From positions 128,001 to 192,000 of the forward strand of contig CAWDPO010000043.1 in assembly GCA_963804165.1 (NCBI GenBank): DNA of 64,000 bases, given 5' to 3'. The notes beneath the pieces were generated by a model. That model had not been told where the DNA came from. It worked only from the letters and a program-made list of their open reading frames with translations, and ran no database searches. The position numbers and the translations under genes are program-made. This DNA comes from an uncultured delta proteobacterium (GTDB taxonomy: Bacteria; Desulfobacterota; Binatia; UBA9968). The stretch's first letter is position 1; each line of letters starts with the position of its first letter. Shown here piece after piece: positions 1 through 64,000 of this stretch.

Positions 1-309
1 ACTCGCATTGAACTGAAGATATCGCATGATGAATTATCCGAGATGGTCGGAACAACTCGGCCGCGGGTCAGTTTGTTTATGCAGCGGTTTCGTAACCTCG
101 GGTTGATTGAGACCAACCTGGATCGCTTTCTCGTCATCAATGAAAAGAAACTCGCCGATTACTGGCTCGGATCCATAGCTCCCGGGCAGCCTCCCGGGTC
201 TCTTAGCGATTCTTTTCAACCCCGTTCAGTTATTAGACAGAAGGCTCGCTTCCAAGTCAGCCGGCAAGTTAAATCGAATCAATCGGGAGGTAACTTACTA
301 TGGGACTGA
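1..309 (+). CDS. CRP/FNR family transcriptional regulator, C-terminal HTH (5' truncated by window edge)
   Basis: Frame 1 reads TRIELKISHDELSEMVGTTRPRVSLFMQRFRNLGLI, a typical Crp HTH. The true stop may be near 178 if there is an indel. Confidence 0.8.
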   Translation, partial: TRIELKISHDELSEMVGTTRPRVSLFMQRFRNLGLIETNLDRFLVINEKKLADYWLGSIAPGQPPGSLSDSFQPRSVIRQKARFQVSRQVKSNQSGGNLLWD

Positions 310-449
310 TATTGTTGATTGTGTTAATTGTGCTCCTGTTTGGTGGTCTGCCCAACTGGGGTTATCACTCGTATGGTTACGGTCCATCGGGCATCGTCGG
401 GACGATACTAATTATCGTCCTGATTCTGTTCCTGTTGGGCCGAATCTAA
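300..449 (+). CDS. DUF3309-type small membrane protein (49 aa, not in ORF track)
   Basis: GGAGG RBS at 286-290; MGLILLIVLIVLLFGGLPNWGYHSYGYGPSGIVGTILIIVLILFLLGRI*. Confidence 0.85.
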   Translation: MGLILLIVLIVLLFGGLPNWGYHSYGYGPSGIVGTILIIVLILFLLGRI

Positions 450-698
450 CGGCGCTGAGCGCCCAGCGCAGTGAACGGTAATCACGAAAACAGCTTCCTT
501 GTTGTTAGGCAGCAAACATGAGCGGCGATACGAAGATCAAGAGCATGGGAGCCATTCCTCACACGGGCGGAGTTGGGGGACCATCTCCTTGGGCAAGGAG
601 TAGACTATCGTTAGTTTTGCGGCAATTAACCAAGTCTCCTCTTGGACAAAGACATTAACTCGTCGGAAAATAACTCGGTTAAAAAGGGAACCCACCGT

Positions 699-1601
699 AT
701 GAGACAGCTAAAAAGGATTATTGTGGGTCATGATCTGGAAGTCGGCGGAGACGTAGCCCTGCGATCGGCAGTAGTGCTTGCTAATCGGTGTGGCAGCGCG
801 CTTCGGCTGGTGCATGTGGTAGAACCGCTCCACTCCTATCAGAGGCTCTCGCATCCCCTCACTTCTCCCTACACTCTAGAAGAGATCTCACAGAAAACCG
901 GAGTAAGACTGCAGGCGTTAGTGGCAACCCCGGAGCTCGCCCGCCTGCACGTCGAATACGAGGTGCGCAGGGGCAAACGATTTGTTGAACTCATCATTGC
1001 CGCAAGGGCGTGGCAAGCGGACCTGATAGTCGTCGGGGGTTCGTCTCAGACAGACGAACCCATTCTCGGCGGTACAAGTGAGCGGATACTGCGCAAGGCC
1101 CTAGTCCCCGTAATGGTGGCAAAGAAGCCGCTGAGTGCCGAAGCGAAAATCTTTTTGGTCCCAACGGATTTTTCCTCTTCCGCGAGAGAAGCCGCCGAGG
1201 AGACGATCATGCTTGCAAAGTGCTTCGGCGGCCGCGTCATTTTCCTTCACGTTTTGGACTTGTATCCTTCATATACGATTGCATATGCCCATGAGTTGGG
1301 TGTCTCCGTGCCGATTTCACCGCCTGCGCCCGAAGAGATTGAACCTGATTGGGAAGCTTTCCTCTCCGGTTTGCCGTTGGAGAAAGTCGATTGGGAAAAA
1401 AATACTGAAGAAGGTCAAGCAGCCAGTACCATTGTGCATCGAGCGGAGCACATGCAAGCGGATATGATCGTGATCGGCACGCACGGTAGAAGCGGCTTGC
1501 CCCATATGCTCCTAGGCAGCGTGGCCGAAAAGGTGGTGCGTACGGCATCCTGCCCTGTCCTCACCATCAGACCGGAGGCGTTTCAATTTGAACTGCCGTG
1601 A
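699..1601 (+). CDS. Universal stress protein, tandem USP domains
   Basis: Two USP domains; GTHGRSGLPHMLLGSVAEKVVRTASCPVL motif; ATG at 699 preferred over the TTG at 642. Confidence 0.92.
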   Translation: MRQLKRIIVGHDLEVGGDVALRSAVVLANRCGSALRLVHVVEPLHSYQRLSHPLTSPYTLEEISQKTGVRLQALVATPELARLHVEYEVRRGKRFVELIIAARAWQADLIVVGGSSQTDEPILGGTSERILRKALVPVMVAKKPLSAEAKIFLVPTDFSSSAREAAEETIMLAKCFGGRVIFLHVLDLYPSYTIAYAHELGVSVPISPPAPEEIEPDWEAFLSGLPLEKVDWEKNTEEGQAASTIVHRAEHMQADMIVIGTHGRSGLPHMLLGSVAEKVVRTASCPVLTIRPEAFQFELP

Positions 1602-1719
1602 CGAAGTAGAACCCTACTATGTGCGAGAACCGCGTGTTTATTCGTCGGGAATGGCTACCTCTGAGGCCGGGGTTGATAATTTCATTCGTTAGCTGGATTC
1701 ATCGATGAAGGAGTAACTT

Positions 1720-2106
1720 ATGAAAAGCGCAGCGGGCTTGTGGATCGATCACGGCAAGGCTGTGATCGTAATTGTCTCAGACGACGGAGAAGAATCGAAA
1801 CAAATAGAATCAGGCATGGAGAAGCATGTGCGATTTTCCGGCGGTTCTAGATCGGAACAAGGCGGGGGGGAAGACCAACGGGATCGCCAATATACCGGCC
1901 ATCTCAACAGATATTATGATGAGGTGATCGCGCACCTTCGCGACGCAGAGTCCATCCTGCTCTTTGGTCCCGGTGAGGCAAAGGGAGAGCTGGAAAAACG
2001 TCTCGCGAATAAAGGCATTGGTGGACGCATTGTCGGTATCGAAACAGTTGACAAGATGACCGATCGCCAGATTGCGGCAAAAGTTCGACAGCACTTTCGA
2101 AAATAA
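1720..2106 (+). CDS. Stand-alone aeRF1/baeRF middle-domain-like protein (host-attachment/translational machinery fold)
   Basis: AGGAG RBS; GLWIDHGKAVI ... YYDEVIAHLRDAESILLFGPGEAKGEL ... IETVDKMTDRQI pattern; no GGQ. Confidence 0.65.
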   Translation: MKSAAGLWIDHGKAVIVIVSDDGEESKQIESGMEKHVRFSGGSRSEQGGGEDQRDRQYTGHLNRYYDEVIAHLRDAESILLFGPGEAKGELEKRLANKGIGGRIVGIETVDKMTDRQIAAKVRQHFRK

Positions 2107-2489
2107 GCTTGCCAGTTCAAGAATAGGCATGAACCAAACTCCCTTCGGCCTTCTGGTCGAATACGATGGATTCCCTCTTCACGCCACACTTTCCACTGGT
2201 CACTGCAGCGCGCTGACCTTTTTACAATGATCGAATGAGGATCTTCTCGGGCGCTGGAAAAGAGCTCTATAACTCAGCTGAGTCGAAGCCAGTTGTCTCG
2301 TCACTCGCAACGCTAGCTCGTCCGATAAAGGCGTACTGCAAGGGCCCAGGGTCTCTAGCTGGAACTGCCATGCTTGAGTCAGGCATTCACTTGTAATGCT
2401 GTCGCTGAACTTGATAGCTATGCCCCTACGAATCGCTTATATCGAATGGTAAAGATCGAGCGAAGAAAAAAGAAGACGAATAGGACGAT

Positions 2490-3456
2490 ATGCCCGAACA
2501 CTTGAAAAAATCAAAAGTTCCACCGCCGCCAGATCCCTATCATCGTCGCGAACCACTGCCTGAGCAGCGACCAAAGTCGATTGAAGAGGATCCGGATGCA
2601 CAGGAGCGAATCAAAACCATCCTGGAAAGCCCGAGTTATCAGCAGGCTGATGAGGATTTAGATTTTCTCAACCGCTATGATGTGCGCGGCGTACGCCTCC
2701 AGGTCGATTACCTCAAGGCAGAACTCTTGCTTCAACAGCACTCCATCCGACACACGATCGTTGTCTTCGGAGGAACGCGAATTCGAGAGCCCGTGGCCGT
2801 TCAGCGACAAGTCGAAGCGCTACGCGCAGCCCAAGCGGCCGACCCTGCGAATACGGATGTGGCACATCGGCTTGAAATTGCGCAGCGCCTCCTTGCTAAG
2901 AGTCATTATTATGATGTGGCTCGCGAGTTCGGGCGCCTCGTCGGAAACAGCGGGCCGGGCTCCCATAGGCACGATCTGGTGATCATGACCGGCGGCGGTC
3001 CGGGGATCATGGAGGCCGCCAACCGCGGGGCCTATGATGTCGGAGCCAAATCCATCGGTCTGAACATCCGTCTTCCCCGTGAACAAGTATCCGAATCCTT
3101 ACATCACGCCCGAGCTATGCTTCCGCTTTCATTATTTCGCCTTGCGAAAGCTTCATTTCCTACTGCGCGCCAAAGCGTTGGTCGCCTTTCCAGGCGGCTA
3201 TGGCACTCTCGATGAAATGTTTGAAACCCTCACGTTAGTGCAGACCCGCACAATCAAGCCTGTTCCTGTGGTCTTGGTGGGTGAGCGCTACTGGCGTCAG
3301 GCATTCAACGTAGACTTTCTGGTCGATGAAGGTGTCATTGATCCGGAGGATCGGGAATTGTTCTGGTTCGCCGAAACGGCACAGGAGATCTGGGACGGCA
3401 TCCAGCATTGGCACAGGGTCAACGGCGGGTCCTTAGAAACGGCGTCTTCGGAATGA
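2490..3456 (+). CDS. LOG family (TIGR00730-type) nucleotide phosphoribohydrolase, one frameshift near 3080
   Basis: [16 protein letters not shown] in ORF 2490-3215 and [10 protein letters not shown] in ORF 3079-3456. Confidence 0.9.
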
Positions 3457-3735
3457 GATTCGTCTGATTTAAAGCGACGCGATCTGCCCTTGAGATGACA
3501 ATTTCATGACCAACACTTAACAGAGGTTCCTCTCGGCGTTTGCAATCACCGGTTATCATGACGGTGATTTTGCGGTTCATTCCGCTTGGCGCAATTTTTG
3601 GGTTTAGACCGCCGCCGTGTTCGTTCCTTCTACTCATTGCGGTGTTGTAGTGGGGAATATTATCGCAGCGGAAATGGCGAAGACCTTCTCTACAGGAAGG
3701 GGAAGTTTGAAGAAACTAAAGAGGACAAATTCTTT

Positions 3736-5236
3736 ATGACAAATACGCAAGACAAACAACACCGCGCTATCCTAAAAAGGATCGCCCGTCGGGCGATGCT
3801 TGAAAGGGGGCTTCTTCCCGAATTCTCGCTCCAAGCACGGGGCGAGCTCGACGGAATTCGCGGACCTGCAACGCGAGCTGAAGAATCGACGCATGATCTC
3901 CGAAACCTTATCTGGTGCTCCATAGATAACGATGATTCGCGCGATCTGGACCAGCTTACCGTTGCCGAAGCCATGCCGGGGGGACCGCAAAGATCCTTGT
4001 CGCCATTGCCGATGTGGATGCTGTCGTCAAGAAGCAGTCGGCACTTGACGATCATGCCAGGCAAAACACGACCTCGGTATACACGGCTGCCGAGATATTT
4101 CCGATGCTGCCGGAGAAACTCTCGACCGATCTTACCTCGCTCAACTATGAATCAGACCGCCTCGCCATCGTCATTGAAATGGTCATCGGTGAGGACGGAA
4201 TGCTGCAGGCTTCGGATATCTACACAGCGATGGTCCGAAATCGTGCAAAGCTCGCCTATAACGGTGTGGCTAGCTGGCTGGAAGGTAGTGGCCAGTGCCG
4301 CACGTTGTCGGTAAGGTCGACGGTCTCGACGAAAACCTCCGGCTTCAGGACCGCGTGGCGCAAAAACTGAAGGCTCTCCGGCACGCGCATGCAGCGCTGA
4401 ATCTCGAAACCATCGAAGCGCGCCCTGTGTTTGACGGCGATGAGATCAAGGACTTAGAAGCCGAGAGAAAGAACAGAGCTAAAGAGATTATTGAGGACTT
4501 CATGATATCGGCAAACGGTGTTACCGCACGATACCTCGCCTCCAAGATGTTTCCGTCGCTGCGGCGCGTAGTGCACACACCCAAACGCTGGGACCGGATC
4601 ATCGAGCTCGCCTCGGACCAAGGCTTCACGTTACCCCAGAAGCCCGACTCAAAGGCCCTGGAGCAATTTCTCATATCGGCGAAAGCCGCTGATCCTCTCC
4701 GCTTTCCCGATCTTTCCCTCAGTGTCATCAAGCTGATGGGCGCCGGTGAATACGTCGTCGAACTACCCGGAAGCAGTGCCGCCGGACACTTCGGTCTCGC
4801 GGTCAGAGATTATGCTCATTCCACAGCGCCGAATCGGCGATATCCCGATCTGATCACCCAGCGGTTGCTGAAAGCAGCGATCGCGGGAAGTTCACTGCCC
4901 TATGAGAACGATGAATTGCAGGTGCTAGCAAAGCATTGCACCGAAGAGGAAGACGCAGCGAAAAAAGTCGAACGACAGGTGAGAAAATCTGCGGCAGCAA
5001 TGCTGCTGGAATCACGGATCGGCGAGAGGTTCGATGGCATCGTTACGGGCGCTTCTGACAAAGGCACTTGGGTTCGTCTTCTGCATCCGCCCATCGAAGG
5101 AAAACTTGTGAACGGTTATGAAGGTATGGGCGTCGTGGAGCACGATGTTCAACTTCGACTCCATCAAGACGGCGATGAACTGACGGGAGGTTCGTCAAGA
5201 CAGACAATAACGCTGCTCAGAGCAAACGCTGTGTAG
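3736..5236 (+). CDS. RNB-domain ribonuclease (short RNase II family), frameshifted near 3985 and 4295
   Basis: SIDNDDSRDLDQ catalytic loop; IIEDFMISAN; HFGLAVRDYAHSTAPNRRYPDLITQR. Confidence 0.88.
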
Positions 5237-5312
5237 GGATTTTTGGCCGAATGGTTTTTCGCTCACGGGTTTGTTAGGTGAGACTGAGCCGTGCGTGTGC
5301 TTTTCCATGTTA

Positions 5313-5327
5313 CGGAACCGCGCTTGC
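5313..5327 (+). promoter_or_regulatory. Possible sigma-54 promoter upstream of the glucan synthase
   Basis: CGGAACCGCGCTTGC = GG-N10-GC with TTGC, but GGAA instead of GGCA. Confidence 0.4.
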
Positions 5328-5441
5328 CTGTTAGTAATGTTTGTGCAGCATTACCTGATCGTGAATGTTCCTCACGACTGCTGAACTTGATAACCTGCGT
5401 ATGCGCCGGACCCGCGCCATGACGACCGTGAGGTATGTGGA

Positions 5442-8400
5442 TTGAAATCGTTATTTTCTCAGAACCTATTACGTAAAAACCATTCAGAGGCCATCGCACT
5501 TTCGCAGCTCGAAGAGCCGATTCGGGCTGAACTTTTCAGCGCGAGCGTCTCGAGCAGCACGGCGAAAGCCTTGCTGCGGCTCAGCGCGTCACAACGACAC
5601 CGCGCAAAGGGCGGCCGTTATTGCCGCGCGTGCATCGACAACGGCCGAGTGCTGCTAGAATCATATCGTGCCATCGCCCAGGCGATTCGGCAGGAGTACG
5701 CCATCACACCTGCAGCGGAATGGCTAGTCGACAATTATCACATCGTCGACGAACAGCTGCGCGAGATCCAGGACGACTTGCCACCCGGCTATTATCGGGA
5801 ACTGCCTAAGCTGGCCGAGGGTCCACTCGAGCGGTATCCGCGCGTCTACGGACTGGCCTGGGCATTTGTCGCCCATACCGACAGCCGGTTTGACCCGGAA
5901 ATGCTGCGTCGGTTCGTGCGCTCATACCAACGTGTGCAGCCGCTGACGATCGGCGAGCTCTGGGCGGTAGCCATCACCGTGCGTGTGGTGCTCGTCGAGA
6001 ATCTCCGGCGCCTGGCCCAGCACATCGTGCATGAACGTGCCGCGCGCCAAGAGGCCGACGCCGTAGCCGACCGCCTGCTCGGTCTCAGCGGCCGTCCCAT
6101 CAAGTCTGCGGCGACGGATGCTGCGGCAATTCGAGGGCGGCCCGCTGGCGCCGGCTTTTGCCGTACAGCTTGTTCAGCGGCTGCGCGATCAGGACCCGGT
6201 GATCACGCCGGCGCTCCAGTTGGCTCGAGCAACAGCTAGAGGGTCAGGGCACAACGTCTGATGAGATTGTCCGGGTCGAGCATCAGCGGCAGGCGGCGAT
6301 GAACGTGACCGTGCGCAACGTGATTACCAGCATGCGCCTGATTTCCGCCTTCGATTGGTCGGAATTCTTTGAGAGCGTGAGTCTTGTCGACGCCATACTT
6401 TGGACCGACACGGACTTTGCCGCTCCGGATTTCCGACACGAGATCGTTACCGCCGCGCCATCGAAGAACTCTCTCGCTGCTCACCGCACGATGAGCGGGA
6501 AGTTGCCCGGCGGGCGGTTTCTCACGCGAAAAGCTTTCGCGACAAAGTGCAAGAAGGAACTGACCCAAGCGCGGACCGCCGCGGCGATCCCGGCTATTAT
6601 CTCATCTCGAAAGGGCGTGCGCATCTTCGAGCCCGAACTCAGCTTTCGCGTTCCCCTCAGGAGCCTGGCTTAGTCGCCTCTTTGTGGCTCACGCGGCGTC
6701 ACGCTACCTTGGAACCATCGCGCTTGTCACTGGCCTCTTCCTCACTTTGTTCCTGTTCACTTCCGGCGCAGCGGAAGTTGGGTGGAGTAGGTCTGGTGCT
6801 ACTCGGGCTTCTCGCTCTCATCCCGGCCTCGGAACTGGTGATCGCAATGGTGAATCGCGAAGTCATGGAAATCCTCGGGCCACGGGCGATGCCCCGGCTT
6901 GCGCTCCGTGACGGAGTGCCGGCGGATTTGCGGACGTTGGTAGTCGTGCCGACTCTCCTGACCGGTCCCGCCCAGATTGCGGAGCAGATCGAGCAGCTCG
7001 AAGTGCACTACCTGGCGAATCCCGATGGCGATCTTCGTTTCGCGCTCCTTTCCGACTGGATAGACGCCCCCCAGGAAACCATGCCGGGAGACGACGAACT
7101 GCTGGCTGCGACGGTTGCGGGGATCGCGCAGCTGAACCGAAGCCATGGACTCGCCCCGGATGGGGGCGAGCGATTTTTTCTCTTCCACCGCCGGCGCGGC
7201 TGGAACGAGAGCGAGCAAAAGTGGATCGGCTGGGAACGCAAACGCGGAAAGCTCCATGAACTGAATCGTGTGTTGCGTGGCGCCACAGACACGACCTTCG
7301 TACCAACGGGCGGTGGAGCACCTATCGCGCCTTCTGGTGTCCGCTACGTCATCACACTGGATGCCGACACGCGGTTGCCACGGGGGGCCGCTTGCCGATT
7401 GGTGGGCACGATGGCGCATCCCCTTCACCGGCCTCGGTTTGACCCTCGCATCGGCCGAGTCGTTGAGGGCTACGCATTGCTTCAACCGCGCGTCACACCG
7501 ACCCTCCCGACCGATCGTGAGGGTTCTCTTTTCCAGAGGATCTCCTCGGGGCCGGCTGGCATCGACCCGTACGCCTCTGCCGTCTCCGACGTCTATCAGG
7601 ATCTTTTCGGCGAAGGTTCTTACATCGGCAAAGGCATTTATGATGTCGATGCATTCGAAGCCGCGCTCGCCGAAAGGGTGCCGGAGAATGCCTTATTAAG
7701 TCATGATCTTTTTGAAGGGATCTTTGCGCGGGCGGGACTGGTCACCGATATCGAGTTCTTCGAGGAGTTTCCCGCGCACTACGAGGTTGCCGTGGTGCGC
7801 CAGCATCGCTGGGCGCGCGGTGATTGGCAGTTGCTGCCGTGGATCATAGGGCACGCACCGGACATGGGGCGCGGTCCGGCCCGATGCCACGATTCCGCTG
7901 ATCGGCCGCTGGAAAATGCTCGATAACCTCAGGCGCACGCTGTCTGCCCCGGCTGCCTTTTTGGCCTTGATGGCCGGTTGGACGCTGCCGCTCCCTTCGC
8001 CTGTGATCTGGACGATGTTCGTCCTCGCAACCATCGCCGTTCCGCCGCTTATGCCCGTCCTCTTGACTGGGCTGATCCCGTATCGCCGCGGGATTTCAAA
8101 ACGCAGCCATGCGCGGGCGGTCGCCACGGATCTGGTGCTTGCCGCCTCGCATGTCGCACTCACGGTCACATTACTTGCCGACCAGGCATGGTTGATGACC
8201 GACGCGATCGTCCGGACTCTGTCACGCGTCTATGTGACACGCAGAAAGCTCCTTGAGTGGGTGACGGCAGCGCAGGCGAAGGCCGGTTTTGATCTCAGGC
8301 TTAGCAGCTTCTATCGCCGCATGGGCGGCACGGTAGTCATCGCTGCCGCGGTAGCGATCCTTGTTGCGTCCCAGCCGCCGGAAGTCCGGTGGATTGCGGT

Positions 8401-11400
8401 GCTGTTCGCTATTCTCTGGGCTCTATCGCCGATGGTGGCTTATTGGATCAGCCTGCCACCGCGCGCGGCTGCGGCTCAGCCTCTCTCGGCGGACGACGTT
8501 CGTATGCTGCGCTTAACCGCGCGGCGCACTTGGCGGTTCTTCGAAACCTTTGTCGGCCCGGAAGACCACGCGCTTCCTCCCGACAATTTTCAGGAAACGC
8601 CGACACCGGTCGTGGCCCATCGCACCTCGCCGACCAACATCGGGCTATATCTGCTCTCCATCATCGCGGCGCGCGATTTCGGCTGGATCGGCACGGTGAG
8701 CGCACTTGAGCGGCTCGAATCGACGCTCGGCACCATGAACAGCCTCGAGCGTTTCCGCGGTCACTTCTATAACTGGTATGATACGCGTGACCTCCGTCCG
8801 CTTGATCCTAAATACATATCCTCGGTCGATAGTGGAAACCTCGCCGGCCACCTCATCGCATTTGGACAGGCGTGCCAAGAGATCATCGACCGCCCGCTGC
8901 TCGGCCCGCATACACTCGCTGGAATCGCCGATGCCATCCTGCTTCTCCGTCAAGCGGTACGTGCGGTCGTCGACGACCGGCGCACCCAAACGGTCACGCG
9001 GAAACAGTTGGATGAAGCAATCGATGCCTTGAGCGCCGCTCTGAGTCCGGCCGCTATGACTCCAGCTGATTGGCTCGTGCGCCTTACTGAGCTCGAGGCG
9101 CGCGCTCAGACGATGTCAGATATTGCGCGCACGCTGACTGCGGAACGGGGCGACAGCGCGGAGGGGGAGTTGGTCGCCTGGGCCGAGGCTGTGCGAGCGG
9201 CCATCGAAAGTCATGGGCGCGATCTCGACGCGGTAATGCCCTGGGCGCGCCTTGTCTTTGGCAAGGCTCCCCTAAATCGCAAGCCCGAAGAAGATTTGGT
9301 TTCGACAACGATGGTGCGCGTTTTTCTCTCGGTCCCGACCCTGGCCGATGCGCCGGACCGCTGCGAAACCGCCAGACGCGAACTCACGACGCTCCGCGAA
9401 CGGGCGGCAAAGGACAGCGCTGCGAAGAGCGATGCTCTTGCGCGAAATCGATGCGCTCATAGAGGGTCTCGCACGTTCTGCCACAGCCTGTGAAGCGCTG
9501 GGCCGCCGCCTTTCAACGCTCGTAGCGCACACGAAAACGATGTTCGACACGATGGATTTCGGCTTTCTCTTCGACCCCACCCGCAAGCTATTCTCGATCG
9601 GCTACCGCGTTGCCGATAACAGCCTCGACCCAAGTTGTTACGATCTGCTGGCGTCCGAGGCGCGGCTCACAAGCTTTATTGCCATTGCGAAGGGGGACGT
9701 TCCGGCAAGCCATTGGTTTCACCTCGGTCGCGCTTTGACGCCAGTCGATACGGGGTCTGCGCTGGTCTCCTGGTCCGGGTCGATGTTCGAGTACCTCATG
9801 CCCGTGCTCGTCATGCGCTCGCCGTCGGGCAGTCTGTTAGGTCAGACTTGTTCTCTCATCGTTCGCCGTCAGCGAAAATATGGAACCGAACGCGGCGTTC
9901 CGTGGGGCGTTTCAGAATCGGCCTATAACGCGCGCGATATTGAGCTGACCTACCAGTACTCAAATTTTGGCGTGCCCGGGCTGGGGCTCAAACGGGGGCT
10001 TAGCGAAGACGTGGTAGTCGCGCCTTACGCGACGGCGCTGGCCGCAATGATTGACGCCGAGGCGGCCGTTCAGAATTTCATAGATCTCGCCCAGGCCGGC
10101 GCGAGCGGCCCATATGGCTTTTATGAGGCGCTCGATTACACGGCCGAACGAGTCCCGGAAGACCAACGCGTGGCCGTCGTGCGCGCCTACATGGCGCATC
10201 ATCAAGGGATGTCGCTCGTGGCGCTCGCAAACGTCCTCCACGATGGGGTGATGCGCACGCGCTTTCACGCCGAGCCGCGCATGCAAGCCACCGAGTTGTT
10301 GCTGCAGGAACGCACTCCACGCGACGTCTTGGTCACCCGGCCCAGGGTTGACGAGGTGCGGGCCGTCGCCAACGTCCGCGATCTCGTTCCACCGGTGCTT
10401 CGTCACTTCGACTCGCCGCACGACGCGACTCCCTGCGTCCATCTCCTCTCCAACGGACGATATTCGGTGATGGTCACTACCGCGGGCTCCGGTTACAGCC
10501 ACTGGCGCGACCTTGCGGTTACACGCTGGCGCGAGGACCGGACGCGCGACAGCTGGGGGACGTATTTTTTTCTGCGCGACAGATCCAGCAGCCAGGTCTG
10601 GTCGGCTGGATACCAGCCAAGCGGCGTCGAACCGGATACCTATGAAGTCGCTTTTTCCGAAGATCGCGCAGAGATCCGCAGGCGCGATGGCGCGATCGTG
10701 ACCAACCTTGAAATCGTGGTTTCGCCGGAGCACGACGCGGAAGTACGCCGGCTGTCGATCACGAATCTCGGCGCGCCAAGCCGAGAAATCGAGCTGACAT
10801 CGTACGCCGAGATCGTTCTGGCAACCCCGGCAGCGGATGCGGCTCATCCGGCTTTTTCCAATCTGTTCGTGCAGACGGAATACGTTGCCGAGCTCGGCGC
10901 ACTGCTCGCGACGCGCCGGCCACGAACCCACGGCGAGCCCCAGTTCTGGGCGGTGCACGTGGTTGTTGCCGAAGGAGTAACCGTCGGCGAGATGGAATAT
11001 GAGACCGATCGCGGCCGGTTTCTCGGCCGCGGTCGCGGCATCCGCACGCCCATGTCGGTCATCGACGGCCACCCGCTCTCCAACACGGTCGGCGCGGTGC
11101 TCGACCCGATTATGAGTCTCAGGCGCTGTGTACGGCTTGCGCCGGGAGCCACCGCGCGGGTTACGTTCTCGACACTCATCGCGTCATCGCGCGACGAGGC
11201 GCTCGCCCTGGCGGACGAATACAATAATCCAGCAACCTTTGAGCGCGCCGCGACCTTGGCGTGGACGCAGGCCCAGGTCCAGTTGCGTCATCTCGGGATC
11301 GACGCCGATGAGGCCTACCTCTTCCAAGAATTAGCCGGCCTCATCTTGTACTCGGACGCGACGCTGCGACCGTCATCTGCGGTGCTCATGGGCAATAAGC

Positions 11401-14319
11401 GGGGGCCGTCGGGACTGTGGCGCCACGGGATTTCCGGCGATCTGCCCGTCGTGCTCGTGCGCATCGATGAGGCTGAAGACCAGAGTATCGTACGTCAGTT
11501 GCTCCGCGCCCACGAATACTGGCGAATGAAACAGTTGGCGGTCGATCTTGTGATCTTGAACGAACAGCCCTCCTCCTACGCGCAAAATCTTCAGGACGCT
11601 TTGGAGACCCAGGTTCGGGCCAGCCAGTCGCGCCTGCAGCAGAGGGGCCGGACTCATTCGGCAATGTTTTTATTCTCCGCGGCGATCTCATTTCGGCTGA
11701 GGATCGCGCACTGCTCCAGACTGCCGCCCGGGCCGTGCTCTTGAGCCGCCGCGGCACCTTGGCCGAGCAAGTGGAACGTCAGCAACGATCCCAAACGCCT
11801 GCGCTTGCGCGCCACGGCGTCCGTCGGCGAGTAAGGCAGTGGATGTCTTGCCGGCGCGGCCGGAACTGGAATTCTTCAATGGCCTGGGCGGTTTCACCGC
11901 CGACGGCCGTGAATACGTGACGATTCTCGGCGAGGGACAATGGACGCCGGCGCCCTGGATCAACGTGGTCGCGAATCCTTCCTTCGGCTTTCAGGTGTCT
12001 GAATCAGGCGCGGGTTATACCTGGTCGCTCAACAGCCGCGAGAACCAGCTCACACCGTGGTCCAATGACCCGGTCAGCGACCCGCCCGGCGAGACGATAT
12101 ACGTGCGTGACGAAGAGACTGGCGAGTTGTGGAATCCCACGGTGCTGCCGATCCGCGAGGAGGCTTGGCCCTATACCGCCCGACACGGCCAGGGCTACAG
12201 CCGCTTCGAGCACGAGTCGCATGGAGTCGCCCTTGACCATTTACAGTTCGTGCCGCTCGCGGACCCAATTAAAATCTCCCGTCTCACGATCGAGAATCGC
12301 TCTGATCGATCACGGCGCTGTCGGTGACCGCGTACGTCGAGTGGGTGCTCGGGCGTTTCACGGAGCGCATCCGCTCCCTTCGTTGTCACCGAGATCGACG
12401 AGGAAACGCGGGCAATGTTCGCGCGTAACGCTTGGAATAGCGAGTTCGCTGGCCGTGTTGCGTTTGCCGACTAGGCGCGGCCAGCAAACGTCGTGGACTT
12501 GTGATCGGACGGAGTTTCTGGGTCGCCACGGCGCCCCCGATCATCCGGCATCTCTCGAACGAGGGGACCGCTTCTCGGGCAAAGTCGGTGCGGCTCTCGA
12601 CCCATGCGCTGCAATGCAGACGACGGTGGAACTGAACGCCGGGGGCCGTGCGGAGATCGTCTTTTTCCTCGGCGCGGCGGCGAGCGCGGAAGAAGCGCGA
12701 ACATTGATCGCGCGTTACCGCGATGCCGACCTTGATGAGCTCCTGCGCGCGGTCACCCAGTACTGGGATGACATTCTCGGTACGGTGCAGGTGAAAACCC
12801 CCGATCGGGCTATGAACTTTATGCTCAATCGTTGGCTGCTCTATCAGACGCTGGCCTGTCGTGTCTGGTCGCGCTCGGCGTTTTATCAAGCGGGCGGCGC
12901 GTACGGTTTTCGCGATCAGCTTCAAGACGTGATGGCGCTCGTGCTGGCGCAACGAGACATTGCGCGAGCGCAGTTACTGCGGGCCGCCGCGCGTCAATTC
13001 GTCGAGGGAGATGTGCAGCATTGGTGGCATCCTCCATCGGGCCGCGGCGTGCGCACCCGGGTCTCCGATGATCGCGTCTGGCTGCCGTACGCGGTCGTTC
13101 AATACTTGGAAGTCACCGACGATTTCGGACTACTTGATGAGGTCGTTCCCTTTCTCGAGGGTTCCACGCTCGCGGCGGGGCAGGAAGATTTGTATTTCGA
13201 GCCCCGGGTTTCCGCGCAAACCGGCACCTTGTTCGAGCACTGCGCTCGCGCTCTCGATCGCAGTTTGGCCGTTGGCAGTCACGGGCTTCCGCTGATCGGC
13301 ACGGGAGACTGGAACGATGGGATGAACCGGGTTGGATCTGCAGGAAAAGGCGAGAGCGTCTGGCTCGGCTTGGTTTCTTCACACCGTGCTTTGGGAATTT
13401 GCCCGGCTGGCCGATGCTCGCGGCGAGCACCAGCGTGCCGAGACTGTGGCGACTGCATGTCAGCGCGCTTAAAGCAGCGCTGGAACGAGAAGCGTGGGAT
13501 GGCGAATGGTATCGGCGCGCATACTTCGACGATGGGACGCCGCTCGGCTCCGCCGCGAACGCCGAATGCCGCATCGATTCGATCGCCCAATCCTGGGGCG
13601 TCATTTCCGGTGCCGCTGAGCCGGCTCGTGGAGCGCGCGCCATGGCGGCCGTCGAGAAACATCTCGTGCGCCGCGCCGAGGGACTCGTGCTCCTCTTCAG
13701 CCCGCCGTTTGACCGTGGGAGCCCCGATCCGGGCTATATTAAAGGGTACCTGCCCGGGGTGCGCGAAAACGGCGGCCAATATACTCATGCGGCGATCTGG
13801 TCCGTCATTGCTTTCGCGGCGCTCGGCGACGGCGACAAGGCCGGCGAACTTTTCTCGCTCTTGAACCCGATCAATCATGCGAGCAGCCGTGCCGGCGTTT
13901 ACCGCTACAAAGTCGAGCCCTATGTCGTCGCCGCCGATATTTATGCCGAACCGCCGCACGTCGGGCGCGGCGGCTGGACGTGGTACACCGGATCAGCGGG
14001 TTGGATGTACCGGGCCGGCATCGAGTGGATACTAGGTTTCCGTCTGCGCGGCACGAGGCTTTACCTCGATCCTTGTATCCCGCATGCATGGCGCAGCTTT
14101 GAGATCACATTTCGCCATCACTCGGCGCGTTACGAAATCGTCGTCGAGAACCCACAGGGGGTAATGCGCGGGGTGTCATCTGTTGAACTCGATGGCGCAC
14201 CGTTGGCAAGCGGCAGCATGCATATCCAGCTCGTCGACGACGGCGCAACGCACCATGTACGTGTAGTTCTCGGGTCAGAAGGCCTGCCACTCATGCACCA
14301 GGTGGCGATACCGCGATGA
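5442..14319 (+). CDS. ndvB: Cyclic beta-1,2-glucan synthase (Cgs/NdvB/ChvB type: GT84 + cyclising domain + GH94 phosphorylase), split by many indels
   Basis: Successive ORFs give PAAEWLVDNY, GWERKRGKL, ITLDADT, LLSHDLFEG, RQHRWARGDWQL, PPDNFQE/HRTSPTNIG, YDLLASEARL, SWSGSMFEYLMP, YQAGGAYGFRDQLQD, GDWNDGMN, RENGGQYTH, GRGGWTWYTGSAGW. Confidence 0.93.
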
Positions 14320-14497
14320 CTCCTGTCGCAAACGGTTGCCCGCTCAAGTCAACGGCAAAATTATACTCGCTGAGGAAAGTCTGAAGCAGCCAGTGCCAAC
14401 TACCAAAGATGGCTAGCTCGTTCATGACATCGAAAAGCATGCGAGCCGGCTCTTATTCTCAGTCAGAGCTTCTAGAGTGGTTGTGTCAGAAGACACC

Positions 14498-15107
14498 ATG
14501 GTGACTGAAACAATTCTCCGATGGATAATTGAATATGGATATATCGGTATCTTTTCAGTCCTGGCGCTAGGGATTATCGGCGCACCCATCCCGGATGAAG
14601 GGGTGCTCGCATTCGCGGGTTATCTTGTCTACGAAGGTAAGTTGCTGCTTGTACCGACTTTGGCCGCGGCATTTTTCGGCAGCGCGTGCGGTATCACGGT
14701 AAGCTATGCCTTGGGACGCACCGGTGGCGCATATCTAATTTCAAAATTTGGTCATGCCGTGCACATTACAGGAGAAAAAGTAACCCATGTTCATACCTGG
14801 TATGATCGTGTGGGGAAGTGGGGTCTGCTGTTTGGTTTTTACTTGCCGGGCGTACGGCATTTGATAGGATTTGGTGCTGGAATTGCGAAACTACCGGTAT
14901 CCGTGTTCGCTCTGTTTGCATTTATAGGAGCTTTCAGTTGGTCGGTCACCTTTGTTTCCGCTGGTTACTTATTAGGTAGACAATGGACTCTAGTCTTCGG
15001 CAAGATTCGCCCCACTCTGGTGAGTAGTTCTGTCGTTATCGTCAGTATTATTCTTGTTATACATTCTTGTTCTACGATTCCTTCACAAACAAAAACCCAA
15101 AGTGTAG
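14498..15107 (+). CDS. DedA family membrane protein (probable indel near 15045)
   Basis: YGYIGIF...GAPIPDEGVLAFAG...FYLPGVRH; an alternative frame ends FLLYILVLRFLHKQKPKV* at 15107. Confidence 0.88.
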
Positions 15108-15171
15108 CTTGTAAAAAGTTCCGCCGCTGCGGCAAAAAACACTCCCTATTACCAGATTACCAGGAAGCTCA

Positions 15172-16284
15172 ATGCCCGATCCCACAATCCCGTCCGAACC
15201 GAGCATCCATAGCGGCATCTGCTACGCGATCTTTGCCTACGACGCGGCGCGAGCAATCAATCTCGCCAACGCCGAACGGCGCGTGCACGAAACCACCGAG
15301 CGGCCGACCATCGCGCACAAGCGCCGCACGCCGAGTTATTTCGAATATCAGCCGCCGCCGGTGCGCTTGAGTCAAAACGCGACGCCGCTCCCAGTCGGCA
15401 AGTTTGCGACGCGGCCGGCGGTCGACGTGATGATTTATGATTTCGGCGCGGTCGCCGTTATCTACGCCCTGCCGATTGCCGGACCGCTCGACAATTTGCT
15501 CGGACTTAGCGAAGAACTGTACGACAACGAAGCGCTGCTCGTCGACTCTCGCCTGCGTGTTGATCAGCTTTTGAAAGTGATCGGCGACGCCGCGACTCAG
15601 TCACACCCTTCGCCATTCGTCGAAGACTACGTGATCTTCCACCTGGAGAGCTTTAGCGAACCACTGGATCCGAATCGATTCTGCACGCAAAACGCCCGTG
15701 AGATCGGTCAGATTCTTCGAGCCGAGCGGCAAACGCTCTCGGAGCAAGAAGTCGAGGACGCGCTCAGCGTGCGCGTTTCCTATGGCCCCGATGACGTTGC
15801 GATCGTGGATTGGAACGCTGCGTTGCTAGTCGATCGTGAAGGCGATGATGTCCGCGCGGTGCTCGAATTTGCCAACGTCGAATTGCTGGAAATGCGCTAC
15901 GTCGACCAGAAACTTGATCGCGCCCTGGATCAGGCTTACGCGACACTTTCGCGGCGCACATGGGGACTTCCGCGCATCTTCGCCTCTTACAGCGCTGACC
16001 TGCGCAGCCTGGCCGAATTGCAGGTCGACAGCGCCGCTTTGTTCGAAGGCGTCAACAACACGCTGAAGCTGATCGGCGATCAATACCTGGCGCGGCTCTA
16101 TCGCGTAGTTAGCCGCCGTTTCCATCTCGACGAATGGGACGCGAGCATCTTGCGCAAGCTGCAGACGCTCGAAAGCATCTACGAAAAGATCTCCACCCAG
16201 GCCTCCAATCGGCGCATGGAAACGTTGGAGTGGGTGATTATCTTTCTGATCGCCTTTTCCATCGCCTTGGAATTTATCCACTAA
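15172..16284 (+). CDS. RMD1/DUF155-like protein with C-terminal TM helix
   Basis: VLEFANVELLEMRYVDQKLD ... GDQYLARLY ... SNRRMETLEWVIIFLIAFSI C-terminus. Confidence 0.65.
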   Translation: MPDPTIPSEPSIHSGICYAIFAYDAARAINLANAERRVHETTERPTIAHKRRTPSYFEYQPPPVRLSQNATPLPVGKFATRPAVDVMIYDFGAVAVIYALPIAGPLDNLLGLSEELYDNEALLVDSRLRVDQLLKVIGDAATQSHPSPFVEDYVIFHLESFSEPLDPNRFCTQNAREIGQILRAERQTLSEQEVEDALSVRVSYGPDDVAIVDWNAALLVDREGDDVRAVLEFANVELLEMRYVDQKLDRALDQAYATLSRRTWGLPRIFASYSADLRSLAELQVDSAALFEGVNNTLKLIGDQYLARLYRVVSRRFHLDEWDASILRKLQTLESIYEKISTQASNRRMETLEWVIIFLIAFSIALEFIH

Positions 16285-16306
16285 AGCTTCCGCACCGCAC
16301 GTATCC

Positions 16307-17551
16307 ATGGAAACACTTTTAAATCTCGGTTTGGCCCTCACCCTCGGGCTGCTGGTCGGCGTCGAGCGAGGCTGGCAAGAGCGTGAGGCCGCGGAAGGCA
16401 GCCGGCTCGCCGGCATTCGAACTTTTGGCTTGATCGGTCTGCTCGGCGGTCTCTGGGAACTTCTCGGTCGCGGTTCAAGCGAGCTTCTCCTGGGCATTGC
16501 TTTTCTGGCGTTTGTCGTGCTGCTGTCGGTGGCACACGTTGCCGAGACGCGCGCCAGCCACGATTACGGCGTGACCACGCTGATTGCCGCTCTGATTACT
16601 TTCGCTCTCGGCGCCCTTTCAGTCCGCGGTGAGCGCGCTGTCGCCGCCACCGCTGCGGTGCTCACGACGATTATTCTGAGCCTTAAGCCGATCTTGCATC
16701 GGTGGCTGCAACATATTGAGCGGCAGGAATTGACTGCCGCGCTAAAACTCTTGCTGATTTCAGTGGTGATCCTGCCGGTCCTGCCGGATCGGGGTTACGG
16801 CCCATGGCAGGCGTTGAACCCCCACGAACTCTGGTGGCTCGTGGTCCTCATCGCTCTGATATCGTTTGCCGCCTATTGCGCCGTCAAAATCGCCGGCCCC
16901 GAGCGAGGCATCTTGCTGGCCGGGTTTCTCGGTGGACTCGTCTCTTCGACGGGAGTGAGCCTCCATCTCTCGCGCCTGGCGGCGGAAAGCAAACAACGCA
17001 ACATCATCGTCGCTGGAATATTAGTGGCGTCGGCGACCATGTTTGTCCGCGTGCTTTTCTTGACCGCGGTACTGAATCCCGGTTTGGCGAAATTGCTCGG
17101 CCCGCCCACGTTGGCCATGGCTCTATGGCTTTTCGGCGCCGCCGTTTTGCAAACGCGGAGAAGCGAGGGAGCCGCTCTCGATTCTTTGAAATTACGCAAC
17201 CCGGTCGAGCTAGGACAGGCCCTCCAGTTCGGCCTGCTCCTCGCGCTGATTATGCTGGGGACTCATGCAGCGCGGGCTTGGTTGGGCGAGCCTGGCATCT
17301 ATCTTCTCGCCGCCATCTCCGGCGTCGCTGACGTAGACGCCATCACCTTATCTATGTCGCGGTTGGGGTTTGGCGAAATATCGATTCGTTCCGCTGCCTT
17401 CGCGGTATTGATTGCAACGATGGTCAACACTCTGACTAAGGCTGCTTTGGTGGCGATCATCGCCGGCGCAAAGACCGCTGCACCCATTGCCGGGCCAATC
17501 GCTGGATGTCTGTTGATCGGCGCGGTTCTCGGCTGGTGGTGGGTCTACTAG
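16307..17551 (+). CDS. MgtC/SapB N-terminal + DUF4010 membrane protein
   Basis: GLLVGVERGW...AGIRTFGLIG; GGLVSST; GVADVDAITLS. Confidence 0.9.
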   Translation: METLLNLGLALTLGLLVGVERGWQEREAAEGSRLAGIRTFGLIGLLGGLWELLGRGSSELLLGIAFLAFVVLLSVAHVAETRASHDYGVTTLIAALITFALGALSVRGERAVAATAAVLTTIILSLKPILHRWLQHIERQELTAALKLLLISVVILPVLPDRGYGPWQALNPHELWWLVVLIALISFAAYCAVKIAGPERGILLAGFLGGLVSSTGVSLHLSRLAAESKQRNIIVAGILVASATMFVRVLFLTAVLNPGLAKLLGPPTLAMALWLFGAAVLQTRRSEGAALDSLKLRNPVELGQALQFGLLLALIMLGTHAARAWLGEPGIYLLAAISGVADVDAITLSMSRLGFGEISIRSAAFAVLIATMVNTLTKAALVAIIAGAKTAAPIAGPIAGCLLIGAVLGWWWVY

Positions 17552-17573
17552 TGTCGATGTTTAAAGCGCTCGA

Positions 17574-18437
17574 TCATCTGGCCGGCACGGCGAGCACCGG
17601 ACAGTGTGCCCCGCGCAGCACTCTTTCCGTCGTGCTGCCGCGCAGAGCATCCAAAAAACCCATATGCCCTTGGGTTGCTAGCACCATAAGATCGGGACGC
17701 CACTTCGCCTCAGCTTTGAGGATTTCGTCTACGACCTCACCTCGTCTTACGATTGTTTCAAAGGACCATCCACGCCCCAAAGGCAAATCAACGACGGGTG
17801 GCCTCCTATTGTCAGTTGCGATGTGAATTAGGCGAAATTCTCCTGCCACGCAGTTCAGGCCCAGCGCCAAAAGTAAAGCTCTGTCGAGCGCCGTTTGCGG
17901 ATCGGGATCATGATCAATAGGAACGAGAATTTTTTTTAGCGCGACCGAACCGTTATTGGGTGAAACAAATCCTTTTCCTTCATGAGGAATAAACAGCGTC
18001 ATCGCTCCCGACCGGCGCGCGAGAGGCTCTGCGACCGCTTTATACAACCAGCGATCGAGGCCTTCCCTCTGGTGCGTAGCCAGTACAATTAAGTCTGGCG
18101 GAAATCTGTGGAAATGCCGCAGCATGCTTTCGACAGGATCGGCACTTGAAGTTAGAATCTTCCTTATACCGAGTCCGGCTTTGGCGACTTCTTCCTGCCG
18201 AGTACCGCTGGGCAGGATACTCCAGCGCGTCAATGTGGCTCGCACAGCCGGGAAATCAAGCCAGTCGGCTTTCTCTGGCTTGGCTTGTGGTTGCACGTGC
18301 ATGATATCGAGCTTCGCTTTTGACTGCAGTGCAATTTTGAGGGCATGACCAAAGGCAACTTCGCTAGCCGAGGAGAAATCCGACGGATGGAAGATAACAA
18401 ACTTTCGACCAACCTGGTTTCTAATTGAGGACATCAT
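17574..18437 (-). CDS. Universal stress protein (tandem domain)
   Basis: IFHPSDFS; LATQGHMGFLDALRGSTTERVLRGAHCPVLAVP. Confidence 0.9.
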   Translation of the reverse strand: MMSSIRNQVGRKFVIFHPSDFSSASEVAFGHALKIALQSKAKLDIMHVQPQAKPEKADWLDFPAVRATLTRWSILPSGTRQEEVAKAGLGIRKILTSSADPVESMLRHFHRFPPDLIVLATHQREGLDRWLYKAVAEPLARRSGAMTLFIPHEGKGFVSPNNGSVALKKILVPIDHDPDPQTALDRALLLALGLNCVAGEFRLIHIATDNRRPPVVDLPLGRGWSFETIVRRGEVVDEILKAEAKWRPDLMVLATQGHMGFLDALRGSTTERVLRGAHCPVLAVPAR

Positions 18438-18565
18438 CTAGTCCAAATTCCTATCTATCAAGTCATTCTTTGTCTTTCGAACCACGCATGGCCGTAGCCG
18501 TAAGAAAAATCGCCTCAGACCAGAGATCAAAATCCTTGTCTATGCCGCCTCTCTGCGGTCGCGAT

Positions 18566-19432
18566 CTAAATGGCCGGTACGGCGAGCACCGGGCAATGCG
18601 CCCCGCGCAGCACTCTTTCCGTGGTGCTGCCGCGCAGAGCGTCGAGAAAGTCTCGGTGCCCTTGAGTCGCCATAACGATTAAATCCGGCGACCAGTCGGC
18701 CTCTTCTTCGAGAATGCGCTCGATCGCGTCACCAGGCACCAACCGTTGCTGCCAACGCCAATTGGGTTGGTGCGGCAAATATAGGGTCGGCATTCCCCGC
18801 TCCGTGCCCACGTGCAAGAGCTTGAACTCGATCTTGGGACAATCGAATCCGGTGGCCAGAAAATAGGCTTCGTCGAGCGCCGCTTGCGCATTAGGTTGAT
18901 GGTCCACGGGAATGAGAATGCGGCGGAGCGTGACGGAGCCATCGGCAGGCGAAATAAATCCTCGGCCGTGAGTCGGCACGAATAGGGTCATGGCGCGGGA
19001 GCGGCGCGCCAGTGGCTCGGCCACCGGTTTATGCAGCCAACGGCCAAGCCCCGCGCGCTGATGCGTCGCCAACACCAGCAGATCAGGGGGGTGATCCTCA
19101 CAATAAGTCACCATCGCCTCCAACGGATCGCTTTCCGAATAGAGAACCTTCTTCACGCGCAAACCGGTCTTGGCGACTTCTTCTGCGCTGGCTTTCGCCG
19201 GTAAAATATTCCAGCGCGCCAAGGTCTCCCGTACCCCGGGAAACTCAATCCAATGAATGTCGTTCTCACGGCCGACCTTGTGCCGTTCCACGTGTACGAT
19301 CTCCAGCTCCGTCTTGGCCTGCAGAGCGATCTTGAGCGCATGGGCAAACGCTACCCGGCTCGCTTTGGAAAATTCTGATGGATGTAGAATTCTAATCAGC
19401 GGCTCGCCGCCGGTTTTTGTTTGGTCATTCAT
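18566..19432 (-). CDS. Universal stress protein (tandem domain), paralog of the adjacent gene
   Basis: ILHPSEFS; MATQGHRDFLDALRGSTTERVLRGAHCPVLAVP; GGAG before ATG at 19432. Confidence 0.9.
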   Translation of the reverse strand: MNDQTKTGGEPLIRILHPSEFSKASRVAFAHALKIALQAKTELEIVHVERHKVGRENDIHWIEFPGVRETLARWNILPAKASAEEVAKTGLRVKKVLYSESDPLEAMVTYCEDHPPDLLVLATHQRAGLGRWLHKPVAEPLARRSRAMTLFVPTHGRGFISPADGSVTLRRILIPVDHQPNAQAALDEAYFLATGFDCPKIEFKLLHVGTERGMPTLYLPHQPNWRWQQRLVPGDAIERILEEEADWSPDLIVMATQGHRDFLDALRGSTTERVLRGAHCPVLAVPAI

Positions 19433-19461
19433 ATCGAGCTCCATAGTCGTCGCCCGCACCG

Positions 19462-19959
19462 TTAATGGGCGGCCTTGGGTTTCACCGTCAGCACCGGACA
19501 AGGCGCGTGACGTACGATCTTTTCGGCGACGTTGCCGATCACCAGACGCTTGAGGCCGGTTCGGCCATGGGTCGCCAAGACGACGAGATCGGTCCGCAAA
19601 TCTTCGGTTGCATCGAGGATCGCCTCAAACGGATCGCCTCTGCGGACGTGGTAACGGACTTTGCCGTAGTGTTGCGCGACATCGTGACAAAACTGTTTGA
19701 GCAAGACTTCCGAGTGTTCCTCCGTGGCCCGCAAGATCTTGGCGCGCCTTTGTGGCTCGCCGGCATAGACATCGATGAGCGCCGGATCCGTCTGCGTGAT
19801 TTCGCTCATATAGACTTCATCGAAGGGATTATGGATTACGTGGAGAATGTCTAGCGTGCCTTCGCTGGCTTCGGCAACCTTCACCGCCAGCTTCAACGCC
19901 TCCAAAGAAAATCCCGAAAGATCCACTGGGCAGAATATTCGTTTGAAATCGAGACTCAT
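19462..19959 (-). CDS. Universal stress protein (single domain)
   Basis: IFCPVDLS; ATHGRTGLKRLVIGNVAEKIVRHAPCPVL. Confidence 0.92.
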   Translation of the reverse strand: MSLDFKRIFCPVDLSGFSLEALKLAVKVAEASEGTLDILHVIHNPFDEVYMSEITQTDPALIDVYAGEPQRRAKILRATEEHSEVLLKQFCHDVAQHYGKVRYHVRRGDPFEAILDATEDLRTDLVVLATHGRTGLKRLVIGNVAEKIVRHAPCPVLTVKPKAAH

Positions 19960-19995
19960 GTTCGCCTCCCTGGGCTTTTAGATTGACTGAACGAT

Positions 19996-21807
19996 TTAAG
20001 ACGCCTTTCGGTACATATCTTCGATTAAGTCTTTGTAGCGCTCGACAATCACTTGCCGCCGCGGCTTTAGCGTCGGAGTCAATTCTTCGCTCTCGACGGT
20101 GAAATCGCGGTCGAGAATCGTGAAACTTCGAATCGCTTCATAGGGCGCCAGAACCTTATTGGTCTTTTGAATAATCTCCCGCACTTGCGTCTGCACCCAC
20201 GGATGCGCCGCTAGACTCACCGCTGGATCGATTTCAATGCCGCTTTGCTCTGCCAATCGCCGTACTCGTTGAACATTGAGAGTGATCAAAGCTAAAACGT
20301 GGCGCTGCCCCCTGCCAACGATCAGAGCTTGGCTAATCAGGGGGTAGGATTTCAAAAGGTTTTCAAGTTTCTGCGGCGCGACTTTCTTGCCCCCGGAAGT
20401 CACGATCAAATCTCGCTTGCGCTCCGTAATGCGCAAAAAACCATCGGCGTCGACGGCGCCGACGTCACCCGTGTGAAACCAGCCCTCGGCGTCGATCGCT
20501 TCTTGAGTTGCCAGCAGATCGCGGAAGTAGGCTTTGAAAATATTCGGCCCGCGCAGCAAAATCTCACCATCCTCCGCGACGCGACATTCGACACCCGCCA
20601 GCGGCAATCCCACCGTGCCGAACTTGAAATGCCCTGGCCGATTCACGTGGGATACCGTCGACGTTTCCGTCGATCCATAGCCTTCGAGAACGACCATACC
20701 CAACGCGTGGAAAAACCCAGCGATCTCCGGTGACAAGGGCGCGCCACCCGAAATCGCCATGCGCAACCAACCGCCAAACCCCGAGCGCACGCGCGAGAAT
20801 ATCAACAGGTCGGCGACGGCGACGGCTATTGCCGCCGACCAGTCCTGTCTTTTTCCTGCCAATCGCGCCTGCGCCTTTGCCAGGGCCCAATAGAAAAGTT
20901 TCCTGCGCCAGCCATGTTCTCTACCGAGGCGCAGGCGAATGCGATTGTATGCTTGCTCATAGATGCGCGGCACGGAGAAAATCACAGTCGGTCGAATCCT
21001 ACGAAGATCGCTCGCAATGGTCTCCACCGAGCGGGCGACGGTCAGCGTCCAACCTTTTGCCACGGCCATGAAATGCTCTAACCGGCCGAGCGAATGCGCG
21101 GTCGGGAGAAAGTGCAGCGTCACGTCGGCATCGGTTGAGGGCACCGCCGCATCGACCGCGCCGATCATGAATAGATAGTTAGCGTGAGTCGTTAACACTC
21201 CCTTCGGTGTGCCCGTCGTGCCGGAAGTGTAAATGATCGTCAGATCGTCCTCGCAACGAATGCTCTGCGCGAGATTTTCAAAAATATCCTCATGCCGTTC
21301 TGTGTACCCGCGCCCGATCTCCCGGAGACGATCCAGGGTGAGTACGGGTTTCTCTATTCCTACTCCCGAACTGCTTCGATCGCCTTCGATCACGATCACC
21401 GACTTGAGTTGATCCGCCGGGCTCGAATGGAGATCTAACCCGGCAAGGCGCTGCGGTGAATCGACAAAGAGAACCGTCGGATCCGCATGCTCGATGATGT
21501 GGCGCGCTTGGGTTGTCGTACTCGCGGCATAGATCGGAACAGTCAAGGCACCGATACAAATATTCGCCCAATCGGCGAGCAGCCATTCGACCCGGTTGCT
21601 GGCGAAGATCGCGACCCGATCACCGCGTTCGATGCCGAGTGACACTAAACCGAGGGCGATTTCGCGAACCTGGCTTAACGCTTCGTTCCAGGTCAGCGAG
21701 CGCCACTGACCGTCGCGCGAGAAACGATAGAGGACCTTTTGGCCATAACGCCCGGCCTGAGCGATAAACATGGCGGCGAGGCTGCTATAGGGAAATGCTT
21801 GATTCAT
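19996..21807 (-). CDS. Long-chain fatty-acid--CoA ligase (FadD15-like AMP-dependent synthetase)
   Basis: IIYTSGTTGTPKG; EGYGSTETS; GWFHTGDVG; ELTPTLK; likely start MNQAFP at 21807. Confidence 0.92.
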   Translation of the reverse strand: MNQAFPYSSLAAMFIAQAGRYGQKVLYRFSRDGQWRSLTWNEALSQVREIALGLVSLGIERGDRVAIFASNRVEWLLADWANICIGALTVPIYAASTTTQARHIIEHADPTVLFVDSPQRLAGLDLHSSPADQLKSVIVIEGDRSSSGVGIEKPVLTLDRLREIGRGYTERHEDIFENLAQSIRCEDDLTIIYTSGTTGTPKGVLTTHANYLFMIGAVDAAVPSTDADVTLHFLPTAHSLGRLEHFMAVAKGWTLTVARSVETIASDLRRIRPTVIFSVPRIYEQAYNRIRLRLGREHGWRRKLFYWALAKAQARLAGKRQDWSAAIAVAVADLLIFSRVRSGFGGWLRMAISGGAPLSPEIAGFFHALGMVVLEGYGSTETSTVSHVNRPGHFKFGTVGLPLAGVECRVAEDGEILLRGPNIFKAYFRDLLATQEAIDAEGWFHTGDVGAVDADGFLRITERKRDLIVTSGGKKVAPQKLENLLKSYPLISQALIVGRGQRHVLALITLNVQRVRRLAEQSGIEIDPAVSLAAHPWVQTQVREIIQKTNKVLAPYEAIRSFTILDRDFTVESEELTPTLKPRRQVIVERYKDLIEDMYRKAS

Positions 21808-21848
21808 CGCGTTGGCGATCTCCGTCAATGACCTATGAACACCAAATG

Positions 21849-22213
21849 TTAGAGCGCCACGCCGACGCCCACTATGACGAAAGTCCCGTCCAGCACCGGG
21901 TGCGAACTGTCCAAGAGTCCCCGATCCATCGCCACCTGACAAATGCCGAATCGATCGATCCATAAAGTTCGATGGAGTCAACGTCCCATTTGGTCCGTGC
22001 ATCGTTATAAAAGATCAGGATTCCCGCTGCTCCGTCTTCATCAATAAACATGGTGTAATCGATCACAGTCATGGGGTTTCGATCGGGAATTGTTGGCGGC
22101 AGGATGACTCGCTCGTGTCGAAGATTTTCTCCGACTCTGAGCTGCTCGGGCATCGCTTTATCGCTTAAGACCAATGCTGCGATCAAAACCAGGAAGCCGC
22201 AGAGTTTCTTCAT
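21849..22213 (-). CDS. Hypothetical exported protein (frameshift/deletion near 21960)
   Basis: Signal peptide MKKLCGFLVLIAALVLS; continues in another frame as WIDRFGICQVAMDRGLLD...VGVAL* ending at 21849. Confidence 0.55.
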
Positions 22214-22241
22214 TTTCCATCACCACCGTGATAACAAACAG

Positions 22242-22256
22242 GCAAACTATGTGCCC
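22242..22256 (-). promoter_or_regulatory. Sigma-54 promoter (-24/-12)
   Basis: Minus strand GGGCACATAGTTTGC, about 30 nt upstream of the ATG at 22213. Confidence 0.75.
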
Positions 22257-22428
22257 AGCGATGGAGCCCAGGCACAGTTAGAATCTCAATGAATGCGGCT
22301 GATGATTCGAATCAAACGCTCGGAATTTTCTCAGAGATGAAAATCTCTAGGACGTTTTCCTACTAAGAATGCGAAGGAAACTTGCGCTCGGCTCAGCAAA
22401 AGTGGGGGATTCATTAGGATACAACTCG

Positions 22429-22443
22429 CGGCACTCCAATTGC
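22429..22443 (+). promoter_or_regulatory. Sigma-54 promoter (-24/-12)
   Basis: CGGCACTCCAATTGC, about 60 nt upstream of the ATG at 22503. Confidence 0.72.
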
Positions 22444-22502
22444 GTCTGCAAAAGGCAAATTGACAACATTTCCACACGGGTAACCTTAGGAAAGGTCTAC
22501 GC

Positions 22503-23576
22503 ATGCGTACGTTCAGCTACGATAGGTCCCGGAACTCGGTACTATGGGGATTGGTTTTGGCAGCCGGAGACGGTAGAAGACTGCAAAGCTATATCCAGAA
22601 GCTTCTCGGCGAGAATCTGCCTAAGCAATACGTTAATTTTGTCGGCCGGCGTTCGATGTTGGAGCACACTATCCACCGCGCTAAGAAGCTCATCTCAGCG
22701 CGCCAGGTCGTTACTATAGTAAGCCGCCAGCACCTGCAATTCACCACGGTCCAGCGCCAGCTTGCCCGCCTTTCGCCAAAAAACGTGATCGTTCAGCCCG
22801 AAAATCGAGAAACGCTTCCTGGAATCTTGCTGCCGTTGATGCATCTCTATAAACGCTGTTCGGAATCCATCGTCGCGTTATTTCCATCGGATCATTTCAT
22901 CTTGGAAGAAGACCGTTTCATGGATTATGTGGCGCAGGCCGCCCGTGCGGTCGCGCACGATCCCTCCCGCCTCGTCCTGCTCGCCATCGAGCCGCAGGAT
23001 CCTGAAACCGAGTATGGCTACGTTGTTCCGCGTGCAAATGACGGCCACTTAAGCATTTGGGGGACGCGTAGCGCCGTGCGTTTTGTCGAGAAGCCTAATG
23101 CCGCGATGGCCCACGGGCTTATTGAGTCAGGGGCCTTGTGGAACACCATGATTATGGTTTTTAAGGTTCGAACGCTCCTGCAGCTCATAGAGAAGCTTTG
23201 CCCGGCCGTGTATCTCGACTTCAGACGCATTCTTCCGGCGCTCGGCAGCGCGAATGAAACGGAAGCTGTCAATGAAATTTATCGGACACTCGAACCCATG
23301 AATTTTTCAAAGGTATTCTTAGAACGGCTTGCTGCGGTCAGTCCCGAGCGGATATCGGTACTGCCGGTGCTCCAGGTATTCTGGAGCGACTGGGGCTCGC
23401 CGGAACGGTTGTTACGGACGCAGGAGCTACTGACGGCTTCACGTGTGGGGCAATTCAAGTACGTCGTGCAACGTCATGAATATCGGGCACTGGAAGCAAA
23501 TCAAGGCGACCAGGCAGCCCACGATGGAGTGATAGTCCAGCGGGCGTGTCATTCACGCGCGGGAGAATGTCTATGA
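22503..23576 (+). CDS. Sugar-phosphate nucleotidyltransferase (mannose-1-phosphate guanylyltransferase-like, divergent)
   Basis: LVLAAGDGRRL...PKQY; FPSDHFI; ETEYGYV; FVEKP; WSDWGSP. Confidence 0.85.
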   Translation: MRTFSYDRSRNSVLWGLVLAAGDGRRLQSYIQKLLGENLPKQYVNFVGRRSMLEHTIHRAKKLISARQVVTIVSRQHLQFTTVQRQLARLSPKNVIVQPENRETLPGILLPLMHLYKRCSESIVALFPSDHFILEEDRFMDYVAQAARAVAHDPSRLVLLAIEPQDPETEYGYVVPRANDGHLSIWGTRSAVRFVEKPNAAMAHGLIESGALWNTMIMVFKVRTLLQLIEKLCPAVYLDFRRILPALGSANETEAVNEIYRTLEPMNFSKVFLERLAAVSPERISVLPVLQVFWSDWGSPERLLRTQELLTASRVGQFKYVVQRHEYRALEANQGDQAAHDGVIVQRACHSRAGECL

Positions 23577-24007
23577 GAACGATATCGGTGCGCAAACGGC
23601 TCGGATTGATGACGCTTGTATTCAGCGGCGGTCTTCTGGCACTCCTACCTGTTGCATCGCCGCAAAACGTCCGCGCGCGCGAAGAGGCGGCGCGTATAGT
23701 GACTGTTGAGAAGATCGCCATCACGGACGATGTAGTTTCGGGCGAGGTGCTCAATCGCTCTCCGAATGTACTTCGTGATATCCAACTTTTGATTCGCTAC
23801 ACCTGGTTGTGGGACAACGAAACGAAACCCGGTAAGGACGATCCCAGTACATCCATCTACTACGTTTTGCCCAAAGAGATTCCCCCCGGTGGGCGCTTGC
23901 CCTTCACGTACAAACCGTCGCCTCCGTTACCCAAGAGGGTGGGTGGGCGCTTTGAAACTTCGGCCTCTATCGCCGGGTTTGCCGAAGTGATTCAGCAAAT
24001 TCGGTAG
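23573..24007 (+). CDS. Hypothetical exported protein
   Basis: ATGA overlap with the upstream stop; N-terminal hydrophobic signal; beta-rich mature part. Confidence 0.6.
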   Translation: MRTISVRKRLGLMTLVFSGGLLALLPVASPQNVRAREEAARIVTVEKIAITDDVVSGEVLNRSPNVLRDIQLLIRYTWLWDNETKPGKDDPSTSIYYVLPKEIPPGGRLPFTYKPSPPLPKRVGGRFETSASIAGFAEVIQQIR

Positions 24008-24025
24008 CCGCCAGAGTCAATTGGC

Positions 24026-25756
24026 TCACTCCGTCTCTGGTCGAATCTGGTAATGATCTTGGATGTGCGCCAGAATCTCCGCTCGATCGGGATTGACTCC
24101 CGCCGGCATGGTACGCTCGAGTTTACGCAGTCCCTTCGCTAGCTGTTGGTCGCCAATGACTTCGCCTACCCAGCGGGAAAAGTCACCCGCAAGCAAATGG
24201 TGGCGCAGCGAAAAAAATGGCAAGGTCTGCACTGCCTGGTAGAATTCCATCATATTATGGGCGGCGAGTGCCTTACCCGCATTGACGAAGCGAAATGCCT
24301 TGTCATCGGGCAAACGCGTGTCCGCGTATTTGCGGGCGTGATGTGAGTGCCCCGTCACCCGTTTCACGGGAGTGAACACTTCCCAAGGGGCTTTCACCGA
24401 ATTCACCATTAGGAGTCCGGCATGCGGCGGTTCCAGGCGATCGAGTGCATCGTGCACGGGTATCTGCAGATGATCATGCGCCTGTAGGATCTTGGTGACG
24501 AAGTAACGCTCTTCCTCGACTTTAGTGCTGGTAATGACGTGTGCGCCGATGGTGCCATAGACTCCGCTCGCCAATAAGCTAGGCCGATACGTCACGAAAC
24601 AAAAACTTCCGCTGGAAGTATTAAGATACTTCAAGCAAGGACTCTGTGCCTGAAAGAAGTAATGCGCCTCATCGATCACAATCCAGTGCGGGCAACCCGT
24701 GCTTTGCCGCATCTCCTGCAGCGCCCCGAGTAACTGATCGACGTAATGCAGTTGATCCTGAGGCGCCCGGGATGAGAGCACCAATATGATACTTAGGGCT
24801 TCGTTGCTAAGGAGCCTTGCTGCCGCTGCCGGGGAGAGCAAAGCTAGTTCAACTCCGAAGGTCACGACCCTGGATCGCTCTCCCATCTGAGCATAATCAC
24901 CTTCGGGATCGATGACGCAAACGCGGTAGCCTTGTTCGATGAGTTGCTCGCCAAGAAGACCCGCGATCCAGGATTTTCCCGAGCGGGGGTCACCGCTGAC
25001 GACAACGTTGGTACCGGAAGTGGGAATCGTGACCGGCTGTCCTTCCGAGTTCTTGCCGAGCAAGACGGTGCGACGAGCAGGAGTAGGCACGGCACCGCTG
25101 TGCTCCAACAAATTTCGGATATAAGCAGCGACGCCGGCTCCGCCCGGCTGCGACAACCGATCATCGGCGAGCGCCGTTACTGCGGGGATGGAACCGCGCG
25201 CGGCCACTCCGATTTCCGCATTCACTAGCATGGGTATATCGTTTTCCGCATCGCCGAAAGCGATCAAATTTCGTTCCGATCGTCCCAGCTCAGCCAGCGC
25301 TCGACGAATTCCGACCGCCTTATTGATTCCGCTAGGGAGAACCATCAAGGCAGCTCGGTTGAAGACCAATTGGCCGTCAATGCCGAACCGACGGATGAGC
25401 GCAAGAAGCTTATCGGCGTGCTGTTCCCAGGTGCCAACGATTACCGCCCCTGTATGAAACGGCACACCCAGCGCTCGTAGCTCGCCGAGAAAGTGCTCGG
25501 ATGGCGGTTCGCCAATTTGAATTGTCCGCTCCAGCCCGCAAAGATAAATTAGGGCTCCATTTTCCGCGACGACGGCATCGAAAGGCGATAACTCGTCGCA
25601 CGCGCGTTGGACATCCTCCAAGACTCGTCCCGTGACTAATAAGGTCACGAATCCTTGGGCCCGCGCTGCCGCCAATGCGGCATACAATTCGGGGGCAGGA
25701 TGTCCGTCAGTGGCTCCGGTGCCGTCGAAGTCACATGCGATGACACGGCAATACAT
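24026..25756 (-). CDS. HAD-IIB phosphatase fused to a HerA/DUF87-like P-loop domain and a DUF5752-like C-terminus
   Basis: ACDFDGT and FGDAEND (HAD); GDPRSGKS, IDPEGDY, WIVIDEAH (P-loop); AHNMMEF...HHL..GDFSRWVGEVIGD. Confidence 0.8.
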   Translation of the reverse strand: MYCRVIACDFDGTGATDGHPAPELYAALAAARAQGFVTLLVTGRVLEDVQRACDELSPFDAVVAENGALIYLCGLERTIQIGEPPSEHFLGELRALGVPFHTGAVIVGTWEQHADKLLALIRRFGIDGQLVFNRAALMVLPSGINKAVGIRRALAELGRSERNLIAFGDAENDIPMLVNAEIGVAARGSIPAVTALADDRLSQPGGAGVAAYIRNLLEHSGAVPTPARRTVLLGKNSEGQPVTIPTSGTNVVVSGDPRSGKSWIAGLLGEQLIEQGYRVCVIDPEGDYAQMGERSRVVTFGVELALLSPAAAARLLSNEALSIILVLSSRAPQDQLHYVDQLLGALQEMRQSTGCPHWIVIDEAHYFFQAQSPCLKYLNTSSGSFCFVTYRPSLLASGVYGTIGAHVITSTKVEEERYFVTKILQAHDHLQIPVHDALDRLEPPHAGLLMVNSVKAPWEVFTPVKRVTGHSHHARKYADTRLPDDKAFRFVNAGKALAAHNMMEFYQAVQTLPFFSLRHHLLAGDFSRWVGEVIGDQQLAKGLRKLERTMPAGVNPDRAEILAHIQDHYQIRPETE

Positions 25757-25782
25757 ATTCGAAATCCAGGATCCGAAGCTGA

Positions 25783-26268
25783 TTAGGCAGCCTTCCTTCT
25801 GCGCGGTTCCACCAGTCGAACAATCTGGGGCTTCGCAAATACAGTGAAATCTCTGTAGCGCAACCTCACCGTCTGGGCATGATTCCCGGCGTTGAAGTAG
25901 ATGTATTGATCCTTCTCCAGCTCGGGATCGACGTAGACTTTGAGGCCAAAAAGATTTCCAAATGGCGGCATCGCGCCGATTTCACAGCCGGGAAAGCGCG
26001 AGATAAATTCATCTTCTGTTGCCAATCGCACCCGGGTGGCACCCAAGCTCGACCGTGCCATATCCAAGCTGATCTTATGGCTGCCCCTAATCACGCCCAT
26101 GACCAGCGTGCCGTCGACAACAAGCATCACAACCTTGGCGATTTCGTTTCCGGACACGTGTTGCTGGGCGGCGATCTCCTGCGCAGTATACGCAAGCGGG
26201 TGGTTGAAAACCTCGTACGACACTTTCCCTTCATCGAGCATTTCCTTTAGCTTCGTCAAAATCGGCAT
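25783..26268 (-). CDS. YbaK/EbsC/ProX family aminoacyl-tRNA deacylase-like protein
   Basis: HPLAYTAQEIA; AKVVM; FPGCEIGAMPPFG; YFNAGNH; AAGGAGG RBS. Confidence 0.9.
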   Translation of the reverse strand: MPILTKLKEMLDEGKVSYEVFNHPLAYTAQEIAAQQHVSGNEIAKVVMLVVDGTLVMGVIRGSHKISLDMARSSLGATRVRLATEDEFISRFPGCEIGAMPPFGNLFGLKVYVDPELEKDQYIYFNAGNHAQTVRLRYRDFTVFAKPQIVRLVEPRRRKAA

Positions 26269-26332
26269 AACTTCCTCCTTTCGGCTGCAATGCACTAATT
26301 AAATTAGATTTAATCTCTGTTGAATATTGGTG

Positions 26333-26347
26333 GCAAGAACCGTGCCT
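26333..26347 (-). promoter_or_regulatory. Sigma-54 promoter (-24/-12) for ybaK-HAD
   Basis: Minus strand AGGCACGGTTCTTGC, 65 nt upstream of the ATG at 26268. Confidence 0.8.
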
Positions 26348-26543
26348 TAGATTCGGGCAAGACGTTTTCTATTTCCTGCACGATATAGGCTCTCCACAGA
26401 TGCACCCTCATGATTGAGGCGACCTCAGTTCCCACCGCTGATAATTCTCCTGGTTCGTTTTCTCACGCGTGCGAGCCGAGTGGCCCAATCAGATAAATTC
26501 TCAGTTTATTCGCGGGATTTCTCGCTGCGAAAATCGTTCACCG

Positions 26544-26558
26544 TGGCACATCTCTTGC
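26544..26558 (+). promoter_or_regulatory. Sigma-54 promoter (-24/-12) for the HPF gene
   Basis: TGGCACATCTCTTGC, 54 nt upstream of the ATG at 26612. Confidence 0.85.
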
Positions 26559-26611
26559 CGCTCTTTGTGGATGAATGCGGGCGCACAATCAGCAAAGATG
26601 GAGGAAGACAT

Positions 26612-27079
26612 ATGAAAATTCCCTTGAAGATCACCTTTCGTGACATGCCCCCTTCGAAAGCGATCGAGAACAATATTCGCGCGAAAGCCAGCAAGCTGGA
26701 TGTATTTTACGACGCCATCATGAGCTGTCGGGTCATCGTCGAGGCGCCGCACCGCCACCATCATAAGGGCAAGGCCTATGTAGTACGTATCGACCTGACT
26801 GTCCCGGGAGGCGAACTGGTGGTCAATCGTGAGCCCAAGCGTCTAGTGGCCGCCCCGGTGGAACATATAGAAGAATTAGAAAAGACATGGGCCGAAAGTC
26901 ATGGGCCGAGCAAGCATGCGGCACATGAGGATGCCTATGTCGCTATTCGCGATGCCTTCAACGCGGCGGCGCGTAAGTTACAGGACTATGCGCGGCGGCA
27001 GCTGGCAAGACTAAGGTCCATGAATCCACGCGGCTGCGTCACCCTAAACGGTCCTCTCCGAATTCTTGAGACGATTTGA
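26612..27079 (+). CDS. HPF/RaiA family ribosome hibernation protein
   Basis: GGAGG RBS; MKIPLKITFRDMPPSKAIE...CRVIVEAPHRHHHKG...AHEDAYVAIRDAFNAAARKLQDY. Confidence 0.88.
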   Translation: MKIPLKITFRDMPPSKAIENNIRAKASKLDVFYDAIMSCRVIVEAPHRHHHKGKAYVVRIDLTVPGGELVVNREPKRLVAAPVEHIEELEKTWAESHGPSKHAAHEDAYVAIRDAFNAAARKLQDYARRQLARLRSMNPRGCVTLNGPLRILETI

Positions 27080-27165
27080 GCGAGCGAACAGCAAGCCGCG
27101 CAACGGTTCCTGAAACCAGGGCGACGCGCCGTTCGGTTTTGGCCGTCTCAGCGGGAACCCGATGA

Positions 27166-27531
27166 TCATGCCGCACGCCCGTGCACGCCGTGCCGGTGTT
27201 TAGTCTTTTCCTCTGCGTGTTTGTCTTTCGTTTCGCGCAGTCCGCGACGAACGTACTCTGGGTCGAGGCCGAGGAGATCGCACACATTGTCGAAGGAAAA
27301 GATCCAGTCGTTACCCCTGTGCATAATCCACTTCTCGGCAGTACGGAATCGTTCTTTACCCTTCGGATCGTGCGCCCGACTGTATTTGCGATACTCATGC
27401 GCCGCGTCTTCAAGAATCGCAGCGACTAGCGCTCGTTCGGGTTCGAGGTGCTCGCTGCGGCGAAACGTATCCAAGTACTGCTGCGCCATTGAAGTGTCGC
27501 CGTTCATGATCGTAATAATGTTTTCCGCCAT
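27166..27531 (-). CDS. Conserved hypothetical protein (EPERALVAAILEDA / WIFSFDNVCDLLGLDP type)
   Basis: ORF with AGGAAGG RBS-like sequence and its own sigma-54 motif. Confidence 0.7.
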   Translation of the reverse strand: MAENIITIMNGDTSMAQQYLDTFRRSEHLEPERALVAAILEDAAHEYRKYSRAHDPKGKERFRTAEKWIMHRGNDWIFSFDNVCDLLGLDPEYVRRGLRETKDKHAEEKTKHRHGVHGRAA

Positions 27532-27585
27532 TGCGCTCACCTTCCTTTCTACTTTGAGTTTCGAATTCGTCCCTAAATAACTCAC

Positions 27586-27600
27586 GCAACCGATATGCCA
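27586..27600 (-). promoter_or_regulatory. Sigma-54 promoter (-24/-12)
   Basis: Minus strand TGGCATATCGGTTGC, 55 nt upstream of the ATG at 27531. Confidence 0.8.
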
Positions 27601-27660
27601 CTAGGTTACGCGGAGCTGATGCCGTGTTCTTCCCAGCCTTGCAAGAATTTGCCCGGCGCC

Positions 27661-27676
27661 TTCTCAGCGCTGAGAA
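27661..27676. promoter_or_regulatory. Perfect 16-bp palindrome between divergent sigma-54 promoters, candidate enhancer (UAS)
   Basis: TTCTCAGCGCTGAGAA. Confidence 0.5.
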
Positions 27677-27724
27677 ATGGCCATGACTAAAAGCCGAAAA
27701 GTCGAAGTAAATCGAGCGTATCAA

Positions 27725-27739
27725 TGGCATAGCCGTTGC
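27725..27739 (+). promoter_or_regulatory. Sigma-54 promoter (-24/-12) for hsp20
   Basis: TGGCATAGCCGTTGC, 72 nt upstream of the ATG at 27811. Confidence 0.8.
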
Positions 27740-27810
27740 GTTTGTTAACTATCGAATCGTTTAAATAGTTCACGCCACTCGATGGAATTGGTTTTCGGAG
27801 CATTGAGCCC

Positions 27811-28239
27811 ATGGCAAAGAAACAAAATGATTTGATCTCATTTCCCATGCATCTGCCGCGAGAAGTGGAACGCCTGTTTGATGAAATCATTCACCGTCCT
27901 TGGGGTTCTTGCCGAGAGATACGCGGCTGGAGTCCCTCCATTGATCTTTACGAAACCGCTGAAGCGTTCATTCTCGAAGCGGACCTTCCGGGGGTTAATT
28001 CCGACGATGTCACGGTGGAGATCGAAAATAGCGATTTGGTCTTACAGGGCTGGCGCTCCCTGGAAAAGAAACACGATGATGGCCAGTTTCACACCATGGA
28101 GCGCTCATCAGGGAACTTTGTCCGGCGTATCAAACTTCCCGAATCGGTCGACAAAAACGCTATTAACGCCGAGTTCCACGACGGCGTATTGCGGGTCATC
28201 ATTCCGAAAGCCAAAGAACGGAGAGAAGAAGCAAAATGA
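27811..28239 (+). CDS. Hsp20/alpha-crystallin small heat-shock protein
   Basis: WSPSIDLYET; ADLPGV; ERSSGNFVRRIKLPESVD; FHDGVLRVIIPK. Confidence 0.93.
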   Translation: MAKKQNDLISFPMHLPREVERLFDEIIHRPWGSCREIRGWSPSIDLYETAEAFILEADLPGVNSDDVTVEIENSDLVLQGWRSLEKKHDDGQFHTMERSSGNFVRRIKLPESVDKNAINAEFHDGVLRVIIPKAKERREEAK

Positions 28240-28519
28240 TCGGCAACACTGAATTAACATCCGCCGAACCTCACAAGGAATCGGTTTGCCACGCCCGCGA
28301 GCAAGCTCGCCGGCGATTTCACATCGACGCGCGATTTGACCCGCGCGACCGAATTCATCGGTCAGGAGCGCGCCCTGGCAGCATTGGATTTGGGCTTGGG
28401 CATCGGCGGCAACGGCTACAATATTTTCGTTTCCGGTCTGACCGGCGCCGAGAAGTTGGAAACCGTGCACCGTTGGGTCGCTGAGAGGGCATCCTCCAGC
28501 GCCACGCCTGGCGACTGGG
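28236..28519 (+). pseudogene. N-terminal remnant of a Lon-like (AAA_32/LonC-type) protease
   Basis: ATGA coupling to hsp20; FIGQERALAALDLGLGI...GYNIFVSGLTG...PGDW, then homology stops. Confidence 0.75.
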
Positions 28520-28529
28520 GGACAGTTGG

Positions 28530-28697
28530 GCCGACTGGTACGTCCACGAAACCACTCGCATCGACGACGCACTGACCCGTATCGAAGGCCGATACGGTGT
28601 TTGCCTCGGTTGCCACGAGCCGATCGAGCCGCATCGTCTCGAATCGACTGTCCGGTTTTTGTCCGGTCAATTGAGAAAAAACGTGAAAGTTTGTTAA
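28530..28697 (+). pseudogene. C-terminal remnant of a DksA/TraR C4 zinc-finger protein (not in ORF track)
   Basis: ADWYVHETTRIDDALTRIEGRYGVCLGCHEPIEPHRLES; no start codon and second CxxC degraded. Confidence 0.7.
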
Positions 28698-28721
28698 ACT
28701 TCGCCTCAGCGGTATCTAGGA

Positions 28722-28734
28722 AATTAAAGACTTA
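28722..28734 (+). promoter_or_regulatory. IHF-like site beside the att-like tRNA fragment
   Basis: AATTAAAGACTTA vs WATCAANNNNTTR, one mismatch. Confidence 0.4.
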
Positions 28735-28766
28735 GGTAGATTGTGGTAGGTGGTGAAAGGTTTGTT

Positions 28767-28815
28767 CCGGTCTCTCACGTCGGGAACACGGGTTCGATTC
28801 CCGTTGGGACCACCA
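28767..28815 (+). tRNA. 3' half of tRNA-Glu(CTC) only; probable att duplication (island boundary)
   Basis: CCGGT-CTCTCAC-GTCGG anticodon arm, ACGGG-TTCGATT-CCCGT T-arm, TGGGACC-A-CCA end; no upstream GGTCCCA acceptor strand or D-arm. Confidence 0.8.
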
Positions 28816-28955
28816 CAACGCCACACCTCCTTCGATCGGCTCAACTTCAGGGACTGCCTACTGCTGGTCGCACCGTTTTTCGTCCATGTATGCTATTAGA
28901 GGAGAATCGCTTCAACGATCGCGATCAGCCGGATCTCAGTCGAGGAGGTTCACGG

Positions 28956-29771
28956 ATGAAATTTGTCGGCAGGGGCCAGCCCCTCACTCGCGCGGGCCTC
29001 AACAAAGCGCTGGCAATCTTGGGGCTCGATGCCAACGATGCCGCCTACATTTGGACCGTCGTCGAAGTCGAAACCGCTGGATTAACTCAAGGGTTTGGTT
29101 TTCGCGTCGATCGCCGGCCGCAGATTCTCTTCGAGCGTCATATTTTTAGAAAATTCACCGACGGTCGCTTCGATGGCAGCTCGCCGGAGATTTCGGGTCC
29201 CGCCGGTAATTATGGACTGCTTTCGGACCAATACAATAAACTCGAAAAAGCTCTCGCCCTTTGCGCTAAAGCAAAGTTGGGAGTCGAGCCAGCGCTCAAG
29301 TCCGCCTCTTGGGGCATGGGGCAGGTGATGGGCTTTAACTGCGAAGTTGCCGGGTATAAATCCGCGGCGACGATGATTCGGGCCATGGTGAAGGGCGAGA
29401 ACGCTCATCTCTCAGCCATGGCTGGATACCTCAGAGCCAACGGGTTAGCCAAAAAGCTCGTCCAGAAAGATTGGACTGGCTTTGCCAAAATCTATAACGG
29501 TCCGAGCTATTGGCAAAACCGCTATGACGTTAAACTCGCCGAGCAGTATCAGCGCTTCAGTAGCGGCTCGCTGCCCAATTTAGAAATGCGCACCGCGCAG
29601 GTCGCTTTGCTTTTCTTGGGCTACGCTCCGGGAAAAATCGACGGGGTCCTCGGCCCGCGCACGCGCGCGGCGATCAAGAACTTTCGGATCGCCGCCGGTC
29701 TGCCAGGCAGCGAAGAACTCGACGGCCCGACGTATCAAGTCCTCTGCAAAAAAGCAGGTATTCGCCCCTAG
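28956..29771 (+). CDS. N-acetylmuramidase (DUF3380) with C-terminal peptidoglycan-binding domain
   Basis: GAGGAGG RBS; VVEVET; PQILFERHIF; SASWGMGQVMGFN; FAKIYNGP; LGYAPGKIDGVLGPRTRAAIKNF. Confidence 0.9.
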   Translation: MKFVGRGQPLTRAGLNKALAILGLDANDAAYIWTVVEVETAGLTQGFGFRVDRRPQILFERHIFRKFTDGRFDGSSPEISGPAGNYGLLSDQYNKLEKALALCAKAKLGVEPALKSASWGMGQVMGFNCEVAGYKSAATMIRAMVKGENAHLSAMAGYLRANGLAKKLVQKDWTGFAKIYNGPSYWQNRYDVKLAEQYQRFSSGSLPNLEMRTAQVALLFLGYAPGKIDGVLGPRTRAAIKNFRIAAGLPGSEELDGPTYQVLCKKAGIRP

Positions 29772-29830
29772 CTGTATAGAATTCCCGGCAAGGAACTGTT
29801 CGCATTCCTCTTTCCGGATACCAAGCGACA

Positions 29831-31060
29831 ATGCTATTCGAGAGTACTTTCCGTGCTTTTCGTCATCGCAACTATCTTATTTTCTGGTGCGGACTTCTTC
29901 TCGGCCATACCGGCACCTTGATTCAAACCACGGCGCAAAGCTGGTTGCTTTTTCAACTCACCAACTCACCGTTTTACCTGGGGCTCGAAGGACTTTGTCT
30001 GGGTCTGCCGCGTGTGCTTTTTGCCGCCCTCGGCGGCGCGATCGTCGATCGCACCGATCGCAAGATCATCTTTGTCGTTACCCAAAGCGCGTTTTTGCTC
30101 ATGGCGCTCTTTCTCGGTGTGATGAATTATTTGGGAACGATCCAAGTTTGGCACCTGTTGACGGTCTCGGCTCTGACCGGGTTTTTTGTTTCCTTTGAGC
30201 AGCCGGTGCGCCAATCGATCCTGCATCATCTCGTGCCGCGCGCCGACCTGCCCAATGCGGTCACCCTCTATCAAATGGTGTTCAACGGCTCTCTGCTCTT
30301 CGGCCCGTCCGTCGGCGGCATGTTGATTCCCGTGGTCGACACCCAAGGCTGTTTTTTCGTCGCCACAGTGGGAAATTTGTTTGTGCTGCTAACGATTTTT
30401 ATGATTCGGATATCTCGCTCCGCACCGGCAGAAAGCCGAAAAAGTCTTACCCGAGACATGATCGAAGGATTTCATCTCGCCTGGCGCGCGCCGTTGTTTT
30501 TAGCGCTTTTCACTGTGCTCGCCATCGTGACGTTCTGCACCAAACCCTACACGCAATTTATGCCCGTGTTTGCTCGCGATATCCTCCAAGTCGGCGCGCC
30601 CGGATTGGGACTATTGCTCATGGCTCCCGGCGCCGGAGCGATCGTAGGCGGACTAACGCTGGCGTCGGTTCGTCGCTTTCCAAAGCCCAATCATCTGCTC
30701 TTCATTTTGGCAGCGGGTTTTGGCTCGTCGATTGTCTGTTTCGCCATGTCGCGCAGTTTTCCGTTGTCTCTGGCATTTCTATTCGTTGCCGGCGGCTTTC
30801 AAACTACTTTTCTTTCCGCGATTGCAACTCTGTTGCAGATGCACGCCGATGAAACCAATCGTGGCAGGGTGATGTCCCTCTTCGGATTGTTCAATCGCGG
30901 GCTCGGCCCGATGGGTAGTTTTCCCTTCGGCCTAATCGCCACGGTGATCGGAGCGTCGGTAACGGTTGCGGCTTGTGGGGTGTTAACCGTCGTGCTGGTG
31001 GGTTACGTCGTCGTGTTCCAATCGAGCCTGCGCGAGGCTAAGCCTATCGGGGAGGCGTAA
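29831..31060 (+). CDS. MFS transporter (MFS_3 type)
   Basis: FRAFRHRNY; GGAIVDRTDRK; NRGRVMSLF; about 12 hydrophobic segments. Confidence 0.9.
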   Translation: MLFESTFRAFRHRNYLIFWCGLLLGHTGTLIQTTAQSWLLFQLTNSPFYLGLEGLCLGLPRVLFAALGGAIVDRTDRKIIFVVTQSAFLLMALFLGVMNYLGTIQVWHLLTVSALTGFFVSFEQPVRQSILHHLVPRADLPNAVTLYQMVFNGSLLFGPSVGGMLIPVVDTQGCFFVATVGNLFVLLTIFMIRISRSAPAESRKSLTRDMIEGFHLAWRAPLFLALFTVLAIVTFCTKPYTQFMPVFARDILQVGAPGLGLLLMAPGAGAIVGGLTLASVRRFPKPNHLLFILAAGFGSSIVCFAMSRSFPLSLAFLFVAGGFQTTFLSAIATLLQMHADETNRGRVMSLFGLFNRGLGPMGSFPFGLIATVIGASVTVAACGVLTVVLVGYVVVFQSSLREAKPIGEA

Positions 31061-31251
31061 TGGAATGGAACCGAGCAAAGCCGATGTATCGTAAGTGAAA
31101 GACGATTGATGAAATAGCCCGCGGCGAAGGTGGACGCCGAAACTTGGCGCAAGAATACTGCTTAACGCGGGATTTCTTCCCCGCAGAATCGAGGTCGGAT
31201 TCAGGTTTTGACAGGAAACCCTAGGTCAATGGATGCGGATCCGCCACGGCT

Positions 31252-31851
31252 TCAAATCTTGCCTTGAAGTCGCAGGGATTCGATTCGTTGTCGGATGATC
31301 TCGCCTAAATCATTAGTCGGTAATCCATCCGGGATTTGAATCGATTCAGCACCCAGCTGGATCAGCTTTTCATTCAACCCATAGAGGCTGGATCGAATCT
31401 GTTCGTAGTCTTGCAAGTACTGCCGGCAAGCCAGAATATTGTCGTCGATTTCATCCAAGCATTTGGAAAGTTTTCGGCTTTCCTGATGAAAGGTTTGACG
31501 CAGATGGTCCACGTTGGCCTGGATGATTTGTTCCTCCACCGGCCGTATCTGTTTGGCGATCTCACTTTTCATGTCCTGGAGCGCTTGCAATAATCGCTCG
31601 TAAGATTGTTCTTCCCGCATAAGATCCTCCGGCAGTTGAATTCTCGGCTCGCGCATCGAAATGTAATGCTGCGTGAGAGATTCCGACACTCGTTTCTTGA
31701 CCAGCGTCAAAGCTGCCTGGGTGTCGCGAATTTTATCGTCAATCCGCGAGTCATCAGTGATCAACTTGACTAACTTGGCTAGTGGATTTCCTGCGAGGTT
31801 CACGGTTCTCTCTGCAATATTCCGGGGCTTCTTCGCTCTCCCAGGGCTCAA
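31252..31851 (-). CDS. Hypothetical coiled-coil protein
   Basis: Long ORF, E/Q/L/I-rich heptad pattern; start uncertain. Confidence 0.7.
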   Translation of the reverse strand: MSPGRAKKPRNIAERTVNLAGNPLAKLVKLITDDSRIDDKIRDTQAALTLVKKRVSESLTQHYISMREPRIQLPEDLMREEQSYERLLQALQDMKSEIAKQIRPVEEQIIQANVDHLRQTFHQESRKLSKCLDEIDDNILACRQYLQDYEQIRSSLYGLNEKLIQLGAESIQIPDGLPTNDLGEIIRQRIESLRLQGKI

Positions 31852-32026
31852 ACTACGTATTCTTACTTATCGACTCCGACTTCAAACTTCAAGAACCCGT
31901 GAATTCCGGCAAGGAAAAGGCAAAAAAGGGTAATTCTTGGCGAGATTGTGCAGGCCGTCCCCCGGGTGTTACCGAAAACCGGACGGAGCAACACCGTAGG
32001 TTACGGGCACAAACAGCGTTGTTCGA

Positions 32027-32374
32027 TTAACTTTTGTCGGGGTCCTTAGGCTCGCGCAGTTCGCGTTTCCAACTCAGGGTTCTTGCTTTAGCCGCGATAT
32101 GCTCGGCCTCGGCGATCTGCCCGTGCTTCTGGTAGAAAATCGACAGGCTGGTGTACGCTAATTCATCATCAGGTGCGACTTCGATGAGGCGCTTGCCCAC
32201 TTCGATCGCCTTGTCGAACTTTTCCTGATGAGCGTAAGTCATGGCCAGCGCGTGAAGGGCGTCGGCATGGTTGGGATCCTCGTCGAGCGCCCGCAAATAA
32301 GCCGCTACTGCTTCGTCCAACTTGTCTTGGGCGAAAAACTCCATTCCTTCGTTGTAATGATCTTGTTTGTTCAC
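32027..32374 (-). CDS. Tetratricopeptide repeat protein
   Basis: EAVAAYLRALDEDPNHADALHALAMTY...KAIEVGKRLIEVAPDD. Confidence 0.88.
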   Translation of the reverse strand: MNKQDHYNEGMEFFAQDKLDEAVAAYLRALDEDPNHADALHALAMTYAHQEKFDKAIEVGKRLIEVAPDDELAYTSLSIFYQKHGQIAEAEHIAAKARTLSWKRELREPKDPDKS

Positions 32375-32381
32375 GGCAACG

Positions 32382-33543
32382 CTAATTGGATTTGGGCACT
32401 GTAACTGTAGTCAGGCGGGATGACGAAGACGCAAGGGAAGTGCTCGTTTGGCTGGTCAGTTCCGGTCGACATTGCTGCAGCAGAATTTTCTTCAGCATTG
32501 CTGGATTGACCGGTTTCTTGAAGATCACGCCTTGCAACCCCTCAAGGCAGCTCCGCTTGATGATATGATCTTTATCATAATTGAATGCGGTCATTAAGAC
32601 CACGGGGAGCTTCGGCGTCTTTTTCTTGACCGCCTGATAGAGTTCATAGCCATCCATATCGGGCATAACAACATCGCTTAACACGAGATCGAACTGTTCT
32701 CGCTTCAGCCATTCCAACGCATAGACACCGGATTCGGCGGTTTGAACGCAACAGCCTTCCGCTACGAGCAGGTCTCTAAGAGACTGGCAGACGCCGGCAT
32801 CGTCGTCAACGATCAAAACCCGCAGGCTATTCAGCGGATAGCGCTCATCGGGTTCTGGCTGCTCGCAGGGTTTCGCGGCATCGTCGACACGCAAATCTGC
32901 CATCATCTTACCGTGCAAATACTCTTTCGTGCCGTATTCGCCCTCATCAGCCATCTGGCTGATGCGGCCGGTAATGTCTTGAATTTTTTTTACTTGCGAC
33001 GCCAGGGATTCCAGTCGATCCGATTCGACGAGAAAGTCCTCGTCGTTAGCGACTCGTCCCACGTATTGACGCAGCATCTCGATTTGATTGACCAACACTT
33101 CGAGGGAGTTGTTATCTTCGTGCGATAGCCCTATGGCGATCTCGCCCAAAGTCACGAGTTGATCACGCCGCCTGATTTCCCGAATATCTTTGGCGAAACC
33201 GATTGATCCGATCTCGTTGCCCTGATCGTCGTAGGTAATCGACGCTGAAATCGCGACCGGGATCTTCTCCCCTTTTTTGGTTTTGAAAACGGTTTCGAAG
33301 TTGCGCAATCGCCCCTTGCCTCCGGCATCGGCTGCGCGCATGGCCGCCATGACTCTGCGGGCCTCTTCAAGACTCGGATAAATTTCCAGGACGTTTTTTC
33401 CCAAGACCTCTTCGTGGCTGAAGCCGAGATTTTGCCGCGCGCCGTCGTTGTAAAAGATGATTGTCCCTTGCTTATCGACTGAAATGATGATATCGGGGCA
33501 ACTCTCGACGAGTTTTTGGAAGTATTGTACCGGGCAGGGCCAT
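32382..33543 (-). CDS. PAS + HisKA-like (DHp) + receiver protein, no HATPase domain
   Basis: Upstream frame LVESCPDIIISVDKQGTIIFYNDGARQNLGF (PAS); GEIAIGLSHEDNNSL (H-box); VLIVDDD...SDVVMPDMDG...KKP (REC). Confidence 0.8.
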
Positions 33544-33657
33544 AGGACTCAGGATGTATCTTGCATGATAAGTCGAACGACGATATCAATGCAAGAGCCT
33601 TGAGCAACATCGGGTTAGCGCGCCTCGCGATAATCTTTGACCGCCTCCGCAGTTTTC

Positions 33658-35499
33658 ATGGAACCGACCAAGGACACCCGGCAGCTCAACTGGTTATTGG
33701 CGTGGGCGGTAGTTTTTTGCGACATCGGCACGTCCGTGTATTACGTGCCTGGCATTCTCTACGGCACCGTCGGCGACAAGACTCCGTTCTTTATTTTGCT
33801 CACGACTTTGGCCTTCATTCCTCTGGCCCTGAAGTACATTGAGATTACTTGGCGTAACCCCGAAGGCGGCGGCGTGGTGACGATCACGACCAAGGCGTTA
33901 GGACCCATGTGGGGCTGCCTCGGCGGGATGCTGATTACAACGAGCTATTTTCTTACTGCAGCGATCTCAGCCGTTTCTGGTATTCATTACGTCGGTAGTG
34001 TTTTACCTTTTCTCGATGCGCACATCGTGGTGTTGGCCTGTTTCGGCCTGCTCGCTTTAGCCATTCTCAATATCGTCGGCATCCGAGAAAGTGCGACCGC
34101 TGCCGTTTTCATGGCTGCTACGGCATTCATCGTCGATATTGTCGTGATCACCTTATCGGTCGAGTAGTTTTTCTTTCGATCAGTGGACACAAGCGCTGGA
34201 AAACTTTATCTCCGGACACGACCTCTCCGTTCACAGCCTGCTGGTTGGCTTTGCCGCCGCTTGGCTCGCCTTCTCCGGATTGGAAAGCATTAGCCAGCTC
34301 AGCCCGGTCATACGATTCCCTATACGCCGGACAACAAGATGGGCGATGATGGCCGTTATTCTAACGACTATCGTTACATCACCGTTGCTCTCAGTTCTGT
34401 CGATCAACCATGCTTGAAGCTAATGTGAAGGCAACCCAGAGTGAACGCTTTATTTCGGAGGTTGCGGATAATTTCCGGCGGCTTCGGCCTGAAGTTAGCT
34501 GTGGTCTTGAGCGCCTCAACGCTGCTTCTCTTCGCGGCCAACACGGCGATTATCGGCGCCTATCACATCTTTCTCGCGTTATCGAAGCGGGATTTTTACC
34601 GCGGGTGATTTCCCTTCGCAGCAACAAATTTCATAGCCCACACATTGCGATTTCCATCGCCACGATAATTCCCGTGGGAGTCATCCTTGCGACGCGTGGA
34701 GAACTGACGCTCCTCGGCGAGATGTATGCGTTTGGCTTTGGGCGCATTTTTCTTTTCATCGCTGAGTTTGGACATCATTCGCTGGCGATTGGGACGGCGC
34801 GATTTCGCCTTCTGGTTTGGAGTGCTCACGACGGCTATGGTCCTAGTCGCCTGGTGCGTCAATATCGTCGATAAAGAACTGGCGACGCTACTTCGGCGGA
34901 CTTCTCAGTGCAATCGGTATGCTTTTCGCCATCGGTGTGCGACGGGCATGGTTCATCGAGGCCCTCATGCAGATTCCCTTTGTGCAGCGGCTCCAGGCAC
35001 GTGCCTATCGCGCTTCCGAAAACCTGGTCGAAGACGAACTGAAGGGACTTGATGACGCTCGCCGAAGCCGTTGAAGTGAAGCCTCTTTACCCTTCCTCCA
35101 CATTGTTGGCGATCCGTGACGAAAATCCGCGCTTGATTCAGGAAGCGCTCACCCGAGCAAAAGGTAAGCGCGAGTCCGCCCTCTATTGTATTTACGTCGA
35201 AGAATGGCCAGGACTGTTCGCCGGAGCGACTCCTCATGCACCAAACGAACAGGGCGTCGAGACTTTAAAGGCGGCGCTGCAAGCCGTCCGAGGAAACCAG
35301 ATCGAGATGATTCCCATCTGGGCCGTCTCCCACAATGCCGCCGAAGCGATCGCCAACGCTGCCAAAGTCGCTCGACGTCGACGCCGTGATCATCGGCGCA
35401 TCGCGCCGTTCGGCGTTTTACCACATGCTGCGCGGCCACGTGGTCAAAGGATTGATGAAGAAACTACCGCGGGATTGCCACTTGATGATCTGCAATTGA
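33658..35499 (+). CDS. APC/KimA-like permease with C-terminal USP-like domain (multiple indels)
   Basis: WAVVFCDIGTSVYY; PEGGG; AFSGLESISQL; LGEMYAFG; C-terminal VIIGASRR...LRGHVVKGL...CHLMICN*. Confidence 0.78.
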
Positions 35500-35582
35500 T
35501 TTCACCTCAGCAAATGAGGTGAAATCACCTGAGCCAGCGAAGGATCTGTCTTCCTTAATTCCGAATATGATCGATCCAACGG

Positions 35583-36287
35583 CTAAGCCATATCTCTTCG
35601 CTCGCCTTGGCGGACTGCTCGATCAGCTCGTGCGCTTCTTCCGCGCCGAGAAAACGGTCGATCGCCGCGTGACCGGCGTAAAGCAACGGCGTGACGCTCG
35701 AGCGCGACGATGAGCTTGAAAGAATAGTTCGACGCCGCCACCGTCAAAAATTCGGATGTCTGCATTTTGCCGGGGAGCCAGAAGGCGATGCCGATAATGA
35801 CGATGCTGTCGATCAGTTGCGAGACCACGGTGGAGCCGGTGGCGCGCATCCACAGAAATCTTCCGCCGGTCTTGTGCCGAACCAGCCAAAAAATAAAGAC
35901 GTCGACCAGTTGACTCACGGCGAAGGCGATGACGCTGCCGACGATGATCCACAACGATTGGCCGAAACACCGCGTAAAATTGCGCGTCGGTCACCGGTGA
36001 AAACGACGCGGCCGGGAACTTGGATGGCGAGGAAAAGCACGACGAAAGCGTAGACGATCAGGCCAATGGTCATGAACGTCAGCCGCTTGACTCCTTCCCG
36101 GCCAAAGTATTCGTTGATCAGATCGGTGGCGATAAACACCACCGGCCAGGGAATGACGCCGATGCTCAAGGTAAATGGACCGAGGGTAAACAGCTTGCCG
36201 CCGGTCAATTCGCCGAGAATCGCGTTGGTGACGAAGAAACCCGGCCAGCGCCAGATAGACGATATCTCTGCGGCTTTGAGTTCCCAT
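35583..36287 (-). CDS. yhhQ: Queuosine precursor transporter (YhhQ/VUT family), frameshifted
   Basis: PVVFIATDLINEYFG; SVIAFAVSQLVDV; WMRATGSTVVSQLIDS. Confidence 0.85.
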
Positions 36288-36328
36288 GGTGACTTAGCCC
36301 GCGCGCGGTGCTGCGATTCGCGCGGAAG

Positions 36329-37365
36329 CTATTTCATGCCGAGAGTTTTGAGAAACCCTGACTTGGTCAAGGCGTCGACAAAAGAATTGTCGTAGAAATC
36401 TTTCGGATCGGCGTTCTTGGCATTGGGGAATTCTTTTTCGTCGAGATATTCGAACTGCCCGCTGATCGCCTCCGGACTGCACGGCCAGACTCATCGCCCA
36501 GTAGGGCGCGAAGGCTTCATAGGTGCCGTCGATGGTCGGCGCGTCGTCGATCTTGGCGTATTTGGCGATCGCTTTTTTAGCCGCCGCGGGATCTTGGCGC
36601 GCCAGCGACGACGCCTTCGGCGATCGCTTTGAGGAACGCATAAACGGTAGTTGGGATTATTTTTCAGATATTTTTCCGTGGTGCCGTAGGCGACTTGGAA
36701 TGCCGGGAATATTGAGCTTGCCGATATCGACCAGGAGATTGAGTCCCGACTCTTTGGCTTTGATCGTATTTGGTGCCGACAGCGTGCCGGCCGCGGTCTT
36801 GCCGCCGAGGATCGAGCTTAAGAATCGCCGGCACCGACTGGACGTAGAGAATCTGCACGTCTTTGTCCGGCACCAGGCCGTTTTTTTTCAGCGCCTCGCG
36901 GGTCGCGGTATCGAGCGCGGCGCGCGGCGTGCTCGCCGCCACCGTCTTGCCTTTTAGATCTTGAATAGTTTTGATTTCCTTGGCGCCCCAAATCTGAAAC
37001 ACCAGCTGCTGGATCGTCCCGCCGAAATATTTCACCTGGCCGCCGTGCAAGCCGCGCATTGATCAGATCCGGCCCATCAGTGTAGAAATCCGCCTCCTCG
37101 GACGATCACCGCCTGCGCCGACACCTGCGGCGTGAACAGTTGCAGAGTTGGCATTCAATCCGTATTTTTTGAACAACCCGGCTTCATACGCCAGCCAGAT
37201 CGGCGTAAACGCGCCGCTCGGTTGCGCGTAGGTCACCACGACGTCCGATTTTTCCGGCTTGCCGCCGACATCTGCGCGCAAACAATGACACCACCGACCC
37301 TGTGAACAGCACACGCTAAGACAAAGCACCCAACTCGCATAAAACACGACCTTGGAGCTAGCCAT
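36329..37365 (-). CDS. ABC transporter substrate-binding protein (NMT1/SsuA-like), frameshifted
   Basis: PIWLAYEAGLFKKYGL; IKTIQDLKGKTVA; FYDNSFVDAL. Confidence 0.8.
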
Positions 37366-37410
37366 CCCATTCACCTCTGCAATTTTCTTCCGTACGATTT
37401 TTCCCTGGTC

Positions 37411-37441
37411 AACTCCAAGACCCGAGACCCAAAATCTGAAA
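37411..37441. repeat. Degenerate heptamer tandem repeat
   Basis: CTCCAAG ACCCGAG ACCCAAA ATCTGAA. Confidence 0.45.
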
Positions 37442-39186
37442 CGGCTTCCGCCGGCCGCACATCGACGATTTTCAATTCGACGCTGTGTGCCGTTCCAATC
37501 ATTCTCGAGTCAACCGATAAGCAACATCGATCATCTCTCCCGGCATGCCGGGATAGTCATCGCCGACGCCGAAGACAACGCCGCTGATCACGCGGCCGCT
37601 CTGGCGCAAGCGAAAGCGCACGCCGGCGGAAAAAACTTTGCGTTCGCAAATTTCCGCGCCCGAGTGGTCATGAACACCGGCTCCGGATTGCCGACGCCAA
37701 AAGGCTTGCAGAACGTTCAGCTCGTGCAATAAGCGGCATGCCGATGTCGGAAAAATCCAATCGCGCATCGATCTCCAGCAGCGGCAACAGGTCTTCCGGC
37801 GTGAGCGATTGCCGCGCGGCGTGCTTCGAAAGCTTCGGCGAAACGCTCCAGCTTCTCCGCCCTGATCGACAAGCCGCCGGCGTATTCATGGCCGCCGAAT
37901 TTTTCCAAATGCTCCGCGCAGCGGTGAAATCCGTCGACCATATGAAAGCCGCGGATGCTGCGCGCCGAGCCTTTGCCGTCGCCGCCATTGAAACCGATGA
38001 CGACGGTCGGACGGTAAAACTTTTCGACGATGCGAGACGCGACGATGCCGAGCACGCCGGGATGCCAGCCCTCGCCCGCCAATACCAGCGAATGGCGGCT
38101 GGCCGCCATCCATCGCCGCGTCTCCGCCTGCGCCAGGGCATGCTCTAGTACCGCGGCTTCGATGGCGCGCCGCTCGCTGATTATGCGCGTCCAACTCCTG
38201 GGCGATGCGCAGGGCGATTTCGCTGGAATCGGTCGTCAGCAACTCGACGACTTTGATGCCGTAATCCACCCGTCCCGCGGCGTTGATGCGCGGCCCCAAA
38301 CGAAACCCAACTTGCCCGGCGCTGACTTCGCCGGCTGGAATGCCGGCGACTTGTTTGAGCGCGACGACTCCGGGCCGCGTGGAGGTAGCCAACTCCAGTC
38401 AGACCGCGCTTGATCAGCGTGCGATTGACGCCCTTGAGCGGCACCATGTCGGCGATCGTGCCGAGCGTGACGATATCGAGATAGCGCCGAATATCGGGAT
38501 CGCCGCGCCGTTCTAAGAACCAGCCGCTTCGCGCAACTTGGCGCGCAGGCCAATGACCAGATAAAACGCCAACCCAGCGGCGCACGAGTCCTTTGTCAGG
38601 AAATGCGCAGTCCTTGCGGTGCGGATTGATCACCGCCACCGCCGGCGGAAGCTCGTCCGGCGGCTGATGATGATCGACAACGACGATATCGAGACCGAAA
38701 TCTCGCGCGGCGGCAACTTCTTTGGCATTGGAAATGCCGCAGTCCACGGTGACGACCAAGATCGACGCCGCGTTCTTTGAGCCGCCTCAGTCCTTCAATG
38801 TTGAGACCGTAACCCTCTTCGATGCGATGCGGCACATGGTAGATCGGTGCCGCGCCGATCTCGCGCAAGAAAGAAACCAGCACCGAAGCCCCGGTGGTGC
38901 CGTCGACGTCGTAGTCGCCCCAAATGCCGATCTGTTCGCTTGTTCTTGATCGCCGACAATGCCGCTGCACCGCCGGCTCCATATCGGCCATGTCGAACGG
39001 CGATGGCAGGTCCGCGCGTAGACTGGACGAAAGATAAGAAACGCCGCGTAGACTCGATATCGGCAAAACCGCGCAGGGCAGGATGCGCGCCAGCAGCGGC
39101 GAAAGTTTGAGCTGTTCGGCAGTGTTGAGCGACGCTTCGTGGGTCGGCTTCCTAAGAATCCAACGTTTGGCAGAGTCATTTGGCAT
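37430..39186 (-). CDS. recJ: Single-stranded DNA exonuclease RecJ, frameshifted (3' end approximate)
   Basis: GDYDVDG; TVDCG; VDHH; GPRINAAGR; WHPGVLGIVASR; GSARS; FGGH. Confidence 0.93.
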
Positions 39187-39295
39187 GTAAGGTTCGGTAG
39201 GAGTCAATGACACGCTGGACAATGCGTCTTGAAGCACGAGTCGGACGTTGATCGTCGGCGTCTCGCGACCTTTGCTGATTTGCAGCCTCGGTGAT

Positions 39296-40239
39296 TTATC
39301 TTCTCGCAGCTATCTCCGAACCGTACCGCCCCACAGCAGGATGACCGGACTGGCGATAAAGATCGTCGAGTAGACGCCGGAGATAAAGCCCACCAACAAC
39401 GCGAAAGCGAAGGGCCGGATCACCGCGCCGCCGAGAAGATAAAGCGCCAACAGCACCAACAAAGCCGTGCCGGTGGTCAAGAATCGTCCGGCTCAATGTC
39501 TCGTTGATGCTGGTATTGATGATATTTTCCAGGGTTTCGCGCCTTATCTTGCGCAAGTTCTCGCGAATACGGTCGCAAATCACCACCGTATCGTTGACCG
39601 AAAAACCGACGATGGTCAGCAGCGCCGCGACCACCGTCAGATCGAACTCGTAGTTGGCCAGCATCAAAGCGCCGACGGTAACCAAAACATCATGAATCAA
39701 CGCGATCACCGCGCCGAGACCAAAATGCAAACCAAATCGCGCGCCGAACGCCGAGCGCGAAGCGAATCCAGATGTACACGCCCATCATGACCGTCGCGGC
39801 GATGACCGAAAGCGTACCGCGCCAGCGCAAATCTTCGCCGATTTTCGGTCCGACGAACTCGATCCGGCGGATCTCAAATTTATCGGCGCCGAATTTGTTC
39901 GTCAGCGCCTTTTTGATTTGATCGCCGAGCGCGCCGATTCGACAGCCGACTTTTTCCACGCGCACGAGAAATTCGTTCGATCCCTCCTGGCCGAAATCCT
40001 GAATCACGCTGCCGCCGAGCTGCACGCTCTCCAGCGCTTGGCGAATATCCGGCAATCGTGATCTTTTGATTAAATTTCAATTGCACCATGGTGCCGCCGG
40101 CAAAGTCGACGCCCAAGAGTGGGCCCTTTGATGAACAGAAACGCGAGGACGATGAAGATTGACCACGCGTGGACAGAATCACCGCGAGCTTGCGATATTT
40201 GGTAAACGGGATTTTGGTTCCTGGATTGATGAGTTCCAT
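39296..40239 (-). CDS. secF: Protein translocase subunit SecF, frameshifted
   Basis: GVDFAGGT; FVGPKIGEDL; GFSVNDTVVICDRIRE; SINETLSRT. Confidence 0.93.
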
Positions 40240-40248
40240 TATTGCCTC

Positions 40249-41863
40249 CTAGATGCTGATGCGCTCGAGACTACGCGCGCTGATACGGTAGTCGTAATAG
40301 ATTCTGGTGAGATAAACCGCCGTAATCACGGTCGTAAGAATGCCGATACAAAGCGTCACGGCGAAACCTTTGATCGGCCCGGTGCCGAACTGAAACAGGA
40401 TCACCCCGGAAAGAAAAGTCGTGATATTGGAATCCAAGATCGCCGGCAGCGCATTTTGATAGCCCGCCTCGATGGCCGAGCGCACCGCGCGGCCCGCTCT
40501 AAGCTCTTCGCGAATGCGTTCGTTGATCAGAACGTTGGCGTCAACCGCCATGCCGACGGTCAACACAATGCCGGCGATACCCGGCAAAGTGAGTACCGCC
40601 TGAAAACCGGCTAGGATGGCGACCATGAACAAGACGTTGAAGACCAGCGCCGACCACGGCGACCAAGCCGGCGCCTTTGTAATAAGCGATCATGAACAGC
40701 ACCACGAAGGCGCCGCCGACGATAAACGAAGTCGATGCCTTGATTGATCGAATCTTGCCCCAGCGAAGGCCCGACCGTGCGCTCTTCGGCGATCTCCACC
40801 GGCGCCGGCAGCGCGCCGGCGCGCAGGACGATCGATAAGATCGCGCGCTTCTTTGATGTCGAAATTGCCGGTGATCGATGCCCGGCCGCCGCCGATCCGC
40901 TCTTGAATCACCGGGGCGGAATAGACGCGGTTGTCGAGCACGATGGCGAGGCGGCGCTTGACGTTGGCCGCGGTGATCTGTTCGAAGAGCCGCGCCGCCG
41001 GCGTTGTTGAGGATCAGCTCGACAGAGGCCCCTGCAGTTGCTCCGCCGGCCGCACCCGCGCGTCCTGAATATATTCGCCCGTCATCAACGCGCGCGACTC
41101 CAGGACATAGGGCTTGCTTTTCCGTGCCCGCTCCCTCGCCCCTGACCGGCGTGGCCGTAGAGCACCTCGCGGCCCGGCGGCGGGCCGTTCTTGATCGCCT
41201 CTTCCGCATTCGCCGTGTCGTCGACGAGTTTGAATTCCAAAAGCGCCGTCTTGCCGATAATATCCTTGGCCCGCGTCAGGATCTTGGATGCCGGGAAGTT
41301 GGATCAAGATGTTGGTTTGTCCCTGGCGCTGAATGATCGGCTCGCTGACGCCGAACTGGTCGATCCGGTTGCGGATCGTTTCCAGCGACTGATCGACGGC
41401 ATAATCGCGCAGAGAGCGCAGTTCTTCTTTGCTCAACGTCAGAAAGAGTCGTGGTGCCGGCCGCCGGTTTGCGGCGTCTTCGCTTCGACAAGTTAGCCGA
41501 AGTCGCTTTTGAGAATGCCGCGCACCCGCTCGGCGTTGGCGGCCGGCGCTTTGATCTGCATCTGCGTCCCTTCGACGCGCTCCACCGACACGCCGGCAAT
41601 ACCCTTCTCGCGAACAGCGTTGGTCAGATCGCCTCGCACACGCTCGACATTGATTTTCGATCGCTTTGTCGACTTTCACTTCAAGCACCAGATGGCTGCC
41701 GCCTTGAAGATCGAGTCCGAGGTGAATCTTTTCCGCTCGGCAAAAAATTACGTCCACCAATCCGGCATGCGGGCCTGCACAAACGTCCGGGAACCAAGTA
41801 AATAAAAGCCACCAGACATGGCGATACTGAATAAAATCATCGCGTCAGAACGCTTCGTCGCAT
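40249..41863 (-). CDS. secD: Protein translocase subunit SecD, frameshifted
   Basis: LGLDLQGG; [13 protein letters not shown]; ERTVGPSLG; [17 protein letters not shown]. Confidence 0.93.
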
Positions 41864-41867
41864 TCCT

Positions 41868-42206
41868 CTAATCCTTTCCTTCTTTCGCCGGCGCTTTTTC
41901 GCCGGTGAATACGGCCGAGATCTGCGGGCGATGCACGCGGATGCGCACGTTCGGCGCCACCTCCAACGTCACCACCGTTTCCTTTAAGTCGACCACCTTA
42001 CCGTAAATTCCGCCGGAGGTCATCACTTCGTCGTTCTTTTTTAGCTTGTTGAGCAGCTCTTGATGTTCTTTGGCCTTTTTCTGCTGCGGCCGAATCACCA
42101 TGAAATACATGATGACGAAAATTAGAATGAACGGGAATCATGCGTCATCATCGGGGCCCGGTCCGCCGGCTCCCGGCGCGCTTTGTGCGTAAGCGAGATC
42201 GAACAT
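41868..42206 (-). CDS. yajC: Preprotein translocase subunit YajC, frameshifted
   Basis: MYFMVIRPQQKK; DEVMTSGGIYG; position between tgt and secD. Confidence 0.92.
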
Positions 42207-42216
42207 AATTCCTCCT

Positions 42217-43346
<1,130 letters not shown>

Positions 43347-43351
43347 GGACC

Positions 43352-43472
43352 AATTTTGGATTGTCGGATTGGAGATTGTCGGATAGGGGCACCGTTCGCA
43401 AGTCTAATGCGGATCGCTCCGAATCCGACAATCCAAATTCCAAAAGCGGCCCCGCAGACGCGATCCAAAATT
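43352..43472. repeat. Inverted repeat built from 7/8-mer units between queA and tgt
   Basis: TTTGGATTGTCGGATT (43355-43370) vs AATCCGACAATCCAAA (43422-43437); AATTTTGGAT (43352-61) vs ATCCAAAATT (43463-72). Confidence 0.75.
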
Positions 43473-44526
43473 TTAAAGAATCAGCATCGCATCGCCGTAA
43501 CTGTAAAACCGATATTGCCTTCTCGATCGCTTCTTGATAAGCGCGCCGGACGAGATCCAAGCCGGCAAACGCGGCGACGAAAATCAGCGGCGTAGAACCG
43601 GGCAGATGAAAATTCGTAATCAACGCGTCGAGAACGTGGAAATAATCGCCGGGGCGAAGGTAAAGCCGCGCGATGCCTTCGTCGGCGACGATCTTGCCCT
43701 TTTGCCGCGCGATCCATTCCAGCGTGCGCGTGCTGGTCGAGCCGACGGCGACAACGCGATGGCCCGCCGATCTTGTCGCGATTGATTTTCTGCCGCCGCT
43801 TGCCGCGTTGAGCGCTATATCGCTCGCCTTCCATGCGATGATTTTCGATTTCGGCGTGGCGCACGGGTTGGAAAGTACCCGGCGCCGACGTGAAGGGTCA
43901 ACAGCGCGCTGCTCGATGCCCTCGGCGCTCTCAGCTCGGCAAACAGTTCCGGGGTGAAGTGAAATCCCGCGGTCGGGCGCCGCGATCGCGCCGGGATTGA
44001 GCCGCGTAAACGGTCTGATAGCGGTCGCGATCGAGCGCCTCCGCTTCGCGGTCACGGCGCACGTAGGGTGGCAACGGCGGCTCGCCGAGCGTTTCCAATT
44101 GCCCGTTGAAATCGCCGGCGTGATGAAACTCCAGACCAAAGCGGCCGCGTCCGATATCGCCAATCACTTCGGCAGTCATGTTGTCGCCGAAACGCAACAG
44201 GCTACCGACCCGCGGTTTCTTCGCGGCATCGACCAGCGCGATCCACAAATTTCGGCCTTCTTCAGGAAAGCGTTCGAGCAACAGCACCTCCACTTTGCCG
44301 CCGCTCGCCTTCGCGCCTCGCAACCGAGCCGGAAAAACTTTGGTATCGTTAAGCACCAAGCACATCGCCGGCGTCAAGAAACTCGCCCAAGTGCCGAAAA
44401 CACGCTATGAATGATTTCCCCGGAATGGCGCCGGATCACGAGCAGACGCGAGCCGGCGCGATCTCGGCTAGGAAACGCCGCGATGAACGATTCAGGTAAC
44501 TCGTAATCGAATTCCTTGAGATCCAT
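43473..44526 (-). CDS. queA: S-adenosylmethionine:tRNA ribosyltransferase-isomerase, frameshifted
   Basis: FDYELP; NDTKVFPARL; PLPPY; RYQTVYA; ITNFHLP; FYSYGDAMLIL*. Confidence 0.93.
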
Positions 44527-44540
44527 CTCCCACGATAAAG

Positions 44541-44566
44541 TAAGGGCACGGCATGCCGTGCCCTTA
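44541..44566. repeat. Perfect 26-bp REP-like palindrome just upstream of queA
   Basis: TAAGGGCACGGCATGCCGTGCCCTTA is its own reverse complement. Confidence 0.75.
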
Positions 44567-44614
44567 GCGTTTTCAAAACGGCTGGCAGAATCGAGTAGCG
44601 GCGTTGCTTGATCG

Positions 44615-45379
44615 CTAATCGTAACTTGGATCGTTCTTCTTAAGAACGGCGTCAACAAATCGATCGGCACCGGGAAGATCGTCGTCGAATTTTTTTCCGA
44701 CGCGATTTCGACCAAGACTCTGAAGAAATCGCAGTTGCAACGCCATCGGTTGTTTGCCGATGACTTCGGCCGCATCCGCGAGCTTTTGCGAAGCTTGGAA
44801 TTCGCCCTCGGCATGGATGACTTTGGCGCGCCGTTCGCGCTCCGCCTCAGCCTGTTTCGCCATGGCGCGCTGCATCTCCTGCGGCAGATCGATATGCTTG
44901 AGCTCTACCAGCACAACTTTGATTCCCCACGGATCGGTCTGCTGATCCAAGATTTCCTGAATCCGGCTGTTGATCTTTTCCCGCTCCGACAAGAGCTCGT
45001 CCAATTCGCCCTGGCCGCACACGCTGCGCAGGGTCACTTGCGCCAGCTGCGAAGTCGCGAAGAGATAATTCTCGACTTCGATGACCGCTTGTTGGGATCG
45101 AGAACGCTGAAAGTAAAGCACCGCATTGACCTTCACCGAAACGTTATCGCGCGTGATCACATCCTGCGGCGGGATGTCCATCGTCACCGTGCGCAAATCC
45201 ATTTTGACCATTTTTTCGATGCCCGGAATGACGTAAACCATACCCGGTCCGCGCGCGCCCACCATGCGGCCGAGGCGAAAGACCACGCCCCGCTCATATT
45301 CTTTGAGGATCTTGATGCCGCTGATCATCAGCGCGACCGCAATCACAAGAAATGTAATCGGTGCCCCGAATCCAAACAT
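44615..45379 (-). CDS. SPFH/stomatin (slipin) family protein
   Basis: [12 protein letters not shown]; [17 protein letters not shown]; [22 protein letters not shown]. Confidence 0.93.
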
Positions 45380-45391
45380 GGCTGCCTCCTC

Positions 45392-46721
45392 CTAGATCTT
45401 GCCGATTCGCCCTCGGAACCCGCGTGACTTTAAGTCGCATTCCTTCGTAGCCGACGACCTCGACTTTTTCGCCCACGTCAATCAGCGCCGTCAGCCTCGG
45501 CATTCCAATATTCGCCGTGGACAAAAATCTCTGCCCGGTGGGCGCAAGTTTGCTGCGCGACTTCGCCGATCTCGCCGATCAGTCCTTCCATGCCCATCGT
45601 CGGCTTGGCTTTCTGTGATGCGAAATACCAGATAGCTGATCGCCAGCACGAATCGCTCCCACCGTGCGCCACCGCGGTGAAAATAATCGCGCGGTCGACG
45701 CCAAGATCGGCAGCTTTCCGTATCGAAAAGAAAGAGCGAACCGAGAGCAAGGAAATAATACCGCCGACGCCTAAAACCCCAAAGCTCGGAAAGAACGCTT
45801 CGACCGACCAGCAGCGCCAAGCCGAGAAGCACCAAAACGAGCCCGGTATAATTGATCGGCAGCAACTGAAACGAAGCTAACGCCAGCAACAGACAGATCG
45901 CCCCAGCGACGCCGGGAAAAATCACGCCGGGATGCGCAGAACTCCATGTACAAACCGAGCAGTCCCGCCATCATCAGCAGATAAGCGATATTCGGGTCGG
46001 CGATGGTATTGAGCACCTTTTGCTTCAGGCTCATGTCATGGCGCGTCAACTGCGAGCGTTTTTGACCGCCAGCACGTGCCTGGTTTGCCGTCGAGATCTA
46101 CTTTGCGGCCATCGGCCTGCTTGAGCAGATCGTCAATATCCTTTGGCGACGATGTCGATGACGTTTTTCTTGAGCGCTTCCTTCTCGGTGATCGCCACGC
46201 TCTTGCGCACCGCTTGGATCGCCCACTCGGCATTGCGGCCGCGTTTTTGCGCGATGCTCTCGCTGAACGAAGCGGTGAAGTTCTCGATCTTCTCGCCCAT
46301 CACGCCTTTGACTTCCTGGCCGCCACCGGCAACCGGATGGGCCGCGCCGATGTTGGTTCCCGGCGCCATCGCCGCGATGTGAGCCGCCAGCGTGATAAAC
46401 ACTCCCGCCGAGCCCGCGCCGGCGCCGCTTGGTCCGACCCAGACCATCACCGGCACCTCGGCGCCGAGCATTTCTTTGACGATCGTGCGCGTGGAATTGA
46501 GCAGCCCGCCCGGCGTGTCGAGCTGAATGACCAGAGCTCGCGCACCGTTGGACTTCGCGCGGGCGATGCTTTCGCGGATGAAATCATCCACTGCCGGATT
46601 GATGCTGCCGTCGATGGCGATCACGTCGACATGCGGCGCCGAGGCGTCCTTGCGACTGCGCCAAGACCGCAAGGCTCGCGGCCAGCAAAAAAGTAAAGCA
46701 AACGAGTTTAAGCGTTTTCAT
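45392..46721 (-). CDS. NfeD membrane-bound serine protease (ClpP class), frameshifted
   Basis: LDTPGGL; SAGVFI; MAPGTNIGAAHPV; DPNIAYLL; FVHGEYWNA; adjacent to the stomatin gene. Confidence 0.88.
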
Positions 46722-47469
46722 CGCGCATCTCTTTGATGACTTTTTTGATATCTTCCCACACTAATTTTTTATCCGCCGGGTTGCGCAGCAGATAGGCCGG
46801 ATGAAATGTTGGCATGAGCTTGATGCCGTGATAGCTGTGCCAGTTGCCGCGCAGCTTGGTGATTGGCATTTTGCTTTGGAGCAGCGTCTGGACGGCGAAT
46901 TTCCCCAGGCCGACGATAATCTTGGGCCGGATCAAATCGATCTGTTTTTTGAGAAACGGCTCGCACGCCGCTACTTCGTCTGGCTCGGGATTGCGATTTT
47001 CCGGCGGGCGGCATTTAACGACGTTGGCAATATAAACATCTTCGCGCTTGAGTCCCATTCCCTTGGTAATGATGTCGGTCAGCAGCTGACCGGCGCGGCC
47101 AACAAACGGCTCGCCCTGCAGGTCTTCATCGCGCCCCGGCCCTTCGCCCACAAACATCAACGCGGCGTGCGGATTACCCACACCGAACACCAAGTTCGTC
47201 CGGCCCGAGCACAGCTTGCAACGCTGGCAATCACCGATGGCGGCGCGCAGCTCCTCGAGGCTTTGCGTCTGGAGCGCCGCCGATTTTTCGACAAATAAAT
47301 CGTCCACCGTGCCACCCAGCAGATTGTCTTTCCCGGTAAGACCCGGCTTCACTTCGAGCAGGTCTCCCCTCGCCAGCGTCCGAATTCCGACGCGCTGCCG
47401 CCGCTCCAAATGACGACGCAACGATGTCGCTAATGTTGCCAATTCTTCGCTGTCGCTATTTTCGGGCAC
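46708..47469 (-). CDS. Uracil-DNA glycosylase family 4 (Fe-S)
   Basis: CQRCKLC; VGEGPG; PFVGRAG; KCRPPENRNP; TFHPAYLLR. Confidence 0.95.
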   Translation of the reverse strand: MPENSDSEELATLATSLRRHLERRQRVGIRTLARGDLLEVKPGLTGKDNLLGGTVDDLFVEKSAALQTQSLEELRAAIGDCQRCKLCSGRTNLVFGVGNPHAALMFVGEGPGRDEDLQGEPFVGRAGQLLTDIITKGMGLKREDVYIANVVKCRPPENRNPEPDEVAACEPFLKKQIDLIRPKIIVGLGKFAVQTLLQSKMPITKLRGNWHSYHGIKLMPTFHPAYLLRNPADKKLVWEDIKKVIKEMRDENA

Positions 47470-47559
47470 GTCGCGTCAATCCTGTCATCGGCGAATCTTA
47501 TCACCGGAGTATTGCTAGCCGCAATAACGCGAGACGTGGGAGAAGATTCACGGAAAACT

Positions 47560-48093
47560 TCAGAGCCGCCTCAACTGCGCCAGGTGCGCAGCGCGCAATT
47601 GAGCGAAGAATGCGAGCGATTCAGGCCACAGATAGTCCACATAGGTGTACTGCAAGCCATGAAAGGCGCCGTCGTGATAGAGTAATGTCGCCTCGCCGTA
47701 AATTCCCGAATGTAAGTAAATCCGCTGGCCGGCATTCTTGGTTGACGCAAGCACGACCTTGTAAGCGTCGAGGTAGCCGGGGTCCAGATTCACGCGCCTC
47801 CCGCCTGAGACCGGCTCCCGATATTGATTTTCGATTTTCTGCGTTTGCAGCTTGATGTCAGCGAGCCTTTCGGGTGATGCCAATAGAGAAAACGAAAGGA
47901 AGCGGCGCAACAACCCCGAGCCCATTTCCTGTTCGTAGAACTTCGACACAGTCCACGGCATCGCTTCGCTTCGGCCGTCGATCTCGCTCATCATTCGGGT
48001 GAGATCGTTTTCAACTTGAGTGAGAATTTCCCGAGTCGACGAGAGCAGCGCGACGAAATATTTCGCCGCCTTGGGCTCCCTGGGAGTGCCCAT
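47560..48093 (-). CDS. DUF4416 family protein
   Basis: YEQEMG; RRVNLDPGYL; LASTKN; RIYL. Confidence 0.85.
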   Translation of the reverse strand: MGTPREPKAAKYFVALLSSTREILTQVENDLTRMMSEIDGRSEAMPWTVSKFYEQEMGSGLLRRFLSFSLLASPERLADIKLQTQKIENQYREPVSGGRRVNLDPGYLDAYKVVLASTKNAGQRIYLHSGIYGEATLLYHDGAFHGLQYTYVDYLWPESLAFFAQLRAAHLAQLRRL

Positions 48094-49298
48094 CAGCGAC
48101 GGCTTTTCAAAGCGAGATAATGATCGAGGATACGATCGGCGAGATCGTCCTTGCTCATGAGCGGCAGCGAGCGAATCGCACCGGTGCGATCGACGATGGT
48201 CGCGATGTTGGTGTCTCCATCAAAGCCGCTTCCTTCCTCCGCGACGTCGTTGGCGACCACAATGTCGAGATTTTTCTCGCGCAGTTTTTTTTGCGCGTTG
48301 GCCGTTAAATCCTCGGTTTCGGCGGCAAAGCCCACAAGCCACTTGCCATCCTTGCTTTGTCCCAGCTCCTTGAGGATATCGGGGTTCGGTTCGAGGCGCA
48401 GCTCGACCGCGCCATGACCGCGCTTGATTTTTTTCTCGGTGGTCATGACAGGACGATAGTCAGAAACCGCAGCCGCCATGATCACGGCGGTACATTGCGG
48501 ATACTCCCTAAGAACGGCTTCGCGCATTTCGGCCGCCGTAGTCACGGCAACCACACGCGCACCTATAGGTGGCTCCAGTGCCGTCGGACCGCTGACCAGG
48601 GTCACATTTGCACCCCGGCGTATTGCCGCGCGCACCAACGCATAACCCATTTTTCCCGAAGAACGGTTGGAAATATAGCGCACCGGGTCGAGCGGCTCCC
48701 GATTGGGACCCGCGGTAATCAAAAGCTCTTCAGCGCTAAGATCTTTTTTCTTGAGCAACCGCTCGATCTCTTCGGCGATCTTTCCCGCATCAGGCAGGCG
48801 GCCTTTGCCCTCGTAACCGCAGGCCAGAAATCCTTCCGCCGGCTCCATAATGTGATAGCCGATCCGTCGAAGCTTCCGCAGGTTTTCCTGCAGAATCGGA
48901 TTATCGTACATGTGCACGTTCATCGCCGGCGCTATCAGTACCGGCGCCCGAGTCGCCATCAGCACAGTCGTCAATAAATCGTCGGCGATACCGTTAGCCA
49001 TCTTGCCAATCACATTGGCAGTAGCGGGGGCGATGACAAATAGATCCGCGGCATCGGCCAAATTGATATGCCCGATCTCGGATTCTTGGGTGAGACTGAA
49101 CGTTTCTGTGGCAACGGGATTGCCGGATAGTGTTTGAAACGTTAGGGGCGTGACAAATTCCATCGCGCCACGGGTCATAATCACTTGCACTTTGAACCCG
49201 GTTTGGACCAAGATTCTGACGAGTTCGACTGCTTTGTAGCAGGCGATTCCGCCGCTTACGCCTAGAACCAACACACGCTTTTTTTCGCCGCTGCTCAC
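48093..49298 (-). CDS. coaBC: Phosphopantothenoylcysteine decarboxylase/ligase
   Basis: GGIACYK; APATAN; PAMN; LACG; DPVRYISNRSSGKMG; GFAAET. Confidence 0.96.
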   Translation of the reverse strand: MSSGEKKRVLVLGVSGGIACYKAVELVRILVQTGFKVQVIMTRGAMEFVTPLTFQTLSGNPVATETFSLTQESEIGHINLADAADLFVIAPATANVIGKMANGIADDLLTTVLMATRAPVLIAPAMNVHMYDNPILQENLRKLRRIGYHIMEPAEGFLACGYEGKGRLPDAGKIAEEIERLLKKKDLSAEELLITAGPNREPLDPVRYISNRSSGKMGYALVRAAIRRGANVTLVSGPTALEPPIGARVVAVTTAAEMREAVLREYPQCTAVIMAAAVSDYRPVMTTEKKIKRGHGAVELRLEPNPDILKELGQSKDGKWLVGFAAETEDLTANAQKKLREKNLDIVVANDVAEEGSGFDGDTNIATIVDRTGAIRSLPLMSKDDLADRILDHYLALKSRR

Positions 49299-49512
49299 CG
49301 TTCAAAAATAACCGATCTCGGATGGGGGTGCAAACTACCCTGCCGACAAACCCTGCGCGACAGGTAAGCGAGTCGATTTGCCGCGAATTTGTCACGAATG
49401 CGCCATTGTGTCATCGGGACCCTTCTCTTGAAAGTGATATCCTGTTGTCGCCTAACCAAGCAAGTTCCCTGATTTGCTAATCCTTTAGCGTCGACTCACC
49501 CAATCCAATCTG

Positions 49513-49527
49513 TGGCATGCTTTTGGC
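49513..49527 (+). promoter_or_regulatory. Possible sigma-54 promoter upstream of mlaA
   Basis: TGGCATGCTTTTGGC: GG-N10-GC, but TGGC instead of TTGC. Confidence 0.3.
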
Positions 49528-49630
49528 TTCTACCGCAGTAAATTCCCGGTGATCAAATCCAAGCACGCATAGACTTGACCCTGATGGGGAGTTCGTATAA
49601 ATCACAACCAAGAAGGAGAAGGAAACGGTA

Positions 49631-50488
49631 ATGAACAGAGACGATGGAAAGTGGGTTCCGCGGTTCGTAACGGTAAGCGCACTGGTTATCGTGCTCGCCA
49701 CAGGATTAATGGCGACAAGCATGGTCAGTGCCGATGAGACCCCGGATGCCAACAATAGCTCGACTGTTTCCGACCAGCCGGAACAAATACTCGTGCTCAC
49801 TCAAGCGGATAGTCGGCAGGGTGTCGGTGCGACGACCATCAACGCGGCTGGAATGGCAGCCGCTGCTGCTGCCGGAGAAGACTTCGACGAGGATCCTTTT
49901 GAAGGCTTCAACGAAAAAATGTTTTGGTTCAATCGCGAAGTTCTCGATCGCTATCTTTTGAAGCCACTCGCCACGGGATGGGATTTTGTGTTGCCCGATC
50001 CCGTGCAGCGCGGTGTGCACAACTTTTTTGACAATCTCTCAGTAGTTCGACGCGTCGTTAACAACAGTTTGCAGCTGAAACTGACCGGCGCGGCCACCGA
50101 ACTCGCGCGTTTTGGTATCAACAGCACGATCGGGCTGGTGGGCTTCTTCGATGTCGCTAAGGATGCGTTCGGCATCGAGCAGAAAGACGAAGACACGGGA
50201 CAGACTTTTGGCGTCTGGGGGATGGGACCCGGTGCCTATCTGGTTTTGCCTTTTCTCCCGCCGCTAACGATCCGTGACGGCGTTGGTTACGCTTTCGACG
50301 CGGCCATGACTCCGTATACTTACTTCATCCCTTGGTGGGGCACCGTCGCGGGGACAGCGACCAATACCGTCAACGAGAGATCATTGAATCTGGATCGTTT
50401 CGAGCGGGTCGCCGAATCGACCGTCGACCTCTACGGTGCCGTGCGCAACGGCTACCTGCAGCGGCGCGCCGCTGCGATCAAACAGTGA
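49631..50488 (+). CDS. mlaA: VacJ/MlaA family protein
   Basis: DPFEGFNEKMFWFN; RFGINSTIG; EDTGQTFGVWG; YLVLPFL. Confidence 0.9.
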   Translation: MNRDDGKWVPRFVTVSALVIVLATGLMATSMVSADETPDANNSSTVSDQPEQILVLTQADSRQGVGATTINAAGMAAAAAAGEDFDEDPFEGFNEKMFWFNREVLDRYLLKPLATGWDFVLPDPVQRGVHNFFDNLSVVRRVVNNSLQLKLTGAATELARFGINSTIGLVGFFDVAKDAFGIEQKDEDTGQTFGVWGMGPGAYLVLPFLPPLTIRDGVGYAFDAAMTPYTYFIPWWGTVAGTATNTVNERSLNLDRFERVAESTVDLYGAVRNGYLQRRAAAIKQ

Positions 50489-50522
50489 TCAGCAGGTAAA
50501 TTTAACCTTCGCTTTTTCCATG

Positions 50523-50561
50523 CAACGCGGAAGATTGGCCATGTGCCGACCTTCCGCGTTG
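50523..50561. terminator. Hairpin downstream of mlaA (terminator-like)
   Basis: CAACGCGGAAG ... CTTCCGCGTTG 11-bp stem; no strong U-tract on the + strand. Confidence 0.5.
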
Positions 50562-50715
50562 TCACTCACGGCTATCAAAGACTTTTGAATTCCACACACG
50601 TCAATTTAGCATGATTCGCTATTGACAATAGTGAAGTCGTTCATTATGAAATAAACCGTCTACAGACGATCAACACTCGCAACGGAACCCATTGAGGAAG
50701 CATCAAAAGACCAAA

Positions 50716-51075
50716 ATGCCACGGGGAAAGAAGAAAATCGCCGGCCGCGCCGCTAAAGACCGGACTCATGACTATATCGACGACGGCACGCACGATGAGT
50801 CGGAAGACGAAGACCTTCCAAGTGACGAAGCCGGGCGCCGCAAGATAAAAAAGAATTACGAAGAACTTCTCGGAATTCGCATCGAAAAGCTCAGAGGCCG
50901 CGTGCTTAACCGGGAGAAGATCAACAAGAGCATTGACGGTCTGTACTTCATCTGCTTCGAGTGCAAAAAAATCTGCCACAATCTCGACGAAGGTTGGATG
51001 GAAGAAACCGGCACGCTCAATAACTTTTGCGGCAGCTGCGCCAAAGCAAAGGGCATCCGAAGCAGCGCGGCCTAA
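50716..51075 (+). CDS. Small Cys4 zinc-finger protein, weakly DksA/TraR-like
   Basis: Acidic patch DYIDDG..DESEDED; IDGLYFICFECKKI...FCGSC; TTGACA at 50622 upstream. Confidence 0.65.
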   Translation: MPRGKKKIAGRAAKDRTHDYIDDGTHDESEDEDLPSDEAGRRKIKKNYEELLGIRIEKLRGRVLNREKINKSIDGLYFICFECKKICHNLDEGWMEETGTLNNFCGSCAKAKGIRSSAA

Positions 51076-52040
51076 AGCTGAATCCCAACGACCCGCAAGA
51101 CTTCCCGCAATTCATCGGACAATGCCGTCTCGACCGTGACCGTACGGACATCTTCCGGATGGCGAAAAGCCAATCGGTAAGCATGCAAGAAGTGGCGCTG
51201 CAAACCGAGAGTATTCGAATGCTGCGCGCCATAAAGCGCGTCGGCGACGATCGGATGGCCGATGGCAGCCAAATGGACGCGGATCTGGTGCGTCACGCCG
51301 GTAATCATATTGATTTCGAGCAAGCTGAGTCGCCGTGAGTGTCCAATTCTCCGATATCCCGTCACTGCCTGCCAACTTCGCTGATTTTTTTCTCTTTCTG
51401 ATTCAGCGATCGCGCACATCCGACGCCGATCGCGCGCGTCGTGCGCCAGCGGCAATTCGATCCTGCCCTCCGGGTCGGTTATGCCCCAAACCAGCGCCCA
51501 ATAAATTTTTGTAACATCTCTGCGGCGAAACTGCCGGCGCAGCATTGCGAAGGCAGTTTGCGTCTTCGCGATGAGGACAAGGCCCGAGGTCTCATTATCG
51601 AGTCGATGCACGATACCCGGCTCCCAGCGATTCTTTCCCACCACGAGTAGCTCGGCATGCCGTGACGCGATGAAGTTTGCCAACGTATCGGTGTCGCGGC
51701 CGGAGAAACCATGGGTCGGCATACCGGCAGGCTTATCGACGACCAAAACCGACGAATCTTCGTAAACCACCGGAACGTCAAGGCCCGAATTAGGCGGCGG
51801 ATTCGTGGCTATTAAAGCTTCAGGTCCGTTGAAAACCAGCTTATCACCGGCGCCCAACCGGTCGCCTTTTTTGCTCACGCCGCCGTTGACTGAAAATAGT
51901 CCCTCGCGGATTGCGCGGCCAATTTCCCGGCGCGAAAGATGCGGCAAGCATCCACGGACGAAGGCGTCAAGACGAATCGGCGCGTGCTCCGCGAGTACTG
52001 TCCAAGACGTTGTAATCATCGCTGTCGCTTGATCCGTCAT
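51072..52040 (-). CDS. RluA/RluD family pseudouridine synthase
   Basis: S4-like RLDAFV; VDKPAG; GIVHRLDNETSG; TGVTHQIRVH; FLHA. Confidence 0.93.
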   Translation of the reverse strand: MTDQATAMITTSWTVLAEHAPIRLDAFVRGCLPHLSRREIGRAIREGLFSVNGGVSKKGDRLGAGDKLVFNGPEALIATNPPPNSGLDVPVVYEDSSVLVVDKPAGMPTHGFSGRDTDTLANFIASRHAELLVVGKNRWEPGIVHRLDNETSGLVLIAKTQTAFAMLRRQFRRRDVTKIYWALVWGITDPEGRIELPLAHDARDRRRMCAIAESEREKNQRSWQAVTGYRRIGHSRRLSLLEINMITGVTHQIRVHLAAIGHPIVADALYGAQHSNTLGLQRHFLHAYRLAFRHPEDVRTVTVETALSDELREVLRVVGIQL

Positions 52041-52088
52041 ACCTACTACCGTACTATACCTCGCGATCTCATCAACAAGGACAAACGC

Positions 52089-53201
52089 ATGACAAACAAT
52101 TCTTTTAGCGTGATTATCGCCGGCGGCAAAGGGACGCGCTTTTGGCCGTTGAGCCGCGCCGGGCGCCCTAAGCAACTGCTTAAAATCCTGAGTCGAAAGA
52201 GCCTGATCGACGAAACTGCCGAGCGTGTCTATGCCCTCGGCGGTCGAAAGCAGACTCTCGTCGTCACCATCGCCGATCAGGTCGCCGCGCTGCGACGGGA
52301 ATTGCGAGATCTGCCGAAAAACAATTTTATTGCTGAGCCCGTGGGCAAAAACACTGCGCCCTGCATCGGCTTAGCGGCTCTGGAAATAATTCGCCGCGAT
52401 CCTGAGGCCGCGATGATTGTTCTACCCGCGGATCATTGGGTCGCCGATGGCGCGGCGTTTCGACGCACGCTCAAAGCAGCGGCGGCGCTGGCGTTTCGAT
52501 ACCAGCAATTGGTAACCATCGGTATTCGTCCGGGCTACCCGGAAACAGGTTACGGCTACATTATGAAGGACAAAGCGGTAGCGGAACAGTCGCGAGCTTC
52601 GGCCTTTTTTGTGAAACGATTTACCGAAAAGCCGACGTTGGCCGCAGCGCGAAGATTAATCCGCCAGCGCGCGTTGTGGAACAGCGGCATCTTTGTCTGG
52701 AAAGCTTCTACGATCTTGCAACTGCTAGCCCGCTATCAGCCAGCAATTTACCGCGGCCTTAAGGCAATTGAGCGCGCCGCGGAGGGAAACTCGCTGGCGA
52801 ATCCAAATTCAAAATTACGTGCGGTCATCGTGCAGGAATATAAAAAGATGCCGAACCTGTCGATCGACTATGCCGTCCTGGAGAAGGCCGGTTCCGAAGG
52901 CAAAGTCTTGACTCTCGAAGCGGATTTCGGCTGGAGCGACGTCGGCAGTTGGGCGGCGGTACATCGCATGAGACCAAAGGACGCGGACGGCAATGCCAGC
53001 CAAGGTCGATGGCTTGGGCTCGGCGCGAAGAACTGTCTGATTCACGCGCCGGATCGCTTGGTCGTCCTGTTGGGCGTCGAGAATGCCGTCGTCGTCGATA
53101 CGCCTGACGTTTTGCTGGTCGGCGATCTAAATCGCTCGCAGGAAGTGCGCGAGTTGGTCGACGCATTGAATCGCCAAGGCCTCAGTTCGTACACGACCTA
53201 G
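52089..53201 (+). CDS. manC: Mannose-1-phosphate guanylyltransferase
   Basis: IAGGKGTRFWPLSR...PKQLL; NTAPCI; ETGYGYI; WNSGIF; SIDYAVLE; WSDVGSW. Confidence 0.92.
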   Translation: MTNNSFSVIIAGGKGTRFWPLSRAGRPKQLLKILSRKSLIDETAERVYALGGRKQTLVVTIADQVAALRRELRDLPKNNFIAEPVGKNTAPCIGLAALEIIRRDPEAAMIVLPADHWVADGAAFRRTLKAAAALAFRYQQLVTIGIRPGYPETGYGYIMKDKAVAEQSRASAFFVKRFTEKPTLAAARRLIRQRALWNSGIFVWKASTILQLLARYQPAIYRGLKAIERAAEGNSLANPNSKLRAVIVQEYKKMPNLSIDYAVLEKAGSEGKVLTLEADFGWSDVGSWAAVHRMRPKDADGNASQGRWLGLGAKNCLIHAPDRLVVLLGVENAVVVDTPDVLLVGDLNRSQEVRELVDALNRQGLSSYTT

Positions 53202-53233
53202 CCGTTGCGGTCGACATCTGCTCGTCAATCACG

Positions 53234-54055
53234 GTGAATAAACAATACCCCAAGGGACCTTTTCAATCCGACGAGGCCGTTGTTTTGCTCGATCGCAAGG
53301 ACCGTGAGTATCTCGCGCGCCTGGACCAGCGCCGCGCCATCGCCATCCGCGGCGGTAAGATCGCCGTTGACAACATCATCGGCCGCGATGAAGGGAGCGT
53401 CGTCCGCTCATCGATGAATGAGCCGTTCCTAGTTTTCCGCCCGAGTTTGCCGCAGCTGATTCCCAACCTGCCGCGCAGTGCACAAGTGATTTATCCTAAA
53501 GACATCGGGCCTATTTTGCTTTGGGCAGATCTCTTTCCGGGTGCGCGCGTGATTGAAGCCGGCGTCGGCGCCGGCGCGCTAAGCATGGCCCTCTTGCGCG
53601 CGATCGGCGAGAGCGGTGAGTTGATTTCCTACGAAATTCGCGAGGACTTTGCCGAGCTGGCACAAAAAAATGTGGCGCGTTACTTCGGTCCGGCACCTAA
53701 CTGGACAGTAAAGCTCGGCGACGTCGCTACCGAACTCGCTGAAAAAGACGTTGACAGAATAATTCTCGATTTGCCCGAACCCTGGCCCGTGATCGAGCCG
53801 GCATGGACTGCTCTGAGACCGGGCGGCTTCCTACTTTGCTATCTGCCGACGGTCTTGCAAGTGAAGAGTCTGGTTGACGCGCTGCGCGCAGATAAGCGCT
53901 TCGCATGCATCGAAACGTCGGAAACCCTGATGCGCTATTGGCACTTCAAAGGCATGAGCGCCCGCCCGCAGCATCGCATGGTCGCCCACACCGGCTTTCT
54001 CACTTCAGCACGCCGCCTGGCGGACGGCGAAAAAGACATTCCCCGAGCGCCCTGA
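53234..54055 (+). CDS. trmI: tRNA (adenine-58-N1)-methyltransferase (GCD14/TrmI)
   Basis: AQVIYPKD; IEAGVGAGALS; YEIREDF; LDLPEPW; MVAHTGFL. Confidence 0.92.
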   Translation: MNKQYPKGPFQSDEAVVLLDRKDREYLARLDQRRAIAIRGGKIAVDNIIGRDEGSVVRSSMNEPFLVFRPSLPQLIPNLPRSAQVIYPKDIGPILLWADLFPGARVIEAGVGAGALSMALLRAIGESGELISYEIREDFAELAQKNVARYFGPAPNWTVKLGDVATELAEKDVDRIILDLPEPWPVIEPAWTALRPGGFLLCYLPTVLQVKSLVDALRADKRFACIETSETLMRYWHFKGMSARPQHRMVAHTGFLTSARRLADGEKDIPRAP

Positions 54056-54063
54056 TCCGTCCA

Positions 54064-54117
54064 CGTTTCGCGTCTCGCGTTCCGGGTTTCCGAATCCGAG
54101 TTAACTCGGAACTCGTA
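54064..54117. repeat. Heptamer repeat plus perfect palindrome between convergent genes
   Basis: CGTTTCG CGTCTCG CGTTCCG GGTTTCC, then TCCGAGTTAACTCGGA (54095-54110). Confidence 0.65.
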
Positions 54118-54121
54118 TTTC

Positions 54122-54988
54122 CTACTGATAGCCTTTTTGCAGCCACCACTCGGCGATTTCGATGCGGCGGGCGAACCACACTTTGGGAAAGCCCTTAGCG
54201 TATTGGATGAATTCGTCGATGATCTTGGTGCGAAACGGCACACCCGAGACAAACGGGTGCATGTTGAAAGCGAAGTATTTTGGCGCACCCCGTTCCCCCT
54301 CCCAGTAGAGATAGTCAAACTGGTCTTTCATGATCTGCAACAGATCTCTTGGCGTTCGTCCGGTGCCGTACGTTGAGTAGTCGTTGCATCCCGGCACATT
54401 GTAAGGAACGACGACCACTTTGCGACCTTGAGCCTCGACAATGTAAGGATTATCGCTGTTGAGAGGATCCGCCCACCAGACGAAGCCGGCCTCAGCCACC
54501 AGCTCCAGAGTGTTCGGCGTCGAAGCGTGTCCCGGTGACAAATACCCCGTCGGTTTTTGCCCCAGAACTTTTTCAAATGCCGCCACTGTTTTCTGAATCG
54601 ACTCCCGCTCCTGTTCCTTGGTGTACATGAACGAGTACTCGTGCTCGTAGCTTTCCGAAGAAAATTCATGCCCCTTGGCTTTAAATTCTTTGCACATGTC
54701 GGCGAACTGTTCCACCTTCAAACCGTTCATCAAAAACGTCACTTTGAGATTATGACGATCGAAGAGATCGCTGATTCTCCAGATGCCGACGCGGTCGCCG
54801 TATTCTCGTTCGGTGACAAGCGCCATATTTTGCTTAAACGGCGCCTTCGGCGGCGGAATCGTGGCGCCGCCCTGGCGCTGCAGAGATTCGTGGCTGCCAA
54901 AGTTCTCCGGCCACACTTCCCACGGCACAATGAAAGTCACACAGATTTTGGCCTTATCCGGCCATTCTATCGCTGCTGGTCTGCCCAT
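54122..54988 (-). CDS. Polysaccharide deacetylase family protein (PuuE-like CE4)
   Basis: WPDKAKICV; EYGDRVGIWRI; DQFDYLYWEG; MHPFVSG; VWFARRIEIA. Confidence 0.88.
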   Translation of the reverse strand: MGRPAAIEWPDKAKICVTFIVPWEVWPENFGSHESLQRQGGATIPPPKAPFKQNMALVTEREYGDRVGIWRISDLFDRHNLKVTFLMNGLKVEQFADMCKEFKAKGHEFSSESYEHEYSFMYTKEQERESIQKTVAAFEKVLGQKPTGYLSPGHASTPNTLELVAEAGFVWWADPLNSDNPYIVEAQGRKVVVVPYNVPGCNDYSTYGTGRTPRDLLQIMKDQFDYLYWEGERGAPKYFAFNMHPFVSGVPFRTKIIDEFIQYAKGFPKVWFARRIEIAEWWLQKGYQ

Positions 54989-55158
54989 ACTTGCTCCTTC
55001 GATCAGGGATTTTTTACTGCGATGAACGCAAAGTTCACAACAGACCAAACATATATGGCAGCCACCTTGGCTCGTCAAGCGGAACACACGCGGTTGGGTT
55101 TGCAATTAACTTGACATCCAACTCAGGTGCATCTAAATCTTGAGCGCTGCAGGGTCCG

Positions 55159-56130
55159 ATGAAATCTCAAACGTTGTTGCTGGCCATTTTCCTGTCTCTG
55201 GCGATTGTCCCCGCCGCCCGCGGACAATCGTCGCTCGACAAAGTCGTCATCACCTATCCCAGCCGCAGCATCGCCTCTGTTGATCTTTATATCGCCCAGG
55301 ACCGCGGTTTTTTTCGCCAAGAAGGGATCGTCGCCGACGTGGTGCAAGTCAGGGGCAATATCGGCGTCACTGCGCTCTTGAGCGGTGATGCACACGCGGT
55401 CAATAATGTCGGCACGGTGATCCGCGCCATGGAGCGGAGCGATCTTCCGGTCAAAGTGGTCTCGCAGAGTTTGAAGAAAAATCTTTTCTGGCTCGTCACC
55501 AAGCCGGAAGTGAAATCTCTAAGTGATCTCAAAGGTAAGGTCTTTGGCACGACGACGCTCGGCGGCTCGCAGCATCTTGCCGCCCTGCGCCTGTTGCAAA
55601 AAGCCGGGTTGGACCCGGACAAAGACATCACGGTCGTAATCGGCGGCGACGTGCCGGCACAGTTGCAAAGTCTAATGAGCGGGGTCATTCAACTAGCCGC
55701 GCTGTCTCCGCCCACCGTCATCCTGGCGAGAGATAAGTTCAAGTTGAAAATTCACGGCAGCACGCTCGAAGATGTGCCCAATCTACAAAACGGCCTCGCC
55801 TTCTCGGAAAAATTGCTGCGGGAACAACGGCAATTGGTAAAACGCATCCTGCGTGCCCGCTCGCGCGCGCACCGCTACTTTTGGGAAAACGAACACGGCA
55901 CGGCGGACGTCTTAGCGAATTACTTGAAAGTAGACCTTCCGGTCGCTCTCGAGTCCTATCGGCTTGCGCGTCCGGCATTCACGGCCAACGGCCTCGCTAC
56001 CGACAGAGAAGTCGAAGATTTTCTACGCGCGGACGCTGATGTGCTCAAACTTCGCGAGCCCGTGCCGGCAGCGAAAATTTTTGATTTCAGTCTGCAAAGA
56101 GAAGTAAACCAGGAATTGGAAATTAGGTAA
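55159..56130 (+). CDS. ABC transporter substrate-binding protein (NMT1/SsuA-like)
   Basis: Signal peptide; IAQDRGFFRQEG; SLSDLKGK; GLDPDKD. Confidence 0.88.
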   Translation: MKSQTLLLAIFLSLAIVPAARGQSSLDKVVITYPSRSIASVDLYIAQDRGFFRQEGIVADVVQVRGNIGVTALLSGDAHAVNNVGTVIRAMERSDLPVKVVSQSLKKNLFWLVTKPEVKSLSDLKGKVFGTTTLGGSQHLAALRLLQKAGLDPDKDITVVIGGDVPAQLQSLMSGVIQLAALSPPTVILARDKFKLKIHGSTLEDVPNLQNGLAFSEKLLREQRQLVKRILRARSRAHRYFWENEHGTADVLANYLKVDLPVALESYRLARPAFTANGLATDREVEDFLRADADVLKLREPVPAAKIFDFSLQREVNQELEIR

Positions 56131-56186
56131 CTGCGGACGCTGATGTTTTCGCGCCGCAAAACCAACAATGAGGGAGACTCGTGACT

Positions 56187-57136
56187 ATGAATATTCTGAT
56201 CACCGGAGCCGGATTGATCGGGTCAAACACCGCGCGCCACACTGTCGATGCCGGCCATAAAGTAGTTCTTTTCGATGTCTCACCCAACCGCGATTATATC
56301 GATAAAATCGTCGGCAAGGACAAAGTCGATGTGGTCGCCGCGGACATGCGCGATTTGCCTGCGCTACTTGCCGCGCTGGAAAAATACAACGTGGACACAC
56401 TGGTCGACTACCGCGGGGCTGATCGGCTCGCGGGTTCAAGAAAATTCCTATACCGGCGCGACCAACAATATTCTGGGCACGATCAATGTCCTGGAAGCTG
56501 CGCGATTGCGTAAACTTAGACGCGTAGTTTACGTCAGCACTTTCGGTGTTTACGATCGCGACAAAATCACCGACAGCGTCATCCGCGAAACTCACCCCAT
56601 CGGCGGGCATAATCTCTACGCGACGACGAAAGTCTGCTCTGAACAGCTCGTCCATGCATATGCCAGTATGTATAACCTCGACACGATAATAATCCGCCCG
56701 GGCGGCGTTTTCGGCCGCGGTTTTTACGTCGGCGGTTCGACCGTCGGGAAGGTCATGCGCGATTTGGCGCTCAGTATCATTAAAGGCGAACCGATTACCC
56801 TCGACGCCAAGACCTTCGGTCCCAATGAATATGTCTACGGCAAAGATGTCGGCATCGCGCTATTTCTCGCCTGCCAGGCGCAAAATCCGAAACAGCGAAT
56901 ATACAACGCGGGGACCGGCGTCGTACACGGCGCCAACGAGCTCGCGCAAGTCGTCAGAGAGCTGTTGCCGAATGTGGAAGTAAAAGTCAGCGGGGCTAGC
57001 GGCGCCGATAAGAGCCGGAGCATCCCGATGGACATCAGCGTCATCTAAAACTGAGTTAGGCTATACGCCGAAGTTTACGCTGAAAGACGCATTGCGCGAT
57101 TACATGGACGAGTTGTGGGCTGAGCAACGAAATTAG
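56187..57136 (+). CDS. NAD-dependent epimerase/dehydratase, frameshifted
   Basis: ILITGAGLIG; NILGTINVLEAAR; YATTK (YxxxK); YNAGTG. Confidence 0.88.
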
Positions 57137-57161
57137 CTTTCCGGTTGTTCCAAATGCAACC

Positions 57162-57182
57162 TTGAAACTGGCAACTGGAATC
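57162..57182. repeat. Degenerate heptamer repeat between convergent genes
   Basis: TTGAAAC TGGCAAC TGGAATC. Confidence 0.4.
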
Positions 57183-57185
57183 TGC

Positions 57186-57896
57186 CTAATTCCCGAAGCG
57201 AAACCGAATCATGTAATACAACGCGGCGAGTCCGTCTTTCCAGGTGATCTTTTTTCCTTCTTCGTACGTGCGGCCATGGTATGCGATCGGCACTTCGTAA
57301 AAGCGGCAGCCTTTTTTCGCCAGCTTGACAGTGATTTCCGGCTCGAAGCCAAATCGCTTCGATTCCAGCTCGATGCCTTTCAGCACCTCGGCACGAAAAA
57401 CTTTGTAGCCTACTTCCATGTCGGAGAGGTTCAAATTAGTAAGGATGTTGGAGAGCAGTGTCAGCAAATGATTGCCCATGGAGTGCCAAAAAAAAAGCAC
57501 CCGGTGCGCGCCACCGCCGGCGAAGCGGGTGCCGTAAACGACGTCGGCCAATCCGTCCTGGATCGGCTGCAACAACCTCGGATAATCCTTGGGATCATAT
57601 TCCAAATCCGCGTCCTGAATAATCACCACGTCGCCGGTCACGTGACTCATCGCGGTTTTGAGCGCGGCGCCCTTACCCTCGTTCTGCGGTTGAAAAAAGA
57701 CCTTGATGCTATTCAGTCCGTCTCCGGCGCGGCGATTTTCTTCCTGCAGCCGGGTCAGGATGTCGCGGCTACGATCTTTCGAGCCGTCGTCGACGAAAAT
57801 GATTTCTTTCGTCATTGGCACGGCGCAGACACGGCGCCCGATTTCCTCCAGCGTGCGCTCTTCGTTGTAGACGGGAACCAGAACCGAGAGCTTCAC
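57186..57896 (-). CDS. Glycosyltransferase family 2 (DPM1-like)
   Basis: LSVLVPVYNE; VDDGSKD; QDADLEYDP; RFGFEPE; EEGKKITWKDG. Confidence 0.93.
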   Translation of the reverse strand: MKLSVLVPVYNEERTLEEIGRRVCAVPMTKEIIFVDDGSKDRSRDILTRLQEENRRAGDGLNSIKVFFQPQNEGKGAALKTAMSHVTGDVVIIQDADLEYDPKDYPRLLQPIQDGLADVVYGTRFAGGGAHRVLFFWHSMGNHLLTLLSNILTNLNLSDMEVGYKVFRAEVLKGIELESKRFGFEPEITVKLAKKGCRFYEVPIAYHGRTYEEGKKITWKDGLAALYYMIRFRFGN

Positions 57897-58675
57897 TGTT
57901 CGAATTCGCGCTTCTTGAGCTCACGCACGAAAGCGGAGAGCTTGGGATCAGAGTTGACGGCTTCGTTGATCTTCGCCTGGAAGTCCGCGGCTGCGCGTTC
58001 CAAAGGACCCGTATCCACGCGCAAGCCAAGCCATTGATTGAGCCGCAGCAGCAAGGCCAGGGTACCGCGCGGATTGGGCGACACCGAAAGGTAATGGGGC
58101 AGCGACGCCCACAGACTCACGTGCGCCACACCCGCGGCGCGGCAAGCATCGGCCAATACGCCGACGATGCCGGTCGGCCCTTGATAACGCGAAGGCACGA
58201 GATCGAGTTGCTCCACCAATTGCGGATCCGTGGAAAACCCCGTGAGCGGCACTGGACGAGTATAGAGAACTTCATCGAGATAGGCACCCAAGAGTGATCA
58301 CCGTATCGATCTGGCACTCGCGCGCAAAACGCAGCATGGTTTCCGTGAACGTGCGCCAGCGCAGATGTGGTTCGGCCCCGATGCCGAGCACAAAGTCCTT
58401 TATCGACGCCGATGCCGGGGCCATGATAAAAGTCGTAAGACGGCCAATGAATTTCACGCTCCTTGTTATCGTTCAAACGAACCATCGGACGCTGCCTGTA
58501 AAAATCGTAAAACTCCTCGGGATCGATGGTGGCAAATTTCTTGCTCATCAGCTGATCGATCAGATATCGTACCGCAGTTGTCGCCGAAGCGCCGGCGTCA
58601 CTCCAACCGGCAAACGACAATAACAACATCGGGATTTCTCAGCGCGGGGCGGCTGTCAAAGTTGAGAGCTTCCAT
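57893..58675 (-). CDS. PAC2 family (proteasome assembly chaperone-like) protein, frameshifted
   Basis: FAGWSDAG; IDPEEFYDF; EPHLRWRTF; YQGPTGI; SLWASLPHY. Confidence 0.88.
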
Positions 58676-58807
58676 GATTGATTGCTAATCTAGCATATCT
58701 TCGCCCAACCGCTCCAGCGCAAAAATGGCAACCGGACGGAGACATCCTGTAACCTCTGATGCAAACGAATCCAGTCGGCAAAACGGCTAGGAGTTAGCCA
58801 CTCGGTT

Positions 58808-58816
58808 TGCTATAGT
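58808..58816 (+). promoter_or_regulatory. Extended -10 (sigma-70) upstream of the PolB gene
   Basis: TGCTATAGT, 13 nt before the ATG at 58830. Confidence 0.45.
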
Positions 58817-58829
58817 AAAAAACACTTTG

Positions 58830-61141
58830 ATGAAAACCTCCCAACACCCACTTCCACCGTTGTTTCAAAAGAACGAGGTGCTCTTTGGCCATGCCGGCGA
58901 GCCTGGATTGATCGCATTGGAGATCGACGGGGATGATAAAGTCAAGATTTTCTCCCGTGACGGCGACAAGTTATCTTCAGAGAGAGTGCCGTTTGAGCCG
59001 TTCATGCTGCTGGCGGGCGACGACGGCCTGAAAGGCTGGCAAGGCGAGGCGGAAATCGAAGTGCTCGACGGCGGCGGCGCGTTTAATCGCTTGGCCTGTT
59101 TCCCAACCAAAAGCAACTCGAAGACGCCAAGAGTCATCTGCAAGCTAAAACTGGCAAATCGCCATCAGCGGGCGATGCGCCTTATTGGTATTTCAGCGAC
59201 CCACTGCACCAGTTTCTGTTGCTTTCCGGCAAAACGCATTTTCTGGGAATGACGTTTCGCGACTTGAAACGCATGCAAGCTCGACATCGAGACCTATTGC
59301 CAAGAATGTTTTACTTTTCCCAATCCAGCCCGCGAGAGCGACCGGATCACCGCCATCGCCATGTCCGATTCGACAGGCTGGGAGCGGCTGATCTCAGGCA
59401 AGGAACTGGATGAAGCGCGACATGCTGCGGGAGCTCGTTAAAGAGATTCGCGAGCGCGACCCGACGTGATCGAAGGCCATAACATGTTTCGCTTCGATCT
59501 CGAATACATCGAAGCACGCGCCAAGCGGCATAAAGTCGCGCTCAACTCTCGGGCGCGACGGCTCGTGCTCGGGCGGCCATGCCTCGCGAATGCAGATCGC
59601 CGAGCGCACGATCACCTATCGCAAATATGAAATTTTCGGCCGCCACATCATCGACACCTGGATACTCGCGCAACATTACGATGTCGCTACCCGGGAACTG
59701 GAAAGTTTCGGTCTCAAAGATGTCGCGCGCCACTTCGGCATTGCCGGCGCCGAACGCACTTACGTGCCGAGCGACAAGACCAGCTGGTACTTCGATCATG
59801 ATCCGGACACACTTTTCCGCTACGCCCTGGACGATGTGCGCGAGACCCGGGCGATCTCGGAGATTTTATCGTCCAGCTATTTTGTCGCAGGCGCAAATTT
59901 TTCCCGTACAGCTACCAAAACATCCCGCTGCGCGGCAACGCCACCAAAATCGACGCACTGTTTCTGCGCGAATATTTGCACCAGCGCCGCTCCGTGCCGT
60001 ATCCCGACGAAGGTCGGCGACGTCATCGGCGGTTTCACCCAAATGGAGTACCAGGGCACCGCCCAGCGCGTCTTGCACTGCGACGTGACCTCGCTCTATC
60101 CGTCGCTCATGCTGGTGTACAATTACCTGCCGAAGAAGGATGAGCTCGGCGTTTTCGCGGGCTTGCTCCGCGATCTGCGCAGCGTTCCGGCGTGAAAGCC
60201 AAAGAACTGGCGCGAGACGCCTAGGACGAGGAAAGCCGCGTTTATTTCAACGCGCTTGCAATCGACGTTTAAAATTCTCATCAACTCGTTTTACGGCTAC
60301 CTTGGTTTCCAGATGGGCCACTTCAACGATTTCGAGCGCGGCAAACCAGGTGACCGCCAAGGGCCGGGAGCTGATCCAGTCCGCCATTGCCTGGCTTAAA
60401 AAGAATGACGCCAAAATCATCGAAGTCGACACCGATGGCATCTACTTCGTGCCGCCTGAGAACTTAGGGACCGAAGCCGACGAGGAACGACTGATCGCCG
60501 ACCTCGCGGCGATTCTGCCCAAAGGCATCGAGCTGGAGCTCGACGGCCGCTACCCGGCGATGTTCAGCTACAAGATGAAAAACTACGCGCTGCTGGACGA
60601 GCAGGGCACGGTTGCGGATCAAGGGCTCCGGGCTGCGTTCGCGCGGTCTCGAGTTGTTCCAACGCGAATGGCTGGAAGAAATGCTGACATTGCTCCTGAA
60701 AGATGAGCAGGAAAAAATTCCGCAGCTCTACAATCGTTACGTCGACGACATCGACCAGCACCGCAAAGAAATTACTTGGCTGGCGAAAACCGAGACGCTG
60801 CAGGACTCGTTGGAAATCTACCAGGCAAAGCTCAAAGCCAAGAAGCGCAACGCCGGTGCGCCCTACGAGCTGGCGTTAAAAGCCGATCGCCGCTATCAGC
60901 CGGGCGACCAGATCTCCTATTACGTGACCGGCACAAAGCCAAAGTGAAAATCAACGAAAACTGCAAATTAGCATCCGAATGGGACGCGGAGAACCCCGAC
61001 GAAAACGTCGAACATTACAAAGCGAAGCTCAATGAACTGTATGAGAAATTTAAGCCTTGGATCGAAGTGCGAAAGACACCGCGAATCCAGAAGCCGCGAA
61101 CTGAGCGCTGGTCCAACTCAGTTCTCTTCATTCGTTCCTGA
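58830..61141 (+). CDS. Family B DNA polymerase with 3'-5' exonuclease, frameshifted
   Basis: Exo motifs DIETY, GHNMFRFD, YALDD; pol motifs DVTSLYPS, FKILINSFYGY, EVDTDG; KNYA. Confidence 0.9.
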
Positions 61142-61157
61142 GTCTTGATACGCAGCG

Positions 61158-61902
61158 ATGAAACGACCGATACAACAAAGTTGCTCTCATCACCGGCGGC
61201 GCCAAGGGATCGGCCGCGCCGTCGCCTTGGATCTTGGCTAACCAGGCTGGCAGGTGGCGATATGCTATCGCACCAGTGCCAGGAAGCCAACGAAGTCATC
61301 GATGTCGTAAGCAAAAAGGCGGTCAGCGGCATGTCGATTGCAATGCGACGTCTCCAATCCCGAAGCCGGGACGGGCTTGGTGGAGCGAGTGCACCAAGAA
61401 TGGGGTCGGATCGACGCGCTGATCAACGGCGCCGGCCCCTACCATCGAGTGTCGCTGCTGCAAGAAACCAACGACGGCTGGCATTCGATGTTCGACAACA
61501 ACCTCCATCCGGTTTTTTATTTGACCCAGGCGGTCATTCCGATTATGAAAGAGCGCAAATGGGGGCGAATCGTGTGCTTCAGCATGGCGAACGCCGAACA
61601 GCTCATCGCCCAGCCCCAGCTCACAGCGCACTACATCAGCAAGGTCGGCTTGCTGGCGCTGTCGCGTTCTTATGCCAAGTTCATCGCGCCCGACGGCATC
61701 ACTATAAATTGCGTTTCCCCCGGATTTATCGACTCAGGCAGCGCGCCCAAAGAAGAGCTCGAGCGCATGGTGAAGATTTATTCCGGCGGGTTATATCGGC
61801 AGCGTGGACGATGCGGTGTCGGCAGTGCGTTTCTTGCTGTCCGATGAAGCGCGCTACGTCAATGGCGCCAACATTCAGCTGAGCGGCGCCTGGGGAGTGT
61901 AG
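61158..61902 (+). CDS. SDR family oxidoreductase, frameshifted
   Basis: ALITGGAKG; IDALINGAG; HYISK (YxxxK); INCVSPG. Confidence 0.88.
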
Positions 61903-61966
61903 AAAAGAATCGAAACCGACGGTATAGAGTAATCTCGACTCCATGCGGCGAGATGACGACAAATCA

Positions 61967-62456
61967 ATGGCGCACAGTAAAGATCAAGAACGCGCGCTGG
62001 AGCTCATCGGCGAAGCGATGAAACATCAGATGGCGCGAGGAATTCGACGACGCGATTCGGCTTGTATAGAGAATCCATCGCGATCTATCCTACCGCCGAT
62101 GCGCATACGTATTTGGGTTGGGCCTATAGCTTTATCGGGCGACTCGAACGAAGCCATCGCCCAATGCGAGATCGCCATCCAGCTCGACCCGGAATTCGGC
62201 AATCCCTACAACGACATCGGCGTCTATTTCATGCAGCAGCAGCAGTTCGACGACGCCATCGCCTGGTTCGAGCGGGCAAAATCCGCCAAACGCTACGAGC
62301 CGCGTCACTTTCCTTACATCAATCTCGGCCGGATTTATCTTAACCAAAGGAATGATTCAAAGGGCGCTGGAAGAGTTCGGCAACGCGCTCAAGATCAATC
62401 CGGACGACAGCGAACTTTCGCAACTTGTCGAAGAATGGCGCACGAAGCTCCAGTAA
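61967..62456 (+). CDS. Tetratricopeptide repeat protein, frameshifted
   Basis: PTADAHTYLGWAYS; AIQLDPEFGNPYNDIG; RYEPRHFPYINLG. Confidence 0.85.
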
Positions 62457-62502
62457 CGATTTCGTTCCGCCGCAGCGTCGACCGGGTGCGAGCGCAAACG
62501 CG

Positions 62503-63825
62503 TTAGCTAGCCTCCGCGATCGCGGCATCGAAGATCTTCACCGCGACACCTGCCTGCTCAGCCGTAACGATCAATGGCGGGCAAAAACGTAGTGTGCTCT
62601 GGCCGCAGCTTAGGAGCAATAAACCTTTTTCAAAACAGTTCTGCATGACGCGATCGCGCAATTTTCCGTCGGGGGTGTGACTACCGTCGGAGCGCTCGAA
62701 ATCGACCCCGATCATCAGCCCCAAGCCGCGCACATCACCGATCACGGAATGGCGACCTTTGAGACCGGAAAGTAGCTCCTTCAGAGTTACGCCGATTTTG
62801 GCAGAGTTCTCGACCAATCCCTCTTCCAGCAATTGGATCGTCGCCAACGCCGCCGCGCAAGCGACCGGATTGCCACCGAAAGTGCTGCCGTGGGTGGTAC
62901 TTTTCCAGGTGCTGATATCGGCGCGTGCAATCATCGCGCCCAACGGCATGCCACTGGCGATGCCTTTGGCGGCGCAAAGAATGTCCGGTTCGATGCTCCA
63001 GTGTTCGCACGCGAACATTTTACCGGTGCGGCCGAAGCCAGATTGAATCTCATCCGCAACGAAAAGAATGCCGTATTTCCGGCAAAGATCCTGGAGCATC
63101 GGCAAATATTCAGGCGGCGGTACGATGTAACCGCCTTCGCCTTGGATTGGCTCGACAAAAATCGCCGCGACTTCCTCAGGGCGGACTTCATAGCGAAAGA
63201 GAATTTTTTCCAGAACTTCAACGCACTCGATGCCGCAGGATCCGTATTTCAATTGGTAGGGACAACGATGGCAGAACCCATACGGCACATGGTGCACGCC
63301 GGCAATCAGCGGGCCGAAATGCGCTCGATGGGACGCGCGGCTGGCGGTAAGCGATAAAGCCCCGAGCGTCCTGCCATGAAAAGCGCCGTGAAAAGCGATG
63401 ATATGCTGGCGCTTGGTATGATAGCGCGCGAGCTTGATGGCGGCTTCGACGGTCTCGGTGCCCGAGTTTGTGAAAAATACTTTCTTCGGCTGGGTGCCTG
63501 GCGCCAATCGGTTGAGCTTCTCCGCCAGCTCCACCATCGGCTCGTAGTAATAATCGCTGCCACAGATATGGAGAAATTTTTTGGCTTGTTCGCTGATCGC
63601 TTTGACCACCTGCGGGTGCGAGTGGCCGGTGCTCGCCACGGCGATGCCCGCCATGAAATCGAGAAACAAATTCCCGTCCACGTCTTCGACGACCATACCC
63701 GACGCTTGTTTCACCACCAACGGATACACCCGGCCGTATGCCGGCGCCGTGACTTGATGATCGCGGTCGATCATCGCCTTTGCTTTGGGCCCCGGCAACG
63801 CTGTCTTGATTTGCGGTGCTTTCAT
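62503..63825 (-). CDS. Class III PLP aminotransferase (4-aminobutyrate/acetylornithine aminotransferase family)
   Basis: NSGTET; FHGRT; EPIQGEGG; DEIQSGFGRTG; AKGIASG; HGSTFGGNP. Confidence 0.93.
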   Translation of the reverse strand: MKAPQIKTALPGPKAKAMIDRDHQVTAPAYGRVYPLVVKQASGMVVEDVDGNLFLDFMAGIAVASTGHSHPQVVKAISEQAKKFLHICGSDYYYEPMVELAEKLNRLAPGTQPKKVFFTNSGTETVEAAIKLARYHTKRQHIIAFHGAFHGRTLGALSLTASRASHRAHFGPLIAGVHHVPYGFCHRCPYQLKYGSCGIECVEVLEKILFRYEVRPEEVAAIFVEPIQGEGGYIVPPPEYLPMLQDLCRKYGILFVADEIQSGFGRTGKMFACEHWSIEPDILCAAKGIASGMPLGAMIARADISTWKSTTHGSTFGGNPVACAAALATIQLLEEGLVENSAKIGVTLKELLSGLKGRHSVIGDVRGLGLMIGVDFERSDGSHTPDGKLRDRVMQNCFEKGLLLLSCGQSTLRFCPPLIVTAEQAGVAVKIFDAAIAEAS

Positions 63826-63843
63826 TTAGTTTTCCTCGTCCAG

Positions 63844-63913
63844 AGTTTTGAGTCTCGCGTCTGGAGTTCCACGGGTTCCCGAAAGCTCGAGACTCGCCCT
63901 AGACCCGAAACCC
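63844..63913. repeat. Heptamer-periodic inverted repeat
   Basis: AGTTTTG AGTCTCG CGTCTGG AGTTCCA...; GAGTCTCG (63850-57) vs CGAGACTC (63888-95). Confidence 0.6.
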
Positions 63914-64000
63914 TCAATTGTTGTCAATCTGCGCCCGTTGCAGCTTGCCGGAATAGTCGACGTAAATCGATTTCCACTCAGTGAAAATATCGTAGACCGT
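63914..64000 (-). CDS. Aldehyde dehydrogenase family protein, C-terminal end (truncated by window edge)
   Basis: TVYDIFTEWKSIYVDYSGKLQRAQIDNN*; upstream of a class III aminotransferase. Confidence 0.75.
   Translation of the reverse strand, partial: TVYDIFTEWKSIYVDYSGKLQRAQIDNN

Follow-up and report, generated by a model that had tools for sequence, protein, structure and literature searches.

Gene content of the locus

The window (the whole stretch analysed, 64,000 nucleotides) covers positions 128,001 to 192,000 of contig C43 (436 kb), from an uncultured Binatia-type soil bacterium; its own genome is labelled G000 and those of its relatives G014, G015, G019, G023 and G044. Gene families were checked by a Pfam profile search of the window ORFs. 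The region at positions 1-28,815 contains the following features (window coordinates, strand):

1..306, +, CRP/FNR-family regulator, C-terminal part (Pfam HTH_Crp_2, E 2.7e-11)
300..449, +, DUF3309 small membrane protein (Pfam, E 7.4e-18)
642..1601, +, tandem-domain universal stress protein (USP) (Pfam Usp, E 1.9e-49, 2 stretches)
1720..2106, +, one-domain protein of predicted aeRF1/Pelota fold, 128 aa (AlphaFold and Foldseek)
2490..3456, +, LOG/SLOG (lysine-decarboxylase-like), in two frames (Pfam LDcluster4 and Lysine_decarbox; translations)
3736..5236, +, short RNase II with RNB and C-terminal S1 domains, in three frame pieces (Pfam)
about 5440..14319, +, cyclic beta-1,2-glucan synthase, cgs (Pfam GH94, supersandwich, glycoamylase)
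14477..15370, +, VTT/DedA-family membrane protein (Pfam VTT_dom, E 5.5e-15)
15172..16284, +, PF27233 (MJ0711_N) protein, 370 aa, with a C-terminal hydrophobic helix (homologue annotation)
16307..17551, +, MgtC and DUF4010 membrane protein (Pfam)
17574..19959, -, three USP genes, two tandem-domain and one single-domain (Pfam)
19996..22002, -, AMP-binding acyl-CoA ligase-like gene (Pfam)
21872..22213, -, small ORF of 113 aa preceding the ligase gene (ORF list)
22503..24007, +, NTP transferase and a 153-aa ORF of no known family (Pfam)
24026..25756, -, HAD phosphatase and AAA protein, after the YbaK gene (Pfam)
25783..26295, -, YbaK-type tRNA_edit (aminoacyl-tRNA editing) protein (Pfam)
26612..27079, +, accessory HPF paralogue, S30AE domain with an insertion (Pfam)
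27166..27534, -, uncharacterised protein, 122-139 aa (family commonest in Candidatus Binatota)
27811..28239, +, Hsp20/alpha-crystallin (Pfam, E 5.4e-22)
28297..28646, +, LonC-like protease and DksA/TraR remnants (alignment to G014)
28767..28815, +, 3' 49 nt of tRNA-Glu(CTC) with CCA end; att-like repeat and synteny breakpoint

Twelve of the 13 gene families named in the initial annotation were borne out by Pfam, by AlphaFold/Foldseek or by the orthologues of relatives, and the four USP genes that it had counted were recovered with seven Pfam domain matches (642-1601 on the + strand; 17574-18437, 18566-19501 and 19462-19959 on the - strand). The protein at 15172-16284, described as RMD1-like, had no Pfam match in the window search and this identity was not confirmed; all 120 of the homologues listed belonged to the uncharacterised family PF27233 (MJ0711_N) and were named "hypothetical protein". 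In relatives, this gene always adjoins cgs. DUF3309 (300-449), VTT/DedA, MgtC/DUF4010, the NTP transferase, the HAD and AAA protein and two uncharacterised ORFs had been omitted from that annotation. Translation placed the start of the CRP-family gene at C43:127,476, upstream of the window, giving a full product of 277 aa; pairs of CRP and DUF3309 genes are multi-copy in the genus, with many 77-90% DNA matches among relatives. The canonical short HPF of the genome is encoded on contig C38, after rpoN.

Many reading frames in the window were broken, including those of LOG, RNase II and the glucan synthase. The RNase II pieces (3736-5236) span residues 54-520 of the 544-aa G014 orthologue, and the glucan synthase, with its domains spread over at least six frame pieces, differed from the intact G044 orthologue (a 2971-aa open frame) by 17 small indels, 16 of one base and one of two bases. 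Because housekeeping/backbone genes in the window were broken likewise, these breaks are most likely assembly indel errors, not decay. Alignment to the intact G014 proteins confirmed the Lon and DksA remnants as real: 28,297-28,560 matched residues 31-118 of an 818-aa LonC-like protein and 28,539-28,646 matched residues 72-108 of a 130-aa DksA/TraR protein, these being leftovers of a deletion of about 2.4 kb.

A conserved supercluster on contig C43

The region had been proposed to be a self-contained 29-kb kit. It turned out to be the last 29 kb, at the right-hand end, of a stress/dormancy-type block of about 120 kb (C43 about 39-157 kb), here called the supercluster, and sigma-54/palindrome pairs were detected in it only at 22-28 kb, the right third of the flagged region. 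Within the supercluster were 24 of the genome's 46 USP matches (C43:69.9-148 kb), together with CBS-pair proteins, hemerythrin, a ferritin-like protein, OsmC. Two P-type ATPases, POR, GAPDH and phosphorylase were also encoded there, and a BON lipoprotein was recognised by eye from the sequence.

The supercluster was colinear in G014, G015, G044 and G019, and its gene order and promoter-palindrome pairs recurred in five other species of the genus. The three-USP stretch (17574-19959, - strand), which forms the downstream part of an operon headed by the small ORF and the ligase gene, kept its synteny in G014, G044, G019 and G023. Synteny in relatives also covered the first 20 kb of the window, with its genes for CRP, USP, the aeRF1-like protein, LOG, RNase II, glucan synthase and MgtC. 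The region is a coherent, genus-conserved neighbourhood, not a random accretion.

Sigma-54 promoters and a common palindrome

Searches with loose patterns for sigma-54 sites and for a palindrome with the consensus TTC[T/G]CA-N4-TG[A/C]GAA (up to 2 mismatches each) revealed three divergent control regions:

22241..22444, sigma-54-like site 22241-22256 (-), palindrome 22328-22343, sigma-54-like site 22429-22444 (+)
26332..26559, between the YbaK and HPF genes, sigma-54-like site 26332-26347 (-), palindromes 26429-26444 and 26460-26475, sigma-54 site 26544-26559 (+)
27585..27740, upstream of Hsp20, sigma-54-like site 27585-27600 (-), perfect palindrome TTCTCAGCGCTGAGAA 27661-27676, sigma-54-like site 27725-27740 (+)

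All six sigma-54-like sites in the window were intergenic and faced the next gene. Counterparts of the first region were present in G014, G019 and G023, and the YbaK and HPF genes lay on either side of one divergent control region in each of the two paralogous G000 clusters as well as in G014 and G044; the HPF promoter core CTGGCACATCTCTTGCCG was identical in G000, G014 and G044, the rest of the spacer being poorly conserved. By itself the palindrome was not enriched genome-wide (277 matches versus 86-378 for controls). A sigma-54-like site with a palindrome 30-220 bp upstream occurred in 29 pairings genome-wide versus 7 with the palindrome at equal distance downstream, and four control palindromes gave 2-9 pairings in the same test. 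Contig C43 held 23 of these 29 pairings. Counted as distinct sites, 25 in all, 19 were on C43 and 17 fell inside C43:39,103-155,725, which is 1.6% of the genome. Pairs were also found in the loci of G044, G014, G019, G023 and G015, at distances clustering near 76 and 97 bp, where they precede HPF, YbaK, the USP operon, the NTP transferase, orf139 and DksA; none was found at Hsp20 in G014. Likewise, none was found at window positions 1-22,000, the left 20 kb included; this part, two thirds of the flagged region, is linked to the putative regulon only through synteny.

A candidate oxygen-sensing kinase and its putative NtrC-type partner

The genome possesses rpoN and 34 Sigma54_activat matches, just one of them on C43, within the supercluster. 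About 12 kb upstream of the window, an NtrC-type response regulator gene (C43:114,490-115,842) adjoins a histidine kinase gene (C43:115,985-118,366). Residues 446-571 of the kinase matched FixL haem-PAS domains (E 6e-29; PDB 1DP6, 1D06, 1XJ4 and others), and the alignment revealed that the His of FixL RSRHDSYI was kept, as TEHDGYI, and so was the Arg of IGRIV, which we take to be functional haem-PAS residues. The last PAS domain is therefore predicted from the alignment to bind haem. As in FixL of rhizobia, it directly precedes the HisKA and ATPase domains; the kinase differs in having three or four more PAS domains N-terminally and in being paired with an NtrC-type sigma-54 activator, whereas the partner of FixL is FixJ.

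Control by "sigma-54/FNR" had been suggested for this region. The sigma-54 part is supported by the promoters with their common palindrome, but the FNR part is not, since FNR boxes were not enriched (6 matches, a number reached in 2 of 100 shuffles) and the full 277-aa CRP-family protein had no N-terminal, FNR-type cysteine cluster. The suggested analogy to DosR and the low-oxygen or energy-limitation trigger are reasonable, because the FixL-like haem-PAS kinase and the NtrC-type activator lie upstream.

From its proximity, the adjacent NtrC-type activator may be the protein that recognises the palindrome, though CRP-family paralogues are numerous close by as well. We consider it rather likely that the region is the right end of a stress-survival supercluster in which an oxygen-sensing kinase acts through the NtrC-type regulator on palindromes and sigma-54 promoters, the operons probably being switched on together. 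The cytoplasmic kinase would sense a fall in oxygen through its last PAS domain and phosphorylate the adjacent regulator, which would bind the palindromes about 55-130 bp upstream of the sigma-54 promoters. Many operons would thereby be induced jointly, among them, in the window, the small ORF with the acyl-CoA ligase and three USP genes; the NTP transferase with orf153; YbaK with the HAD/AAA protein; the accessory HPF; the uncharacterised 122-aa protein; and Hsp20.

The tRNA-Glu border and the question of mobility

The end coordinate 28,815 of the initial annotation coincides with the CCA end of the tRNA-Glu fragment. An intact tRNA-Gln/tRNA-Glu pair was located on contig C41, 6.2 kb from the contig end, beside an Arm-DNA-bind_3 integrase fragment (E 9e-23), an IS91 transposase and an integrase SAM-like fragment. 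In G015 the site is empty (tRNA-Gln, tRNA-Glu, 176 bp, MFS) and on either side homology to G000 breaks off precisely where the tRNA ends, and in G014 a different insert of about 66 kb occupies the same site. A 3' tRNA fragment as direct repeat, an integrase arm-binding fragment at the intact tRNA, an empty site in one relative and another insert in a second are as in tRNA-targeted islands with tyrosine integrases. They would fit the region being cargo of a large integrative island at tRNA-Glu(CTC), with the stress genes travelling between bacteria as a unit, as would the 98% DNA identity of cgs to G044 while its neighbours are about 70% identical, and the 57-80% identity of the aeRF1-like family over many phyla. 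We regard this as unlikely. The supposed cargo is present in all relatives examined, colinear in 5 of 5 with long contigs, at places unlinked to tRNA-Glu, and its divergence from them (66-86% DNA identity) resembles that of a backbone block (70-86%). Except for cgs, GC content is ordinary (0.52-0.58 versus 0.557 for the genome), giving no composition signal; the integrase is present as fragments only and no conjugation genes were seen; and such an island needs a putative C41-C43 join and a size above 160 kb. In both G014 and G015 the cluster's right flank matches a scatter of G000 contigs, which a rearrangement-prone junction would explain just as well.

The aeRF1-like protein and its neighbours

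The best Pfam match of the 128-aa ORF (1720-2106) was sub-threshold (baeRF_family10, E 0.14). Its AlphaFold model (pLDDT 85.3) matched eRF1, aRF1, Pelota, Dom34 and Balon chains with a Foldseek probability of 1.0 (best E 1.6e-6, TMq up to about 0.65), suggesting a standalone core-domain protein of the baeRF-1 type with an aeRF1/Pelota fold. Like baeRF-1/Balon (PDB 8V9K, 8V9L, 8RD8), it is predicted to have the RNase H-like core fold and its gene lies amid stress genes; it has a conserved GPGEAK motif, but differs in having one domain (three in Balon), both the N- and C-terminal domains being missing, in having no GGQ, and in falling below the cut-off of every Pfam baeRF model. Three baeRF-1 families described in PMC6514570 retain the core domain alone. 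Of 24 other genomes searched in the genus, only 3 gave matches to the gene, all of them partial, so it is not a core member of the supercluster.

In 80 loci anchored on this family, neighbours were RNase II (23), P-type ATPase (20), USP (9), Hsp20 (5) and HPF (4). The RNB exonuclease gene, with 22 of its 26 ORF matches, spread over 23 of the 80 loci, within 2.5 kb of the mini-protein gene, was frequently 17-100 bp upstream of it on the same strand. In PMC6514570 the main text is silent on RNase II or P-type ATPase neighbours ("RNase II" and "RNB", 0 occurrences). The proposed co-clustering held as gene order within the genus, but the aeRF1-like, HPF, USP and Hsp20 genes did not form a module conserved across phyla.

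One could instead see a dedicated ribosome module as the core. Its members, the accessory HPF and one-domain aeRF1 relative together with RNase II and the YbaK deacylase, would jointly target idle ribosomes and tRNA, leaving the remaining genes as bystanders. The fold of the mini-protein, its RNB neighbours, the divergent control region common to YbaK and HPF, and the published links (baeRF-1 to HPF, Balon to RaiA and Hsp20; PMC6514570 and PMC10901736) speak for such a module. We find it doubtful, given the rarity of HPF in the mini-protein loci, the absence of YbaK next to this HPF subtype in all 11 loci outside the genus, and a mini-protein devoid of GGQ and flanking domains, whose gene is 24 kb from HPF in the window, with no sigma-54/palindrome pair found before it; moreover, the RNB-linked loci are mostly from Chloroflexota, hence not independent, and the other frequent neighbour, P-type ATPase, is unrelated to ribosomes. 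A further reading, in which unrelated stress genes and decayed insertions came together by chance under no common control, might draw on the truncated Lon and DksA, the insertion hot spot at the border, the many broken frames and the left 20 kb, where no regulatory motif was found. It is already disfavoured and very improbable, as gene order is kept in five species, the promoter and palindrome architecture is conserved, and backbone genes share the broken frames.

Relation to known low-oxygen survival systems

The flagged region had been put forward as a candidate for an undescribed system. This is too strong, as published precedents exist in the lxa locus, in the regulons of DosR and NmpR, and in the Balon/baeRF-1 genes with their stress-operon context. 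As described in PMC3721108, lxa of Burkholderia cenocepacia J2315 is likewise a large co-regulated multi-operon chromosomal block with many USPs, alpha-crystallin, a phospholipid-binding (BON) protein, a cation-transporting ATPase and fermentation-type enzymes, with one motif at many intergenic points (17 in lxa), and with ordinary composition, adjoining genomic islands. It differs in size (50 kb versus about 120 kb) and in its FNR/Anr-like TGA-N6-TCA motif, in place of sigma-54 with the palindrome and an NtrC-type activator; the supercluster has in addition the accessory HPF, YbaK, the mini-baeRF1 and the glucan synthase, and its low-oxygen induction is predicted from its genes, whereas lxa is low-oxygen-activated (PMC3721108).

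NmpRSTU of Myxococcus xanthus, according to PMC11841059, resembles the circuit proposed here in employing an NtrC-like sigma-54 activator, triggered by oxygen limitation via a haem sensor kinase, and inverted-repeat enhancers with a GCA...TGC core upstream of sigma-54 sites; its regulon, like the supercluster, includes a CBS protein, USP, P-type ATPase and hemerythrin. However, the NmpR site (GCGCA-N5-TGCGC) has spacing N5, versus N4 here, the 7 promoters and 23 genes of its regulon are scattered in the genome, and its sensor is a protoglobin kinase in a phosphorelay, unlike the haem-PAS-type kinase here. DosR/DevR of mycobacteria governs a similar hypoxia-type programme with several USPs, alpha-crystallin, the HPF-family Rv0079 (RaiA), the aeRF1-family Rv2629 (Balon), the CBS protein Hrp1 and a cation ATPase (PMC3721108 and PMC10901736 for part of this membership), but is a NarL/LuxR-type regulator at sigma-70 promoters, as opposed to an NtrC-type activator at sigma-54 promoters.

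By analogy, the supercluster appears to be a differently wired relative of these known low-oxygen survival gene clusters (lxa, DosR, NmpR). Its products would slow and shield the cell, with HPF parking ribosomes, Hsp20 holding unfolded proteins and USP and CBS proteins gauging nucleotides, and the upstream P-type ATPases, pyruvate:ferredoxin oxidoreductase, GAPDH and glycogen phosphorylase may maintain ions and a minimal energy flow.

Gene content of the stress region

Pfam scans of the long ORFs of the window bore out nearly all of the families that the initial annotation had named for positions 1-28,815, a region proposed there as a candidate mobile, DosR-like dormancy and ribosome-hibernation kit under sigma-54/FNR control. 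Missing from its list were DUF3309, VTT/DedA, MgtC/DUF4010, an NTP transferase, a HAD+AAA protein and two uncharacterised ORFs. The families called by Pfam were located as follows.

Gene families called by Pfam in the stress region (window coordinates; minus strand marked)
1-306: CRP-family regulator, C-terminal HTH
642-1601: USP gene
2490-3456: LOG/SLOG gene
3736-5236: short RNase II, RNB and C-terminal S1
about 5440-14319: cyclic beta-1,2-glucan synthase (cgs)
17574-18437, 18566-19501 and 19462-19959, minus: three USP genes
19996-22002, minus: AMP-binding ligase
25783-26295, minus: YbaK-type editing protein
26612-27079: HPF
27811-28239: Hsp20

Scanning of the whole window for tRNA genes and Rfam families gave no matches. 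The 370-aa protein encoded at 15172-16284 had been called RMD1-like; this RMD1/DUF155 identity was rejected, as no match to the family model was obtained with Pfam at E values up to 10. The protein belongs instead to the MJ0711_N family (PF27233), which was precomputed on all 120 listed homologues and agreed with an Atlas value of 0.99 to MJ0711_N clusters; all 120 were named "hypothetical protein", and some came from Candidatus Binatia. The Lon and DksA remnants proved genuine: the first aligned to a LonC-like protease of 818 aa (residues 31-118) and the second to a DksA/TraR protein of 130 aa (residues 72-108), and both proteins are intact in G014, another species of the genus. The two matches were 12 bp apart in the genome under study (G000) versus about 2.4 kb in a second relative, G015, and the pieces are the product of a real deletion.

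A larger stress supercluster conserved in the genus

The 20 kb to the left of the window contained genes for an NtrC-type sigma-54 activator, a multi-PAS histidine kinase, a zinc-ribbon protein, a hemerythrin, a ferritin-like protein and three proteins with CBS pairs, to which reading by eye added a BON lipoprotein, a YtxH-like protein and small membrane proteins. Further upstream were OsmC, a phosphorylase-like protein, a CBS/CoA-binding protein, two P-type ATPases, GAPDH and more CBS pairs, together with a tandem run of USP genes, pyruvate:ferredoxin oxidoreductase, glutamate dehydrogenase, cardiolipin synthase and a CDF transporter. Contig C43, which carries the window, had 24 of the genome's 46 USP domain matches between 69.9 and 148 kb. 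The stress region is the end of this larger supercluster, which is real and coherent. A 420-aa protein with a PriCT_1 primase C-terminal domain was encoded between the kinase and CBS genes (C43:118,703-119,965; L015:10703-11965, minus strand); since its gene is conserved at the corresponding position in both G014 and G015, the protein belongs stably to the cluster and is not a recent mobile insertion.

A DNA search of 31 genomes of the genus gave matches in all 31, among them the unpublished G005, which supports none of the statements made here. Gene orders taken from tblastn maps were 1) RNase II, cgs, MJ0711_N protein, USP, USP, followed at intervals by NTP transferase, YbaK, HPF and then by orf139 (an uncharacterised ORF) and Hsp20 in G014, 2) MJ0711_N protein, cgs, USP, USP, YbaK and HPF, all directly adjacent, in G044, and 3) similar to these two in G019 and G023. 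These conserved orders indicate that the families co-cluster in close relatives, with protein identities of 52-86%; the aeRF1-like gene is the exception, since only partial matches to it turned up, in 3 out of 24 further genomes of the genus. The block was colinear over large parts in G014 (C2 end and C1:6.7-159 kb), G015 (C12:319-406 kb), G044 (C13:385-427 kb) and G019. A second, smaller paralogous stress cluster was located on another contig of the same genome (G000:C40:201-217 kb; loci L018 and L125), which had its own sigma-54 activator, an HPF 83% identical and an MJ0711_N protein 87% identical to those of the window, as well as YbaK, orf153 (uncharacterised), NTP transferase and USPs.

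Promoters, a shared dyad and a putative haem-type sensor kinase

Regulation by sigma-54/FNR had been proposed; the sigma-54 part was upheld by oriented, conserved sites accompanied by dyads, whereas the FNR part was not, its boxes lacking enrichment and the regulator lacking the cysteine cluster. The FNR box has the consensus TTGAT-N4-ATCAA. With one mismatch allowed, six such boxes were found in the 64 kb versus 2.2 expected, and at least six occurred in 2 of 100 shuffles, so that they were not regarded as enriched; one lay in the control region at 22.0-22.5 kb, one within the CRP frame, and the remaining four inside reading frames or beyond the stress region. FNR carries its Fe-S centre on an N-terminal cysteine cluster. 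Translation of the 277-aa CRP-family protein revealed cysteines only at 48, 75 and 90 and no such N-terminal cluster.

A strict sigma-54 consensus occurred in the window at two sites versus 1.9 expected, and the scan became informative only after orientation and a palindrome were added. Sigma-54-like -24/-12 sites (GG-N10-GC) were correctly oriented before HPF, YbaK, Hsp20, orf139, the operon of a small ORF, the ligase and USPs, and the NTP transferase. The site before HPF was identical over 18 nt in three species in a surrounding spacer that was barely alignable, and it was in this three-species spacer alignment that the dyad TTC[T/G]CA-N4-TG[A/C]GAA was first seen. Genome-wide, 29 pairings were found in which the dyad was located 30-220 bp upstream of a sigma-54-like site, versus 7 at equal distance downstream, and four control dyads gave 2-9 such pairings; the palindrome alone was not enriched over control palindromes across the genome. 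Contig C43 held 23 of the 29 pairings and 19 of the 25 distinct promoter sites, with 17 within 39.1-155.7 kb; no pair was found in window 1-22,000. The paired dyads of the window lie at 22,328, 26,429/26,460 and 27,661. Dyad/promoter pairs were also found before orthologous genes in loci of G044, G014, G019, G023 and G015, where the distances between dyad and promoter bunched near 76 and 97 bp, that is, two helical turns apart. Enumeration of 5-mer palindromes over the genome was dominated by a MITE-like repeat unrelated to the present findings. This MITE/REP-like repeat, about 100 bp long with two hairpins (CCYCTTT-N3-AAAGRGG), had 118 pattern matches genome-wide and none in the window, the nearest copy being at C43:103,424.

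The genome has rpoN, on contig C38, and 34 matches to the sigma-54 activator domain, only one of which is on C43, inside the block (C43:114,490-115,842; Response_reg, Sigma54_activat and HTH_8). The last PAS domain of the adjoining kinase matched the FixL haem domains (E value of 6.2e-29 to 1DP6); the histidine of its TEHDGYI motif aligned with that of RSRHDSYI in FixL, and the arginine of IGRIV was also retained. We take the aligned histidine to be the counterpart of the proximal histidine of the FixL haem-PAS domain. From the position of the dyad 55-130 bp upstream, its symmetry and the presence of a sole activator on the contig, we infer that this activator is the predicted dyad binder. The most economical reading is that an oxygen-responsive two-component pair drives the block through sigma-54, and the supercluster is probably an oxygen-responsive sigma-54 stress block.

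Interrupted frames and the glucan synthase

The LOG, RNase II and cgs genes were each spread over several reading frames. Compared with the intact orthologue of G044 (open frame of 2971 aa), the cgs of the window had 17 small indels (16 single-base and one two-base), which were mainly insertions and lay outside homopolymers. Substitutions between the two genes numbered 24, 26 and 106 at codon positions 1, 2 and 3, respectively, 100 being synonymous and 56 not, a pattern that marks the gene as being under selection. Contigs from public runs of four independent soil studies carried near-identical cgs and were compared at a table of 12 indel places, 11 of which coincided with places mapped against G044, the twelfth being 3 bases off. 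At 11 of the 12 places, three or all four of the runs had contigs with the G044 state, place 13,370 being covered by one run only. The runs covered mostly cgs and hardly its flanks; the evidence is therefore limited to the occurrence of near-identical cgs sequences without the indels, and is silent on whether G000's own copy is broken and on the organism's habitat.

Four backbone genes at window 36,300-41,850, including one for a DHH-family protein, were likewise in frame pieces (three to six each for the first three), and their G044 orthologues were intact at 324, 592, 310 and 542 aa; these splits reveal local patches of assembly indel errors. The completeness of the G000 assembly was 81% despite its 46 contigs. 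On the combined basis of the cgs evidence, the similarly split backbone genes and this completeness, the frameshifts of LOG, RNase II and cgs are read as assembly errors and not as gene decay. The cgs DNA (window 5,365-14,375) was 98% identical to that of G044, whereas the flanking genes were only about 70% identical, which could reflect recent exchange or assembly mixing. A second, intact copy (C40:135,202-144,060; 83% identical) had a frame of 2953 aa. Near-identical cgs sequence was present in soil and rhizosphere runs from 14 studies. One RNA run, X20, contained 14% of the sampled words.

The tRNA-Glu border

The end coordinate of the stress region corresponded to the CCA terminus of a partial tRNA-Glu(CTC), whose 3' 49 nt lie at 28,767-28,815; this fragment was found only through a 49-bp cross-species match. 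An intact tRNA-Gln/tRNA-Glu pair was located on contig C41, 6.2 kb from the contig end, beside a 141-aa integrase arm-binding fragment, an IS91 transposase and another integrase fragment. In G015, the MFS gene found behind the tRNA fragment in G000 comes 176 bp after the two tRNAs, as at an empty site, and the homology between the two genomes ended precisely at the tRNA end on both sides; in G014, another insert, about 66 kb long, occupied this tRNA site. Beyond the fragment was ordinary backbone (TGT, CoaBC, pseudouridine synthase and MlaA), and the TGT-MlaA backbone was syntenic in relatives, on contigs other than those of their stress clusters. The tRNA-Gln/tRNA-Glu pair by the MFS/TGT block is an insertion hot spot of the genus, being empty in G015 (C2:340,189-340,341), filled with the ~66-kb insert in G014 (C30:100,275-100,427 and 166,825) and occupied in G000. 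An N-acetylmuramidase gene with a peptidoglycan-binding domain was situated at 28,900-29,771, with the tRNA-Glu fragment on one side and the MFS gene on the other; since it is missing at that spot in G015 and G014, it may be the leftover of another insertion.

The tRNA fragment, the empty site of G015 and the insert of G014 place the G000 stress block, topologically, next to or inside a hot-spot insertion. The att-like tRNA-Glu repeat and the empty G015 site are what would be expected if the block itself were a mobile island, as in the "mobile kit" of the initial annotation; however, the block lay elsewhere in all five relatives examined, its divergence from them equalled that of the backbone, its GC was ordinary except for cgs, the integrases were fragments only, and the two ends were on separate contigs (C41 and C43). 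These points speak against recent acquisition as an island, and we hold mobility to be possible but rather unlikely. The sequence that flanks the cluster on its right in G014 and G015 gave only scattered matches to G000.

A one-domain relative of aeRF1 and its neighbours

The 128-aa ORF at 1720-2106 had its best Pfam match to baeRF_family10 at an E value of 0.14 (12.9 bits versus a cut-off of 27.1), and it exceeded none of the curated cut-offs of the Pfam baeRF families. It had at least 8000 homologues, the best 120 being at least 80% identical; the family formed 2057 cluster representatives at 50% identity and, among the matches listed, was mostly about 125-150 aa long. A structure predicted with 50 sequences behind the model (pLDDT 85.3) was matched by Foldseek to chains of eRF1, aRF1, Pelota, Dom34 and mycobacterial Balon with a probability of 1.0 and a best E value of 1.6e-6; there were 43 PDB matches at E <= 0.001, with Rv2629 and Msmeg1130 among the top ranks, and the isolated M domain of eRF1 (2hst) gave a TMt of 0.50. 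By Foldseek, the protein has the RNase H-like central (M) domain fold of the aeRF1/Pelota/Balon superfamily, and the N-terminal decoding-site and C-terminal factor-binding domains of Balon/aeRF1 are absent from it. The 50-sequence alignment of the family showed no GGQ, its conserved motif being GPGEAK. The fold match, including that to the isolated eRF1 middle domain, identifies the protein as a one-domain aeRF1 relative without the flanking domains or GGQ. Retention of the core domain alone has been described for three baeRF-1 families by Burroughs and Aravind, in whose account HPF is also a frequent neighbour of baeRF-1 genes (PMC6514570), and Balon genes have been described in stress operons with RaiA, Hsp20, OsmC and OsmY (PMC10901736).

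We collected 80 loci anchored on the 128-aa family from many phyla. When the adjoining ORFs (144 at 77 loci) were tallied by Pfam family, RNB with RNase_II_C_S1 occurred 11 times, P-type ATPase 10 times, and USP and CBS twice each; RNB occurred five times among the second neighbours. A wider search with HMMs and phmmer within 10 kb on either side detected RNB at 23 of the 80 loci (22 of 26 RNB matches within 2.5 kb), P-type ATPase at 20, USP at 9, Hsp20, CBS and BON at 5 each, and HPF at 4. The RNB gene was usually on the same strand, 17-100 bp upstream of the 128-aa gene, and mainly in Chloroflexota, and the ATPase link spanned more phyla than the RNB link. Among these loci (L026-L105), a P-type cation ATPase gene was directly adjacent on the same strand in Verrucomicrobia, Beta- and Gammaproteobacteria, Acidobacteriota, Bacteroidota, Ignavibacteria, Chloroflexota and a cyanobacterium. 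Other recurrent neighbours were VIT1, at 5 loci, and Fe/Mn superoxide dismutase, at 3. The LOG, YbaK, MJ0711_N protein, MgtC and orf139 of the window were found at none of the 80 loci by single-sequence phmmer at E 1e-5, an insensitive search.

The HPF of the window matched the S30AE domain (PF02482) with 48.9 bits versus a cut-off of 23.7, and its best PDB sequence match was 9t0z, "Ribosome hibernation promoting factor" (E value of 2e-24). Its extra length consists of an insertion and a tail, and no second HPF domain, as in the C-terminal dimerisation domain of long HPF, was found in it by Pfam at E values up to 10. Since a canonical short HPF sits directly behind rpoN on C38, the HPF of the window is an extra paralogue. 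This subtype occurred in 12 of 151 genomes of a phylum sample; at the 11 loci outside the genus, YbaK adjoined it at none and USP domains followed it at one. In G156, a genome of the same class, one 611-aa open frame (C1:2,394,680-2,397,895; L122) contained an HPF domain followed by two USP domains, a possible HPF-USP fusion.

The low counts of HPF, USP and Hsp20 at the 80 loci and the lack of YbaK at the 11 indicate that the "ribosome kit" is an arrangement at the genus level and not a conserved module. Placement of an aeRF1 relative among stress genes did hold as a theme, one that is already published; what is new as a lead is that the one-domain relative is found together with RNase II or a P-type ATPase.

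Relation to known systems

Taken as a whole, the gene content was borne out and the initial interpretation holds in part, as a coherent, probably oxygen-responsive sigma-54 stress block without support for FNR control or a conserved ribosome kit; its general idea was already established. A literature search on sigma-54 hypoxia clusters with USP/Hsp20 and on dormancy in Binatota/Binatia yielded nothing relevant beyond the lxa and NmpR papers. By content and layout, the block comes closest to the lxa locus and to the DosR regulon, whose type of organisation is present here: a multi-operon block with several USPs, an sHsp, a cation ATPase and one common regulatory motif. The lxa locus comprises 50 genes, six of them for USPs and others for an alpha-crystallin, a cation ATPase and a BON protein, and its motif occurs at 17 intergenic points (PMC3721108). 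By wiring, the Myxococcus NmpR regulon is closest, with an NtrC-like activator, a haem kinase, hypoxia induction, the operator GCGCA-N5-TGCGC and, among its members, a USP, a CBS protein, a P-type ATPase and a hemerythrin (PMC11841059). The Binatia block differs in its N4 operator spacing, its FixL-type sensor and its far larger size, and it adds the accessory HPF, YbaK, the one-domain aeRF1 relative and the glucan synthase.

Joining all of these elements gives a reading that we put forward as speculative. In Binatia, a dormancy programme of ~120 kb and at least 17 promoters would be under the command of a single FixL-like haem kinase with one NtrC-type activator; a second ribosome-parking layer, formed by the 128-aa relative (more than 2000 clusters, many phyla), the short RNase II, the accessory HPF and YbaK, would silence idle ribosomes and tRNA and later clear or recycle them; and the block may have been relocated, or may be spreading, via the tRNA-Glu hot spot.

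Uncultured Binatia are common in soils. The sensor kinase, activator, operator and about 17 promoters would make up a concrete switch, and thereby a "dormancy" readout for soil metatranscriptomes. The gene repertoire of DosR in mycobacteria and lxa in Burkholderia has here come together once more, under sigma-54, and the repeated occurrence of RNase II or P-type ATPase genes beside the one-domain aeRF1 relative gives a new lead to ribosome and RNA quality control in starved bacteria.

Follow-up and report, generated by a model that had tools for sequence, protein, structure and literature searches.

The window analysed here is a stretch of 64,000 nucleotides (positions 128,001 to 192,000 of contig CAWDPO010000043.1, hereafter C43) from an uncultured Binatia genome, and it contains an 11-kb block in which six transcription units are read outward from three divergent intergenic regions (IGR1 to IGR3). 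Assignments by Pfam and NCBIfam placed in unit 1 (17574..22213, minus strand; genes on one strand with short gaps) an exported protein of 113 aa, an AMP-binding acyl-CoA ligase (FadD11-like), a USP and two tandem-USP proteins, and in unit 2 (22503..24007, plus strand) an NTP-transferase resembling mannose-1-P guanylyltransferase and an exported 144-aa protein. Unit 3 (24026..26268, minus strand; Pfam and NCBIfam) encodes a YbaK/tRNA_edit protein followed by a 576-aa protein with HAD-IIB, HerA-like ATPase and DUF5752 regions. Unit 4 (26612..27079, plus strand) encodes a short hibernation-factor-like protein (HPF) that matches PF02482 at 48.9 bits (Pfam cut-off 23.7) and TIGR00741 at 22.2 bits (NCBIfam cut-off 40.9). 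Sequence analysis of unit 5 (27166..27531, minus strand) found K, an all-helical protein of 121 aa whose family is present in 13 copies in the genome, while unit 6 (27811..28575, plus strand) carries hsp20 (27811-28239, by Pfam) and an ORF of about 80 aa (28336-28575). The gene labels of the initial annotation were mostly borne out by Pfam, with two corrections: its ybaK-HAD fusion is two separate ORFs, and its lon is merely the ~80-aa ORF of unit 6, a fragment without a Pfam or NCBIfam family match that may be read, by eye, as resembling the Lon N terminus.

All six GGCA-N6-TTGC motifs described in the initial annotation were recovered by a motif search of the window, exactly one per strand in each divergent intergenic region, as it had claimed. 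These putative sigma-54 -24/-12 elements lie at 22242..22255 (P1(-), heading unit 1), 22430..22443 (P1(+), unit 2), 26333..26346 (P2(-), unit 3), 26545..26558 (P2(+), unit 4), 27586..27599 (P3(-), unit 5) and 27726..27739 (P3(+), unit 6); the minus-strand coordinates given earlier were correct, while the three plus-strand sites begin 1 nt later than had been reported. From P1(-) to P3(+) in map order, the likely start codons follow the motif ends by 28, 59, 37 or 64, 53, 54 and 71 nt, a range of 28-71 nt that agrees with the 29-72 nt estimated before. In all six, GG and GC are ten bases apart, as in the sigma-54 element TGGCAC-N5-TTGC. Outside the searched pattern, T precedes GG in four elements and C or T follows GGCA in all six, and both features belong to the canonical sigma-54 consensus. 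Scores on the genome sigma-54 PWM are low for P1(-) and P2(-) (11.3 and 11.2, respectively).

The whole window contains 11 matches to GGCA-N6-TTGC against 3.42 expected (sd 1.95), a number reached by none of 100 shuffles, and six of the 11 fall within about 0.9 kb of intergenic DNA. Genome-wide, 522 matches were found, compared with 313-466 for spacings N3-N10. Intergenic matches numbered 223 at N6 versus 50-73 at other spacings, and those that were also no more than 200 nt from a same-strand start numbered 120 versus 13-22, both counts resting on gene calls by a crude in-house caller; enrichment in promoter position was thus seen at the N6 spacing only. The genome also encodes rpoN, whose absence the initial annotation had named as a refutation (profile match of 210 bits at C38:59408-59884; an intact, 495-aa open frame).

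Conservation upstream of orthologs, likewise proposed earlier as a check, was found within the genus for the -24/-12 elements and not for the surrounding intergenic DNA. Alignment of IGR2 across 11 loci showed near-invariant -24/-12 blocks, P2(-) included, between unconserved flanks, and in IGR3 (7 loci) P3(-) and P3(+) were invariant, again with unconserved flanks. In 17 of 20 HPF loci the HPF start is preceded by a sigma-54 site at a distance of 60-83 nt, and 10 of 11 homologous NTP-transferase loci likewise have a sigma-54 site before the gene; the divergent counterpart of P1(-) is retained in 6 of these 11. Judged from these sequence features, the six motifs are predicted to be real sigma-54 promoters arranged as three back-to-back pairs.

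Between the two promoters of each pair we found a conserved 16-bp inverted repeat, TTCnCA-N4-TGnGAA, whose consensus from 36 sites is TTCTCA-N4-TGAGAA. IGR1 has a single such box, a candidate UAS at 22328..22343 (PWM 14.7 bits; absent from the PWM training set). IGR2 and IGR3 have two each, 31 bp apart from centre to centre with a 15-nt spacer, at 26429..26444 (18.5 bits) and 26460..26475 (17.0 bits) in IGR2 and at 27630..27645 (14.8 bits) and 27661..27676 (22.5 bits) in IGR3. The last of these is a perfect 16-bp palindrome that is identical to the PWM consensus and is the best match in the genome. In the alignments of IGR2 (11 loci) and IGR3, all four boxes form conserved blocks, and they are the sole other conserved blocks between the promoters. 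The box core 7-mer occurs no more than 220 nt upstream of 6 of the 141 strict sigma-54 candidates genome-wide, which are exactly the six of the block. Of the 20 HPF loci counted here, 11 served to train the PWM, loci L025 and L038 being independent; outside the training, a box was found 88-102 nt upstream of GG in 9 of 11 NTP-transferase homologous loci, and further tandem boxes 30-31 bp apart occur at C43:40430/40460, 73507/73538, 100326/100357 and 120040/120071 and at C5:26255/26286. The distance of tandem boxes from the promoter is variable, from 39 to 122 nt from GG. Sigma-54 promoters require an enhancer, and the box shared by all three pairs gives direct support to the proposal of one common trans-acting enhancer-binding ATPase (bEBP). 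The single shared bEBP postulated for the block in the initial annotation is supported both by this common box and by a box-linked kinase/bEBP pair (see below).

The 11 kb proposed earlier as the extent of the regulon proved too small: the block is the right end of a conserved stretch rich in boxes and about 145 kb long (C43:12-156 kb). Of the 89 intergenic boxes of at least 12 bits, 25 lie within C43:1-160 kb against 1.9 expected, and at 14 bits the count is 18 of 43 against 0.9. Boxes with outward sigma-54 sites on both sides number 12 in the genome, 11 of them in the stretch; beyond the block, six such modules lie in the stretch and one on contig C5, and one-sided modules occur too. About a dozen further promoter regions in the stretch (at least 13) combine the same box with predicted sigma-54 promoters, giving a predicted regulon of about 16-20 promoter regions, mostly bidirectional pairs. 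The genes behind them encode USP, CBS-pair, Hsp20, hemerythrin, rubrerythrin, PFOR, GAPDH, glycogen phosphorylase, malic enzyme, P-type ATPases, HPF and others. By Pfam the stretch contains 15 USP-domain ORFs, 8 CBS, 4 hemerythrin and 2 Hsp20 among others, and it also carries a NorB-like gene and a formate/nitrite transporter. The same clustering was seen in two other species, with 19 boxes per 100 kb in G015 versus 3 in a control region and 16 per 80 kb in G014 versus 1. Four strong boxes, at C43:23146, 29674, 52952 and 59530, have no sigma-54 site of at least 11 bits nearby.

A PF00158 profile search agreed with the initial annotation that the window encodes no bEBP and, as a genome-wide list of the kind it had called for, returned 34 matches, about 29 of them full-length genes. 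The candidate activator lies outside the window, 34 kb to the left of the block (C43:114490-115842), and is a 450-aa protein with the REC, AAA+ and HTH_8 domains of an NtrC-type regulator (PF00072, PF00158, PF25601, PF02954). It has a Walker A motif and a putative sigma-54 contact loop, GSFTGA, which keeps the F and T of the canonical GAFTGA and differs at the second residue. Its own leader has boxes at about -56 and -26 from the start codon, an arrangement found at 12 of 14 ortholog loci (all except G011 and G005) and at none of 5 paralog loci. Boxes precede HPF in 13 of the 14 genomes with a bEBP ortholog versus none of the 6 without, a count made partly circular by the use of 11 of these 20 HPF loci in training the PWM; nor are the ortholog and box counts independent events, since the genomes are kin. 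Two genomes are exceptions: G024 has the ortholog and no box before its one HPF match, and G012 (94% complete) has no ortholog at E<=1e-120, yet a box of 14.7 bits lies there at 88 nt upstream of a sigma-54 site that precedes an NTP-transferase homolog. The bEBP gene and the HPF-K block lie on one contig, 8-66 kb apart, in G013, G015, G005 and G014. At the bEBP gene the boxes are downstream of a sigma-54-like site that contains a TATAAT hexamer, and from this position they may therefore serve autorepression rather than activation.

Just upstream of the bEBP gene, and adjoining it in 12 of 16 ortholog loci, is a gene for a histidine kinase of 754 aa, in which two FixL-type haem-PAS domains in tandem are accompanied by three further PAS domains (five in total) and a HisKA-HATPase output. 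The B. japonicum FixL haem domain (1dp6) aligns with kinase residues 407-532 (E 6e-29), upstream of which lies a near-identical second haem-PAS copy. Comparison with 1dp6 and 1y28 showed that the His of HDSY and the Arg mutated in 1y28 are both kept; we take these to be the haem-ligating proximal His and the distal-pocket Arg. The best NCBIfam models for the kinase are FixL and DosP, with a score of 380 bits against the FixL equivalog, below its cut-off of 850. These features suggest that the PAS domains bind haem. Because the partner is a FixL-type haem-PAS kinase, the trigger would be falling oxygen, or NO, CO or redox, and low oxygen or redox appears a likelier signal than the general stress favoured in the initial annotation.

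The motifs and their conservation were observed, as were the sharing and clustering of the box and the link between box and candidate bEBP; box binding, activation, an oxygen signal and a physiological role are what we infer, as parts of a single mechanism. The six motifs would be working sigma-54 promoters in three bidirectional pairs, each pair served by a central enhancer of one or two 16-bp inverted repeats, the two copies standing about three helical turns apart. One NtrC-type activator (C43:114490-115842) would bind these boxes and, through DNA looping, fire the two promoters of each pair, with the haem-PAS kinase encoded just upstream as its partner and falling oxygen, or NO/CO/redox, as the trigger, and the genes of the stretch would together form a dormancy or low-oxygen survival programme. 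Taken as a whole, this is probably the correct explanation. A wider reading is plausible but more tentative, namely that about 20 sigma-54 promoters, most of them in clustered bidirectional pairs conserved over 100-150 kb and together serving some 60 or more genes, carry an entire dormancy programme governed by a single FixL-type kinase and a single NtrC-type activator, as a convergent sigma-54 counterpart of DosR. Its members would be some 15 USPs together with CBS proteins, Hsp20s, HPF, hemerythrins and enzymes of anaerobic central metabolism, and it would rank among the largest and most clustered single-bEBP regulons described.

That the motifs arose by chance or are relics, with the genes read from unrecognised sigma-70-type promoters, is scarcely credible: eight fixed bases are few and two of the elements score low, but the shuffle test, the spacing control and the retention of sites at a constant distance from the start codon, in as many as 17 of 20 loci, argue otherwise, and IGR1, IGR2 and IGR3 were all searched for a sigma-70-like consensus with none found. 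It is also very improbable that the boxes are sites of a non-bEBP modulator such as a CRP/FNR-family protein, the true bEBP sites lying elsewhere or being unconserved. With its 6-bp arms around an N4 centre, the 16-bp palindrome resembles FNR-type boxes in geometry, and the box-rich stretch does encode a cNMP/HTH_Crp_2 regulator (C43:127476-128309, its end occupying window positions 1-309). However, the boxes are the sole conserved elements between promoters that need an enhancer, and tandem sites three turns apart at 39-122 nt from GG fit NtrC-type enhancers. Moreover, the CRP gene has no box of at least 11 bits before it, whereas the bEBP leader does have boxes, and CRP homologs (E<=1e-40) were found in the box-less genomes G007, G012, G017, G018 and G021 but not in the box-bearing G006, G008, G011 and G024.

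Somewhat less remote, though still improbable, is that the boxes are a bEBP enhancer used by another of the approximately 29 bEBPs, for example a 60%-identical paralog (C40:200773-202116). The genome offers many bEBPs, this paralog adjoins a duplicate HPF/ybaK/NTP-transferase block with a weak 10.0-bit box at the usual offset, and G012 has a box in the absence of the ortholog; against this stand the leader boxes restricted to ortholog loci, the location of the ortholog within the box-rich stretch, and the box-less HPF loci of the 6 genomes without it, 3 of which keep the sigma-54 site. A regulon as described whose kinase senses NO, CO or redox, or integrates signals through its five PAS domains, is the most serious of these alternatives and yet rather unlikely. 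Haem-PAS sensors bind several gases, the stretch carries the NorB-like gene, the hemerythrins and the formate/nitrite transporter, and the three further PAS domains have no assignment. The kinases DosS/DosT also respond to low oxygen, NO and CO (PMC5309233). The best matches of the kinase, however, are the O2 sensors FixL and DosP, and the proximal His and distal-pocket Arg are kept.

The closest known system to the preferred arrangement of one bEBP and its haem-PAS kinase is NmpR of Myxococcus, while the gene content resembles that of mycobacterial DosR. In M. xanthus NmpRSTU (PMC11841059), the NtrC-like response regulator NmpR works together with sigma-54 and controls its own operon, a haem-dependent sensor kinase responds to hypoxia, and the enhancer consists of two inverted-repeat sites with a preferred spacing of 14-15 nt; the 23 genes of the regulon, under 7 promoters, are dispersed over the genome, with a CBS-domain protein, a USP, a P-type ATPase and a hemerythrin among the targets. 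The present system likewise has an NtrC-type regulator with sigma-54, a haem-type sensor kinase, boxes in the leader of the regulator gene, site pairs with a 15-nt spacer, and CBS, USP, P-type ATPase and hemerythrin genes among its predicted targets. It differs in its site (TTCnCA-N4-TGnGAA rather than GCGCA-N5-TGCGC), in having one FixL-type haem-PAS kinase beside the bEBP where the Nmp system has a phosphorelay (protoglobin kinase NmpU to hybrid kinase NmpS to NmpR), and in concentrating about 16-20 mostly bidirectional regions, including HPF and Hsp20, within 145 kb (PMC11841059). The DosR regulon has about 48 genes in few blocks, including the alpha-crystallin Hsp20 (HspX), several USPs (Rv2623 being a tandem USP) and the ribosome-associated hibernation-type factor Rv0079/RafH, with haem kinases DosS/DosT that sense low O2, NO and CO (PMC5309233). 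The likeness is confined to gene content (Hsp20, USPs, a hibernation-type factor) plus a haem sensor kinase. DosR itself belongs to the NarL/LuxR type and works at sigma-70-type promoters, with GAF-haem sensors, in contrast to the sigma-54, NtrC-type bEBP and PAS-haem sensor here, and the two regulators have no sequence kinship.

As in rhizobial FixL-FixJ, the two C-terminal PAS domains of the kinase align with the FixL haem domain with the His kept, and the output is HisKA-HATPase; unlike FixL-FixJ, the partner is an NtrC-type bEBP rather than a FixJ-type regulator, and two tandem haem-PAS domains are accompanied by three more PAS. Bidirectional sigma-54 pairs with a shared enhancer are known from zraP/zraSR and hyc/hyp of E. 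coli, where, as predicted here, activator sites lie between outward-facing promoters, and the tandem dimer sites on one helix face resemble glnAp2, which has two NtrC sites about three turns apart. Whereas zraP/zraSR and hyc/hyp are single loci, the design recurs here at 10 intergenic regions under one predicted activator.

Sigma-54 promoters are silent without an activator and are therefore suited to an all-or-none dormancy switch. If the proposed mechanism is true, an abundant uncultured soil lineage of the Binatia type wires its hypoxia and hibernation response to one bEBP, and the response includes a hibernation factor from the family called 'sigma-54 modulation protein'. It would be a second NtrC-type oxygen regulon after Myxococcus NmpR. 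The cis-code, readable from sequence, would provide a marker set for metatranscriptomes of soils cycling between oxic and anoxic states, and the approximately ten bidirectional pairs would be a natural collection for studies of one enhancer serving two promoters. What is new here is the presence of conserved 16-bp inverted repeats between divergent sigma-54 pairs.

The initial annotation had read six GGCA-N6-TTGC motifs as sigma-54 promoters heading the transcription units of an ~11-kb gene block (window 17574..28519). A pattern search recovered all six, at 22242(-), 22430(+), 26333(-), 26545(+), 27586(-) and 27726(+), the three on the + strand beginning 1 nt later than claimed, and placed one outward site per strand, with none extra, in each of the divergent intergenic regions IGR1 (22214-22502), IGR2 (26269-26611) and IGR3 (27532-27810), as had been described. 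The motif ends of these six sites lay 28-71 nt from the likely start codons, and a consensus scan for a sigma-70-like promoter within IGR1-3 found none. The window held 11 matches to the motif against 3.42 expected, and 11 or more occurred in 0/100 shuffles. The remaining five comprised a single palindromic, intragenic site (49110/49111), a motif overlapping a start codon (61328) and two intergenic motifs with the next same-strand gene 300-360 nt away (2717 and 58531), none of them with the inverted repeat TTCnCA-N4-TGnGAA (the box) found in the block.

We extended the motif count to the whole source genome (7.5 Mb, 46 contigs, 81% complete), using a crude in-house gene caller (7,729 ORFs, 79.5% coding). 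The N6 spacing gave 522 matches in total versus 313-466 for the other N3-N10 spacings, 223 versus 50-73 in intergenic DNA, and 120 versus 13-22 in intergenic DNA at most 200 nt from a same-strand start. These 120 promoter-position sites favoured T before GG and C/T after GGCA, two positions that lie outside the search pattern. The window corresponds to C43:128001-192000 of this assembly. The genome carries an intact rpoN gene, as the sigma-54 reading presupposed, and its ORFs matched the sigma-54 interaction domain 34 times, ~29 of these being full-length sigma-54 enhancer-binding ATPases (bEBPs).

Conservation of the motifs upstream of orthologs was evaluated in genomes of the genus (24) and of two sister families (16), and the expectation that they would be kept held good. 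Orthologs of the short hibernation-factor-like protein (HPF) had a sigma-54 site 60-83 nt upstream of the start in 17/20 loci, and one was present at NTP-transferase homologs in 10/11 loci. MAFFT alignments of the DNA between the divergent promoters (11 loci for IGR2 and 7 for IGR3, each with one row from the unpublished genome G005) showed near-invariant -24/-12 blocks amid diverged flanking DNA.

Pfam confirmed most of the gene labels first given to the block, recovering two tandem-USP proteins, one USP, an AMP-binding ligase, an NTP-transferase, a YbaK-type editing domain, a HAD + HerA-like ATPase, a short S30AE/HPF protein and Hsp20. Two labels failed: the supposed ybaK-HAD fusion consists of separate ybaK and HAD ORFs, and the supposed lon is merely an ~80-aa ORF (28336-28575(+)) without a family match, 3' of hsp20. 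Read by eye, this ORF resembles a Lon-type N-terminus with a degenerate Walker A motif and looks like a truncated relic; it and ORFs 28236-28484, 28526-28735 and 28108-28572(-) had 0 matches in Pfam (E<=1) and NCBIfam. In the 576-aa HAD/ATPase protein (24026-25756(-)), a Cof-type HAD-IIB phosphatase and a HerA/DUF87-like P-loop ATPase are fused, with DUF5752 as the tail; the protein adjoins the NTP-transferase, which is of the mannose-1-P guanylyltransferase type, and this pairing may serve compatible-solute or sugar-nucleotide chemistry. Rfam at the gathering threshold gave 0 matches in window 17000-29500.

Besides the promoters, the IGR2 and IGR3 alignments each contained two more conserved blocks. 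Both fit TTCnCA-N4-TGnGAA, a 16-bp inverted repeat, and the gap between them is 15 nt (31 bp from one centre to the other). A weight matrix built from 36 aligned boxes had a perfectly palindromic consensus, which window 27661-27676 matches exactly as the top match in the genome (22.5 bits). IGR1, which was outside the training set, has a single box at 22328-22343, and 9/11 NTP-transferase loci have an equivalent box at 88-102 nt upstream of their sigma-54 site. Of 141 strict sigma-54 candidates genome-wide, the six with the box core 7-mer within 220 nt upstream are exactly those of the block. Measured to the GG of the promoter that they face, box centres stand 39-122 nt away, which is the usual distance range for enhancer-binding proteins. 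We regard the box as a predicted shared enhancer.

A candidate for the protein that acts on the box is encoded on the same contig (C43) at 114490-115842(-). This 450-aa bEBP combines REC and AAA+ sigma-54 interaction domains with HTH_8; Walker A is present, and the loop reads GSFTGA. Directly upstream, C43:115985-118249(-) encodes a histidine kinase of 754 aa. The last two of its five PAS domains are near-identical copies that align to the B. japonicum FixL haem domain (PDB 1dp6, E 6e-29). The kinase PAS keeps the His of HDSY and the Arg that is replaced in entry 1y28, residues which we take to be the proximal ligand and Arg220 of FixL; its best NCBIfam model was FixL, that of the PAS domain was DosP, and both scored under their equivalog cut-offs.

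Orthologs of the bEBP (80-93% identity) occur in 15/24 genus genomes, with none at E<=1e-120 in the 16 sister-family genomes, and a paralog group exists at ~60% identity. Of 80 loci with wider relatives, one was close (80%, in a Binatia MAG) and the other 79 were general NtrC-family proteins (38-49%). Three lines of evidence tie the candidate bEBP to the box. In 12/14 ortholog loci, versus 0/5 paralog loci, its leader carries boxes ~56 and ~26 nt ahead of the start codon, a count that excludes L139 (no upstream DNA) and L144 and in which the misses are G011 and G005. A box precedes HPF in 13/14 genomes with a bEBP ortholog (12/13 without G005) versus 0/6 without one, among genomes that are kin and with a matrix trained on 11/20 of the HPF loci; 3 of those 6 genomes retain the sigma-54 site before HPF. 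Finally, in G013, G015, G005 and G014 a single contig carries both the bEBP and, at a distance of 8-66 kb, the block with HPF and its neighbour K, a 121-aa protein, and the kinase adjoins it in 12/16 ortholog loci.

Two genomes run counter to this association. G024 has a bEBP ortholog, yet its one HPF match lacks a box, and G012 (94% complete) yielded no ortholog of the bEBP at E<=1e-120, yet has a box before an NTP-transferase homolog, which could reflect an assembly gap or cross-recognition by a paralog. The G012 locus (L157, C100:99953-104368) holds a second HPF copy and the NTP-transferase homolog with a sigma-54 pair, and its box (14.7 bits) is identical to that of IGR1. In the source genome, the bEBP leader (C43:115843-115984; L048 1644-1785) contains a moderate sigma-54-like site with an exact TATAAT in its spacer, and the two leader boxes lie downstream of this site, their positions at about -56 and -26 being conserved in relatives. 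This layout suggests that the bEBP regulates its own gene, possibly by repression.

The boxes could in principle be bound instead by the CRP/FNR-type regulator encoded at C43:127476-128309, a class that the palindromic shape of the box would suit. Against this, homologs of that regulator are present in five box-less genomes and were not found in four box-bearing ones, its gene has no box upstream, and the boxes are the sole conserved candidate enhancers between the promoters. A bEBP paralog, 60% identical to the candidate activator, sits beside a duplicate mini-block on another contig, outside the window (C40:200752-208494, L182), together with a Na/H exchanger, ybaK, an exported protein (133-aa ORF), an NTP-transferase (66% identical), an HPF (83% identical) fused to a cold-shock domain and a K-family gene fragment (72% identical over residues 77-121). 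Sigma-54 sites are present there, but one weak box at most, and the C40 block probably forms a parallel circuit under an enhancer code of its own. The proposal that one trans-acting bEBP serves the whole block is supported in favour of the C43 protein, with a box common to IGR1-3 and a named candidate kinase and activator.

The boxes extend well beyond the block, which lies at the right end of a box-rich stretch (C43:~12-156 kb, counted as C43:1-160 kb) that also contains the candidate bEBP gene. Intergenic boxes of at least 12 bits numbered 25 in the stretch and 89 in the whole genome (1.9 expected in the stretch), and those of at least 14 bits 18 and 43 (0.9 expected), the stretch counts including four training boxes. 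Strict matches to TTC.CA-N4-TG.GAA numbered 10 in the genome, 5 of them in the stretch, which also holds 17/141 strict sigma-54 candidates in 2% of the genome. Boxes with outward sigma-54 sites on both sides numbered 12 genome-wide, in 10 intergenic regions: IGR1-3, C43 42.9, 71.1, 73.5, 85.2, 100.3 and 105.1 kb, and C5 26.3 kb, with GG-to-GG distances of 127-199 nt for the nine on C43 and 269 nt on C5. One-sided modules lie at C43 35.3, 39.1, 40.4 and 120.0 kb, and the module at 125.6 kb is flanked by sites on either side, 321 nt from GG to GG. Box clustering recurs in two other species, with 19 boxes per 100 kb around the bEBP and HPF versus 3 in a control 100 kb in G015, and 16 per 80 kb versus 1 in the control in G014. 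The idea of a sigma-54 regulon is upheld, the predicted regulon being some ten times larger than the block.

Under these gene calls, predicted regulon units comprise 65 ORFs, some of them pieces of split genes. A Pfam inventory of 134 stretch ORFs plus the block counted 15 USP-domain ORFs, 8 CBS-pair proteins, 4 hemerythrins and 2 Hsp20. The inventory further contained rubrerythrin/ferritin, pyruvate:ferredoxin oxidoreductase (PFOR), GAPDH, a glycogen-phosphorylase-like protein, malic enzyme, adenosine kinase, glutamate dehydrogenase, two P-type ATPases, a NorB-like oxidase, a cytochrome bc unit, an MtrB/PioB porin with multihaem cytochromes, a formate/nitrite transporter, BON, YtxH and DUF2267 proteins, and cardiolipin synthase. 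At C43:78745-91661 and 44484-46951 (L044-L046), USP genes and PFOR subunits came out fragmented, as did one P-type ATPase (two ORFs) and glutamate dehydrogenase (three ORFs); these splits are frameshifts or assembly errors.

Strong boxes at C43:29674 (20.3 bits), 59530 (18.2), 23146 (16.0) and 52952 (16.0) have no sigma-54 site of at least 11 bits nearby, reflecting either weaker promoters or a second mode of action of the activator; the one at 59530 is upstream of the multihaem-cytochrome / MtrB-PioB porin / cytochrome bc operon. A box-like 16-mer (12.3 bits), the same at C43:14003 and C17:23852 and in each case next to a DUF4372/DDE transposase pair, is an IS copy outside the regulon. A tRNA gene was discarded as a right-edge marker of the stretch, a tRNA scan of the whole window giving 0 genes. 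Sequencing runs matching the stretch were 6 of DNA type (shares 0.05-0.15) and 0 of RNA.

The mechanism of the regulon is ordinary sigma-54 biology; its expression, the binding of the box and the signal are inferred. Single loci at which divergent sigma-54 promoters use a common enhancer include zraP/zraSR and hyc/hyp. Among systems found in the literature searched, the nearest is NmpRSTU of Myxococcus xanthus (PMC11841059), with an NtrC-like regulator, a haem-dependent kinase and hypoxic induction, an enhancer of two GCGCA-N5-TGCGC sites with a preferred gap of 14-15 nt, and a regulon of seven promoters and 23 genes. Among its targets are genes for a CBS protein, a USP and a P-type ATPase with cbb3 oxidase, as well as hemN with a hemerythrin. 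The two systems have regulatory logic and part of their gene content in common, whereas they differ in box sequence, in sensor (FixL-like PAS here, protoglobin and a phosphorelay there), in regulon size, in bidirectional design and in clustering. The mycobacterial DosR regulon uses another class of regulator and promoter. The gene content of the stretch recalls this regulon as outlined in PMC5309233, with ~48 genes in nine blocks, the haem kinases DosS/DosT, and members including Rv0079 (a hypoxia ribosome factor), Rv2623 USP and HspX. The literature searched yielded no paper that treats sigma-54 regulons of Binatota, and 'sigma-54' occurs 0 times in the available text of the Binatota genome paper (PMC8262859). 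What sets this predicted regulon of an uncultured soil lineage apart is its scale, the recurrence of two-way promoters and its dormancy-type content.

Protein K (window 27166-27531(-)) belongs to a family with 12 further copies in the source genome, 13 in all, and 5-15 in genus relatives. The paralogs elsewhere in the genome are without sigma-54 sites and boxes, apart from one site before C23:174599 and the K fragment in the C40 block, and K was therefore dropped as a general bEBP partner. K had no match in Pfam or NCBIfam, and its neighbours in the ESM Atlas were unnamed clusters, commonest in Binatota. These neighbours and the 80%-identical bEBP of a Binatia MAG are among the leads behind the lineage label used here. 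An AF2 model from 16 sequences had five helices (mean pLDDT 73.8), for which Foldseek against PDB returned none at E<=0.001 (best E 1.7). Invariant residues of the family include R24, R25, W68, F78, F80, C84 and Y93.
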